Source of the DNA: Saccostrea cucullata
Taxonomy: Eukaryota
Assembly (NCBI RefSeq): GCF_032062105.1
Contig: NW_026934500.1
Span: 310,001-374,000, forward strand
Reading direction: 5' to 3'
DNA: 64,000 bases
Within the stretch, counting starts at the first letter, position 1; the number at the start of each line of letters is the position of its first letter. A model generated the notes under the pieces. That model was not told the origin of the DNA, searched no databases, and was given only the letters and a program-made list of their open reading frames with translations. Position numbers and translations under genes: made by a program. Below are positions 1 through 64,000 of this stretch, piece by piece.

Positions 1-1275
1 CCTACACATGAGCAGAAAGGAATACGCCACTGGACATCACACGTCAGACAACAAAACGACAATAAGCGAACGTCATTCGATCAGAAAAAGCATGTTTGAC
101 TCAGTTGATCTAAATGTAACCGACTGAAAAAAAAATCCTACTCTTAAGTTCTATTTCTAAAGTTCTTTCTTAAAAAAAAAATAAATTTCATGTATATTGC
201 AATCAGTAATGCGATGAGTAGTGGATTCATCACATGCTTCTCCACAGTCCACTACTTAAGCAACATAGTGTTCCTGCACCTTGAAGAATGCTTCTCCTTT
301 ACATATCACTACCTATTGTATTTTCAAATTATTACCTTCCTTTCTGACTTAAAGTTCTTAATTTCACTTTACTGACGTTTGACGATTAAAAAAAAACTTC
401 TTGTGTTTATTGTTTTTATATTTATTGATTCTACAGTGTGAATGAGCTCTTATATTCTGACTTGTACTTTCAATTTATGGAGGTGTTGACTAAAAAACAA
501 TAGTGTTTTTTTCCCTAAACTGTTATTCAAGGCTTTTGGATACACTATTTATCTGCATATCACTTCAATAAAGTGTTAGTGCTTTATGCACAACTGTTCG
601 CACTTACAGTTAATACAATTTTTATATATTCCCCATAAATATTCTCACAACAATAATTATCATTAATTGGAGGAGAAGGAGTAACAAGTTTTTATTTCAG
701 AAAGTGATCAGAAAATGAAATGTAAAACTTTAGGGGTGACCTTAGCACAGAATGTACAGGACAGTCAGCTACCTTACAAACGAATAAAACTACCTGTAAG
801 GCTTATGCTTACTCGAAACTTCAATGAATATATGAATTTAAATCTGAAAGGAAAAACTTATTTTTTCGAGGAAGTTGGTGAAAAAGAGAAATCATGATCA
901 TTAACCAAATAACTGTTTAAATGTTTACAGTCTAACAAAGCAAATACATTCAAAATTGCTATATAGCACATGTATGATATTCTGGTTTTTACATAAACTT
1001 GTCATTGCATAGTGTCCTTTCTCTATTTAACAACTTTCAGTTCTCAATGAGTTCATGACTATGTCATGTACGCAATGGAATTGAAAATTGTGAGTAAGTG
1101 AAAGACAATAGTAAACAAAATAGTCGAACGCGTCACTTCATAAAAGTGCGTCCTTTTTGAAATACACATTTTCTTTTCGCTAGCTGCAATTTTTGACCTC
1201 TAAATGTCTAATAACTTTACAATTAAAATGAAAAATTCTAGTAATTTAACTAAAATAAACATGTTTTAGTCGTAC

Positions 1276-3433
1276 CAATAGGTGCAGTAACCGAGTGTTT
1301 ATGTGTTGGTCTAGTATGGTGAGTATGTGATTGAACCCTTGTAGTATTTGTTGTGATCACGTGATGAGATGACGTTGTTGGAACAGTTGAAATTGCTGGT
1401 CTTGTGAAATTATGCCAGGAGGACAATTCAAACATTGCATAGGGTCTGGGAGCTATAGTCGAACACAGCTATGAAAAATAGAAATCAAATGTTCTTATTA
1501 ATGTACAATGTATACATGAATATTTTTTTAATTAAAATCGGGCTTTATGGAAGATTTGATCACTGTGTGCCACAAGCCTCTGACGAGCCAGGGAAAATGT
1601 TTTGCAGACGCATCCCAATAAAACTCATTGTAAAAATGGGGGGCACAGTGCTATCATTTTTTGAGTTTTATTGGGATGTAAAACGGGTTGACACATGACC
1701 TGATACCTTATTACTTATGTTTACATTTGTGATTTATTCATACTTTAAATTTGCCTGATTGTGACTTTTAACGTGTGAAATGCATTATTTTTCAAACCCA
1801 ACGGCATGTATGTAATCCAACGCCCGTCGACTCTTTATGACGTCACTGAGAAATTACGTCGAACGTTTATCCATACGCACATCTATGACCTCTTGACCCC
1901 GTACCTGTATTTACACAGTTATAAAAACGCTTGCTTTCAGTAGTGTTATATAAAGGAAAACATTTGCAAATGTAAATATTAGTGCATGATGAGACATTGG
2001 GGGACACAGTGTATGATGAGACATTAGGGGACGCAGTGTTTGATTATACACTTGGGGACGCAGTGCATGATGATACACTAGGGGACGCAGTGTTTGATTA
2101 CACCAGGGGACGCAGTGTTTGATGATACTTTAGGTAACACAATATATAATGAGACCCCAAGGGACGCAGTGTATGATGAAAAACCAGAGGATGCAATGTA
2201 TTATAAGACACTAGGGTTGCAGTACATGTATATGACGAAACATTGACGGGGGGGGGGGGGGGGGGCAGTGTATGATGAGACATTGGGGGTGCATTGTATG
2301 CTGAGACATTTGGGAACGCAGTGTATAATGATACAGTAAGAGGCACTGAAATGCAATAAATATGGAGATAATGTAGAGTATTCAAGCCCAAAGTCCTTTC
2401 AAACAATACAAATTGGGAGCAAACCAACACGCCGACCTCCAAAAACATCAGGATGGGATCAGGTGCAATGGAGGAGTGAGCAGCTCGGCCGACAGGCCAC
2501 AGCCTGTGTGTCTTCTTGTTATGATCGGGGGGGGGGATACAAAAATCCGTAGACAAATTGCAATTCAGTGTGTAAATAATGGCCAAACAATTAGTATAAA
2601 AATGTCAGTCTGCATCTGACCTAATCATAGGTTGTATTTCCAGACAGGCTCATTCACAGGGGCCTGTAACATACTGTATTTGATTTTACATAATCACTCT
2701 ATGTATACAAAAAGAGAAAGGGAAACAACGTCAGCTCGAATTTACACAGGGTCGATCTCGGAAATAACTCGTGTTTTCAATAAAATACCTTGCAGTTAGT
2801 GAAATAACGTCTGGGATCATTAAGTAATAATCACTCTTTAATAAAAATACCATCGCGGTCATTTAAGAATCGTGTAAGTCGTGTTTTGCTGATCCGATAT
2901 CCTGTCATGCAAGTGATGTAGTTTAAGTCGTCCACTAAATTCGCTAAACATTGCATCCAATATTTAACGCGAGATGTGATTGGTCAATGGTGCTTTTCTA
3001 CAACAGATCTGACCAATCACGCTCCGCTTTTTACCAATCATGGATTTTTCCAAAATGTCGTCTGTTCTGGGCTCGAGCCTTTATTCAAATCGAAGATGTT
3101 GTACCTTTTAATTGCAATTAACAAAAGAAAAAGATGATTTTCGTGAACGCTGGATCTTTACATTGTGTTTTTCATCTCCGGAAAGACTTCAAAACTGAAG
3201 AAAATATGCGAATTTTGCCTCGTTTTAGTGGACGACTTAAAGTACATCGACTCGCACAACGGGATATCGAGTTAGTATTACCCAACTTAAACGCTATAAA
3301 AAGTAACGAGGTTTCTGTCTTATTAAAGGATATTTATTGTAGTATGATTTCTAGTTATAATTTAATTGGCTACATTCTTTTTTCTATGAAATACGAAATA
3401 TTTTCGAGATAGACCCTGTGTAAATGACCCCTT

Positions 3434-3514
<81 letters not shown>

Positions 3515-6500
3515 TACGTAAAATCAAAAACAGTAAAAATCGACCATAAAACTTGTGAAATGATGGACAGGTTTTAAACGAATCTTTTGATATCCTTATT
3601 TCTTCAGCTGAACTTGTATGTCAACATAATTAACTAGCATGTTGACATAAATATGTTGCATGTCTACATCATTATGTTGCATGTTAACATAATTTATCTT
3701 GTATGTAGGGGGCAGAAATATGCCACCATACAGCTGAGATACAAAAACCCCATATGCAAGAGATTAGGATATATCTAAGAATATATTGTTAAATGTAAAA
3801 GTAAGGGAAATCGACAATTGAAAAGTTAAAGTAATCAAGTTTTCCCCTAAGCTTTGTTGATAGGTCACCATTACCATCTTTTCTAGTAAAATAATCAAAA
3901 TTAATATGAAAAAGATGTTTCAGACTCTGTGGTATCTTAATTCAAGCTTGCTGGGATATATATCTACTTAATTGTTTTAAGTGATAATCATGGTCAAGAT
4001 GAGACTAGAGCAAGTTGTTTTTCTTTCTCATATAGAAATTTTATTCTGTTTCATATGAATACAAAAATAGTCTGCTTATAAGGAAGAGAAATTGGTACCC
4101 GTGGAAATTTGAACAGATTGTTGGAAGACCGATCTCCAAAAACTACAAAGATGTTGTCAATCAGAAAACAAAAAAGAGAGCACAAGATGGAAAGGAAGAG
4201 TGTCGGAACCTTGAAGAAATCAAAGAGACTGTTCATCATAGTTCAACATAGTGTAAAACCACGGGAACATCTGAAGGATAAGATGGCTTCAATGAGTCCA
4301 AAGATCAAAAACGTGTTGTCAGTTAAACAAAAAGCCTGTTTCACGAGGACCTTGCACTAAACTTAATCATCAAGGGATGACCGGGCCAAAGGTGAAATTG
4401 CACTTAATCTTCTGGGTATTTGGCAAAACCATAAGCTTTGTTTTTGTCAAAGTCATGGGAATTTTGTGACGAGTTCTATCCCAAATAAGTGACCTCTCAA
4501 TTGAAACTCAGATCTAGATAGATAAATTATAAAATTTATTACAAAAATAATTTGCCTGTATAGGCACGACTTATTAAAAGTAGCGCTAGCCACGAGACTT
4601 ACAATTCACCACTTCAATATTTTGATTGCTCTACTTTAAATTCGACATGCATACTAGTACGAGCATGTGGTATAGATGTCAAGATTGTTAATCAGTAGTG
4701 TAAATTGTTGTACCTGTGAATGAATACATCCTGTGGAAAATATTCGATCCCCAAACTCATAAACCTCTGTTATATGGCAAACCTAGAGAAATAAAACTTT
4801 AAATTAAGGAAATTCACTGGTGTTATTCGTCATGAAATAATAAAGCTGCATCGAATGACTTGCATGCTATGGTCAACAGAAAATTTTGTTTTAGAAAACT
4901 GAATGATTGATTCACTGTACTATACTACTAGTATTTATACAGAATGAGAATTAACATTATCTTCAATATTTAAGAGAAACAAAGAAAGTATGGTTACCTC
5001 CGATTCTCTACAGTAGGTTATCGTCTGGCAGTCTGAAGCGTTACGTATCTGAGTACACCCTAAACACACGGGACCTCGGTTAACCGGAAACCCTATAAGA
5101 TAGGATATTTACATTGTCATCGGTAAACTTGATTTCTTTTTCTTTTTTCAAGAAAAAAGGGATGTTTGAAACTTTTTGTTAAGAACTTAAGACTCAATTG
5201 TGGATTGAAAATTACAGAAAAAAAAGAATAAACAGAACTGTATAATTACTTTTATTACATTTTCAACTGTGAAATACCGTAATTTATCCATTGAATAAAA
5301 GTGATATCCTGTCACAGTGTGAAAGGATATCAAAATGATTTGTCACGGTCAAATGAAAGAATATCAAAGTGCGGGAAAATCACCAAAAGTGTTGTTAAAA
5401 ACTTTGTTATAAGTTAGAAAACGAGTTTATAAATCATTTAAGGAATGACTCTAATTCTTGGCCAGATTATCGAGTATAATATGGTTTGGGTCAGTTTACG
5501 CTTTATAATCCGCGAAGCGGATTATAAAAAGCGTACCCAAACCATATTAACTCGATAATCTGGCCAAGATTTAGAGTCATTCCTTATTACTTAATTAAAA
5601 AATAATGAAACAACTGTGGATGTAAAATTTTGTTGCTTTTTATGAGTTCAAATTTACCGCGCAATAATACAACCGTAGTAACTGAAGTGATGGGAAGCGA
5701 GGGGAAAAAAGATACATAGATCTAGCAGCCATGATGCTTGTTTACATGAGGTAAGATCGAGCAACTGTTTGAAGTTAAAGGTACATTCATTATATATACT
5801 GGAAATGAGGGGATTGATGGATACAGATGATTCAGCTGGTTATGTGTTACCAAACCAGATTATACAAAATGTTATGCGTTCCTTTTTGGAAATCAACCAA
5901 TGAGAGACAAGAATACAAACAGAATTAAATTATTCTGTCATAAAATAAAACTGCGAAAGTTCCCCAAATATGTTGCTGAAATTCAAGTTTACAATGTTTT
6001 TCCATAGCTATGACGTCTCAATCGCTCAACTATGACGTCATATACCTAAGACTGCATCACAAAAAACACGTAGGCAACCGGAAAATCAAAGAAAATGTAA
6101 TAAACAGAAAATTCAATGTTTTGTAGTGAATAGATTTATTAATTAATATGCACTTGAAATATCCCATCAATTCTCTATATATACATATAAATATTATGTT
6201 GTCAAGGTTATTTTCAACTGGTTTTTAGAATGTTTAATTTTTTAATTTAACTTTAAAAAAGAATTTCCTTTTAGATTTATTAATTAATATGCACTTATAT
6301 CCCACCGTCAAATAATACCAGTATTCATTTAGTAGTACTAATATGACTTAAAATTTTGAAATCCATTTTAGTATAAACAAGTGTTGACATAAGAAAGTTC
6401 TCCCCAGCTCGAGTTTATTAAAATGAAAATATAGATATTAATTTTAAATGTATAAATAAAATTGACAAACCTGGTTCGCCACAACCTTTCGAGTTGCACA

Positions 6501-7036
6501 GATTCGAGTTGCAACATTCAGTGCAAGTTATCGTCTGCATCAATCCGTTTGTATAGGCCGTTATAGAACCGGTGGAATTCTGTCTCACGCATACCTGAAA
6601 AAAAGATTTTAAATCTTCAAAATCAATTTATTTTTTACATGTCCTGAAAACATTTTTTTCAGCAAATACATGTAAATGATCTCAATAAATGTATTATAAC
6701 AATTCATATTCAAAATTCATTAAAATTTATAATTTATGGCAAGTGTCTCAAATGGCCCCTTAAAATGAATTATCTTAATTTTACTTTAAATATAGCTTTA
6801 ATTTGTATAGCTCTACATGTGACCTTTATTGCTCATTTTCAATTTGACCAAAATAATTTAGAAATATGACATCATTAAGGCTCAAGTGAGCTTTTTGATC
6901 AAAATTTGCCCGTTGTTTGTCGTCGTTGTTGTTGTCTTGTCGTAACCTTTTCATACTTTCATCTTCTTCTCAAAAATCACTGAGCCAATTTCAACCAAAC
7001 TTGCTACAAAGTATCCTTGGGTTAAGGGGATTCAAT

Positions 7037-7069
<33 letters not shown>

Positions 7070-10000
7070 AGGGAGATAATTATGAATTAGTGATAAATTA
7101 ATGGTATTTTTAAAAAATCTTCTCAAGAATCAGTGGGCCAGGAAAGAGGAAACTGATGTAGAAGCATCCTCTTATAGTAGATTTTCAAGTTTGCTCAAAC
7201 TATGACCCCCGGATGTAGGGTGGGGCCACAATATAGTATAAAAGTTTAGCACAGGAATACATAGGAAAAAAGTTCTTCTCAAGAACCACTGGGGCAGGAA
7301 GGATGAAACTCATGTTGAAGCATCCTATGGTAATGAAGATTCAAGTTTTACGAAATCATGACCCCTGGGGATAGTGTGGGGCCACAATGGGGTATCAAAG
7401 TTTAACATAGGAATACATAGGAAATAATCTTTTTCTCAAAGACAGCAAAGTCGTGAATGGTCATAGTTATATGGAAGCATCCTCTGAAAGTGTATATTCA
7501 AGTTTGTTCAAATCATGACCCTCGGGGGTAGGGGCGCAACGGGGGATCAAAGTTTAACATAAGAATACATATGAAAAATATATAAATCTTCTTCTCAAGA
7601 ACAACAAAGCCATGATTGGTCATAGTTAAACGGAAGCATCCTCTGGTAGTGAAGATTCAAGTTTGTTCAAATCATGACCCCTGGGGCAAGGGTGGGGCCA
7701 TTATGAGTGATCAAAGTAGGATTACGAAGAAAAAAAAAGCATTTTTAGGAAGTATAGATTTAAGTTTGTTCAAATATCTCCCTCCCCCTCCTCCCTCGAA
7801 CCCGCTTTTATAATATATTTAAAATTTTCAATACTAAAGTTAAACTAATTTTTCGCCGATGCATAGCTAGTTGCTCAGGTGAGTGATGTTGCCTCTAGGC
7901 CTCTTGTTATTATAAACAAGAGGCCTCTGGTAGTGAAGATCCATTCGTTATTATAAATAATGGGAGGATAATTCCATTTTTCGAATGTTCATTCCATATT
8001 GGATCCAAAAAGTTCTCTTATAGAAATCAAAAATTGTTTTCTCGAGTATAAAGTGTTTTGCATCACATATAAGGGTTTATATTATACATGTAAGTAGCCT
8101 AATTTTCTCACATCATTCAGCATACATCCTGAGTTGTAGCGAATTCCATCGGATGAAGCAACTTTTTCCACGAAGCAAACCTAAAATTAGATAACAACAA
8201 GTGTTTAACTTTGACAAAGTGCAGTATTTAAGGTATATTGAACAAATTTTTACTGCAGAAATACTGATACCAAAGTGACAAGATTAATTTCGCATCTGCA
8301 ACAAATATATTATATATTCATAACTTTGACCATTCAATCAATTCAAAACATTCATTATTAAGTATTTTTCTTCTATTTTTTACTTTCTTTTATGAAACCA
8401 TATTACACCTCAAAGGTTTATGTCTTGAAATTGCCATTTCTTTATAGCCCTTGACTGCAAACTATTTAATTGGCTGTTATCCATGGTCCATATTGTCAAT
8501 TCTTGTCTAGTAGTAAATAAAGTTTGCCATTTGTGGATTATTTTTTTTATTCACCTTTTCATTTTCATGCAAAATCCAGATATTTTATGAGCAAAAGTAT
8601 TTTGCTGCTTTATGTGACCATAGTTCTACTTGCCTCGTTTTCAGCACAGTAGGTGATACCGTGACAGTGACGTGGTTGAATGACGTTGACACACTGCAGA
8701 CACATCAAGGCTAATCCTGGAAAGAAACAAGTACAAGCAATATTATACAAAAAATCTTCCTCCATTGTTTGCAAATGCAAAGTAAAATTAAGTGAAAAGA
8801 CTTTTGAAAATATAATTGCATTTGAATTCATTCTGACTGTACAATATATATTTTTCTGTCGAATATTCCTGATAATCACTTTTTTAAATCACAACAAAGT
8901 TTACTGTTTCTATCTCTATATATTGTTTATAATTGTCACGTATTTTGTAAATAATACTTTGTTGTTTTCTTGTATCATTTAACCTTAAGCATAATAAATC
9001 AATGCACCTTTTAGCTTAAGAAAAGTGAACTTTTAAAGAAAATTTAGTAATTTAAATTTAAATTGTACTTCGGTTTTAAATCACCTTATCGACTCCAAAA
9101 TAGAAAAACGAAACGCAAAATAAAAATTGAAATTAAAAAAAATCTAACCATAAATAAGCTACATATCTTAAGGTAGGTCACTCGTCAGCTATTTGGAAAA
9201 GTTCACGCAGAACCTCTTACTTCAAAACTATTTATCAATATTCCATTTTTTAAACATATTTAATTTCAACAAAGTTATTGTTATAACATTCAACAAAAAA
9301 ACTGCTCAAAAAGCTACAAAGAAACAAGATTTTTGAGGGACTATTTTTTGTGGTGGAAGGATATTTAGCAGATAATTCTGCAAATCTGCACATTTATTAG
9401 ATTTAATATCTTAGACTTTTAGCCTCACATACTTTTACTCGGAGAATATTTTCCATTATGATATTGCTAGGAATATTTAATAGAGGTCTTAATTTATATT
9501 TTTAGAAAAAGTTTTACACTTCCTTCAACAAACATTGCCAAAAATGAAGATATGTCAAATAAGTCAATATAAAATTAACACCATTTTTTGCCTGAAAATC
9601 ACATATTTTGACCAATATTTCAAAATTAACATCACTGACCCCAACTTTTTCTTTCATTATTTTAAAGTACTCGATACTTGTGACTGATCAGCACTTAAGT
9701 CGTAAAAAGCTTGATATAAGAAAATCTTTTATTGCCTATTTAGTTTTTTAATACCCCAAAATATGTTACTTTTTAGTGCAAAAAGGTCACACAATAATTT
9801 ACGCGCATTAATTTGCAAGATTTGTTCAATGATGAATATTATTCAAAATATTTTAAGCAAAATAAGATATGTTTTGCCATGGTTACATCTGATAAAATAT
9901 AATAAAGGCTTAAGTAATTAACCAACGAGTTAAAGTTTAAGTGCAAAAAGGTCAACTTCATTGTACCGTAAATCAGTAAGATGAACACTGACCCCCTTTT

Positions 10001-10895
10001 TTCTCCGCGATTTTGAGTCACTCTAAATGAGTACTTATCCAAAATATACTTCTCAATAAATCCTTGATTTAACAAATTTCACGAGTGACATACCTTAAGT
10101 TGTTTTTTATTCTGACAATTATTCTTACCTTGTGACAATTCTGCACTCAGTAAAAGCAATATTGAAACCAGATCTAAAATATTTTAATACATTCATCACT
10201 TATTATTTAAACGTGATGACATCTCATGAATTTCTCTCACTTATGAAGCAATATTCCAATATCATCTGTATGAGGTTTTTGTCTCCTATTTGAATTTGAT
10301 CTTCGTTTGATTAATTTAAAAAAAAAACGATTAATTATCGATTATTAACCCACAAATTAAAAAAAAAGCACATCAACAGTTTCGTTTGAAATTATCATTT
10401 TGGAAGTCCTATAGTCGATACAATGATCTAATCAATATAATACATCTCTCATTATGTCAAATCCCGACTGACGGTTTCATACTTAATGTAAGGCCAATTT
10501 TCATACAATAAAACCTCGGATTTTCCCTTTTACCAATCATTACATGGGGCGGGTGTGACCGGTCTGTCCATAGAATGCTTACTCCTCCATGGCACTTGCT
10601 CCGTCTAATATGTTTTCAGAGGTCCGTATTTCCTTCGCCCCAAATGTGCATTGTTTATATGAACTGTAAACTTGAATGCTATTCGTTATCTCCATATAAC
10701 ATTATGAAGAAAGCACGTGGAACTTAAGAACTTCTAATGTACCAGAGAAGAAAATAATTACGTAGTATGCATATTTATAAATTAAATGTTTCATACAATG
10801 TATGTTAACAGAGTAATACTAAGAAATAAGTAGTTATGACTAGTATGATTTGTTTCTTATTATATTATTGAGATCACTTACAACTTACTGTTCAT
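1276..10895 (-). CDS. Paralog A: secreted tandem three-finger (Ly6/uPAR-like) protein with His/Thr-rich insert; possibly truncated or pseudogenised at the 3' end
   Basis: Hand-assembled exons with consistent phases: putative ATG micro-exon 10895-10889 (tentative); signal exon ~10173-10129 (LVSILLLLSAELSQG); 8716-8634 (LALMCLQCVNVIQPRHCHGITYCAENE, GC donor); 8180-8112 (VCFVEKVASSDGIRYNSGCMLND); 6594-6471 (VCVRQN...TCTECCNSNLCNSKGCGEPG); 5092-4998 (FPVNRGPVCLGCTQIRNASDCQTITYCRESE); 4782-4714 (VCHITEVYEFGDRIFSTGCIHSQ); 1468-1276 (LCSTIAPRPY...Thr/His-rich...APIG). The likely next exon starts at 312 and has an early TAA. Confidence 0.8.
1981..2345. repeat. ~29-bp minisatellite (gcagtgtatgatgagacattgggggac) with an internal poly-G run
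   Basis: About a dozen degenerate tandem units are visible; poly-G at ~2248-2265. Confidence 0.85.
2365..4165 (-). mobile_element. Degraded Penelope-like retroelement (RT remnant plus 3' tail) interrupted by younger insertions
   Basis: The minus strand near 4050-4165 reads FLIDNIFVVFGD..FQQSV..GT....ADLFLYSYE-like across frameshifts. The 3' tail at 2365-2640 matches other copies in the window. Confidence 0.75.
2673..3535. mobile_element. MITE with TACTGT...ACAGTA ends and ~90-bp TIRs; a (TA)n expansion sits in the right TIR
   Basis: tactgtatttgattttacataatcac...agaaaggg...tttacacagggtcgatctcggaaata is mirrored at 3400-3535; (TA)n at ~3441-3509. Confidence 0.75.
5439..5586. repeat. ~148-bp hairpin palindrome with GCGAAGC apex
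   Basis: taaggaatgactctaa...atcc-gcgaagc-ggat...ttagagtcattcctta; the arms are nearly perfectly complementary apart from one short bulge. Confidence 0.9.
6877..7908 (+). mobile_element. Helentron/HINE-type non-autonomous element carrying ~165-bp satellite monomers
   Basis: 5' box ggctcaagtgagcttt plus a gtc/gtt microsatellite, tandem monomers (ttcttctcaagaac...gattcaagtttgttcaaatcatgacccc), and 3' box caggtgagtgatgttgcctctaggcctcttgtt. This resembles oyster Cg170-bearing HINEs. Confidence 0.8.
9172..10094. mobile_element. Non-autonomous DNA transposon with TTAA target duplication and GG...CC ends (Kolobok-like)
   Basis: ttaa|ggtaggtcactcgt ... acgagtgacatacc|ttaa. Confidence 0.8.
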
Positions 10896-11360
10896 TGTAC
10901 GGCGTTTTATAGATAAGAAGAGAAACTGATATGCATTGAAATTCTATACATTGTCTACTTCGATCAAGGGATTTGAAATGGAATACACGGAGATAACGAA
11001 CAGTATTCGAGCTCAAAGGTCCATTTAAACAATACAGATCAAGAGCAGAGCAAATAAGAGTCCTCTAAAATATCAGAGGTGGGATCAGTTGCCATGAAGG
11101 AGTGAGTGTCCCCTTCCAACCAGTCACACTCACCGTGTGTTCCTTGTCATGATCGGGAAATAACGGAAAAATCGATGGACAATTCAGTGTGTAAATAATG
11201 GTCTAACAATTAGTATGAAGAATGACAGTACATTTGACTTAATGATATATTGTATTTTCTGACAAGGTAATTGAATCGACCATAGAACGTACGAAAGGAT
11301 GACTTTAAACGAGACTGCTGATATTCGTGCTTCATCAACTTGTTTGTCAATAACTTACTT
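10430..11360. mobile_element. Two convergent Penelope-like 3'-end fragments (+ 10430-10700; - 10985-11360)
   Basis: ggcgggtgtgaccggtc...atgcttactcctccatggcac on + and its reverse complement (gaggtgggatcagttgccatgaaggagtgag) downstream. Confidence 0.7.
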
Positions 11361-11857
11361 CCTTTTATTAATTGTAATTATAAGGTGCTAGTACGTTACA
11401 TATTGTGTGTATGTATATATTATTGACCTTTCAAAGGCTTCCTTGATTAAAAAATCATACTGCATTAGAAATATTTCATACGGGTGGCAGTGAAATATGG
11501 GTTCTTACTAGTTTATCGGCGTTAATGCACTAATGAAAGGAAGAAACCAGAAGTTTTTTCTAGACTGTAGCTCTATTGGTTTGTGCTTATAACAAAGGAA
11601 GAGAAAAGTAGAGGCTGAGACTTGAAACTTTGACCTGTAGAGCTAAAAATCGACAAAATTTAAGTAGATGTAAAATGTTGTAACTGACTTTGATGATTAG
11701 TTAACTTTAATCTTAATTACATCAATTTAATCATTATTCATCAATTCTTTTTGCCATCTTTAACGACAAACCAGAGTCGAAAATCAAGTTTTAATTCATT
11801 CCAAGGAATTATATTAATTTTTTACAAGGAAAAAGCCCCGGAATGGTCGAGGCTTCA

Positions 11858-14800
11858 TCAACCACTTGGGGATCCAGTGTAATAGTGAGGTGTTGGAGTT
11901 ATTTTACCTGGAAAAAAAAGATTAAAGGTTAATCTTGTGCTCTACCAAAGATTGCACTTATAATTTGATTTGATTTTATAAATTGATTTTATGAGCTATG
12001 TTTTAGCTGAACATAAATCCTTACTGTAGTGTACGCAGACATCATTACACAAATCTCCTCGACAACAGTGTTCACAAGATGTGAACCTCTTATGTCTGTT
12101 GTTATCTCTCTTGCCAACAATAGGAACGGGATCTGCATCAGTTGTGGTAGATAAAATGGGTTTTGGTGAAGGTGACCACGGAGGCAGTATTGTTGTCATT
12201 GCTCTAGTTGTCCCTGGTGTTATTTGTGTTTTTGTTCTAGTTATTCTTGTTGTTGGTAAACGTGTTGTTCTAGTTGTCCTTGTTGTTGGTAACCGTGTTG
12301 TTCTAGTTGTCCTTGAAGTCGGTAAATGTGTTGTTGCTTTTCTTGTTGTCGAGTATGTGTGATGATGCATGTTCGATAAATCCACCACAGCGTGGTTATT
12401 GGATACTATGCTTATACATTGCTGATTATAATCAACAACAACAATTTACAATCAAATTTTTATTACAAAAATTTTAAACTTAAACTATATGAGAAATTCT
12501 AATTCTACCTGAAATGGCATGCATCCTGAGGAATAAACTTTATCACCAAATTCTGATTCCTCCTTGATGAAACACAACTGAAGTTGAAATAGAATACATA
12601 TGCAAAACTAGAGTTTTAAAAATTATATCAACATAATTTTACAGAGCGTTTTATCAAACATGTCCCGACTTTGCAGTTTCCCAAAAAAAGTTTTTTTTAA
12701 TAAATCTTCAGTCAAGATGAATCGAATTTCCGTTAATATAAATTCCCCTATTGTTTTCGTAATGAACACGGAGATTGTGTATGAGCGGCGACATGGGTTC
12801 GAATTCCAGTTGGGAACATAGAACATAGAAGCATGTCCCTTGAATGAGACCGAATGAACTGAAATCCAATGTTTCAGTATATGCTAGAACGAAAAAATCC
12901 CTCACTCACTGCTCTCTGATAATAAGAGCTTAGTACAAATCTAAATTTGTACCTTTCAGTAAAATATACTCAAATGAACCTCTAGCAAACGATAGTGTCA
13001 TGTTAAATACATTCACCTCAGAATCTCTACAGTGAGCTATTTGTCGACATTCCTGACTGTCAAAGTGCTGAGTACAAGCTAAACAGACAGGTCCTCTACT
13101 ACTCAGTGGAGGGTAACCTAAAACAAATAAATATCATGTATGACTTAATTTATGGAGGGCACCAGGGGTAGTCTAAAACAACAACAACAACAAATATCAT
13201 CCACCATGTATGGACCATTTATTGCACTAAGAAAGCTGATGTTTCGAAGAAGATCTAAAAAATGTTTTGGAACACAGAGGTTGCCAAATTTCCAATATCC
13301 TATCTAATATACGCAAAATACAAATAATACAATTTCAAATTGTGAGAAGAGCCAACTAGTACATCCGAAACAGGGGTGAGATCATTTAATATTGAGAAGT
13401 AAGCATTCCTTTTCGGCCGATCACTCCAGCTTTGTGCTGTTTGTAACCAAGGGGGAAATGGAAATTCAGAAGGCATGAAATGGCAAACGTGAATGTTTCT
13501 AACAAAGAAATTTTGCAAATGACCAATGACAAGGTAAGTAACTTTACGAGTTCCATTACTATTGAAAAAACAGCTGTCGATGTTGTCAGAAAATATAATT
13601 ACTCAACAACTTGGAAGAAGGTAAAACTCAAAAGCTAACTTTAAGCCAGGTTTTACTTTCAAACATGGTCATTGGATCGACCCTAGAATTTGGAAGCTTT
13701 AAACGAAATTGTTGATATCCGTTTATCATCAACTTATTTGTCGATAATTTGCTTCCTTTTAGAAATTGTTCGAAAGTAGAAAATGCTCTTATCTTTCGGA
13801 GACATAAATTTCTAATGCAAAAAATATAGCGCCACTAAAGTGTATATAAATAAATTTCCACAGCAGCAAAAATATTTTAAAGAAATTAAGCAAAAATTTA
13901 GAGCGTATAAAGTTAAATTCCCTCGAATATTCTAGAGAAAATCGGTGAAATTGATGCCCAATTCTTTTTAAATAAAACTCATTCGATACAAAAATTAGTT
14001 AAATTACTGCATGCTAGTGATTGGAAATGCTTCATTTGAATGACTCTATGTTACCTGGTTCGGTGCATCCTTTAGCGTTACATAGGTCGGTATCACAACA
14101 TTCTGTACACGTAGGTGGGCGGAGATTACCGTCATCACTCCCGTGTATGTGAAGAGTTTGATTCTGTTCTATACAAACCTAAGAGAATTATTCATAAGGA
14201 TATATATATAACATATAAATATATTATGTAAGTAGAAAATATGGATCATAATTATACTTTTTTTTAAATCAAAAAGTCGGATGAAGTTTAACTCACTTGT
14301 CTTTGAAGGCAGCCCGTGTTGTACCTTACACCATAAAGTGATTCAACTCTTTCTACGAAGCAAACCTTTAAAAACAAGATGTTCAGACTAATGTCTCCTC
14401 ATATGAAAGAGAACATGTCAATGCTTTCGAATAAATCAAATACTCTTCATCAAAAATGTTTGTGCAAAGATAATGAAAAGTGACCCAATCGTCAAAAAAA
14501 TAAAAGAGGACAGATATTAGATGATAGACTTCGAAAAGAAAAGCTCACAAGAGGAGCACTTGTTTGCTTTTGTTGTTTACGTCCCTCACGAAAATTTTTC
14601 AGTCATATGAAGACGCCACAACTTGCCGATAGAGAGAGCTCTGCATATTTTGTCTTATACTCGGCACTTACGGCCATTGAGAAGTGAGAAATCTTTTTCT
14701 TGCCAGCACCTACTGCAACACGGGAGCTCGGTTTATATGGTCTCATCCGAAGAGTTTCCACGTCCCATAGTGGATTTTCGAACCCGCGAGGTAAGGATGA

Positions 14801-15036
14801 ACTCCTTACTTCGTGACTCTAAAAAAAAAAACCATGTTGCAGTAAAACGCCCTAACCACTGCGTCACGCAGGGCTTTCCAAAACAATTTGTAGGAGTACT
14901 TAAGGGATTTAAAAGAAGGCAATAAAAAAAATTATAGACTTTCTTATACGCACCTCATCCTCTGCACAGTAAGTTATACTGTGACAATGGCGGGGCTGGA
15001 TAGAGCCTCTACAGGATAAACACATTAGTGACAGAA
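11858..15036 (-). CDS. Paralog B: tandem three-finger (Ly6/uPAR-like) protein with basic Thr/Arg mucin-like insert and GKR/RHKR sites; 5' exon(s) not resolved
   Basis: Exons 15036-14954 (LSLMCLSCRGSIQPRHCHSITYCAEDE), 14365-14297 (VCFVERVESLYGVRYNTGCLQRQ), 14178-14055 (VCIEQN...TCTECCDTDLCNAKGCTEPG), 13117-13017 (YPPLSSRGPVCLACTQHFDSQECRQIAHCRDSE), 12577-12509 (LCFIKEESEFGDKVYSSGCMPFQ), 12421-12025 (QCISIV...TTRTTRLPT repeats...PIVGKRDNNRHKRFTSCEHCCRGDLCNDVCVHY), 11907-11858 (SKITPTPHYYTGSPSG*). All introns are GT-AG and in phase. Confidence 0.85.
14560..14875 (-). mobile_element. tRNA-derived SINE
   Basis: The minus strand has A-box (gcagtggttaggcg) and B-box (ggttcgaaaatcc) motifs; body and tail match the copy at 63085-63308. 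Confidence 0.7.
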
Positions 15037-17601
15037 CTGAGGAAGAAATACAGAAGTACTGGAATAAACAATATAAACATACAGAATTCAAATTCTCAGT
15101 AGAAATTATTCTTAGCGTTTTCTCAGTCTAAAATTTAATTCCAAAATTTCAAATTTCTGATTTAAAGCAAGATTTTTTCAAATACAAAACCACTTTATAC
15201 CAAGTTTGATCGAGAATATGTTGAAAAACACAAGAATGAGCAGCATTTCTACAAAAGTAAATAACAATTGTTAAACGTTGATATCATTAACAAACCTGTA
15301 AGCCACAGTATTGTAATTTTTGATTAAGATATAATATGTGACTTAATGTTTTAGCTATCTGTAGCATACAAACAGATACTGGCTTACCGCTCTTCTTTTT
15401 GGCAAAATACACATTCATAGCTGTAACATATTTCCTTCATAAATCACAAAACATCGTTTTTGATTTTAAACTTCTCTTTCAGATAATGGAAACTGCAGGA
15501 AGCAGGTCTATAAAAGGCACAATATTATTATGGAAAAGGAATCGCAGAGGTGTAAAACGTCAGACAGACTTTTACTTATACTTACTCGATCGTCCATAAA
15601 AAGTAGGTCAACACAGGTGAGTACCTTTCGATAGCGACTGTATTTTGACTTTAAGATCGCCTGTTTGTGTCTAAGTACAAAGATCACTTTCTCCTCTCCG
15701 AATTTCTATGTTAGAATAATTTTGAAAGTTAATGTAAATGTTTCCGGTCCATTTTCAGTGACTGGGTCATATTTTGAAGGGACGTTAAACGTTTTAATTG
15801 TTTAAATTAAATTCGCCCTACCGAATACTTTCACTGAGTAAAATTTGACCCAAGCTCAATTTCCTCGACAAAAAATAGCATACAAAGTCCTTGAATGGGA
15901 AAGAATTCAAGAAAAAAGGAAAGAAATTAATAATTAACATAGCTTAAATATGTTTAAAAAAGAGTGACCTCGTATTTGAACCTGTTTTTTTTTTGTAACT
16001 TGACAGTTTTGACATAAGACTTTTTTACTTAATATTAAATGTTTCTTGATACATATATACTGCTCTTACCCAAAACTGTTCTTAGACCAAGAATATTAAC
16101 TGATATCATACATGGCTACAACAAGGGTTTGATTGTTTTTCATGACTCATTTCAATAACCTGACTCTTTTTGTTATGACCTAGAAAGTTTGAGCGAACCA
16201 TCTATTTGGCTGATTGTCTGTCCACAATATTTTTTAAAATTCTATTCCGTTGTTATTTTGTTCATATTTCGATGAAAATTGGTCCTGTAGACTAAAAGTG
16301 TTGCAATGATGGTTTATCAATTTTAAAATATTTGTGAAACCTTTTGGAAAACTTATCTTCTATAGTTTTGTCTTATTTGAAAAAATTTTGGTGCGCAAGT
16401 ACTGGTATTCTTCCCTACGATATGATGTTATTTACACTAATTGTCAATTATATATTGTCGTTTGGATGTGTGCATGCATCGCTTCATTAACAAGTATGAT
16501 ATGCTTGATGTTTAGTAGGAGTGAAATAGACAATTTAATATAAAAATACCATATTTTTCCATTAACACCATTTGCAGATATGTTTTTATTCATATATCAA
16601 TGCAGAATGCAGAACTCATAAAAACACTACTTAATGAAAAGCAGAAATAGCTTAATTTCTTGGTCTTTAATTTGACATTTAAATCTATCGATGATGATTC
16701 ATCAACTTACAAATTTATTTTCGTTTGTACATTAATTCGACTTATAATTTGAACTAGAAATAAAGACACCACAGGGTCTGACGATTTTATATTTAGATAT
16801 TTTACTAGACTGTAAAGAGAAATACACTTACGACAAAATAGCGAGAAAACTTTTTAATTAACCATATATTTTACTCCTTACCTGATACTATATTTTACCT
16901 TTCGACCGTTCCTAACACTCCTAATATGACCTTGGAATATCAATTTTAAAAATTCTGATGTCCATAGTGGTGACATATTAAAAGAACACACTGGTGTTAT
17001 ATATTTAATTTCCTATTGTACATATTCATCTCATTTTCATCATTGCTTTCTTTATAGCCAAACGGTTTAGATTGTATTTGATCTTCGATTTTTTTTTCTT
17101 TTGTATTTTCTCGGATTGTGTCCATTCGACTACACGCAGTCACATGAGAGTTGTCTAGAACCGTTGAATTGTAAATAAACTATTGGGATTAGGAGTAAAA
17201 TATTTGGTTTTTAACTGATATCATGGGATACTTACTCCCCCTAGGCATCTGATCCCATCTCTGTCATATCCAACGGTTCCTGTTTATGCATGCTCACGAT
17301 TTGCTTTGTTTACTGCATTTATGTGATTATCCGTTTTACGTTATTATCATCTCTTACACATTAACTTATTTATATTTTTATTGCATCCCCTCATTCAGGG
17401 GAGTTTAAGCTTAAATACAGAAAGTTAAAGGAAACATTCAAATTAACATATTTCACAGTGAAAATTTTTAAACACTAGCTTAACACCGATAGAAGGCTTT
17501 GTTTTCAGTGGAGTCTACATTTCAGCTGTTCAATTTTTGATCCATACGTGAAATACGTTTTTTACTTTTTATACATTGTTGATTGTTTAAAACACTGATC
17601 A

Positions 17602-18866
17602 CTAATGCGTTAATTTTAGCCCCACTGGATATCCATATCCTTGATTATGCTTAAAACCATACGCCATTAGTCCAAATGGATGTCCCTGTAAATTTTCTAC
17701 ATCATGGGAATGCAGTTGACTCAAAGGAATATTTATTACAACGTAGGGTGACCCATTTAAGGCAATTGTTTCCAGAGTAGCGTTAATTTGATTAAACGGT
17801 TTGTCGTCAAGGACAAGTCCCCCTTCTTGGCCCTTCTTTGTAATAATGGAAATGAAATGTTTGTATTCACCATCATCAGAAACACTGAAGTGATAATCGC
17901 TTTTGAATTGCTGGATAGCTGGGGTAACTAACATTGCACCACTAGCGTTCTCCTTTACCGGTTTCATATCTTCAGTCATTTGGAGTACGAGAATTGGCTT
18001 ATTGCTCGAAATACAAATTGATTTGTTAGTCATTGTTTCGAATTCTTTGAAAGATCCTGCTGTCGGAAGATTTACAATTTTACCGTTTACGGCCACTTGC
18101 GTTCTGTCCTCTGAAGCAATAATCTTATAAGTAAAGGTTTGTCTGTTTTGCAGCTTTGGAATTATGAAATCTGTACCTAAAGCATCTGTAGGTGGAATCA
18201 TTTGTATAACCTTTTGAGTCTCGCAGTCTTGAGTACATACTGTTGATGGAATAACTGTTGATTTAGCTCCAGAAAAAACAGCCACTGGTTTGGAACTATC
18301 GATTACTGTACCTGTCAAATCGGTTCCATTGACCTCTAGTTGAAAAGTCTCGTACTGATTTAAAGTTATGTTGAAGCTTTCCCCATTTTCATATCGGTAG
18401 TTTCTCCATGGACTTATATAAACATATCTGTTTTTGTCCTCGAGTCTGAGGTTAAATCTTACTTTTGTGTCATTATGTAGCGCTACAACAGTAATAAAGG
18501 AGGGGCTGTCCTTCGTTCCTTTGGCTGATGCTGCCACGTAACGGTTAGACAAGTCAGGGACAGGAATCACAGAGAAGGCAGTGTCACTACCATTTCTATA
18601 CTCCATTACATGGACAGATATGTTAACGTTAGATTTGACGTAAATTCCTTTCTGTTCATTCCAAGGCACTGAGGTTGCAGTGGATGGATCTAACGATATA
18701 ATGTTTCTACCCTTTGTTAGAGTGGTATTAATGAAGGATTTGGTATTTTCAAAGTAAACACTGATCATTCCATTATTAGGGGAGGTAATCACCATGGAGA
18801 CATTATCTGCATTCTGTAGATTTTTGTGCTTTGACAAGGCAAGTAGAAACTCTGAACCAGATAGGC
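17602..18866 (-). CDS. Terminal exon of paralog C: IgGFc-binding protein (FCGBP) N-terminal-type domain
   Basis: 421-codon exon with family motifs LNQYETFQL, DLTGTVIDSSKPVAVFSG, QMIPPTDALGTDFIIP, ISSNKPILVLQ, PAIQQF and PFGLMAYGF...GYGYPVG; acceptor caatttag at 18867. Confidence 0.88.
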
Positions 18867-21800
18867 CTAAATTGAATAAAGACGTGTGAAGACGATATGA
18901 AATATACATGTAGTGATTGGAAGTTAACATTTTACAAGAAAGTTAATAAGAACAAAGAAAATAACTTCATTTATTTGTGGATATATGAATGTCGCCCCCT
19001 TTTTTTGCATTACTTGGCGAGGAAAAGTTAGAAGACTGCAGGGAAAGGCATTTTTAAGTTTAAAAGGTTTTTTAGCAAGGTCGTTTAAAGACGTATACTG
19101 CACCTGTATATGTAACTGGAAATGCTGTTGGTTTTGTTGTTGTAGTCCTGGAGGTAGTTGTAGTAGGATGTGTGGTAGGATTGGACGTGGTACGAGTAGG
19201 AGATGGTGTGGTAGGATTGGACGTGGTACGAGTACGAGATGGTGTGGTAGGATTGGACGTGGTACGAGTAGGAGATTGTGTGGTAGGATTGGACGTGGTA
19301 CGAATAGGGGATGGTGTGGTAGGATTGGACGTTGTACGAGCAGGCATATGCGTGGTAGGATTAGATGTTGTACGAGTAGGAGATGGTGTGGTAGGATTCG
19401 ACGTGGTACGAGCAGGCGTATGTGTGGAAGGATTAGATGTGGTAGGAGTAGGAGATGGTGTGGTAGGATTCGACGTGGTAGGTGTGGACCTTGTAAGAGT
19501 TGATATAAGTGTTGCAGATGTTGTTTGGTGATCAGTACTTGATGTAGGATTCGATGGCGGAGAAATGGTAAAGTAGGCTGGTGTAGGTGTTAAAGGACCT
19601 GTTCAAAATGAGGTCAAGAAAGATAAGCTAGGTGAGTTTTGTTTTAAATGTAGGAGGTATTTTGAACATACAAAAATGTTTTAATATTGTATGTTCAAAA
19701 TTCGTATTCTACAGAGAATAGAGAGTGGATTTCCTCTTTGCACTATGCTTGTTTTTGATTTTTCGACACGAATCCAAAGTAAAATTAGGTACACATTATC
19801 ATGGTTTTAATAAAATAATANNNNNNNNNNNNNNNNNNNNNNNNNNNNNNNNNNNNNNNNNNNNNNNNNNNNNNNNNNNNNNNNNNNNNNNNNNNNNNNN
19901 NNNNNNNNNNNNNNNNNNNNNNNNNNNNNNNNNNNNNNNNNNNNNNNNNNNNNNNNNNNNNNNNNNNNNNNNNNNNNNNNNNNNNNNNNNNNNNNNNNNN
20001 NNNNNNNNNNNNNNNNNNNNNNNNNNNNNNNNNNNNNNNNNNNNNNNNNNNNNNNNNNNNNNNNNNNNNNNNNNNNNNNNNNNNNNNATACTAAAAAAGA
20101 ATTAATCTTTTAGCTTCTGTTATACTGCATTTCAAATAAGCTTTATAGTTAATGCTTTTTAAAAAAAATATTAATGGAGGTACTGTACTATTAGGGCTGC
20201 ACAAATCATTGCAAAGATCTCCCCTGCAACACACATGACAGGAGATGAAGCGCTTCCGTCTACCATTCAAAATGGCTGCCCTATATGATGGAGAGGCCGG
20301 CGTATTTTTGGAATCTGTAAGTTTTATTGCAGATAGAAATTGAAAATTCGCACTCACACAATTCATTAAATTTCTTATTTGTTTACTTGTAACCTTGTAA
20401 AATCTCAAAAACTGTGATGAGTTGATAAGATGCAAACCAAAATTTGTAATCGTAATTAAAATTGATATTTTTTTCTTTTATCTTTAACATTTCTTAGAGC
20501 AGAATTTGTGAACTTACCAGTGTATCCCTTTACAAGAAAGTTACTTTGATCAGACAAAATTGATATTTCCGTAATGTCAGGAAAATTTGAGGTTAGTGGT
20601 AAGGAAGAGTACTTTGAAGATCCATCGACCATGTGGATAAATTGGTCGGTTATCCCGGTTGGGACAATTTTTGAGGTAGGAGGTAAGTTTGTAATTAGTC
20701 CATCAACCATATGTATATTGCTGTCTGTTATTCCGGTTGGTACTTGGGTTGAGTATGGCGAGTTGGATGTTGATTCATCAACCATATGTATATTGCTGTC
20801 TGTTACTCCGGTTGGTACTTGGGTTGAGTATGGTGAGTTGGATGTTGATTCATCAACCATGTGTATATTGTCTGTTATCCGGTTGGTAATTGGTAAGTTG
20901 GATGTTGATTCATCAACCATGTGTATAATGCTATCTGTAATTCCAGTTGGTACTTGGGTTGAGTGTGGTGAGTTGGATGTTGATTCGTCAACCATATGTA
21001 TATTGTCATCTGTAATTCCAGTCGGAACGACTGTGGAGTATGGAGACAAAGTGATAGTTGATCCATCAACCATATGAATATTGTCATCTGTGATTCCAGT
21101 TGGTTGATCAGTTTCAAATGAGGTTACTGTTGTGCCTATAGTTGTTCTTGTTTGAAGGGATATCGTAGGTTTTTCTGTCTTTGAAGGTCTTGAAAAGTGA
21201 TGAGAATTAGACAAATCTCCAATTGCTTGGTTATTCTGAACTACACTCAGACATTGCTGCAAGAAAGCAGCGGATTTCAAACAACTAATATCACAATCAA
21301 TTATTTATCAATTCTTTTCGATAAAAAAAATCAAATTTATTACTTGAAAAGGCAAACATCCTGTTGAATAAATTTGGTCGCCAAATTCCTCCTCTTTTTT
21401 AATGTAGCATAGCTGAAAATTTATTAGGCATCTGTTATCTAATATTGCAAAAATACGTCATTAATTTATCAAAGAATATACAATAAATTATATTGTACCT
21501 CAATACTTATGTTTTGATCTATTAATATATGAGATGCAAATTAAAATTTCTTTGGAGTACTTTATCAGATTTATTTAAAAAATATCTTATGAATACATTA
21601 ATAGATTAGGTCTTTAAGCATTGAATCTTGAGGCACAAGTTTGTAATTTGTGTTGTTTATTACGAGTACCTCAGAGTCTCTACAGTGGGCAATCTGTCGG
21701 CACTCCCTTGCATCATCATGTTGGGAACAGGCGAAACAAATTGGACCTCTCACAACCGGATACCCTTTTTAATCGAATCATTTATTGAGTTAAAAATTAA

Positions 21801-24800
21801 GTATTTTGCTCTTTTATGAGAAAGGTTAATTTTTTAGAGCCATAGGATCACGTACATCATGTACATAATATTAATGTACAAACCGTGATCTTTTGGTGTT
21901 GGCCTTTACAATGTAATGGATATATGGGTTTATGGAGGATATAGAGGATGTTTACAGTACATACTTAGAAACTCTAGTGTTTGCCTTTGAAGATATAATA
22001 GTCATGAGCGTTCACTGGTAGTTGTTTAGTGAACATACCTGAATACTTTAGTGTTCGACATAAGGAAGAATATGTTGGATTTGTTGATGGGTTTTATGGA
22101 GGTTAGCGTACATACCTATATATACTTTAGTGTTCGTCTTATTAAAGAATATGTAGGATTTGTGGGTATTGTGGATGTTAGACTATATACCTGAATACTT
22201 TAATGTTCGCCTTAAGAACTAATAACCGTCTGTTCTAATATAAATTTTCACTTTTTTTTTTTTAAAAACTTTGATCTATTGCACCAGCTTCAGATGGAGA
22301 ACAATATGAGGTATGAAGCGCTGCTTATTTTTTTTTCATATTTGATTTTTATATCGAATCATGATATGAAAAAATCTTAACGCAGAAGATGGGAAAAATA
22401 ATGATTTATTTTCACAGCATAAAATTAAAAATATTAGTTTTATGAAATATATGGAGATAACGAACTATTTTCAAGCTCAAAATTTTATTTTACACATTAC
22501 AAAATAGGAGCGGAGTAAACACTGAATACCAAAACATCACAGGTTGGATCAGATGCCATGGAGAAGTGAGCATCCCCTGTCGACCGGTCACACCCGCCGT
22601 GTGCTTCTTGTCTTGATCAGACAATAACAAAAAACATCCATGGACAACTCAGTATGTAAAAAATAGACTTACAATCAGTATGAAAAATCAGTCATTTGAC
22701 TTAATGGTAAATTGTATTTGCTGACAATGTCATTGTGTTGACCATATTACTTACGAAATGATGACTGTAAAGGAGGCAGCTGATATTGTTGTTTCATCAA
22801 CTTGTTTGTCAGTAACTTACCTCGTTTTAGAAATTGTACATATGCAGAACATGCTCTTCCGTATCGAATCAACCGAGAGATATAAACTCCGTATGCAGGT
22901 GGCAGAGGTATACTGCTGCATAAGTAAGGAAAGTTGACGATTGAAAAGTTAAAGTCATCACGTTTATTATGAAGCTGTATATGAAAATAATATTTAGTAT
23001 CATGACTATCAATTTCATATTAGAAAACTTAATAAAGGGCTGCTTCGTAAGTCAGAATTTTACAATTTCGCAATGTAGTTCTAAGAGAAGAAAACATCTA
23101 GTAGCAAGAATTATCTTTCTTATGAATTTTTTTTCGTTGGAAAAAAATGTTTAAATCGAAAAAAAAAATCAAATTTGGTACTTAAAACATGAAACAATTT
23201 GTAATAGGTCCTTAAAAAGATAGAACTAATTTAAAAGACTTTTGATACTGAATCTAAATCTTTTTTGTTCAATACAATAAAAATGATTACAATTTGAAAT
23301 GTATAGGTAAAGGAAATTGAAGGTAATGTTTGCATCACATGTCAGTCAAGCTTGATCAAATTGACTGCTGAAATCTGATGATGAAAACTTTGATTAATTT
23401 TCGTATTTTACTTCGAAAGTTATCTCTCTTATCAGAGGGTCGGTACCCCTTAAGGAAGAATATGCTGGGTTTATGGGTGGGTATAATAGAGTTTAAATAG
23501 TGTACATACCTGAATACATGTACTTATAAATTTGTGTTCGCCTTTAGGAAGAATATGGTGGGTTTGTGGGTGGATATTAAAGGATGTTTAGTGAACATAC
23601 CTGAATACTTAAATGTTTGCCTTTAGAAGGAATATGTTGGGTTTGTGAGTGGGTATTATAGGATGTAAGTGTACAGACCTGGTTCCCCACAACCCTCTGC
23701 ATTACACAGATCGGACTGACAACACTCAGTACACGTGTACGGAACGGGGTTTCCTTCGCCATTATTTTTTATGACATTTGTTTTGTTTTGCTCTCTGCAA
23801 ACCTGAGTGTATAATTGAAAAAAAAATCAATACAATGTCAAAAAATATCATTCTAGATATGCAACAGCTTTTTAAAAATAAATATTTTTCAGAATCTTAT
23901 TTTTAAAAAAGGTTATCAATTTGTTAATTCAAGGTGCAAAATTAATAATTTTGATGCAACGATTCTTGAATACAAATAGAATTTTTACAATTTGGGCAAA
24001 GAGAAAAATTGAACCTTATTGACACAATGTGAAATACTGTAGAAGTACTTTTTTCCGCGTGGTATTAATTTACGCTATGTACGCGGTCACATATTTTTCG
24101 CGGAAATTTGTCCAAGCGTACTTAATATAAATGCAAGGCATAGAGTGACAGTCTAAGAAATCCGCGTACTTTTCAACCCGCGGATTAAACGGAAGTTGAG
24201 ATTCCGAGGAATTATGACCCCGTAGAAAAAAGTATGTCAACAGTAATTGTAAATGTCAAAAAAAAAAAACCTCAGAAAAGTACTTGCTCTGTTTTGGAGA
24301 CAACCCATGTTGTATCTGACGCCAAACATAGACTCCATTCTTTCAACAAAACACACCTATTAAGAAGAGAATTCTAAAAAGCAGCAATGTTGCGAGTGAA
24401 CACAGAACAGTCAATAAGATCATTTTATAATGATAATTTTTTATAAGACGACGTCTTGCTAACAGAAAATGTAGAAATATTGTATTCTATTGCTACTACT
24501 ATTTTGTGTTTACTTTCGAATTTTAACCAATCATGATTATAGTGTTTTATGAGAAAACAAGTCAAGAAAATTCATGTATCTGATACTTTGAAAATATGAA
24601 TTCTGGAATCTGATAAATTTTTAAAAATAAAAAGCTCTAAAATGAAACAAATTTGCAATTCTTGTTATATTTTTTAGATCTATACTCTTATAAAACAGCC
24701 TAAAGATGTTCTTTAAAAAAAAGTGAAAATATGTCTTTAAAATTATTTTTTACTGACCTCGTCCTCGGCGCAGTAGGTTACTGTGTGACAGTGCCGAGGT

Positions 24801-27800
24801 TGTACTGCGTTGTTACACTGCAGACACATCAAGGAAATCCCTAAATTCAAACTCTTATTCCAGTCATCCAGTTCTCAAGTCAATATAGCTATGTACATTG
24901 GTGTTTTGCAAAATCGATATTAGTATTACAATGTCGAAAAAATTACAATTGAGTGTTTACTTATTGACACCTAGATTTTGTAAGCTTTACAAAAAATGTC
25001 AAAAGTATAAAAAGATTTCATACCTTTGTCAAACTGAAGTAGGAGAACAAGCACGGTACATGTTATAAATTCTGTAATCATTAATACGATTGTGATGCTG
25101 ACATATGTTACAATTACAGAAACTAATTTAACTGTTCTGGAAAAGAAATTTGTGTTTTTTCATCAAATAAAGTTATATAACTGCAGTCAAACAAACAGCT
25201 CGAAGGAGTAATAGTTTATCGATTGAAAAACTTTCAATTATTATTAAAATAGTGATTATGAAAACTCTGTTGGAAGACTCAGGAGTATGGCAACAGTTAC
25301 ATCAATTACAGGCTCTAATACAAGATTCTTTTTTTGTCCCCATTCAAGTGATTAATAGTACAGACATTCAGTCCAGGTTAAAAAGGGGCCAAATATACAA
25401 AAGTTTACAAGGTAAGAATTTTTTGCTGTATTAATAATTACAAGAGACCCATGGAACGCATTGCTCACATGAGCATTTTGGCTAAGAAAAGTAGAAATCA
25501 GGGGCCCTTTTACAAAAGAACGTACGAATAAGACCATAAGCCTTGGTTGATTATAAAAAATAATTATTCTGTTTTTAATTTTATTTAAACAAGTATTGAG
25601 TATAACTAACGTATATTAAAGTATTTAAACAATAAAACTGAATGGTATAAGGCAGCATTTTTTTTAGTCTTACTATTGCCAATGGTATATGATAAGCCAT
25701 ATTACTGATATCAAGGTAATTCAGGTATCTGGGCTCTTCATATGTCCGGGACACCTGACAAATTGACTGGGAACCAAAGCCCAAAGGTACTAGTATATGG
25801 AAGCATCTATAGGGTAATATGATATTGTGATCAAAATTTTACAAAGAAATTTGTAGATAAAAACCTTTTTTTTCAAAAACAGCAAATCCATGATCACATT
25901 TTATGTGGAAGTATCCACAAATAGTATAGATTCAATTCATAACCCCTCCCCTACAAACTATTAACTACTGAACTGGGGTTTGTTTTACATAAAAACTTAC
26001 GACTAAGAACAAATTTTAATCCTGCATAATTTCTAATTAACATTATATTGACAGTGGTTTTAATCTTTTGAAAGGAATGTATTGAGTTAAGTTTACAAAG
26101 GCAATTTTAAACAGAAAATTTTTTTAATGCCCTTCCATTGAATTTGATCAAACTTGAAATACCTTTACCCGAGAGTACTTTGTGGCAAGTTTAATTGAAA
26201 TTGACCAAGTGGTTCTTGGGAGGAAGTCGAAAATGTGAAAAGTTTAAATGTTGAAAAGTTCATATTTTATTTATTTAATATATACAAGCTAAAAAAATAT
26301 TTTAAATATTGTACATGGCAGTTGCCAAATGGAAACAGACGTCAACGCATTTTTTTTTTAATTTTAATTCTTTATACCTGAAATGAGAAGAAAAATGTGT
26401 TATAGAAAACGAAAATTATGTCATTATTACGATTGCTTGATCTTTTATAAACCTTTTTTGAGAGTTTTACCAATTTTGCTGGATATTTAGTTTATTAATT
26501 GATAATTTACCTAGACAACGTCAAATTTTCAAGTCATACGTTTTGTGAAAACAGTCTTAAACGCGTATATTATTGACATAGGCTGGGGAAAAATGCATTT
26601 CATTACTGGTTTTCCATAAAGGTGTGGCTGTCTTTTGAGGGTTTTGTTTTAAGTGTTTATCCCCCTTGACAATTTAAACGCGTTAATGGACGTTGTCGGC
26701 TGACGTACTGTTCCAAACATTGCTACTGAAATTGGAATATCATATGGAAAGATGGAGAATATTTTGATATATGAGTGAAAAATACTTGAATATATTTAGA
26801 AAAGGGCAGCATTTTGTAGAATTAGTATTCGATTTGGTGAGATGCTTCTAAAACGTGACGTGACATGTCTAATTTGACGAAACTGATAGGTTCACAACTA
26901 TTCATTTTCAGAAACGTGTGACCTTGAAATTGGAACGTGGTGAATTTTCCAATATTGTATGCTTTCATATCGAAAAAATTTTAGAAAGAAAGGATCAACC
27001 CTCGTATATACAAGCTATTGTAAATAGCAAAACAGGTAAGATGCAATAATTCATGATGGAGCATTAATTACGATGTTTGAAATTTGTTGCAATTTTACTA
27101 TTTTAACTGAAAATTATAAAACAGGTAAGATGCAATAATTCATGAAGAGAGAAATTGTTGCAATTTTACTATTTCATCTGAAAATTATAAAACGAGAAAG
27201 GGAGAGTGAGGGGGAGAGAGTTAAATTTAACAATACTTACATTTCACTTTCTCTAAAGATTTAATAATAAATTTCAAAGAAAAAGACATAAAGGATTATA
27301 AACTTCTTCTGTTCATATTCAATTCAATAAAATTACTTATTAGAAGATTTAATTGAAGCCAAAATACTCTTCTGTCGCCCTGTATAAAAATTGATTTCTT
27401 AAAAATAATACTTTGCATGCCATAGCAGAGAATTTTTTAATCTTGCTGATCATAAGTATTTGAGTTTAAAATTACACAGAAAATCAACAAAGTGGCATAT
27501 TTTTAAATCAAAATATCCCCCACTCCAAAAAATATAGTTCGGGAAATATTGCTCAAACACCATTTTTATCATGAAGAGGAAGAGCGAGGTACATGTAAAT
27601 CTAGATCTATAGGCTGTTGTATTTTATGTCTTTATCAACAAGTTGCATATTATATTAAGATAAAGAACGAAGAATAATTTGAATAATGAATAATTGGGAA
27701 TCTATGTAACACTAGGCTTTAATAGGTTGGAAAGTTTGCAGTGACCTTTGCTGTTTACTCATTACATTGTTACCTACATTTTACGTAAGCAGAAAAAAAA

Positions 27801-27822
27801 TGAAGCAGTATCTACCTTTCAT
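17602..27822 (-). CDS. Paralog C: secreted mosaic protein (~1040 aa) of two three-finger-like modules, two mucin-like blocks and a C-terminal IgGFc-binding protein N-terminal-type domain
   Basis: Putative ATG micro-exon 27822-27816 (ATGAAAG|gt, tentative); 25071-25024 (EFITCTVLVLLLQFDKG); 24840-24758; 24356-24288 (GC donor); 23802-23679; 21764-21670; 21412-21344; 21256-20518 (acidic 25-aa repeats); 20314-20189 (ILNGRRKRFISCHVCCRGDLCNDLC); 19598-19104 (12-aa TTSNPTTPSPTR repeats); 18866-17602. Phases are consistent throughout; the N gap falls in the intron between 20189 and 19598. Confidence 0.85.
19821..20087. other. Assembly gap (N run) in an intron of paralog C
   Basis: 267 N bases. Confidence 1.
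21920..23678. repeat. Intronic 60-80-bp tandem repeat in two blocks (21920-22220, 23450-23678) separated by a Penelope-like fragment (22450-22970, minus)
   Basis: Unit agtgaacatacctgaatactttagtgttcgcctt..gaagaatatgttgg recurs in both blocks. Confidence 0.75.
24035..24245. mobile_element. Short MITE with TACTGT...ACAGTA ends
   Basis: tactgtagaagtactttttt ... aaaaaagtatgtcaacagta imperfect TIRs. Confidence 0.6.
25440..26295 (-). mobile_element. Degraded Helentron/HINE-type element
   Basis: acaagagacccatggaacgcattgctcacatgag terminal box and tggcaagtttaattgaaattgaccaagtggttct monomer remnant. Confidence 0.55.
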
Positions 27823-28423
27823 GATGGTTTTCGTCAGTAGTGACCGTAACATTTACTTCATTCAATAGATATAACGGTGCTTGTGAAAGTCTTATCGTGT
27901 TCCGTCCAGATATTGACTCTTGTCTGCACATATTACCGCGGTATTAGTGTCACGAATTCAAATTCTGTTGGTTACATGGAGATCACAAGTTTTTATTATT
28001 TACTTGCAATCTTAAATGCTGTTATAACTTAGTTGCAATCTTTTGTGTTTGAAAGAAATGGTTACTGGGATTAATATTTTCTTTACTCAAATTTAGGAAA
28101 AATACATGTCAATAATTTTATCTCTGAGGTTTTGAATTTTCAAGAAATACACATGCTTTCATGTAGATTTTCATAATTAAAAAACGTCCTAAAATATTAG
28201 GCCTACACTTAAGGTAAGCTATAGATCTTAATTTAGATAGATAATATGTAGAGAAATATAAATGAAGATATTAGATACATATAATCAATGTTCAATAAGT
28301 AGATTAATTAATAGGTTGGACTACAAATGCAATTTGACTTGAAAAACTTCATGAAGGGAAGGATATCAAACATTTAGCATTGCCGAATAGTTTTCATATT
28401 CATTCTAGCCTATTTGGGAGATA

Positions 28424-28728
28424 ATATCCCAGATGGGATAATAATTTACAGTGCAAAAAAAGATAATTTGTATTTTGGCTATCGATATCCTAAATCCACA
28501 TCAAGATACTTATAAAGGAAACACTTTTGGTTGACAAGTTTTTCTGTATGCCCATTGTTTAGAGGTTTGATCCCTCGGAATTTTGATTTTCTGGGGATCA
28601 ATCTAACAAACTGTAGGGTTGCAGTAAAACTTGCTTGCCAAAAGTTAATCTTTTTAAAAAAGTGTTCTGTCAAAATAATAATTTTTTTTTTTTTTTTACA
28701 CTGTAATCTTATATCCCATTTAGGATAT
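28424..28728. mobile_element. Probable ~300-bp MITE
   Basis: atatcccagatgggataataatttacagtgcaaaaaa is mirrored by ttttttacactgtaatcttatatcccatttaggatat. Confidence 0.5.
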
Positions 28729-31700
28729 ACATGAACATAAACGGTATCATGTAAAAACTCCACAATCCCCATAAGAAGGTGCTAACGGTAAAATGTTGGA
28801 ATATTCTCTTTCATCAGAAGATTCCGTAAATGCATAAAAAGCACAGAGAAAGTCACGATACAAGGATACCTGCAGCGGCCTCAGGTCGTGGTCATTCTCG
28901 ACCTCCGGAATATCTCCAGTAGTAGTAGGAACGGTGTTAGACCGCTCGACCAGTTAGGATAGTTAAAAACTTGCCTTCGCTGGCGGCGGAATTCTTGTAG
29001 CACCACCATACAGTACACGGAGATTGAGAATAAAAGTGGGATACAGCTTTATGAACTTTAAATTTATCATTACAGATACACATTGTAGTGATATTTCAAT
29101 TTGAAGTACAACGTACAATCTTTTTTTTCACAATGGATTCCTTTACTTACAACTGCAAATAACTGTAACTCTGTCTCACATCCATTCTTATGGACATAGC
29201 CAAAGGAATTCTTCAGCCATCGATGAACACGTTTTTTCTTAACTTACCTTGGAGGTAGAGCGGTCTAACGAGATGTTCCTACACTACTAGAAGACAGGTT
29301 CCAAAGGTCGAGATTTCAACTACGGATTGCATGAGACGGTAGAGAAACATATATTTTGTGGTTAAAGACGATTAGAGGTACATTGTATATGGACAATACT
29401 AATGTGATAAAATCTTTTGGTGGGTTAAGTTTTTTCCCTACTTATTGTTCTTTTTAAAAATTTAAACAATTGATCAATCGATTGATTCTTTGTTGTTTCA
29501 CTTCCTATGCGAGAATTTTTCACTCATGTGAGACGTCACTACATGCCGGTGAATACTTCTAAATTAAGAAATTTACTAAACACTCAGAAACATTGGAAAA
29601 GGTGGGGTTTTTTGGCCGTGTTTATGCCTACCATAAATGAGACTTTGAATTTAAATGTTTCACCCGAAAGAGGGATGACTTTCATTTATAAAGCACAATT
29701 ATTGTTTAAGCTTTCTTTTACGGTCATATAAGGTTTAAAAATAGATTTTACCTTGATCGGAGAGTGAGTGTTTCAGTCTTAAAACAAGACTGCAACAGGG
29801 CAGCATCCCCCTAGAGTATAGTATCTCTCCAGAGCAATTTCTTTACGGGGCAAGAAACATAAAAGTGAGTCTCTCCCGGTCCCACGTGTTGACTTCCTCT
29901 CTTTTGATACTGTGACTCTGTAGGAGAAGGATGACTCTAGGTCGACATGTCCCCGCCCCCTTTGGGAACCTTGCTTACCCTATAGCAAGCCCTCTAAGGG
30001 AAATTATACTCTTGATATTCAAAACTGCTACATCGCAGATTTCTAAGTCCTTGTACTTGATCAAATGACCTCTCTGTCCCAACCCTATTTGAAACTTCTT
30101 GACTTCTTGTTTTACTTTTCGAAGACTTTTTTAAAATGCATTCTTTGTGAAAATTTATAGGGAAAATGCTCAGTCATCGACAATTATATGTAGCAAATAT
30201 TATAACGATTATCCATGACAGATGTAGATTCTGAACGACTATGGTCAGTGAATATGAATGTTTGACCCGCCTCTCCCTCCAGTATGTTGGATCTTAAAAA
30301 AATGAATTGTGTAATATATATACTGGAAAAGTTCAGCATACAGATATGTGGTGGGAATAGTCCTCTCTATAATCATTTTGTGTATTACAAAGTATATTGG
30401 ATCTTGTGTCTCTGCTTATAAGTCTGTAAGGATGCCTTGGATTGTCGTTCGTTGCATAGAGCTTTTTAGGGGTTCTGTTTTTTATTAGAAATATCTAGAT
30501 GATTTTTAGATGTGTTTGCTCTATTTTATTTTTAAAGGTCCTTATTTAAGATTATAACGATGAATTTTCAATTAGTTTTAGAAGAAATATATGCAAATTA
30601 ATTATATTTTTTTATTAATGAAAATGAAAAAATAAAACAAAGAAATGTTCAGAATAATTTGAAGAATTCTGTTCGAAATTCCCTCCAAACTACACTTATT
30701 TCAGTGCTAAATAAAAAATAAAATATGTAATATACAAAAAATTAACCTCAGACATTTAGTCGGCATGTGTTATTTTATCTTTTAAGAATAGCCTATACAT
30801 TGTGCCCTCCGTTTCAATAGATAAATTAGTAATATACCAGTATATCATGCGGTAATCTATCATTTTTTAAAACCCTGCTTTCATGATTGTCACGTGATAC
30901 TGCAGGGCCTACGTGATGAAATTCATTCATTGAAATTGTGAATTGACTTTGTTCCTTTTAAATAATTAATAAGTTTGAAAATACAAATTATTGATTATTC
31001 GAAAAAATTTGATCAAAACAACTTCCATCGGAGCTGCATGTTTTTGATAATATCATTTACATTGAAAAAATGAAATCTGAATTAGCCTTTTCTAAAATAT
31101 AGGCAATTGTGAATAAAGAGGTGCGAGAGATACTTAGTGCAGTTTCAAATGTTAACTGTATAGCACTTTAATTAGACGAGTAAAATACAACGCAAAACAT
31201 ACTCTGACGTTGTGATGAGTCACTATAGGCAAATCAATGAAACTGAACAATCCTTAGCACACGTATTACGTAATGACTTTTTTTTATTTTAAAGAAATGC
31301 AATGAAAGCAAGAATTATTTCTCTCTGAATAGGTTGGGTATGTATGTAAAGCAATTTTTATATGTGGATCTACGTGACTTTTCAAATATATATTTGTTTT
31401 TTTTTTTTATTTTTTAACATTTTGAAAGATATTTCAAATGATACGGTGTACTTTAAATTACGCTGCAGGTATTTTTATTTGTAAGTTTGTTTGTTGTACG
31501 ACATAAATGTATATGTATCTTCTTGTATGAACTTATATTTTCCCATTTCATTTTAATTTCCGTAGTGGGGAGATGAGAGATTTTTGTATTATAACGCACC
31601 GGGAAGTATGCTGACATAAATTTGTCCGGATTTTGAGGAAAGAAGTGGAGATAAATTTTTTTCACTTCATAAAAGGGCGTTTAGTTTATTTTTATGTCCT

Positions 31701-32149
31701 TGGAAATTTGTTGATTCATCCACCATTACCATTTGAGGACAACTCTCTCTTCAGGGGTGAGTATCATTTTAATTTGTGTTATCACTATTTTAAGATTATT
31801 TATATGTGTTCTAAAACCATATTAGTCTGTCTGTCTGTCCCATGTGTTTTTCTAGACATGTGAGCTGATATTGGTTTTTGAATCTGTCTTGATGAGTTAC
31901 AGATGGATTCTGTGTTTTATTCTGCTTTGATGATTTTTGATAGATGAATTAAGGTCAATGCCGACAGGAGGCTATTCAAATTAATGTTATCTTGAAAAAA
32001 TAAATCTTCCATTACTCCGGATAGTAAACCATCAAACTGTTGGACATGATTATAATAATCAATGAGCCATTTTACCAAACCTGTGAATTTTATGGCTCCA
32101 GGGTTCATGACTTAAACTACAGGATGGAGCTAAGTTTTTTAAAACCTTC

Positions 32150-32430
32150 CTCTTAGCTCATCTTTCGAGGAAGCCTAATAGAAAGGCATTTGCACTTGGT
32201 TGGGTGGTCCGAGTTCGATTCTCGTTCCCGGCACCATGTTAAGCCCAAGACGTAAAATATACATGTACATGTTTGTAAGGACTGTGTTCTTCCCAAAAGC
32301 GTAAGAAGTGTAAGTTCGTGTCTATCCTGAAATGACCCTAAAACCTTAGTTCGTGTGCCACGTTAGCGATTGGTACAATACAAAAGCTCTCACACTCAAT
32401 GACCCTGTTAAGCAGTGAGTTTAATATGTA
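32150..32430 (+). mobile_element. Degenerate tRNA-derived SINE (a related remnant lies at ~29490-29700, minus)
   Basis: tagctca A-box-like and gagttcgattctc B-box motifs, followed by SINE-body-like sequence. Confidence 0.5.
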
Positions 32431-33209
32431 AAACTCTAAACTTGAAGTTTTTCTCTCATACATGTATTTGATGAAAGAGTAAAAGAATATATACGGTTTA
32501 TAATATCTACATTTTTTAAGGTCTTCTTCTCCACTCATGAACATTGAATAGGCAAAATGTTTGAATGATTTTAAAAAAAACTATTCCCTCCACCAATTTT
32601 GAGAAAATTCCTCACCCTACAACTCTAAATTCTCGAAATAAAATAATGAAGAAATCCAATTTAACAAATCCAAAAAAATCATTCATATAACTTTGAAAAC
32701 GTGATTATAAATTATGCTAGATAACCATTTTTGATATCCTTTTTGTTAATTAGGTGCATAAACATTTGAATTAAACAACAATTATTTGTACAAAAAATAA
32801 TTTAGCATTAACATCTTTGTATTTTAAACTTAATTTGTTTTGCAAATGAGAAAAACTCAATATGGAAAATCTGTTTCTGAATAAACGCTAAAGAAGGAAA
32901 TGTTTGCTCACAAGAAAAAAAAATTCGTTGGCAAAGTCTGTTTAGATGAGCACATTTTAAGTAGCCAAATTACGGTTATATTGAGGCCTTTCTTGTTTTG
33001 AATAACTCTTGATGTTTTAATGAAGCCAGAAAAATAATTTCTGTAATGATTATTTTTTCGGAGTATTTTTTTTAGTTTAGTATAGAAATAGGCCATATAC
33101 TCTTCAATGACAAGAAACAGCTTGCAATAAGAAAAGCAAAGTTAAACTGAATATAATAAATATTCCATATATTTAAAAACAAATACAGAAAAATGTGACA
33201 GTTATGAAA

Positions 33210-33643
33210 CTGTTTTTCTTTCATTATTTTAAACTTCTCGATACTTATAACTGATCAGCACTTCAGTCATACAAAGCTTGATATAAGAAAATATTATATT
33301 GCCTATTTATTTTTCTAATACCCAAAATATGTTACAGTTTAGTGCAAAAAGGTCACATAATTATTTCATTAATTTGGATTTGATCAATGATAAATTTATT
33401 CAAACTATTTTACGTAAAGTAAGAATAAATTTATTGCCATGGTTACAGCTGAAAAAATATAATAAGAGATAATTGTATAAAAGTAATAAACTAAGGGGTT
33501 AAAATTTAAGTGCAAATAGGTCAACTTAAATGCAAAGATGCACACTGACCCCCTATTTTTTGCGATTTTGAGTCACACTTTATAAACAATCCAAAATATA
33601 GTCAAAAAATCCTTGATATAAGAAATTTGAGGAGTGACTTACC
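33210..33643. mobile_element. Partial second copy (right end) of the Kolobok-like element at 9172-10094
   Basis: Aligns by eye with ~9645-10094 and ends gagtgacttacc|ttaa. Confidence 0.8.
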
Positions 33644-34199
33644 TTAATAGTAGGAGATTTATCAAGAAATTCATGCCCTAAATTTAAGTCTTTTTCATTA
33701 TTGATTGTTGCAAAACTCAGGAGAAGATATTAAGGATCTCGAAATTAACAATGCATGTGTGAATTCCAGGAATCATAAATAATAAAAACAAAAATTGATT
33801 ACTTTTTAAATCAAATATTTGCTGATTTGGTTCATTAATAGTCTTCGGTCAGGAGTATATAAAAATAAACCCTATTTCCATTGCTATTATGCTGTCTTTT
33901 CTCGAGAAATCTTTTCTTCCTTGTGTCAAAATTGACAAATAATTTTGCTTGTAAGCATTCTAGGCAGGGTATCTCTTGATTATACAAAATTTAGTAATAA
34001 GTGAGCACTATTCCTTCACTACTTCCTTCTTCCTGCGATATACTAAGCTGAGTAGGGACTGTTATTCCACCAGTAGTAGCCTCCCAAAGCTGTGTTTTAA
34101 AGATTTGCAGTAGACGAACGAAAACATGCATGTATTTCAAAAAGTCAATATATAATCATTCTGGTCAGGATAAGCAATTATTTAGTGTTTAATGGAATA

Positions 34200-34640
34200 A
34201 ATGGAGATAGCGAATATTTTGTCCAAGCTCTAAAGTACATTAAACAATGCAAAATTAAAGCAGAGCAAAAACACAGACCTTTAAAACATCAGAGTCGGGA
34301 CCACGTGCCAGAAGGAGTAGGCGTCCCCTGCCTACCGGTCACAATCGCCATGTGCTCCTTGTCAAGATCGGGAATAAACGGGGAAATTCGTAGACAATTC
34401 AGTGAATTAATAATGACCTAACCAATTATATAAAAACGTCAATCAGTATTTAACTTAATGAATGATAAATTGCATTTGCTAACAAGGTCATTGTATCGAT
34501 CATATAAATAACAAAATAATGCATTTAAACGAGACTAAATATTCTTGTTTCATCAAATTGTTTGTCAATAACTTACCTCGTTTTGGAAAGTGTTCATAAG
34601 TTGAGAATGATTTTGTGTAGCGAATCAACTGAGCGAGATA
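34200..34640 (-). mobile_element. Penelope-like 3' fragment
   Basis: Minus ORF reads VYLAQLIRYTKSFSTYEHFPKRGKLLTNNLMKQEY, followed by the shared 3' tail. Confidence 0.75.
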
Positions 34641-35715
34641 AACAAACAAAGAAGAAATTAACTCACGGACATCTCGGAGGCAAATTTTATTACCTGCGTA
34701 ATTGCAATAAGCAAACAAAACCTCTACAAAATCGTTTAATTCATCTCCCAAGGGCCCAGGAGTCAAATCCTAGGAGTGTACTAAATTGACCATATATTGA
34801 TAACATATGTTTTCTTTCTGAAGCTTCTAGGAGTCATACTGCCATCAAAGTAAAAACTAAATTTGTTATGTCTCCAATTTGATTTTCTTAAATTCAAAAA
34901 GTTAAAGTAGTGAAACAGACTTATGTTGAAGCAGAATATTTCTTTTAAAATACATTTTTTGGTTTTGTTTATTAGGTCTAGATGAATCTTTTACAAATAA
35001 TACAATAAATTGTACACTTATTTTGATTTATCAACAAATCCTGACTTATCTTGATTTAGAAGTAAGTCAAAATATGTGTACCCTTTTTTATTGGTATTGT
35101 GTATGTTTTCTCTGAAAATCTCTTCATTGTGTTTCATTCGCTAAAACTTCCTTATAACCATTTCAGAAAATCACGTTATCATACAATTTATGGTGCTTAA
35201 TGAAATGGGCGTTTTTGTGAATATATATATAGCCCTATCTGATTCCTGCGAGATACTACCTAAGTAGGGAGTGTTATAGTGTCTTTGGAGGGAAGTAATA
35301 TATATTTATCTTAGGTTTGCATTGAGCGGACAAAGATATATAATAGGTATAAAAAAAGGAAATTATTTTTCAAATTAATTTCTGGTAATAAAGAAGTATG
35401 TATTGATTTCCTTAACAAAGGTGATAAAAAGAGACTCCCTTAGGCTCACTACTATAATGCAAGTTAAGCTGCTTTAAAATTGAGGATTGTTCGAACTGTG
35501 CTTCACATTTCTGATATCAGATCTGAACGCTGCTTCTCTTTTACATGTATACTTTTCTGCAATGCTCTCTCGCGAAATCAAAGTTTTTCTCACCCTTAGT
35601 CCTTGCTAAACCCTTTTTAATAATTTCTTAACGTTTAAAACACCCTTATTTCAATTCAATTTTATCAGGACTGTCATTTTACATGAAAAGAAGTATCGTA
35701 TTTTATAAAGATACG

Positions 35716-36347
35716 TATGGCACGCCAAATTCACAAAAATGAGATAAACCTAGTTTCACATTTGATAAACTAGGTTTATCGACTGTAAACTATAGTTTAC
35801 AAACCGTAAACTATAGTTAACGATTCGTTAAATATAGTTAACGATTCGTTAAGTATAGTTTTCATCTGTAAAACTATATCTAACGGTTGTTAACTATAGT
35901 TTACGAATGATAATCTAAGTTTATATGTCTGTAATATGCGTTAACAATAGATTTTGTTGATAAACATAGATTCACGTTTGTAAACTATAGTTTACAATCG
36001 TAAACTATAGTTAAGAGTTGTTAATCATAGTTTCACAAATTGTGAAACTATATTTATCAGATCGTTAACATAGTTAACGGTTTGTAAACTATCGTTTACA
36101 AATCGTGAAACTGTATTTATCAGATAATATATGTTTTGCAATCGCAAATGATTGTTTTCGGTGTTAAGTATAGTTTACGGTTGTGAAACATAGATTATCG
36201 CGTTAACTATGGTTTACAGATGTGAAATATAGATTAACGTTGTTAACTATAGTTTACGGTTTGTAAACTATAGTTTACAATCGATAAACCTAGTTTATCA
36301 ATTGTGAAACTATGATTATCTCATTTTTGTGAATTTGGCGTGCCATA
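35716..36347. mobile_element. Non-autonomous IS3EU-like foldback element: TATGG ends, 6-bp TSD, internal ~20-bp palindromic tandem repeats
   Basis: gatacg|tatggcacgccaaattcacaaaaatgagataa ... ttatctcatttttgtgaatttggcgtgccata|gatacg; internal units gtaaactatagtttac. Confidence 0.85.
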
Positions 36348-37739
36348 GATACGGATTGCAAGACAAAAAACTAACAACTTAACTACATGTTGCCGGGTCT
36401 CTTCTCGTGTAACCTTGAAAAGACATGCACCTAGGATGTGCATTAGAGCAGTGATTTATTTACCTGGTTATCAATTAACTTAAAAATATCTGAGAGATGA
36501 GAAATATTCCTTTACATTTTGGAAATAAAAATATTTTAAACTAAATTTATAAAGGTAAAGGAATCTAGGGCTCAGAAAAAAGTCTTTATGAGAAATTGCG
36601 TAAGAGTGTCGGTTTTCGTCTGACTGAATTCTTTCTTTTCCTTCGATGTTTACACATTCTTTAAAGATCTCACTAATTCTTGAATCTTCCAAAAATATTT
36701 ACTCAAGTTAAATAATAAATATAAATAATATTTTGAAAATGCTCTGTTCATAATCACTGTTTGTCAAGTACATGTGTCTGGATATTTTTTTAATTTCATA
36801 CAGATTAGTTAAGACGAAGAAATGCATTTTGATCTGTAAAGTTCATTCACTACCTTGCCAAACTGGCTCATGCAAGTAAGAAAGGATATTGGGTGCTTGC
36901 AAAACTTTCATTTCTGTATGTACATGTATTGACCCCCCTTTCTCAAACATAAATAATTTTAAAGATTCATTGGTGTATTTGGATTTGTATGGTGTGGATA
37001 GGGGGAACCCTCCTCCCAGAGAATGTGATGCATGTTCAAGAAAGTCGATTTATAAAAGCATTTTTTTCTAAAAAAAAAGAAAGAAAAAAGTAATAACATG
37101 AGTATGAAGAGTTCAGCACCTCTGCTGATTATCGCCATGCTTCCTCAGCATTGATTTATTGGAAGACGATGTTATAATGATTCAACAATTTTTTCAAGAA
37201 AATATACACTGATCAAACAACTTTTCTCAAAGCTGTTTCCATCATTTACCCTCAGGGAGATACTGGTTTAGTTAAAAAAAGATAGAGCACATAATTCAAG
37301 CATATAAACCTTGTGTGTAGGTGACTTTGAGAAGGTCAAATGATGCCAAAATCGATTGCATGTCTCTTCTCAGAATCTGAAGCACGTGCTTTTAGGTTGA
37401 TAGTGGAGGCGCTTTTAAAGAACAGTGCTTCAATAATCGCTTTAAATTTATAATATTTTACCTCTTTGGGTTGAAAAAAATGTAGGATAGATGGTTGAAA
37501 ATAGTATTCATTAGGCGTATAATGCCATAGGATTTTCTCTTCGATCGATTGATGCAATAGTGCCATCATTTTCTTTAGACCGCAATGAACTCTTTCTGTT
37601 TCAGACATAACTGATGTAATGGTAGGATGAAGGGCTGAATATGGAACAACAGATTTATGAAATAAATTTGTGATTAAGTTGAACAAAAATTAACCTTTAC
37701 TTTCGAGGTGGACAAGTCGCGTGATTTTGAAGAACGATC

Positions 37740-40700
37740 ATGTCTCTAGGAAAAAGTGAAATTATAAGATGTCTAAGGATCCTTATTATGTGGAGGACAG
37801 TTTTCATAGCATTTTTGCTGCCACTGTTTTTGTTACCAATAGCATTGTCAGACAGTAAGGTAAGTGTACTTTATTTCAGCATTAGAAGTTTCTCCCTTTT
37901 TTATTGATCAATATTTTTCAAAGGATAAACTTTACTGATAACAAGGTAAGTAAAAAGATGAAAATCATAATATTGCTGTGGTTCTTAATGTCATTAAGCC
38001 TGTCTCGGATAGATTTAAAGTCGTATTGTCATATTTTAAAAATGTAATAGATCGGTTTCTTGCCTTACTTATTAACAAATCTTAATCCTTTTACATCAAC
38101 GCTTTGCTGTTTTGCACCTGGAAGTCAATCTAAATAAACATATGCAAGTTTTGGCACTAGTGTCGGACACAGCTTGTAAATCAATTGTTCCTAAGCAAAA
38201 CATATCTCCAAAATCTTATAATTAAAAAGATATTAGTTAAAATTTCTCTTATCTTTTTTGTATTGAGTGTTATGTGTAAATAAAAAATCAAAATAAAGTT
38301 CTTGACAGCATTAAGTCATTTAAATATATAAAGATATATATAATCTAAACGATACTAGCTTCCTTATTGAACATCATCAACCTAATTTAATAAAATGTAA
38401 AGCATGATTGTTATAAAGTAAATCTATGTCAGTAATGAAGTGCCGACTGTGGTTTCCCCCTACAATTTTTACGTTGTAAGATATAGGCTGCAGGAAGTTT
38501 AGCTCTTTGTGGGTTGTTTTTATGTTCACTTTCCTACATGGTTTCTTTATTAACAATAAAATATTTGCGGTAAATTGGAAGCTTCCGCACCTCTAAATAA
38601 AGAGGACAACGCTTTATTTAGGTAGATAAAGCTATACAACTTTACTGTTAGTCTGAATAGTTTTTATAATGATTAATTAACTAAAGATACTAGATCTAGA
38701 AGAAGTATATTATAAATTTGTACATTTGAAGATACTGATATGCATGTACATACATATATTCATTATTTAGATAAATTTGCAGGAAAGTATACCCCTCTTT
38801 ATGAATTATTAATTAAAGTTTTTATCTAAAAACAACATGAACAGCGTAAGCTTTTAATTGCATCAGGTGATATAAAAACTTGTTTGATATGATAAAGACT
38901 ATACATGTAGTCTGTTTTCATTCAAGTTCATCTATTCCAATATTCTGTGTAAATGAAAAATGTTCATACACATGCATTCCCCTTTCCAAGCACATACAGC
39001 TTTTGAATATGCGAGGATCAGACAGATCATGGTTTCACTTTTGTCTGGTTATTGTTTAAGACAATTACATATAGCAAGGAAAAGAGATGCGGTCAAGCTA
39101 AGTTCAGTAAGATTATTGTGAAACATATAACAATGGAATCACCCATTTTCACCATAGGTTCGAGCGAAGGCAGACGTAAAATTTTGTCAATACTTCAAGT
39201 TATCGTCTGCATTTGTGCATTTGTGTATGTTTCACTCGTGATTAACAGAGGATAAAGTTGAATTAAGGCAACACGTGTAAACAAATAAAACACCCTTTTA
39301 TCCATTTAGTAGAAACCACTCGATCCCGTCTCTGTTGATATTTTGAAAACGTGTATTCCTGTATTGCATCACGTAGTCAGTGAACATTTCAAATAATGTC
39401 AAATAATCAATTGTCTCATAAGTATTTAAAAATTTATCGAATGTTTTGTACTTAAAAGAACTTTTCCTACCTTCGCATCCCACATTTAAATTCCTTTACA
39501 CATAAATTATTTAGAACTGTTATTAAGGAGTGACTTGAGACTTGTACTGCAAAGGAGTGCATATGTGATAGATTTTTTTTAATTAGTAGGACGTATGCTA
39601 TGCAGACACAAATTAATCAATGTGTTTCGCAATGTTTCCCTAACGTTTACTGAAACCCAGCTGATCTTTAATAAAATTGGTGCACAGCAGGAGAAGAAAA
39701 GAATAAACGTAATACTACGTATAAATGATTAAAGAATTTATTTCAAATGAATATAGTGGGATTAGTAGTAACATTAACAAGTGTAATGAAATTATTGCAT
39801 TCTTGATATTGGTTACTAGTATCTGCAAAATCATTTGTTAAAAAACATTCTGATTGCACACACACAGAACTCTAAAGTTGATATGAAAAAGATGGTTGAA
39901 TTTCCGATTAAGGATATCTATTTAGTATTTGGAAATCTCAGGTCTTCCAACAATCTTTTGGAATTACCAATAGCAGACTGATGTTTTTGTACTCATGTGA
40001 AGCAGAATTTATTCTAAATTTTATACATGAGAAATAGAAAACGTATGCTCGACAATTGAATATATCAACGACCTATTATCAATGAATAATAGTTATTTCT
40101 ATTCCTATGTGGACACGATATATCCCACTGATCTTGAAATTAAAGAAACCACAGTGTCTGACACATCATCTGGATCATATTTGGATACGTTACTAGAGAA
40201 GACGTTAATGGTAATTAACCTCACAACGACTCTTTATGATAAATGTGATGACTTTTCAATCGCCAATCGTTACATAAGCAGCAATATGTCATTATCACCC
40301 GCATACAGGTTTTAACTCTCAGTTGATTCGATACTCAAAAGCATGCTCTACTTATGAACAATTTTTAAAATGAAATGAATCATTGACAAGAAAGTTGGAT
40401 GAAACAGAATATCAACTCTTTTAATTAAAGTCACTATTCTGCAGGTTCTATGGTCGATACAATGAGATAATCAATGATGACTTATTTTTACATTAGTTGT
40501 TAGGCAATTATTTACACTCTGAATTGTAGATAGATTTTTCCGTTATTTCCCGATCATGTCAAGGAGCACACGGTGGTTGTGAAGTCGGCAGGCGATGCTC
40601 ACCCCTCCATGGCACCTGATCCCACCTCTTATATGTTTAGTTGCCCGTGTTTGCTCTGTTCATGATTTATACTGTTTGAATGGACTTTTGAGCTTGAAGA

Positions 40701-43700
40701 CTGTAGGCTAGTTTTTTTTACATATATATTTCATGTAATTCATAGCAATAAGATTTCTCCAGCCATGACATTACAAGAGCAACTAAACTGAATCTTTAAA
40801 AGAAGAAAATGCCTCATCTCTGAGCAGTAGATATTAAATTCATTATTTTTAAAATGTTACAAAGAAATACCAATATCTGGGACCCTCTACATCTTTCAAA
40901 ATACCAAAGTGTCATTTCTATGTTTAAAAAAAAAACAGCATTTATGGGAAAATATATATTTTTGCAATATTGAAGCATTTTTGAGAGAGTAATCTCCTAC
41001 CACACACTTTTAAGGGGTATATTTAGAAAAAAATCTAAAATTTAAAAAAAAAAAAAAGCTGCACTTTCTTAGAACCTACTTCGTTCCTATCAAGCAATAA
41101 AATACATAATTACCAGCCAATTAACTGCAAGACGTTCTTACCGTGAGCCAGGAATTTATACCAATATGCAAATTTTTACAACAAATAAAATTGAGGTAAG
41201 AACTCGTTTAAATTCGTTTCATATGCGCAAAAGATACAAATAAAGAGGCATTAGCTAAATTATGAGTATGATTGATGAAAACTCTCCAAGATAAAATATT
41301 TGATTTCGATTTCAATAGACAAGGGAAAGTGAGAAAACCCTGAATAAACTTGAGATATCAAAGGCATGATAATTGATCAGAACCAATGTCACAACTAAGT
41401 TCTTTCTGAGTTGTCACCATTATCAGAGCTACCAGAGGGTATTCTTAAAAAATTTCTCACTTTCAGAAAGCATCAATTAAAATATCAATGATATAGGAGC
41501 TCTTAATGTAATAATAAATATGGCGGTGTCCAAGTTTTCGTACTGGAAACATCAGCTTCTATCTGATCGAAATAATAGCTCTTTTGAATAAAAATTCCGT
41601 GAAAACGTTAATAAATTTGATTCATTGCGGGTACATAAGACTTGGTACCCCCAAGTGTAGCAGAGATAGGCCTACGAATAAATTTGGATGTATTCGCTTT
41701 AACAAAAGAATTGACCTGTAGGGGAGAATAATTTCCCGGAAAAAGTGACATTTAAAAATCAATCTTTATTTGTTGTTTTCTACCGTACATATGTCTAAAT
41801 TTTTTGAAATTTGTATTTTATACCTAAAATTTATTATTTACAACTTTACAAGAAACCTCCAAAGTTGATCGAAACACCATTTTGTCCTTTAAAGCGTTGA
41901 TTTTTGCATGAATTTTGGCCTTGAAGTCCATCAGGGCAGGCCTGCCCCTAAATAAAATTGTGATATTTTGATAGGTTAGGATGTAAGGAATAATTTAAGA
42001 TAAGATTTTTTTAGGGGCACCCTTGCCCTTGGGTCGAAATTCACAAAAAACCTACAAAAAATATCGAAACCAGATTTTCATAATCTGCTTTAAATTTATG
42101 CCATTCATTCTTATAGTCAGACTAGCTCAGTTAATATATACGCTGTCTTTTATACTTTGGATACTCTCTTTTTAAAGTCGGGGGGTTCGAATCCACCTGG
42201 TACAACACTTATATGGCCGGTTGCGTATCTATGGTTCAGATAAGTACAGCTCAGTGGTTGATCCGTGGATCACGTAAGCCGGGTTTAAACCCCATTTGAG
42301 TAGGGATTACCTGAGTCGCATTTCTGTTGCAAGCTATAAAACTGAGTAAAGTTTACCTAATCTTGACTTATTCACATAAAATGTTGAAGGATAATAGGTT
42401 TCCTAATATTGTCGCATATCTGCGGTGATTTTCATTGATCTTTCTGTGGTGATACATCCCATATCACATATGCGATAATACTTTCCACGCCCCTTTATAT
42501 ATCACTGCAGGAGGCAGAAATCAGGTCATGAGCAAAAAAAACTTATTTTATTTCACAAGTTCAAAACTACAGAAAAATGAACATGTTTAGCTATTTCTTA
42601 ACCTTAACTAAATTAAAATACCCGGTACATGTATTTAACTCAGTTGAAAGTTCCCAGTCGCTCAAAAGATCAATCCATTTTGAAAGTTACGGTAAAATAT
42701 CCAAACTTTATAGAGTTCAACTCCTTGATACTTGTTTATGTGATTTCATATTTGTCGAGAGCCTGGCTAAAATGTAAATCATCAAAATCTTCCCACCCAG
42801 TTAAAAAGTCAAAGTCGAATTCACTAAAAACTCCCGACATATTGGAGAGCTAGCTTGAAATAAATCTTCAGTTCAAGACACACCTGAATATTCTTTTTAT
42901 TGAATTTTGACACTCTCAATGAAATTTACGTCATCAGACATGCGACAAGTTGCTTACATCATAGATGCTCCGCGCCCTCGATTTCCACGCCCCATGAAAA
43001 CGATATAATCAATACTACTCGGCTTCTATGATGTAACCTATACTTACAGCACTTCAAAACAAGTTTTAATACTAGTAACAGGTTGAAAATTAAAAGGATA
43101 TATTTAAGGAATAACTGTCTTATTTTTCGAATTCATGAAGTGATCAATGGATTGGCTTGTGTGATAATTTGCATAAACGCCGAAGGCGTTTATGCATAAA
43201 ATTATCACACAAGCCAATCCATTGATCATCTTCATGAATTCGAAAAATAAGACAGTTATTCCTTATATTTACATGCTTTGATTCCGCCAATCCACGGGCT
43301 CCAAGCCTGCTTCTCTCTAGGTGTTGTCCCGCCCTGCACGTGGTTTTTTTGGAACCGCGCCTAAACATTCATGAGGAAATCAATTACATTTACAATTGGT
43401 AATTTTATCTCGGGAAAAGACATTGGAAATGTAAATATTTAAAAACAAAGATATACATTGATGTTAAATTGTAAATTAAAAATGTCAAAATGCAATGCAA
43501 TTTAGTTCAAATCACGGCAGCTATCATCGAAACTCAAGCCATAAGAAAATTTAAAATCGCAAGCAAAGTAATCCTTTTGCAAAAGACTGAAGAGAAGAAA
43601 ACAGGGGTGGGGGGTCTTTGGAATACTAGTAAGTAATTTAGAAACAATATAAAAACATAATATATAAGTAAATAATCAAGAAACAATGTATAAATTAAGA

Positions 43701-46700
43701 TTTTTAGTTTAAAATAAAGTGAAAAAACTTATAAGACATTATTTATGAGAAAACACTTATTATCTATGTTTTGTAGGTAATTTTATACAGCGGCAAAATT
43801 ATAGGAGACGAACATGCCCTCCCTCCCTCCGGTCCGGTTCTTACGGTCATGTAGATAGCCTGATTAATTAATCAGATAACTGAAAGACTTTTTATCCCTA
43901 GGAAATTATGCATTATTAGAAATAATTGGAATATGTATCATCAGCTGTTCGACAGTGTAAAATTCGTAATTTGATTTAAATTTGGTATATAAGAGGGTTT
44001 CTAAAAAATTCCTGTTTATGTACATTTATGTATTTAAAAAGTATCTTCCAAAACTTTATACTACAGCTACATCAGTGTTAAAACGGCACACTGAACAGCT
44101 GTTGATGAGTTGTGCAAAAAAGAAAAATCCCCATGCTATATGGCCAAAAAAAATCTTGTAGAGTAGCTTTTATAATACTGCAAAATCTATCAATGCAATC
44201 ATCATTACCATAAAACATTTCTGAAACATCGAAATATTTCAAAATATCGAAATATTCTACCCAAAAATACATGAAAACGTTATAAAGCTGGGTTTAAACC
44301 ACCCCTACACCAGGTTCAGAATTTACCGTAATTCGGAGCCGTACTCAGCCAATCCTTACATGCGTGCAACGCGAAAACTTGGATTTAAACCCGGAATCAT
44401 TGATCGTAGGTTTAAATCTGAGATACGCAACCGGCCAATAAAGTTTTAAATTTCGCCTTTTCAAAGACTATTTTAATTTATTTTTATAGACTTGTGTATT
44501 TTTCTTTCAATTTTCTATCCCTTATGCATGCCCATTCTTGATATAAGAAACACTAAAGAGATATCAAATCGTAGCAATCCAATGTACAGTTGTCAGTCAG
44601 GTGGAACGAACCTCAGCATAAGCACACTTTCTCCGAGGACAAGAATAACTCACTGTGTGTTACTCAATACGGGTATTCTTGGCAGCATTGAGCTGCGATG
44701 AATTTCAATGTATATATTCCTTAGAATATAATCACATTGATTTTGGCTACATATTTCAGTAAAGGTATCACACCGGTAATTGTTTTCACTATATAATTCT
44801 ATATAGAATAAAAAATCGTTAAAAATCAGGTATTTGTTTACATGAAAAAATATTTAGCAGGAGGTGTTAAACATTACCTGTCACATTAGCTGACACCAAA
44901 AAACAGGGTACCCACACGGCATTTTCGGACTTTTTCCATCTGCAAACAGGGCTACCCTCAAATCCACGTGTTTTCACTGTGTTTATAAACACCTCGAGTG
45001 CACTTCAGGAAGTAGCCTCCTATGCCATGAAAAAAATAGTTCCTGTCAAAAACCTTTATTTATTCACAAAGTACATAAATTTTACTTGGCACAGGTACCA
45101 AAGTTGTAAAAATGGCATGAAAGAAAATAGAAAAACGTCTCAAAAGAAAAGAAAATCAGTTTTATATATATGGACCTACATTAGACTAAGTTCATTTTGA
45201 TTGGTAAATTACCGGTGTGATACCTTGAAGGACCTTTGAAGGTGTTCGATTTTTTCCATTTTTGCACCTGAGATTCATTAAATAATTGTCCCCAACATCC
45301 TTAAGTCTGGTGATCTAAATCCCCTTATTTCTGAAGATATGAAGCATTTATCTCCCTTACTCCAGAGCAGTCAAGAATAACACACAGAGCACTTTGGAAG
45401 CAGTTTTTTGTGCATCTTTTGAAGCAGAATTTCATCATTAAAAGAATAAGCTTGGCAACCAATTTTTTATCTGTGGAGAGTATATGCTTTGTTCTTCACC
45501 ACAAACAGAAAAAAGTTTACAAGTCTAAGACCATTATGTAATTATTACACAACAAAGTTGCATTTTCCCCTTCAAAGAATGAACAAAAATACAGAATTTG
45601 TTAAATACTGGGTTGATAATGAAAACTGTATCTGGTCAATTTATGTTCCAAATAAAGCCTAGGTATGTGTCTACAAGCTGCTGTGCAGAAGTTTATCTAA
45701 ATGCTGTGTTGTAACTCAGGGCAGTCAAAATGATATCAGCATCTAGGGAGGTTCTTCACAGCTCCCACACTCCATTAAACAGGCTTTGATGATAAGAAAC
45801 TGGAGACAACAATTCAGATGTAATTTATTGTTGTGATTTATGCAACTGGCTTTCTCTTAAGACACAAATTAGCCATGAAATTTCAATTTAACATGCATAA
45901 TTATTCTCTTTTCATGGATTTACTCAGGAATTCCAAAGGTTTTTAATGAATTTCCATGATTTATGCAAGATTACATCTTTTTGTTTCAACAAATTTACAT
46001 AAAGAAGTAAACATTTAAATTTTAAAATATAAATATTAAACATTTTTATGAGTTTGAACACTTTTCTATGTGACAAAATGCATCACAGAGACCAGATTCA
46101 GGACATCCTCCATGATTCTTTGAGGTGGGTGGGTGTACAAAAACTGCTGATAAAATTTATAGGAAGTGATCTGAGAAGAAAGGTACACCTTATTAGCTGA
46201 ATTATAGTTATTCTGATATTTTAATTATGTAAATATGCCAAATTTCTTCATCAGTTAAATTTGGAATTTATTAATATTTCAGTACAATGATATACTTAAT
46301 AGATCATGTTCATATAAGCATCACTGACTGAGACTTGATTCAAAAGTGACAGTCAACACTTACATATAAATGAAAAAATAACAAAAAACAGTCTCCGACA
46401 AACTGAAAAAACATGAATGTCAGCTGCAAAAGCATGAATAAAGTCCTAAGAACCACAAGAGGCATGCCATGGTGCTAAGTGACATTCTGCACTACATGTA
46501 TGATGCATGGTTAGAACTCAGAATAAGTGTTATCATGCAGACCCTGACAGTATTTCAGGATTTTTTGGTCATAACCTTCCTTACTGTGAAAAATTCTTAA
46601 TGAATTTTACTTATGTAGCTTATGTATTAAGTTTATTAGACAGATCTGACTCATTTCATTATTTCTGTTCTTCCAATGCAGTAATATATGTATCACTGGA

Positions 46701-49700
46701 GGTCTGAATAAATTAAAATAAATCATGTGTCTGTAGAAATTATCATTCTGTGAGAACATATTTTACTTGTTTACATTTTATCGCAGTTGTCGCTTGTGCT
46801 AAAAATTCATTCGCAAACCTAGAATTAGTCTATTCTTGAAAAATCAGCTTTAACACCCTTAACCGCAAAGTCTGTAGACACTATAATTGACTGCGGTCAG
46901 CTGGTGCAAATAATGTTAAGTCATATAAAATGAAAAAACAATATTCTCTGACTTCTATCCACATTTTAGATGCATAATGCTACCTTTTTAGTCATATTTT
47001 AAAGTATTGAGTGTAAAAAATAGCCTATTGTTAATTTTTACACAGAAATCTGTGAAAAATAATGTAAATTCTAATTCTAATTTTAAAATTGTGTGTTTTC
47101 AAACAAAAAGTTAATAAAATCACATCTTTTGTTGAAATATGCCTTTTAAAAATGAAAAATGTCTTAAATAAGGGTTAAAATGATTTTTCATAATCACCTT
47201 CAAGGTATCACACCGGTAATTGTTTTCACTATATAATTCTATATAGAATAAAAAATCGTTAAAAATCAGGTATTTGTTTACATGAAAAAATATTTAGCAG
47301 GAGGTGTTAAACATTACCTGTCACATTAGCTGACACCAAAAAACAGGGTACCCACACGGCATTTTCGGACTTTTTCCATCTGCAAACAGGGCTACCCTCA
47401 AATCCACGTGTTTTCACTGTGTTTATAAACACCTCGAGTGCACTACAGGAAGTAGCCTCCTATGCCATGAAAAAAAATAGTTCCTGTCAAAAACCTTTAT
47501 TTATTCACAAAGTACATAAATTTTACTTGGCACAGGTACCAAAGTTGTAAAAATGGCATGAAAGAAAATAGAAAAACGTCTCAAAAGAAAAGAAAATCAG
47601 TTTTATATATATGGACCTACATTAGACTAAGTTCATTTTGACTGGTAAATTACCGGTGTGATACCTTGAAATGGACTCTCTTGGATTTCATTTAGGCCTT
47701 TATAATTTGCACACATTAATGACAAGTTTTTATTATATCCACGGATAAATAGCCTAGACATAAAGAATAGAATTTCAGCATTGTTCAGAGACAGTAGACA
47801 TTACTTTTATGCACAATGAGAAGTAAAGACACATATCAATTATTACATTTGGAGATAACAAACTCAGAAATTCAATAAAAAGGGTTCCTCCTATCTCTCC
47901 TCACTGAAATAAAGATTTAGGAAAAACAAATTATTATATTATTCAGCCTAATGTCAATAATCAGAACGGATATCGACAAGCTTTTTGTAGAGAATAAAAC
48001 CAAGCCCGGTCAGATCCCTATTTATAATGAAGTGATCCTTAGGCACACGAAAGATGTACGAACACACCTATTACTATATTTCACCATATTATCTAGCGGG
48101 ATATATAAACAAAATATGTACAATGAAAAAGTAACAAAATGCACAATTGCGTTTAATTTTTTTATTTTATATGATAAGATTTTTACAAATCTATATCGTC
48201 ACTTGATGAACACTGTAAAACTTTTAATGTATCTGATTTCCTTATGCTTAGTTTTTGTTTCTAGGTGGCACGAGCAGCCTACGGTGTTTTGATCATTGGT
48301 ATATTCTGGGTATTTGAAGTGCTACCATTGGCAGTAACATCTTTACTTCCAGTACTTATATTCCCATTACTCGGGGTCGCCAAAGTTAGTGTAGTATGTT
48401 CAAGTTACTTCAAGGTAGGTAAATGCATGCATAAATTTTCATATGATAGTAGTTGTATTTACATGCGAAAAAAAATATATTAATGTAGGAAAACGAAGAA
48501 AGGAAACACAAACAATTTGTGTCCAGCAGAAGAAAGTACAGTTTAATTAAAGTCTTCATATCCAAACCTTAGGAATTCAAATAAAAAGAAATCAAAATCT
48601 TTATACACAATAAATATGTACAGGTAGTACATAGTTGAGAAGTTTTTTAATGAGTCCCTAGACATTGTACAATTCATTTACTTGTTTGAAAAAAAAAATG
48701 CCATAATTCATCACATTTATCAAAGAATTACTAGAATAAAAAAAATAGTCAAAAAAAAAAAATCAAGGTAGTCACCTATAAAAGATAAACTTTTCACGTG
48801 ATTTGAGCGTGCATTGGAAAACTTAGTATTGTTTTGTCAAGGGTACCTCCTTATAATCAGGGACCTTTTAAAAGGAACAAGGAAGACAACATATAATGGC
48901 AAAAACGTTATAAATTTTACTTTTTTCCCATTTGCAGAATTTTTTAGTTTCCTCTTACTATTCAAATATCCAATCAAATCATTTGATGGAGAATACATTT
49001 TTTTCAGTATTGAAAGATAAAAATTTCCTGAAAGGATTTCGGTTCTTTTGGTGTTTTATTTATAGTTTCAAAAATATCTTGATATGTTATGATATTAAAT
49101 TTCTTTCCACCCTAAGTATATATTTTTTGGTATCTAGGACACGTTGATGCTGTTCCTGGGAAGTCTTATAGTGGCCGTGGCAGTGGAGAAATGGAATCTT
49201 CACAAAAGAATCGCTTTACGCGCTCTGACACTCGTCGGTCCAAATCCAAGATGGTAACCAAGATTGTTTTAGATCAGCTGAATCACAAACCATCAGTTGT
49301 TTGAATAAACATTTTCACACTTTCGTCTTATGCGGCCTATTTGAATCAAACTTGGCTCAAATACTTTTGCATTGTAGACATGTTCCTCCTTGCTAAACTA
49401 TGTAGAAATTGAAGTAATTTTCCTTAAGAAATTAGAATATATAGATGGGTTGATTTAAAATAACAAAGGACATATTTATAAATTTACATATAATATGCAT
49501 ACAATCACAAATTGTCTGAATAAAGAAATAACGCATAATTCAACATGGTTTTTATGAAACAAAATTTTTTTTTTCATAAAATCATTTAGGTATTAGCTAG
49601 ACTGTTGAAAATTGTACCCTTGATAACAAAACGCTATGACGTAATACTTAAATCCTTTCGGAATAAACGACACCATAAATCTGCTATTAACAAAGGAACT

Positions 49701-52700
49701 GCGTTGGCCAGTGGGATTTGTGGCTGTCGCGTTTGCCAACAAATGAATCTCACGTTTGAAATAATTGGACTATTACAGTATATCGACGTGCTAATCTACT
49801 TTTAGGAAATGTGCAAATGCTATAACCAGCACTTCAACAACTATCACCTATATTGATGTAACCTGAAATCCGTAAAAACACAAGATACATTCACTGAAAT
49901 CTACTGAATTCAAATATCTGTTTTAATAAAAATTGTGTCTTAAATTTCAAGGCTTGAAACTGATACAGTACATCATTTTGTGTTATTGAAAGTTTTGAAA
50001 GTTTTTGATGTGTTCGGGTTTTTGGGGGGTTAAATTATAGCATCCCCTTTCTATATAGGCTTATGTTGGGGATCATGTTGCCGTGCTGGTTCCTCTCCAT
50101 GTGGATGAGCAACACCGCAACCACCGCCATGATGGTGCCGATCCTCAACGCCATTCTCCACGTCATGAAGGAATCCATGACTGATGGTACTTATAATGAA
50201 AGCTAAAAATGGCTGGCTTTATTGTGTTTTTTTAAAAATAATAATTGAGTATGAAAAATTTCCAAGCATCAAAAAATGAATCGAATCATTATACATGCAG
50301 GAAACAAGATAATTGGCAAAAATTCCATTCCGTGAATTATTTACTGATTTTTCGACTGCTCATAACGTATTGTCATTGTGCATTATTGTAATTGTGGAGA
50401 TTAAATTTGAACGACTTAAAAATATCTTTTTAAAATTTTTACAGAACCCGCTGAGGAGACGGAGCTTGTAGAACAAGGAGTTAATAAAAGCATAGAGAAT
50501 GGAGAAGTAGTACATGTAGAAACTCTAGAGGGGGAGGAAGTCAGTATCAAACCCCGGGAGAGGGACGCGTAAGTATCAGGGGAAAAGGTTATAGAGTAAA
50601 CCACAGGGGGAAAGGTTATACAGTAATCCACAGGGAAAAAGGTTATACAGTAATCCACAGGGGAAAAGGTTATAGAGTAAAGCTCAGGGGGAAAGGTTAT
50701 ACAGTAATCCACAAGGGAAAAGGTTATAGAGTAAAGCTCAGGGGGAAAGGTTATACAGTAATCCACAGGGGAAAAGGTTATACAGTCAACTTAGTGATTA
50801 AAGGTTATAAAGTCAACCTCAGGGAAAAGGTTATACAGTACACCCCAGGGGGAAAGGTTATAAAGTACAATTCAGGGAAAAGTTTATACAGTCAACCACA
50901 GAAAAAGGGTTATACAATCAAATCCCAGGGGAAAAGGTTATACAGTCAATCTCAGGGAAGAAGGGAAAGGGTTATACAGTAGACCCCCAAACTTAAATAA
51001 TTCAACACAAGGAAAGGAATGTGTAAGTAAAATGGAAATATAATATAAAGTACCACCAAGGACAATACATAATATCTGGATTTAATACATAAAGACATTC
51101 AAATTGTCAAGATTTTACGTAAATCAAAATAACTATTTCTTAGAATGAACAAAATTCAAATGATATCAAAGTTGCTTTTTATTGATAAAATCATTTAAAT
51201 TTAAGCCGACGTATATATTGTCTTATTTAAAAAAGAATGTAATTTATTACTTGTAATTGAAAACAAAGTCATCATTTGACAGTAAATAAATACATGTATA
51301 CTGTGGTAAAGAAAGGCAAGCTCTTTTGTAAATTGACGCGATTATTAAAAAAATCGATACCAGACAAATTAAACCGTATTTCATTTATTTTTCTCAATAT
51401 GCCAAACCTGAAGAAAAAAAAAACCCTACTAAAAATCACGCATGGAAAGATTTATCGGTGTATTCTGCTATAAAATTAAGCCTTAAACATTTACACTACA
51501 CATAAGTAAATCACACAGGGTATTAGGAAATGATAAATACATTAGCCTTCTTGTGTCTGTCTGAGTAACAGTCCTTTGAGAAAATGACTAAGTTTGTCGT
51601 TGCTGTTTAGACCAAATCATAAAAAAAAATTGTCAGTATCTAGACAATTTATTTGCAGAATAAGGCAGGAAATCCTTCTATCATGATTTAGTAGACAACA
51701 TTAAGCAGAGGATGCTAGAATTATCCTCCCTGTTCTATATATAGGTTTTGATTTATTTTTTAGAGACAGCAGGGATATAGATCTCGAATCTAGTGCTCCA
51801 AACTTTTCACCAAACGACAAATTCATCCGTCTCACCAAGACGTTTGCCCTCTGCACAGCCTTTGCCGCCAATACTGGAGGAATGGCGACACTGACAGGGA
51901 CTCCTCCCAACATAATCCTCAAAACTATAGCCGACGAGTAAGTCTGGCAAAGTAGAAACAAACAAAAGAACTTCAATATTTTAAGTTTATTTTTCAGATT
52001 CTTTCTTTTATACTAATACTAGTAGTATAAAAGAAACAATCTGAAAAATTGAACAGTGGTTATTTGTCAAAACTTCTTCACTCCATATGTTGAAATTGGT
52101 TATCATTCATTAAAATACAGACAATACAAACAAACAAAAAATAGATGAATATTAATGAATTGGTATTTCTTGGTTTTAAGTAATGTGAATGCTAAACTTT
52201 AAGACATTGTAAACTTCATATGATGTTCAATAGTCTACCTATCTGTAACTATCCTTACTACTCTGAATTCTGACTTTATGTCTTCTTAAATCGCATTCTT
52301 GTGAAACTGAATGAAGAATTAAAAATTTATGACTGTACACTTATTTATTTAACTTGATACAAACATAAACCTTTTAGTCATGGTTTTTGATACAAGTTTG
52401 CATCATCTTAAAGGTTTCATTTTGATATCAAATCTGAAACCTTCCGAATCGTTATTAAGTAAGATTTTATCTGATTCAAACCTTGGTAGTGGAAATAAGT
52501 TTATTATCTTTTACTATAAGCATCTATCAGAAAAGAGGCATACCGGACTCTGGAATATCCTTCGCCAGTTGGTTGATCGTGGGCTTCCCTCTGTCTCTCA
52601 TTTGTCTGATCATATCCTGGATCTGGCTTCAAGTCTTCTATGCTGGTACTAGGTAAAAATTAAAACAATTAAAACCACATTTTAAAGACGAAAGCAATAA

Positions 52701-55700
52701 GTTCCCTCTTTACGGATGATAACAATTAGAACCCCATTTTACAGATGATAACATATAAAGTACAATAAGTGCCACATTTTACAGATGATAACATTAAGTG
52801 CCACATTTTACAGATGATAAAAATTAGTGGAATATAACAATTTAACAATATGGATTTAACATTTCATACCATATTTTACAGATAGTTCCACTCTGTAATA
52901 CATTTTACAGATGATTACAATTAGTACCAAATTTTTCAGATGCCTAAGAAATGAATCAGATTCCTATGAAAGTGTCAGGGTATATTTAAGGAAAGCTTAC
53001 AAAAGACTAGGACCCATGACGTGAGTATAATTTAATCATTTTTATAAACTTGGAGTAAAATCTGTACATAAACAATAGTTTCTGAAAAGATTTTATTTTA
53101 ATCAATGCCATTCCCTTTTCACTGTCTACATTGATATGAATACCTCAGATTTCAGGAGATCGTTGTATTGGTTGTGTTTATTGTCCTAGCCTTGCTGTGG
53201 ATGACGCGGCAGCCACAGGTCGTACCGGGATGGGGAGCGCTCTTTGAATCAGGGTAACTTTAATGTCAACCCATACATACTTACATGTGAGCTTCAACTC
53301 ATGTATTCTATTGCAACTTCACAACTAATTTACTTTTAAATAGGTACACTGGGGATAGCATCCCTGCAGTATTCGTTGCAGCTTTCCTATTTGCTTTTCC
53401 ATCCCATATTCCGTGGATGAAAAAAGGTAATATTTTAACACAAATCGTGCATCAATATATATTTCGATAACAAATATCCCACTCTTCTCCTGACGGGAGC
53501 AAAAAGTTTGTCTTCATGTTTCTAGCTCACAAGATCCAAATGCTAAAAATGAGAATTTTTTTTATCTCCATCGTATGTCCTTTAGGCCTCAATCGTAAAT
53601 GTGATTTTTCCATTTTTTGCCTTTTTAGATCAAGAACTAGAAGATCGATTTTACCGACGGAAGCTTCTTGACATAATGTAGATTCAAGCTTTTTAAAATT
53701 ATGACACCAAGGGGTAGGGTGGGCCACATCTATGCTAAGTCGTATTGACATGGTAGCATCCTCATGTAGTGTTGATTTAAATTTATTCAAATCCTGACCC
53801 CTGGAGTAGGGAGGGGGCAAAATGGATGAACAATTTTTTAAATTTTCGAAAGTAATATACAATGTTTATGTATAACATCTTCTCCTCAAGATCATAAAGT
53901 TATATACTAATGATATGAATGTATCCTCTAATAGTATAAAATTATCCTCCCTTCAAAGTGAATTTTTACTGAAATGATTTGTGCTTTTTCTAAGTGCAAA
54001 AGTGAGCGATGGGGCCCATGGTTTTCTTGTTTATAGCAGATTTACTATTTTCATAGTTGATTGAAGGCTGTGTTTGTGTTTTAAGAGACGAGAAGCGATG
54101 AGGAGGAAGGCACAACTGTTGAGGATATCTCTTTCGAGGAAAAATGGAAGTTCCAGCCTCTGTTGGACTGGGAGACGGTGAATCAAAAGATTCCATGGGG
54201 TGTTCTACTACTGATGGGCGGAGGGTTCGCAGTGGCCGCGGCCTGCGAGGTAAAAGACAACTTGCACTTCTTGGTAAAACGTTATCTTGCATCTGTATGT
54301 TCAACTTTTCTTTAATAAGAACGTACACCTTCAATCTAATTCTTTATTAAGCAGTAAAACAAAAGAAAAATATTTCCAAATTTTGCCAATTATTATATTT
54401 ATAATTCCAATTGAAAGGGTTCAGGACCCTGTACCAAAGTAGGTCAATTAATCCCTGGTATACCTAATTACACTTACATTATCAATATACCTAATTTATT
54501 TGCAGTCTTCCGGCTTGTCAGAGTGGGTTAGTGACCAACTGGCTATTGTAATGAAGAGCCTGTCAACGTATACGGCAGCGCTTCTTCTTTCGATCATGGT
54601 GGCTTTAGCGACCAATGTGACGAGTAACTCTGCCACAGCCACTCTCTTCCTTCCAATCGTCGGTGAACTGGTATGTTGCAACAAGTCTCGTGAAAATCTG
54701 CTTTGATTGAATTTTGGTGATGACAAAACCCGTTTTTTTTTTCTTTGGTATTTTTTTGTAAACTAATAATATTGGACGTGCGAAATTGAGGTTCTTTTTT
54801 ATGAATCAAACATCGGAAACCAATAATCATCTATTAAATTACTTTCATAGAAGGAAGAGACCTTTATGTATTATAATTTATAAAGGTTAAAATATGATAC
54901 AAATCTATATTTGAAATATTAAGTATTTAAAGAATGTCATTTTACTTTATTTTCAGCTGAAAATGAATTGATGCGCCATGTCTCGATATTATATTTTTAA
55001 ATTTTAGGCAATTGAATTAGGAGTGCATCCACTTTCCTTCATGATTCCAGTAGCGATCTCATGTTCTTTTGCATTCATGTTACCTGTGGGGACCCCACCT
55101 AATGCCATTGTATTTTCTACAGGTTACCTGAAGGTCAAAGATATGGTATGTGTGTTAATCATATGTATGGTAAAGTAATGATTGGAAATAATTCTTTCCT
55201 AAATGTTTAATGCGTAAGTTTCATATTTATACCCCCGCTTGAAAAAGTGGTAGGTTATACATGCACAGTGATCGGGATTTCTAGTTGTACGTCCGTCCGT
55301 CTGTACCTATCTTTTATCTGCAACTCCTCACATATAACAATGGATGAAATTTAATGAGACTAAATAATACATGCAACATAGTGCCTTTGTGTGCCTTCTG
55401 TTATAAAGATGGACAAAATGTTAATAACAAACATGGACACAGCAATTCTTTTTATAATAGTGTAACTATCCTTTGTGTACCTTCTATCTGAATAAAATTT
55501 TAAGAAATTTTTATATTGGACACATATTAAACAAGGTTTTTATTTTTAGCTTTAAGATGAACACTGCAATTCTTTGCCATTATAATTATTGAACTGTGAG
55601 CAATGAGCTCACTAATATCTCCCATATGATTATAATGACAACATGTTTTCCTCCAAAATATATGTCAGATCAAAAATTGCAATATGTAATAAAGATTCTG

Positions 55701-56255
55701 TGAAAGTTTCATCAAATTTTCACAGATGCTTCATAACATACTAGTTAAACAATTGTGCATCTTCTATTTTAAGTTTTTGATCTGAATCATTTCTTTAAAT
55801 GAAGCTTGAAAATTAAATCTTTTCATGCAACAATTTTCATTATAGCCTCTCATGGACTTTGGCTAATTTCATAATTATAAAGGAGGCGGGATAAAAATTT
55901 CTACTTTTAATTAGAGCTAAGAAGTTCAAGACTTTTTGAATTAAATTATAAATTAAAGATTTTAAACATATCTTCAGGTACATGAAAGTTTCTAACCTTA
56001 TTATAACCTTTATTTATCTTTATATAGGTGATTGCCGGTTCATTCATAAATTTAGTCACAGTGATGGTTTTGATTCTGGCAATGGTGCTGTGGGTTACAC
56101 CATTTTACAATTTAAACGAGTTTCCAGCAGGGTTTTTGACGGCAAAAATGAATGGAACAGTTACTGTACATTATAATGGAACAGGCTTTGATCCGAGCAA
56201 CATTACATTATTTAACGCAACAAATATTGTGTCATACAATGTCACATCGTTATAG
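37740..56255 (+). CDS. SLC13A: SLC13/DASS-family Na+-coupled di/tricarboxylate or sulfate transporter (Indy-like), 14 exons, ~635 aa
   Basis: Exons 37740-37859, 48265-48414, 49138-49253, 50059-50186, 50445-50568, 51764-51937, 52521-52652, 52940-53020, 53149-53253, 53344-53426, 54086-54249, 54506-54670, 55008-55145 and 56028-56255 join in frame (1908 nt). Motifs: [90 protein letters not shown]. The specific paralog cannot be assigned. Confidence 0.95.
39850..40700 (+). mobile_element. Degraded Penelope-like retroelement: RT C-terminal part plus 3' tail
   Basis: [22 protein letters not shown]...[12 protein letters not shown]...[10 protein letters not shown] with frameshifts, then the tail atgctcacccctccatggcacctgatcccacctc. 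Confidence 0.8.
42214..44437. mobile_element. 2.2-kb non-autonomous TIR element with 3-bp TSD (PIF/Harbinger-like)
   Basis: ata|tggccggttgcgtatct ... agatacgcaaccggcca|ata; subterminal ggtttaaa motifs at both ends; no intact transposase. Confidence 0.7.
43105..43265. repeat. ~161-bp hairpin palindrome with GCCGAAGGC apex
   Basis: taaggaataactgtcttatttttcgaattcatgaag...aaacgcc-gaa-ggcgttt...cttcatgaattcgaaaaataagacagttattcctta. Confidence 0.9.
44764..45224. mobile_element. 461-bp MITE, copy 1 (TIR ggtatcacaccggtaatt)
   Basis: 18-bp perfect TIR; nearly identical to 47204-47665. Confidence 0.9.
47204..47665. mobile_element. 462-bp MITE, copy 2
   Basis: Same orientation as copy 1; about 3 differences seen by eye. 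Confidence 0.9.
50575..50985. repeat. ~27-bp minisatellite (ccacaggggaaaaggttatacagtaa) at the start of SLC13 intron 5
   Basis: About 15 tandem units directly after the donor site. Confidence 0.9.
52705..52939. repeat. Minisatellite (attttacagatgataacaattagt) at the end of SLC13 intron 7
   Basis: About 6 degenerate units leading into the true acceptor at 52939. Confidence 0.8.
53523..54031 (+). mobile_element. Degraded Helentron/HINE-type element in SLC13 intron 10
   Basis: tagctcac 5' box, satellite monomer remnants, and 3' box gtgagcgatggggcccatggttttcttgtt. Confidence 0.7.
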
Positions 56256-58682
56256 ATTTTGTTAATAACCAACACGTGTTCAAAAACTTTGTATGTATAT
56301 ACGTCAGTATTTGGTGCATATATGTTGTAACAAACCAAAACTCCATTAATTCAACGATCATTTGCCAAAATTATAATTAGTACATTATGCAAAATTTGAC
56401 CGTTGTTATTGAGTGAAGAGTATTAAATTTTTGCTTAACTTTAATTTTTGGTGGTTTGCTTATGTTTCAATATACGTTGAATAAAATTTTTATTTATTAT
56501 TGATTATAACCAGCTCTGGTCATAATCTGAACAAGTTAAGTCCATTGATATACAATACTAGTATTTGATTCATACGAACTGTGACTGGAAGATATCTAAA
56601 AGATGGAATTAGTTTATTTTACTAAATGTAATTTAACATATATGCTTTAAATGCTTTATTTTAATCTACATACATATTCTTCAAATGTTGATGGTTTTTA
56701 CATGTACTTAAAATAGAGGAATAATAAAATCATTTATCGATAAAGTCAGCTTTCTAACTTTGAAATCCGATTGCTGACAGAATTATTTTTGTAAGTTACT
56801 TAAATCCTCCACATTTATTTTTATACATGACATTTTGTTCTGTGTCTTTCATAAAGTAAACATATCTTCACAACCAGTATCCAGACTTCACATTATGTTA
56901 TATAAATAGTCATGCTGGGTCTATGAAGAATGGTTACATCATCCAATAAGTGTGTTATATTTTATGTTAATCCTTGCCATTATAAATATGTTTGTTATTT
57001 ATTATAGTTTTATTTTTAATATATCATTCCTTTTTCTTCACACATAATTTAACATACTAGTATTTATAGCATAATATTCTTTTTTTTTTTAACTGTATAT
57101 GGTTGATATGTAAATTACATGCCAGATCACATATAATTGTGAAACAATGAACAAAAGATATGAACTTCCGCAAGAAAAATGATCACGTGTACTTATTAAA
57201 TTGTTAAAGGTATAGAATAATGTAGGAGGCATTGCTGACTAAGGTAAAGGGTGTTCATTGAATAGCTTTAATGCACTCAGAGAGTAGAGAGCATTTTTCG
57301 CTTTTTGTCCTTTTTTTATTTTTCAACAGTGCGTATAATGCTTTTTATTTTAAATTTGAATTCAATGAACTCGACGAATGTGTTATTTTTTTTATTCTGT
57401 GATTCAATTAATAAAATATATGATTTTGTAGAATAAGAATTTGTTCTGTGAACAAACATGTATTTTTATATTGTTAAACATTAAAAAAAAATTACATAAA
57501 TTATGAGAAAATGTCTCTTGTTGGTTTTTGTTCTTCTAGGTGATATTAATTGTGAAATTGAAAGACAGTTCCGTTTTGGGGTTTTCATTTACTTTATGTA
57601 CCTCTGTTATGTTGGATATTAATATTCTAATGACTGAAATATGTCAAATTGAACATAAAAGCTCTGTTCCAGTGTTATAATGTTTAAACACATCACATCC
57701 TATTTCATGCACTTTTTATTTAATAAACTGATTTGGGGCATTATTTTAAAAATATGACGTAAATTTCCGTATACAGTAATGTTTTTTTATTAATGAAAAA
57801 AGGAATACATGTAATCCCGTTTTATAGTAATACTTCCCCGAAAAAGGAACTGTTAGTGTACTCAACCTTTTTAAAGATTTCTATATTTCTTTCAATTCAT
57901 CTGGTTGAAAAATGGATAGTAGAGAAAAGGTGTTAAAATAAGAAAGTATATGTCACTGTTTGTCATTCTTATAATCGATGAATAGCTGTTCAGTTTCAGT
58001 CTTTCTTAAAATAAGTGAAAAGATTTTCTTTCGACTTTTTAAGTTTTTTCATGAGGTAAGTAAAAGGAGAATTCACAGTGATGGTCACCTTCAGGAGTAT
58101 TATGAGTTTTGCAAGATATAAGCGGGAGAGTATATAGTGATCGGGATGTCTGTCCGTTACGCACTGGTTAACCAATCTCTTATTCGCAAATTCTTTTATA
58201 CCCCATGATGAAATTTAATAAGACTTTCACAGATTCTTTGTTACATAAAGTCATTGTGCACCTCCTTTTCTATACTTTTTCATCGGAAAAAGTTTACGGG
58301 TTTCCCATAGCAAAACATGGATACGGCCATTTTTTCTATGATATTGAAGGGTACCCATCTCTTATCCGCAACTCCTCCTTTATCACTGAATAAAACTTTA
58401 TGATACCTTCACATATTCTTTATTACATTGTGACATTGTGCACCTCTTACTTTATCTTTTTATTTGACACTTATTTCAGGTCTCCCAAAGCAAAACATGG
58501 ACTTTGCCATTATATTTTTTTTTCTACTTTTTAAATTTTAACCTTTTAGGCATGGACCGTAGTTTTGTTTCAGCATAAGTTCTGTATACTGGGTTATCTC
58601 TTACCCGTTTTATTTCTGCCCTCTTTTGTTAACAGTAAATGAAAATAACAGAATCGTTTATATCACAGTGCCTTATGAGTGT

Positions 58683-60581
58683 TCAGGGGACATCACAGAG
58701 GCCCTGGTTACACACTGGGTGCCCCGTGGGACAGTCTGAACAGGGTGTTCCTTCGTAGTATGGCTCCATAGATTCGTTATAGCTGAAATAGACATTGAAA
58801 ATACATGCAAAGCAACTATATTGTCAGCAATTATTTTCTATTTTTTTTCTGCATTAAAATTTACTTAGGATAAATTATTAATTTTAAAAAATATTTTTTC
58901 AATATATTAAGAACAATTCAGGGATTAGCTGCAGATCTGTAGCGTTATGGTTTTATATATTTGTCTTTGACGTTATGGTCAAAGACAAATAAATAAGACC
59001 ATGCCGCTACAGATCTGCAGCTATTCAGGGATGTAACAGATATCAATGTGATTGGAGTAATATGACTGTCAAATACTGTGTATTGCATACCAATAAAACC
59101 TGTCTAAATACAAAAATGTAGACTTACCCGTCTCCATAGTTGCAAACGAAAATGTGTGCATTTTTATAATTACGTCCTTTTACCGTTTCACAAAGGGATG
59201 TCCCACAACCGATTGCAAATGAAACATCCTTTACCATCTACAACAAGTTAAAAGTAAAAAAAAAAAGTAACACGTATGAAAATTCTATTCTGTAAACCCA
59301 TGGTCGACCAATCAAACAAATGTACATTTCGGTTTGTTATTTACCTGAATGTAGTGACCACAGCCCTTTGGACAACCGTAAGGATTCCGATAATCATATT
59401 TATTTTTCTCTCCCCACCATCTGTGCAGGACTTTGGAAATGTTCAAAGGTACTGTAAATTAGTCAGTTATTATAAATGATATAGTTATCGTAAATATATA
59501 GTCGGTTATTATAGTTACTGTAAATGGTCGGTTATTATAGTGATTGTAAATAGTCGGTTATTATAGTAACTGTAAATGGTCGATTATTATAGTTACTGTA
59601 AACAGTCGATTATTATAGTTACTGTAACTGGTCGGTAATTATAATAACTGTAAATAGTCGGTTATTATAATAGTAACTGTAAATGGTCCGTTATTATTGT
59701 TATTGTATATAGCAATTAACACATTTTGAATCTACTGTTAGGTAGACCGATGTTGTAACTGATTAGGAAGTAAATTGCATGTTCTAAGAAAATAGATCTT
59801 AAAGTATTACGTGTCTTTTGGACAAGGACACCATCTTCATATTCTGCTACCCAATCCCAAGTGTGATGTATATTCTCGCCGATATTCCGGAAGTTTGCCC
59901 ATTTCCGTTTATGTCGGTCTGCATTGTGTGTACCAGAACACGTTTCTGCATACTTTTGGGCCATTTGTTCCAAAGTTGTGTCCCAGCTCTAAATGTTTAA
60001 TTTTTACTATACATGTATATATGTTGTACTAATGAACTGTTTTAATATATCTAGAGATGGTTATATACTAATAAAAAGTTCTTAATTACCATTTTCTTCA
60101 TGTTTGCTGCGCTAGGTGTAACACTTCTTCGTATCTTGTTATGCAAATCCACAATTTGTCTTTTTTGTGCTTCAGAAAGTCTCGATGCGGTGCTGCTAGA
60201 ATATGGTTTCTCTCTCGTGTCTTCTCTGTGTACAATTTTTTTCTGAGATCCCCATTGTCCAGAAAACGATCTGTCACTGTTAACGTTCAGACCTGTCGAA
60301 CTTTTCACTCTGTTCCGATTTGACGGATAAATGTTTTGCCTATTAAAAAGGACGGGGACATTTTCGGATGCTCGAGAGAGACTTCTTCGAGAGCTCCAGT
60401 TGATGGGGACTGTTTGATGTCGATTAATTTGATGAGCGTTACCTGCCAAGCTACTTCTGTGATGCATGTTTCGAGGGGAATGACTCGATCCTGTGTCATT
60501 CACCCAAGTAACTACCAGTGGCAATTTACACTGGCAAATTTCCACTGTCAGTGCCAAAAATATCCACAGAAAGCACCGCAT
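58683..60581 (-). CDS. Secreted CAP/SCP-superfamily protein (GLIPR/PI16/CRISP-like), ~328 aa
   Basis: Exons 60581-60090, 59988-59811, 59451-59345, 59237-59128, 58782-58683 join in frame. Signal peptide MRCFLWIFLALTVEICQC; motifs IVDLHNKIRR..P.AANMKKMSWD, GENI, WWGE, CGHYIQMV, IGCG, FVCNYG and the hinge PYYEGTPCSDCP...CNQGLC. A probable non-coding first exon ends near 61828. Confidence 0.92.
58926..59023. mobile_element. 98-bp all-hairpin MITE with 9-bp TSD in the last intron of the CAP gene
   Basis: ttcagggat|tagctgcagatctgtagcg...cgctacagatctgcagcta|ttcagggat. Confidence 0.85.
59452..59712. repeat. ~25-bp minisatellite (gtaaatagtcggttattatagttact) in a CAP intron
   Basis: About 10 tandem units abutting the acceptor at 59452. 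Confidence 0.9.
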
Positions 60582-60839
60582 TATCAGTCAATTTTCAATC
60601 AGCTGCCCTTGAATAAAATGTAATGTTCAAATAATAAAAATCCTGTTAAAAAATGAATATTTTTTTTATCTTTCTCTTGATATCAAATATATTATATATT
60701 TCCACGACATAACAATCCTGTGTTTTTTTTTATTAACAAGAGTATCCTTTATAAATTTTTATTTTAGAAGTTCCGTATTGTAGAGTTTTTTTCCTTTTTG
60801 TTAAAAACCAGAAAAGATTCCATTAACCTTAAAAAGTTA

Positions 60840-61784
60840 AATAAGAGGCTCACGGGCCTTAAAGGCTACCTAAGTATCATGTTACAACTTTCTAACAACT
60901 GACTTCGGTTCATGTCACAATTTTGAAAGAGGTCACTGCTCATCATAACTTTACATTGAGCATACTAGTACTCAAATGATTACTCATAACCCAAAGGCAG
61001 AGAAGAGGAACAAAGAATGCATTTCAACTATATAATCAGTAGTCCCCATCCCCTTCTACAGGAACCCCCTGACCCTGTGGCCATACATTTCACAATTTTG
61101 GAAAAGACACCCTTGCTCATCATGAATGTTTGATGAATACACTTAAAAAGGGGCAGATTTCAAAGCATTTATTCATTTTCAGTATACACCCAGGCGCCAT
61201 AAAATTCACAATCTTGGAAAAAGTATCCTTTTTCGCCATAACTTTGGACATATATAGTCCCGCCCTACCTTCAACTTACATTTTAGAAGAGGCATTCATG
61301 TTCATCATATCTACATATTTAGTTTGTTTGCTTATTACCCAGAGCAGGGAAGAATATTTTAAAAGAAATAATGTATTTTCACTGACAAGTATATTCTACA
61401 GAGACCCACCCTAGCACTAAAACTCCTGGCCCTGGGGCAATGAATTTCATAATTTTGGTAGAGGATTTAATACTTATAGCAAAAATTATGCCCACAGCTT
61501 GTCTGCTTGTTGTCCATACAGGAGTAACGTAGAATAATTTTAAAGATTGCATATATTTTGATGGTTTAGTCCCAGCCTCAGGCACCAGGGGGTGAGGGGC
61601 GATGGATTTAAAAATTTTACTCCCTTCCTTTCATAGATGCTTTATACCAAAATTGGTAGAAACTGGTTCAGTGGATTGTGAAAAGAAACTGAAAATATTT
61701 AAATGTTATCGCACAACGGACTACGAACGAAAACGGATAGCAATAGGTCACTTGGGTAAATTCAGTAAACTCAGATAACCTATA
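60840..61784 (-). mobile_element. Degraded Helentron/HINE-type element
   Basis: aataagaggctcacgggcctt terminal hairpin, satellite-like monomers (tttcacaattttgg), and terminal ataggtcactt...ctcagataaccta. Confidence 0.7.
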
Positions 61785-63084
61785 AATAATTAAGTAAATT
61801 AAGTAAAAATAAAGTTTCAAAAATTACCGTAACTGATGCCAAAGTATGATACAGCTTTCTCTGATGATCATCCTTTAACAACTCAATATATTGCTCATTA
61901 TCTCCATAGTCGAACATTGCACAACAGCATTATTACTTCTACATATATATATAAATAAGACCGACTCAAAAGTAAATTGTTAATCACTTCCCCGGTGACA
62001 AATACATGAAAAGTTGTCCAGCCATGGGCCTTTTTCTTCATGAATCACCATGTGAAACACTCAGTGCAAAATAGGTCGATGTGTATAATTACAAATGTAC
62101 TGGAAATTAATAAAACAGCTGCAGAAAGCGCAACTTGCTGTTTAAACAAAATCCATGATGTTTAAAATTTGCATGCTTGAAAAAAAAATTATGTTAATGA
62201 AATATCACATGCATTTGTTAACTTTTTTCAACAATTATTGAGTACATGTTGATGGAATGATTTAGATGTTTTCCTTGTTAGATTTAATATTTTTACCATT
62301 TTGTCGACCATAGGGATGTTCATTTCAATATGTAATATGTTACCTTCAGACATACATAGAGAACTGAGACAGTCAGTCAAAAGTCAGGGACTGATGTATT
62401 TAGTGTAAACAAGACATAATTTTCCATGTCAGTTTGCAGACAGTTCAAAGGTTAATAAGTTTTAAACATGGAAAGAAACAGGATATGAAAAACATTTTAA
62501 TGCAATGTCTTCTTATTTAAGGATAAATAACAAAAAAAAACTTCCAAAATTCAAATATATTTAGAAGAAGTATAAATTTGTTTATTTACGCAGGCCAAAG
62601 TAAAAAAAGATTCAATTGGTGAAAAGTGTGAAATCGCATCTTTACATCTCAATGCGTTACATTATGCATATGAAAAGTTTAAGAAAAGTATGAAATTTTC
62701 TTACTGCAAAAAATTCTGTAGAAATATTCAAAAGTCTATTTTCAAATTTAACACTTAAAATTTCTTAATTACATTACCATTTAAAGAAATGTATCGTAAA
62801 AATGTCAGTATAACTCTTATTTTTTAGGACTAGCCTTAACTAAAACAAGCGCTCACAATTCTGGAGGTAAACTTAAAATGTTTCAATGAGACCAAAAAAA
62901 AACCCCGTAGAACGAGTATTGATAATGATAATTTTAAAATATATGAACATTACATACAGTCGATAAAAATGCCTGTGTAATTCATACAAATGCAAAGTAA
63001 TCTGCTTAAAACCAACAGAAATCAAATATTTCTTTAAATCTCGATAAAAATAGATTGGTGAAATATTTTCATTCTGAACAGACA

Positions 63085-63308
63085 TCTCAGGTTCGAATTC
63101 CACTGTGGGACCTTTGTGGAGTCCTTCAGATAAACAGAGGTCCCGTGTCACAGTAGGTGCTGGTACGAAAAAGATCCCTCCATGCTCAATGGCCCTGAGT
63201 GAAGAGTATAGGAAAAAAATTGCAGTTCGCCACAGGCAAGTGGTGGCGTCTCCGTATGAGTGAAAAGTTCTCGAGAGGGACGTAAAACAATATATAATAA
63301 ATCAATCA
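63085..63308 (+). mobile_element. 5'-truncated tRNA-derived SINE
   Basis: B-box ggttcgaattccc, shared body (gaggtcccgtgtcacagtaggtg...gggacgtaaaacaa) and aatc tail. Confidence 0.7.
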
Positions 63309-63444
63309 TTCTGAACAGAAATTGAAGACAACTGTCGAATCAATCACTGGGATTGTGAAAAAAAAATACTGGGGTCAACAGAGAAGCCGATATTAAAATC
63401 TGTCAGCAGATAACTATCGCTGTCAATTCCAAGAAAGTTTCTCT

Positions 63445-63680
63445 CTGAAATCCCTGCTATGGAGTAGTTTGGTCTTGAAATCTTGCTATCAAGTAGTTTG
63501 GTCTTGAATTCTTGTTATCGAGTAGTTTTGGCGTTAATTCCAGCTATAGAGTGGTTTTTGGGCTTCAATTCCAGCTGACTAATTAGTTTGGGCTAAAATC
63601 CCACTTATCAAGTACTTTGGGCTTAAATTTCAATAAACGATTAGTTTGAGCTAAAACTCCAACTATCGATTAATTTGGGT
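63445..63680. repeat. ~28-bp degenerate minisatellite
   Basis: tatcaagtagtttggtcttgaaatcttgc-type units. Confidence 0.7.
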
Positions 63681-64000
63681 TGCTTCAGCCAGAAAGTCTC
63701 GTATGACATTAATGCTTCCCTCAAGAAAACCCATATAGCCTAAAAGTGAAGAAATACACACCAGAAACTGTAGCATTATTACTGAAAAACAACAAAGTAA
63801 TAAAATCAGAAATACATTCACAATATGTAGATGTAAGTAACATGACTTAGGCATACACAATTGACGAGGCAACGACCAAATTGAAAAATCTTAAACCAAA
63901 CCTGATGTTGTCTTACTAAGTGCATTTGCCACTGATATGGTTTTTATGGAACATACCTCTGAAGAAGATCATGGAAAAGCCAACTTCGTTATTTTGTCAT

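Follow-up and report, generated by a model that had tools for sequence, protein, structure and literature searches.

Three paralogous genes, A, B and C, lie head to tail on the minus strand of the 64-kb stretch of Saccostrea cucullata DNA that was analysed (the window), at 27822-17602, 15418-11858 and 10895-<1276, respectively. The exons of their modules have matching sizes (83/69/124/95/69 nucleotides in A, 83/69/124/101/69 in B and 83/69/124/95/69 in C). All 25 predicted introns have an AG acceptor, with 23 GT and two GC donors, and the phases are consistent. A head-to-tail trio with matching exon sizes had been put forward in a preliminary description of this DNA, and it is borne out by the gene models, splice sites and phases. 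Phase-1 introns flank all five complete modules (both of A, both of B and module 1 of C), each of which is encoded by three exons, except for module 2 of A, which has four. A tblastn search found no fourth paralogue in the window. The cluster likely encodes three secreted proteins, each opening with two three-finger (Ly6/uPAR, LU) domains; secretion is suggested by hydrophobic N-terminal exons in all three genes.

Gene A (17602..27822, minus strand; 11 exons, 1039 aa) is defined by phases and splice sites and has P0005, P0008 and P0173 as likely orthologues. It encodes a predicted signal peptide, LU modules 1 and 2, a mucin stretch and an IgGFc-binding domain. Exons 1 and 2 (27822-27816 and 25071-25024) carry the start codon and a hydrophobic leader similar to that of P0008; the joints of this region are not among the RNA joints listed. 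Module 1, with 12 cysteines, is placed by the gene model and sequence comparison in exons 24840-24758, 24356-24288 (followed by a GC donor) and 23802-23679. Module 2 occupies exons 21764-21670, 21412-21344, 21256-20518, which is a repeat-rich insert, and 20314-20189, which encodes the closing strand with CxxCC..CN..C. Its finger-III loop has about 269 residues and contains, three residues ahead of CxxCC, the motif G-R-R-K-R (20250..20264), a predicted furin-type site found at the same place in all four A sequences. Past module 2, exons 10 and 11 are in phase with the upstream exons. Exon 10 (19104..19598) is a Thr/Ser-rich mucin-like stretch (53% S+T) also present in P0001 and P0005; it lies on the far side of a 267-N assembly gap, and its start resembles the last exon of B. 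Exon 11 (17602..18866) encodes an IgGFc-binding (FCGBP N-terminal) domain, matching PF17517 (IgGFc_binding) with E 1e-51 and 176.5 bits versus a cut-off of 25.6, and the stop codon.

Gene B (11858..15418, minus strand; 9 exons, 323 aa) is supported by five joints in RNA contigs, a structure model and a fold search. It encodes a predicted signal peptide, two LU modules, a 113-residue finger-III loop and a short polar tail, and the Pfam search found no IgGFc-binding domain in it. Finger III of module 2 carries G-K-R followed by R-H-K-R (12086..12115), predicted to be an amidation-plus-convertase site and a furin-type site, respectively; R-x-K/R-R is kept in all five B sequences. A homodimer prediction for B, run without an alignment, scored 0.06, a value that speaks neither for nor against a dimer.

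The first eight exons of gene C (1276..10895, minus strand) are given by the gene model, with two joints seen in four of four RNA runs. Within the window, C comprises a predicted signal peptide, module 1, and the first seven cysteines and the insert of module 2; its GC donor follows exon 8716-8634. The 3' end of exon 8, at position 1276, is a GT donor additional to the 25 introns above, and the gene runs past the left end of the window, with no CC..CN exon for module 2 within 1-1275. The remainder of C (dibasic sites, CxxCC and IgGFc-binding domain) is found only in the public models P0001 and P0006, and the orthologue P0006 matches PF17517 with 163.5 bits. The earlier view of three double three-finger proteins thus holds only for B, while A and, per the public models, C go on into an IgGFc-binding domain. 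Likewise, the 12-cysteine pattern is complete in the two modules of A, in the two of B and in module 1 of C, but module 2 of C shows only 7 of the 12 within the window. Neither the IgGFc-binding domain nor the finger-III basic motif was mentioned in the preliminary description.

Contigs from four RNA studies support at least 8 of the 21 introns examined. Seven predicted joints, including the GC-donor intron of C, are among the RNA joints listed, each in three or four of the four runs. This confirms the proposed junctions in part. In run X4, a contig still contains the A8-A9 intron (20517-20315). The A10-A11 joint is represented by adjacent pieces of one contig (run X4, record 17); the A9-A10 joint, which spans the assembly gap, is not directly among the RNA joints listed, and contigs of four runs depart from the genome at 19596, in exon 10. 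Gene A contigs extend beyond the stop codon into the 3' UTR in three of the four runs, and one B contig has its own 5' exon, with an end reaching 15611.

The genes had been described as hidden, which is incorrect, as RefSeq already covers the locus: LOC134240861 corresponds to B, matching in exons 4-9, and LOC134240877 contains exons A9-A11 and C2-C8 together with parts of B, all with identical sequence. This annotation is partly a false fusion, in which a 1750-aa model merges the three genes. A single A+B+C protein (RefSeq P0001) was rejected given the stop codon and 3' UTR contigs of A in three runs and the 5' exon of the B contig. It is also contradicted by three separate models in Saccostrea echinata; the B-C boundary is not among the features that the RNA contigs show. 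The locus thus yields a corrected annotation. Synteny is seen from public models only: A and C of Saccostrea echinata have near-adjacent accessions, and its A, B and C lie on equal-sized contigs, as do A and B in Ostrea edulis and in Magallana gigas. One isoform model of Ostrea edulis lacks the entire closing exon of module 2.

The ten canonical cysteines ending in CC-x4-CN were found in all five complete modules of the window, and the pairing 1-5, 2-3, 4-6, 7-8 and 9-10 is expected from the family consensus. Among 246 modules outside the oyster set, the extra cysteine pair is complete in 225, absent in 20, which retain the 10-Cys core, and split in one. The two are nearly always present or absent together and probably form a sixth disulfide. 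In the AlphaFold model of B both modules have pLDDT values of 93-98, the finger-III insert is disordered and the strand after the basic motif (259-265) rejoins the sheet. A wide structure search with this model gave LU/three-finger chains in all of its best 39 rows, with both modules aligned. Module 1 aligned with GPIHBP1 (Z 9.2, rmsd 2.2 over 76) and module 2 with TGF-beta receptor II (Z 7.0, rmsd 3.4 over 82, spanning 95-279), most Z values of the search being middling. Lypd6b, Lynx1/2, SLURP-2 and ectodomains of TGF-beta family receptors are among the nearest structures, at 14-31% identity. Foldseek returned nothing at E 0.001 or better (best 1.7e-3). The three-finger fold that had been proposed is thus predicted for both modules of B and, given 48-58% identity, would extend to A and C. 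The Pfam profile PF00021 (UPAR_LY6) scores 19.9 bits for B (P0002), below the curated cut-off of 24.8, and 25.6 and 25.7 for the orthologues P0004 and P0008; exons searched singly gave no Pfam match for the module. Molluscan LU clusters appear in the ESM Atlas at 0.84-0.86, as a lead only. In agreement with the earlier statement that a GPI-type tail is absent, none of ten oyster proteins has a hydrophobic C-terminal tail (last 30 residues, best 12-residue hydropathy 0.10-1.03).

Going by sequence comparison, the module is bivalve-wide and occurs in fusions with domains of the fibrinogen, C-type lectin, IgGFc-binding, C1q and further types. Partner domains among 99 relatives are Fibrinogen_C (22), IgGFc_binding (14), Lectin_C (12), MIB_HERC2 (6), Ig (5), C1q (2) and CUB (2). 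The description of the family as lineage-specific is correct at the oyster level for the paralogues A, B and C, and at the bivalve level for the module itself. LU occurs both before and after IgGFc in these relatives, and this order tells nothing on what the three-finger pair does. A mucus or innate-defence role of the cluster is plausible, the more so in view of its mucin stretches and IgGFc-binding domain; IgGFc-binding proteins have been reported from oyster mucus in earlier work cited in PMC6337334. A literature search found no paper naming six of the accessions. The supplements of PMC11432763 and PMC13070813 contain none of the identifiers, and other identifiers may be used there.

The basic motif of finger III holds a fixed position. 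R-x-K/R-R occurs at -7..-4 before CxxCC in four of four A and five of five B sequences (five oyster species), and both C sequences have a dibasic pair at -5..-4. This position is constant despite a mucin insert that cannot be aligned and a loop length of 78 to 281 residues. R-x-K/R-R is the furin consensus, and glycine plus a dibasic pair is an amidation signal. Outside the oyster set, counts were made in 246 modules of 142 proteins against shuffled sequences. G-K/R-R occurs in 78 of the 246 finger-III loops (shuffled mean 4.3, maximum 12) and in 0 of 246 finger I or II loops, with a density of 17.3 per 1000 residues versus 0.30 elsewhere. The residue before the glycine is I, F, V or L in 71 of the 78, and 40 have another basic site further on (0.5 in shuffled sequences). 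The furin consensus itself is not enriched in these modules (6 versus 3.7 shuffled), 168 of the 246 have no G-K/R-R and 117 have no dibasic pair at all. Because related sequences are not independent, these counts show conservation and not repeated origin. A test led us to reject the hypothesis that the sixth disulfide arose to secure a loop that is cut: a dibasic pair is present in 117 of the 226 modules that have the extra cysteine before CC and in 12 of the 20 that lack it (p 0.64).

On balance, we think that the second three-finger domain is probably cut in finger III by furin or a prohormone convertase, giving a two-chain, disulfide-linked mucus head piece for a recognition domain. In the ER, the three-finger pair would fold and form the five canonical disulfides as well as the sixth, and the Ser/Thr/Pro-rich insert would then be O-glycosylated. 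A convertase would cut behind R-x-K/R-R. B and C would receive a further cut behind G-K/R-R, so that the N-terminal chain would end up amidated and a short connecting peptide would be set free. The beta-sheet would keep the chains together, as would the canonical 7-8 disulfide that bridges the loop, and the glycosylated loop would thereby turn into a free-ended brush. The C-terminal chain of A and C would bring the IgGFc-binding domain into the mucus layer, B being a head-only form.

The basic loop might instead leave the cell unprocessed in secreted mucosal proteins, as a polyanion-binding patch or as bait for trypsin-like proteases of microbes or of the host. In the B model the loop is exposed and lacks order, and a single basic residue follows hydrophobic-Gly in 94 of the 246 modules, versus two in 78. 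Nonetheless, a binding patch would need neither a glycine directly before the pair nor the fixed R-x-K/R-R register seen in nine of nine A and B sequences. Serine, which is usual after the basic pair at convertase sites, is also the commonest residue after the pair here (25 of 78), and we consider an unprocessed loop unlikely. Still less probable is that these are structural matrix proteins of a larval adhesive or shell organic layer, rather than of defence mucus, with processing serving matrix assembly. Long Ser/Thr repeats suit such a role, and six IgGFc-binding proteins specific to the settling Pacific oyster larva have been suggested to be components of mucus or adhesive (PMC6337334). However, five of these six are labelled zonadhesin-like, and Ly6/uPAR has no occurrence in the available text of that paper. 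Moreover, the commonest partners of the module are lectin-type recognition domains, and the transcripts come from four separate studies, for which tissue is not given.

The least probable of these readings makes the three-finger pair a secreted, cleavage-activated signalling modulator (a SLURP-like receptor regulator or growth-factor trap), with the mucin and IgGFc parts serving only for placement. Its nearest structures (Lypd6b, Lynx1/2, SLURP-2 and TGF-beta family receptors), the absence of any other domain in B and the predicted prohormone-type processing, typical of signalling molecules (PMC4200219), all point this way. At such low identity, however, a common fold is no proof of function, and fusion to many recognition domains fits an accessory role better. 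Given that the three-finger pair stands in front of many recognition domains that are unrelated to one another, it most likely has one common task, for instance anchoring to a cell receptor or to mucin.

Returning to cleavage within finger III, the basic motif is common to many bivalve lectin-type proteins and is likely cut by hormone-processing enzymes. More tentatively, and with somewhat less than even confidence, bivalves may have evolved a three-finger domain with prohormone-like maturation, in which cuts at Gly-Lys/Arg-Arg and at another basic site open finger III, giving an amidated two-chain domain and a free connecting peptide. Hundreds of secreted bivalve recognition proteins of fibrinogen-like, C-type lectin, C1q and IgGFc-binding types would then have this processed module in common, as a maturation switch or an anchor. 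Bivalve immunity relies on very large lectin-type families with accessory N-terminal regions that are mostly unannotated. If true, a common three-finger head with a processing site would tie these families to one maturation step and direct proteomics to the places where amidation and newly formed termini are to be expected; recombinant lectins that lack the head or stay uncleaved may differ from the native protein. Such a head would moreover be a three-finger domain opened within a finger, for which a literature search found no example at the level of its listings.

Insulin-type prohormones lose a connecting peptide between basic sites and leave disulfide-linked chains; the likeness is an analogy, given that peptide removal is only predicted in the oyster proteins and the folds are unrelated. 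Snake three-finger toxins are single secreted domains of 60-75 residues, whereas the oyster proteins have two larger modules in 323-1039 aa, and Toxin_TOLIP scores 19.7 bits for B versus a cut-off of 21.2. The Argos-like two-finger fold, as described in the available part of PMC12236594, is absent among the fold rows listed for the B model. FCGBP and other IgGFc-binding proteins share PF17517, well above its cut-off, and a secreted mucus association, but their IgGFc-binding domain is typically N-terminal (PMC4948705) and not C-terminal as in the oyster proteins, and Pfam matched no VWD-C8-TIL repeats, and no VWD domain, in P0001, P0005, P0006, P0008 or P0009. The vertebrate multi-LU proteins (uPAR, C4.4A, CD177, TEX101, PINLYP) also have tandem LU domains and fill the top Foldseek rows, with E above 0.001. 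Several are described as GPI-anchored, unlike the oyster proteins, and their N-terminal domain as lacking the 7-8 disulfide, while oyster module 1 keeps both of these cysteines, and all ten, in A, B and C. Molluscan LU fusions with C1q, fibrinogen-like, Ig or MAM domains were reported by Paramonov et al. 2026 (PMC13719153), and the same partner domains are found among the relatives of the oyster module; an IgGFc-binding fusion, cleavage and a bivalve-specific module have no occurrence in the available main text of that paper, whose supplements may list these proteins. With the LU superfamily (PF00021), the oyster module shares ten canonical cysteines, Asn after the tenth, the predicted three-finger fold, flanking phase-1 introns and clustered genes (PMC6600238). 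It differs in having three or four exons per domain instead of two, a sixth cysteine pair and, in place of finger III, a helix followed or accompanied by a long, disordered loop that bears basic sites. According to the accessible text of PMC6600238, LU domains are mostly not mobile modules, whereas in bivalves this one is used as such.

A six-frame reading gave, for the minus strand, five CC..CN motifs within 1276..27822, and 28 candidate exons, each checked by coordinates, were read from the sequence for the paralogues A (27822-17602), B (15418-11858) and C (10895-<1276). All 25 introns have an AG acceptor, with donor GT in 23 and GC in 2, and the phases agree. The GC-AG introns (minus strand, 24287-23803 in A and 8633-8181 in C) occupy different positions in the two paralogues, and that of C is backed by RNA contigs in all four runs. 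The exon sizes given in the preliminary description (83/69/124/95-101/69) recur in A, B and C, as does its module of twelve cysteines (CxxC, C, C, C, GC, C, variable loop, CxxCC, CN, C), with phase-1 introns on both sides of each module. Its three double three-finger proteins stand as regards the modules, but A runs on past module 2 and C is cut at the window edge. Exon 9 of A ends at a phase-1 donor; beyond an assembly gap of 267 N lie a Thr/Ser-rich exon of 495 nt, whose start resembles the last exon of B, and an exon of 1265 nt with an IgGFc_binding domain (Pfam, E 1e-51), which bring the product to 1039 aa. The product of B has 323 aa and ends in a short polar tail. For C, 1276 is a splice donor, and no CC..CN exon of module 2 was found within window 1-1275. 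Imperfect repeats make up the insert of A (20518-21256, minus strand), which has a weak DUF6926 match; the word Ile-His-Met-Val-Asp recurs in it and is shared with the S. echinata protein.

The AlphaFold2 model of B, built with 95 sequences, has pLDDT 93-98 in both modules except in the loop of module 1; the insert is modelled at low confidence, and the strand at residues 259-265 returns to the sheet. Foldseek returned nothing at E 0.001, its best rows being uPAR, TEX101, C4.4A, PSCA and Lynx2. In a wide structure search rows 1-39 were all Ly6/uPAR (LU) or three-finger chains, with module 1 aligned to GPIHBP1 (Z 9.2, rmsd 2.2, 76 residues) and module 2 to TGF-beta receptor II (Z 7.0, rmsd 3.4, 82 residues across the insert), so that the modelled fold agrees with the three-finger assignment. 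Ten of the cysteines and their pairing are canonical for LU domains, as defined in PMC6600238. The two extra ones probably form a sixth bond, judging from their gain and loss as a pair (both in 225, neither in 20 and split in 1 of 246 modules).

A single-exon profile search matched 9 proteins among 23 candidates, 8 of them named from oysters. The genes had been described as hidden; the locus is already in RefSeq (LOC134240861, LOC134240877), though partly mis-modelled. The Saccostrea cucullata protein P0002 (LOC134240861) reproduces B exons 4-9 letter for letter, while P0001 (LOC134240877) is a 1750-aa model that joins the 3' half of A (A9-A11), most of B (five exons) and all of C except the first exon (C2-C8). 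This fusion is likely an annotation error. The model reads through the stop codon of A, and the RNA argues against the fusion of A to B, given that contigs of three runs extend beyond that stop into the 3' UTR and one B contig begins at 15611. By similarity, without a tree, likely orthologues are found in S. echinata, Magallana gigas and Ostrea edulis for A, in these and Crassostrea virginica for B, and in S. echinata for C.

Nine runs matched a small share of the stretch, and four of them, from four studies, were compared over 8000-27900; three of these are only presumed to be RNA. The contigs are mostly 90-95% alike to the window and, therefore, come from a relative. The predicted junctions are borne out in part, with 7 of 21 introns found among the joints listed: C2-C3, C3-C4, B5-B6 and B7-B8 in all four runs, and B3-B4, B4-B5 and B6-B7 in three. 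A10-A11 appears as adjacent pieces of one contig (record 17 of run X4). A less tidy case is an X4 contig in which intron A8-A9 is still present. At 19596 contigs of all four runs depart from the genome with 129-379 further letters, as expected for a splice to upstream exons, the partner exon being outside the joints listed. Dispersed intronic and intergenic repeats (~11000-11350, 22500-22970, 24030-24250 and 25930-26590) reach a very high contig depth in each of the four runs and are probably non-autonomous mobile elements. Elsewhere in the window, a spliced minus-strand gene (58683-60582) combines a hydrophobic leader with motifs suggestive of the CAP/SCP (CRISP-like) family, although three of its exon pieces had no Pfam match; a tandem repeat (50416-50982) has open frames on both strands, with no Pfam match for the plus-strand frame.

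The part worth testing is a conserved, predicted processing motif within finger III across bivalves. A glycine ahead of a dibasic pair is an amidation-and-cleavage signal, and R-x-K/R-R is the furin consensus. Three residues ahead of CxxCC, module 2 carries G-R-R-K-R in A and G-K-R followed by R-H-K-R in B, whereas the module 1 loops in the window have no such motif and carry N-glycosylation sequons instead. R-x-K/R-R stands in this register in 4/4 A and 5/5 B sequences, its place being taken by a dibasic pair in 2/2 C sequences; the module 2 loop ranges from 78 to 281 residues and is unalignable, yet the register is fixed. With the 19 oyster A/B/C proteins and fragments left out, G-K/R-R occurs in the finger III loops of 78 of 246 modules from 142 proteins versus 4.3 when shuffled, counts that come from related sequences, and in no finger I or II loop; two thirds of the modules lack it. 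Its density is 17.3 per 1000 residues in finger III loops versus 0.30 elsewhere, and a second basic site follows downstream in 40 cases versus 0.5 when shuffled. In the 142-protein set, outside oysters, the furin form shows no enrichment, and no coupling was found between motif and sixth bond. Among Ostrea edulis A isoforms (P0009 versus P0173), the model of isoform X3 is without the closing exon of module 2, 46 residues long and bearing the basic site; the corresponding window exon (20314-20189, phase 1-1) could be skipped in frame.

Going beyond the motif, we infer with moderate confidence that cleavage yields a two-chain protein. A cut within the finger III loop would leave two chains held by the sheet and the canonical 7-8 bond, because this bond spans the loop, and would turn a putatively glycosylated loop into a free tail; where two basic sites exist, a short peptide would be released. 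Processing at mono- and dibasic sites is described in oysters (PMC4200219). In A and C the IgGFc-binding domain would ride on the second chain; the continuation of C in P0001 and in the S. echinata protein P0006 has dibasic sites, then CxxCC, then this domain. In vertebrates the domain is associated with mucus (PMC4948705), and it has been reported from oyster mucus and settling larvae (PMC6337334).

The cluster is real and is made of known domains, and its fold and family are ordinary. A mollusc genome holds about 83 LU proteins, with fusions to C1q, fibrinogen-like, Ig and MAM domains (PMC13719153). The main text of that paper contains no mention of IgGFc, cleavage, furin or amide, and a term search of the available text of PMC10140915, on bivalve C-type lectins, gave no Ly6/uPAR. 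In the literature covered, which excludes most subscription journals, we found no description of LU with IgGFc in oyster, no convertase or amidation listed with three-finger terms and no paper naming the accessions. Fusion to IgGFc adds modestly to what is known. A single-sequence search gave 326 clusters at E 0.001, 150 of them listed; 20 were looked up, and the 15 with an organism name all come from bivalves, namely clams, scallops, pearl oyster, mussels and freshwater mussels. Pfam scanning of 99 relatives, mostly longer ones, found Fibrinogen_C in 22, IgGFc_binding in 14, Lectin_C in 12, MIB_HERC2 in 6, Ig in 5, C1q and CUB in 2 each, and MAM, SUEL lectin and VWA in 1 each. These partners make the LU pair a mobile piece that sits at the head or the tail of bivalve recognition proteins, and the scallop protein P0024 has the same LU-LU-IgGFc order as found here.

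Follow-up and report, generated by a model that had tools for sequence, protein, structure and literature searches.

Three-finger domains are customarily regarded as compact single-chain units, and the fingers of known members of this Ly6/uPAR (LU) class carry binding residues. We know of no described case of an LU domain cut inside a finger, and our literature searches found neither in-finger LU cleavage nor in-loop convertase cleavage, nor any description of the present family or of LOC109619698. In colubrid three-finger toxins, cleavage at a dibasic site takes off an N-terminal propeptide that is not part of the domain (PMC12390062). The oyster proteins reported here likewise have convertase-type sites in a three-finger precursor, but between two cysteines of the domain; nothing in them suggests toxins. 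Multidomain mollusc proteins that combine LU domains with C1q, fibrinogen-like, Ig or MAM domains have been described by Paramonov et al. (2026, PMC13719153). They very probably belong to the same bivalve family as ours, in which C1q, fibrinogen-type, Ig and MAM domains also follow the LU pair. That main text has zero occurrences of furin, cleav-, convertase, insert, mucin or IgGFc, and presents no LU plus IgGFc-binding combination, finger III site or insert.

Here we report three tandem genes (A, B and C) from the oyster Saccostrea cucullata, found in a window of 64,000 nucleotides (NW_026934500.1, positions 310,001 to 374,000) and its immediate flank. Each encodes a signal peptide and two 12-Cys LU modules, and an IgGFc-binding domain forms the C-terminal end of A and C (Table 1). 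We propose, with a probability of about two in three, that bivalve LU precursors of this kind are cut in finger III by a convertase, which would leave the domain in two chains and its tail tethered and often amidated. In the minus-strand exon models all acceptors are AG, donors are GT or GC and the reading frames contain no stops, and the IgGFc-binding exon of C (18864-17605) scores 176.7 bits against a PF17517 cut-off of 25.6. Position 21256, given as the end of the feature in the initial annotation, is the start of the C insert exon and not a gene limit, gene C running from 27822 to 17602.

Table 1. Features of genes A, B and C (positions within the window unless marked L001)
Feature	Position	Strand	Remark
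Gene C span	27822-17602	-	
Gene C start exon (Met-Lys)	27816..27822	-	Inferred from frame and splice sites
Gene C hydrophobic signal-peptide exon	25024..25071	-	
Gene C LU module 1, three exons	23689..24826	-	One GC donor at 24288; finger III 21 aa, without basic site
Gene C LU module 2, Cys1-Cys6	21344..21764	-	Exons 21764-21670 and 21412-21344
Gene C exon with Cys7 and most of the insert	20518..21256	-	269-aa insert, Ser/Thr/Pro-rich, partly acidic
Gene C 75-bp tandem repeat in insert exon	20645-21104	-	
Gene C closing exon	20189..20314	-	Insert end, Gly + R-R-K-R (20264-20250), then CxxCC...CN..C (20240-20199)
Assembly gap in gene C intron	19821..20087	.	3' of module 2
Gene C second stalk, after module 2	19104..19598	-	Thr-rich, mucin-like; 38% Thr; 36-bp repeat
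Gene C C-terminal IgGFc-binding domain exon	17602..18866	-	Pfam PF17517, E 8.5e-52
Gene B candidate signal-peptide exon	15201..15246	-	Best hydrophobic candidate, in-frame join
Gene B LU module 1, three exons	14065..15022	-	Finger III 21 aa
Gene B LU module 2, Cys1-Cys6	12509..13117	-	Exons 13117-13017 and 12577-12509
Gene B single exon: Cys7, insert, closing CxxCC...CN..C	12025..12421	-	113-aa Thr/Arg-rich insert; ortholog M. gigas XP_019925966
Gene B Gly-Lys-Arg; R-H-K-R	12115-12107; 12097-12086	-	
Gene B short last exon and stop	11858..11907	-	No further domain; agrees with M. gigas C-terminus
Gene A	1276..10173	-	Two-module design as B/C; ortholog O. edulis XP_048732985.2
Gene A insert exon	1468-1276	-	
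Gene A closing exon	L001:9222-9124		Gly-Arg-Arg, then Arg-Arg; just beyond window
Gene A IgGFc-binding exon	L001: about 8532-7270		Just beyond window

In all three proteins finger III of module 1 has 21 aa. Between Cys7 and the first Cys of CxxCC, the same finger of module 2 has 78 residues in A, 113 in B and 269 in C, so that the difference of about 21 against 113 or 269 residues noted from the bare sequence is borne out by the exon models. Paralog A shares the design, its 78-aa loop closing just outside the window. The loop of B is free of any splicing assumption because it lies in a single exon (12421-12025), and that of C spans two (21256-20518 and 20314-20189). As C requires one intron, its long loop might be ascribed to a wrong exon join or to a break hidden in the assembly gap. 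We consider such an artefact highly improbable and largely refuted: B has its loop in one exon, splice phases agree, the same layout recurs in RefSeq models made independently for O. edulis, C. virginica and M. gigas, as well as in intron-free Logan contigs of the B ortholog, and the gap lies downstream of the loop. The closing-exon content of C is matched in O. edulis XP_056008160.1. The gap falls between the exon end at 20189 and the next exon at 19598, which orthologs join directly; since module 2 is already closed there and orthologs cross the junction uninterrupted, it does not touch the claim.

Thr, Ser and Pro together make up 44% of the B insert, 36% of the C insert and 36-48% across orthologs. 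By composition, tandem repeats and low pLDDT the insert has the character of a mucin (PTS) segment, and the sequence suggests that it is probably O-glycosylated. Its description as Thr-rich holds for B, which is Thr/Arg-rich, and not for C (14% Thr, 15% Ser, 10% acidic), where a 15-residue motif present six times makes up part of the loop.

Pfam did not detect an LU domain in single window exons. Module 1 of the O. edulis A ortholog reaches 26.2 bits for UPAR_LY6 (cut-off 24.8), and two other family members pass as whole proteins; module 2 with its insert scores 15 bits. Split modules are thus missed in annotation because inserts break Pfam detection. The 24 Cys of the two modules are invariant in 80 aligned proteins, with a pattern ending in CC-x4-CN, and each module exceeds the usual ten Cys by two. 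For two orthologs, taken in place of the window proteins, AlphaFold models built on input alignments anchored on Cys columns, and so biased toward closure, show the split module closing into a complete three-finger fold, with pLDDT about 90 for the closing segment and about 50 for the insert. Model residues 98-265 match PSCA (73/76 residues aligned, Z 7.4, rmsd 3.1) and residues 5-284 match GPIHBP1 (70 residues, Z 7.5, rmsd 2.7). The top structural matches are all LU proteins, with alignments spanning the insert, and a sequence search of the PDB gave weak matches only (SLURP1, E 0.33). In these predicted structures the distal CxxCC...CN segment completes the domain with the upstream half, as first supposed. 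From topology and Cys parity, the disulfide pairing would follow the usual LU scheme.

The end of the B loop reads Gly-Lys-Arg, three residues, then R-H-K-R, and that of C reads Gly-R-R-K-R, confirming the Gly-basic and R-x-K-R signals reported for both; A has Arg-Arg pairs only. In shuffled loops both motifs fell within the last 20 residues in 0.08% of cases for B and 0/100,000 for C. A basic site, a permissive next residue and a disordered loop make these segments candidate furin/PC substrates at the level of sequence and model. The long loop and basic site are kept in Ostrea, Crassostrea and Magallana orthologs, basic sites being present in every oyster ortholog seen. The Gly precedes the site in A, B and C of the window, M. 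gigas B, O. edulis A and C, and C. virginica A, the last with Gly-Arg only (single Arg). Two C orthologs (C. virginica XP_078335486.1 and one from run SRR14865106) keep the polybasic site without the Gly. General amidation of paralog C is therefore not supported.

The lost Gly is consistent with a reading in which the site is cut but amidation is irrelevant: the hydrophobic pair and Gly would only make the convertase site flexible, with aliphatic residues at P4-P5 and Gly at P3, the cut would serve to open up finger III or to give the C-terminal domain more freedom, and the mucin stretch would be tolerated growth of an unconstrained loop. Consistent with this, the insert ranges from 78 to 269 aa, differs even between O. 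edulis isoforms (214 vs 132 aa) and is poorly conserved in sequence except at both ends. However, the position directly before basic runs is 7.5-fold enriched in Gly, and the pair of residues preceding this Gly is 70-80% hydrophobic across distant bivalves, and long inserts are retained in all three paralogs and three oyster genera. We hold this account to be possible, at somewhat less than even odds.

A family search whose query omitted finger III of module 2 recovered at least 170 clusters (E up to 1e-10, 50% identity). All named members are bivalves (oysters, mussels, pearl oyster, Mercenaria, Mya, Mactra and Dreissena), and twelve further paralogous loci in the S. cucullata genome have Gly-basic short loops. 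Word searches returned only six IgGFc relatives and one LU relative, and Atlas matches, all under 0.9, serve as leads only. The query sequences were mostly paralogs A and B, the IgGFc-binding exon of C (17602-18866) and proteins of orthologs. No TM or GPI-like tail was found in B and C (maximum 19-residue hydropathy < 1.0), and one of 144 homologs has a TM-like stretch; identity as GPI-anchored Ly6 proteins was rejected for want of a C-terminal hydrophobic GPI signal or TM helix. Exons for a subtilase and a copper monooxygenase occur in the genome; they have no furin or PAM assignment and are given zero weight as evidence.

Across the family, finger III bears a strong convertase signature. Gly plus a dibasic pair occurs in finger III of 55/104 last modules, where shuffles give 3.7 (max 9) and finger II gives 0; with a hydrophobic pair in front the count is 41/104 against 0.2 expected. 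The density of Gly-dibasic motifs per 1000 residues is 19.7 inside finger III vs 0.67 outside modules. The Gly-basic site is dispensable, since about a third of module-2 loops (33/104) have none. Known LU fingers being binding surfaces, an uncut motif might instead form an exposed basic patch at the tip of finger III that binds glycans, membranes or a receptor. Yet a charge patch needs neither Arg as the last residue of the basic run (102/103) nor KR over RK by 7:1 (132:19), nor S/N/D/E/Q/A after the run (84/103, with Pro in 0/103), nor a second downstream site past a variable spacer (61/122 loops vs 27 in shuffles). The motif also lies at widely varying distances from both Cys (3-92 residues to one, 2-54 to the other). 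We therefore think the patch unlikely.

A tree excluding finger III, made by a quick method and weakly resolved, places the long inserts in one oyster clade (SH-aLRT 99), nested in a 43-member group with the motif in all members. The site had been taken as part of the mucin insert and special to it; the motif is instead older and present in short-loop relatives across bivalves. This bears on the 'protease-activated lasso' of the initial annotation, a latent ring whose mucin loop would keep the domain masked up to its opening by an outside protease. The insert would indeed be a disulfide-closed ring in the modelled precursor, and one O. edulis RefSeq isoform (X3) omits the closing exon, a hint of regulation. 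However, the site is older than the insert and is found mostly in loops of 15-30 residues, which could mask very little, and cleavage at R-x-K/R-R sites is usually constitutive and takes place in the Golgi, before secretion. With no sign of threading, a masked state or an outside trigger, and the family pattern against it, the lasso appears quite improbable.

We favor cleavage of finger III during secretion, which is best read as constitutive. The module is predicted to fold and form its disulfides while the loop is intact. A convertase would then cut at a site that is usually hydrophobic-hydrophobic-Gly-Lys/Arg-Arg, often followed by a second basic site, and two-site loops would lose a short spacer; disulfide closure or dense glycosylation may make the loop hard to cut. 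The N-chain would retain seven module Cys and the C-chain five, a split that with the usual LU topology would leave one disulfide and the central sheet joining the chains, so that the mature domain is probably, from its sequence, two chains on one disulfide. In loops with a Gly ahead of the basic run, the free end of the N-chain would be trimmed and amidated to a hydrophobic amide. Within the oyster A/B/C clade, the pre-site stretch appears to have grown once into a disordered, probably O-glycosylated stalk of 80-270 residues; after the cut it would hang from Cys7 with its free end at the tip, and the C-chain would bear the second stalk and the IgGFc-binding domain. A role in mucus or body-surface recognition, or as a scaffold, is likely. 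More doubtfully, the cut might create a tethered hydrophobic C-terminal amide ligand, in oysters atop a mucin stalk, with a lectin-like C-terminal domain held by one reducible disulfide and releasable by redox, making this a bivalve-wide, prohormone-like two-chain class.

This bivalve family is large, secreted and uncharacterised, and its sequences suggest a hormone-type cut-and-amidate signal inside one finger. If cut, a conserved processing signal within finger III would be a new maturation route for the three-finger fold, and the oyster inserts indicate that this finger accommodates hundreds of residues. Expression and study of the abundant LU-C1q, LU-lectin, LU-fibrinogen and LU-IgGFc proteins would have to change as well, as bacterial or uncut recombinant forms may differ from native ones.

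With Ly6/uPAR proteins (nearest GPIHBP1, CD59, LYPD6B, LYPD1/Lynx2, PSCA and Prod1) the oyster proteins share the predicted fold (Z 7-9.4) and the terminal CC-x4-CN. Unlike them, they have twelve Cys per module, with an extra pair flanking CC...CN, no GPI or TM anchor, and a finger III that carries up to 269 disordered residues along with a processing-type site. Proteins of the proinsulin/relaxin type fold as one chain and are cut at paired basic sites, losing a spacer while the chains stay disulfide-held, and in amidated neuropeptide precursors Gly-Lys-Arg is the amide donor. The proposed oyster maturation may be viewed as analogous to both in working principle, but the LU fold is unrelated to that of proinsulin/relaxin, a single interchain disulfide is predicted, and the long segment would stay attached and not be released.

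Here we report a bivalve family of LU-domain proteins that, judged from sequence, likely carries a processing site inside finger III, the stretch from Cys7 to the first cysteine of CxxCC, and one oyster clade in which this finger appears to have been turned into a mucin-like stalk, a real and conserved feature of its sequences. The domain of the family is the LU domain; module 1 of the Ostrea edulis A ortholog lies above the Pfam LU cut-off.

Exon borders of the tandem genes A, B and C were located by coordinates and use AG acceptors and GT donors, with a GC donor once in A and once in C, in introns that differ; the spliced models translate openly throughout. The window DNA is AT-rich and the assembly measures 1.17 Gb. 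The gene C protein (1039 aa) begins with a signal peptide, followed by two modules of 12 cysteines each, a Thr-rich stalk and, at the C-terminus, an IgGFc-binding domain (PF17517, E 8.5e-52). The IgGFc-binding exon is likewise last in gene A, where it shows ~75% identity to Crassostrea and to Ostrea orthologs alike, indicating an oyster, probably from a genus distinct from both. Gene B ends soon after module 2. The assembly gap falls in a gene C intron downstream of the completed module 2, and its flanking exons are directly joined in orthologs.

Features of the window and oyster orthologs
Feature	Location or accession	Strand	Remark
Gene C	27822-17602	minus	tandem with B and A
Gene B	about 15246-11858	minus	tandem with C and A
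Gene A	about 10173 to past left end of window	minus	
GC-AG donor, gene C	24288		exon 4
GC-AG donor, gene A	8634		first LU exon
First 20 residues after Cys7, gene B	12421-12360		
First 20 residues after Cys7, gene C	21256-21195		
Repeated motif, gene C insert	20645-21104		
Assembly gap	19821-20087		
469-bp copies	44762-45229 and 47202-47670		
Multi-exon secreted gene	58686-60581	minus	signal peptide, then long basic pro-like segment with Arg-Arg before domain
A ortholog	O. edulis XP_048732985.2		loop 89
C ortholog	O. edulis XP_056008160.1		loop 214
B ortholog	M. gigas XP_019925966		loop 104
C-like + A-like fused model	C. virginica XP_078335486.1		loops 177 (C-like) and 81 (A-like)

The finger III loop measures 21 aa in module 1 of all three genes; in module 2 it reaches 78 aa in A, 113 aa in B and 269 aa in C, confirming the long loop that the initial annotation had described for B and C and adding A; independent RefSeq proteins of oysters show the same layout. 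Gene B encodes the whole stretch from Cys7 through the insert and its two basic sites to the closing cysteines in a single exon, so its layout is independent of any splicing assumption. The insert had also been called Thr-rich mucin, and it is long and contains Ser and Thr, but that of C is less mucin-like than claimed (14% Thr, 15% Ser, 10% acidic). It carries six copies of a motif found once in Crassostrea orthologs; these 15 residues (Pro-Thr-Gly-Ile-Thr ... Ile-His-x-Val/Ile-Asp) are conserved and acidic, which sets them apart from ordinary mucin sequence, and may serve in binding. Directly behind Cys7, a stretch of 20 residues ending Leu-Ser-Asn/Ser-x-His-His/Asn is conserved among orthologs of all three genes; it is partly helical in models and precedes the variable stalk.

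In the ortholog sequences the basic site right before the closing strand is invariant and the amide-donor Gly common, not invariant. The M. gigas B ortholog keeps both sites (Gly-Arg-Arg, two residues, R-Q-K-R), the O. edulis C ortholog keeps Gly and R-K-K-R, and the A orthologs keep two sites, the first shrunk to Gly-Arg in C. virginica; the two C orthologs of C. virginica and oyster run SRR14865106 have the polybasic site and lack Gly. The C. virginica RefSeq model apparently merges two adjacent genes, its C-like part having a truncated IgGFc-binding domain. In O. edulis, RefSeq isoform X3 (XP_056008163.1) lacks the exon that closes module 2 and so retains seven cysteines and no basic site, with the connection to the IgGFc-binding domain intact, and isoform X4 has an insert of only 132 aa.

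Structures were predicted for orthologs standing in for the window proteins, and these models close across the insert, supporting at the level of prediction the proposed pairing of the distal CxxCC segment with the upstream half-domain, though closure is favoured by the input alignments, for which the Cys columns served as anchors. AlphaFold2 gave the B ortholog (80 aligned sequences) pLDDT >90 in both cores, ~90 in the closing segment and ~50 in the insert; finger III is predicted to be disordered within the three-finger fold. In this model, residues 98-265 align with PSCA (73 of its 76 residues; Z 7.4, rmsd 3.1) and module 1 with GPIHBP1 (Z 9.4, rmsd 2.3). For the O. edulis C ortholog, whose module 2 contains a 214-residue insert, the model of that module aligned to GPIHBP1 over the range 5-284 (Z 7.5), with Prod1, PSCA and Lynx2 among further matches spanning the insert. 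The Z scores are middling, but each of the 38 top-ranking matches has the LU fold, with the entire target domain covered.

The site itself, real and conserved, is larger in scope than the insert with which it had been described, being spread over the bivalve LU family in short loops. Among 20 other loci of the same genome, 12 have a short loop in module 2 with hydrophobic residues followed by Gly and Lys/Arg-Arg (or by Gly-Arg), several with C1q or IgGFc-binding exons downstream. Searching 1.84 billion representatives with a query ending before module 2 finger III returned 348 matches (172 with E <=1e-10); named members come from Ostreidae, Mytilidae, Pinctada, Mercenaria, Mya, Mactra and Dreissena, and partner domains are C1q, C-type lectin, Ig, MAM, MIB-HERC2, Sushi, EGF and IgGFc-binding. 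In the 260 modules parsed from the best 150 of these matches, finger III has a median of ~20 residues and exceeds 50 in two only. Within the same 150, finger III holds Gly plus a dibasic pair in 55 of the 104 last modules, against a mean of 3.7 and at most 9 after shuffling, and in 25 of the 104 first modules, against 1.8; the motif is nearly absent from finger II. The shuffles overstate significance because homologs share kinship, yet the motif turns up on many different branches and in first as well as last modules. Its density in finger III is 29x that outside modules. Arg ends the basic run in 102/103, KR outnumbers RK 132:19, and the residue that follows is never Pro and in 84/103 is small or polar. 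The two positions preceding Gly are 80% and 69% hydrophobic (background 22%), and a second basic site follows a variable spacer in 61/122 loops (27 shuffled). Proprotein convertases are known for such preferences.

In a quick tree without finger III, many of whose forks are unresolved, all six proteins with long inserts group in a single clade (SH-aLRT 99) nested in a 43-member group (support 87) with the motif in every member. The simplest order suggested by these sequences is that the site preceded the insert, which arose a single time, in the progenitor of the oyster A/B/C cluster. Elsewhere in the genome, paralogs at L021 and L022 have at least three LU modules, the Gly-Lys-Arg site being confined to the last, and the module is tandemly repeated in L022. 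At L004, L005, L006, L009 and L010 an LU pair precedes one to three C1q-like exons. The pairs L005/L007, L009/L010 and L016/L017 resemble allelic or recent duplicate copies on separate contigs, and one LU-family locus contains what we take to be Bel/Pao-like retrotransposon fragments (L013:17-2927, minus strand).

We propose that cleavage at the finger III site would occur in the Golgi or secretory granules, with loss of the spacer between two sites, trimming and amidation wherever Gly is present, and O-glycosylation of the stalk. Of the 12 cysteines, the cut would leave seven in the N-chain and five in the C-chain. Under the usual LU pairing the first six bond among themselves, so that the two chains would be joined by a single disulfide from Cys7 and by the central sheet. 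Since the insert is N-terminal to the site it would not be released, forming a tail that is anchored at Cys7 and tipped by a hydrophobic, often amidated terminus; the C-chain would bear the IgGFc-binding domain together with the second stalk. The 'lasso' and 'activation' of the initial annotation are added claims that found no support in this analysis. Secretion, mucin stalks and lectin-like partners invite the guess, from architecture, of a role in mucus or surface recognition.

The gene after gene A (L001:3770-region equivalent; L002:1019-9612, minus strand) is presumably a short-chain dehydrogenase, retinol dehydrogenase-like; the same neighbour begins downstream of the A ortholog in a Logan contig (L024), indicating conserved synteny. 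The secreted gene in the window resembles, as we read its motifs, a CAP/SCP-family protein; Pfam, run on its first exon only, found no CAP domain. The 469-bp copies, 99.4% identical and separated by 2.4 kb, reflect either recent local duplication or assembly redundancy.

Our literature search, which covered subscription journals thinly, found no account of cleavage within an LU finger, and novelty is unproven. A study published in 2026 (PMC13719153) surveyed mollusc proteins in which LU domains are combined with C1q, fibrinogen-like, Ig and MAM domains; these probably belong to the same family as the A/B/C relatives, but cleavage, inserts, mucin and IgGFc go unmentioned in its main text. In colubrid toxins the dibasic propeptide sites lie outside the domain (PMC12390062), whereas the oyster site lies inside the LU domain.
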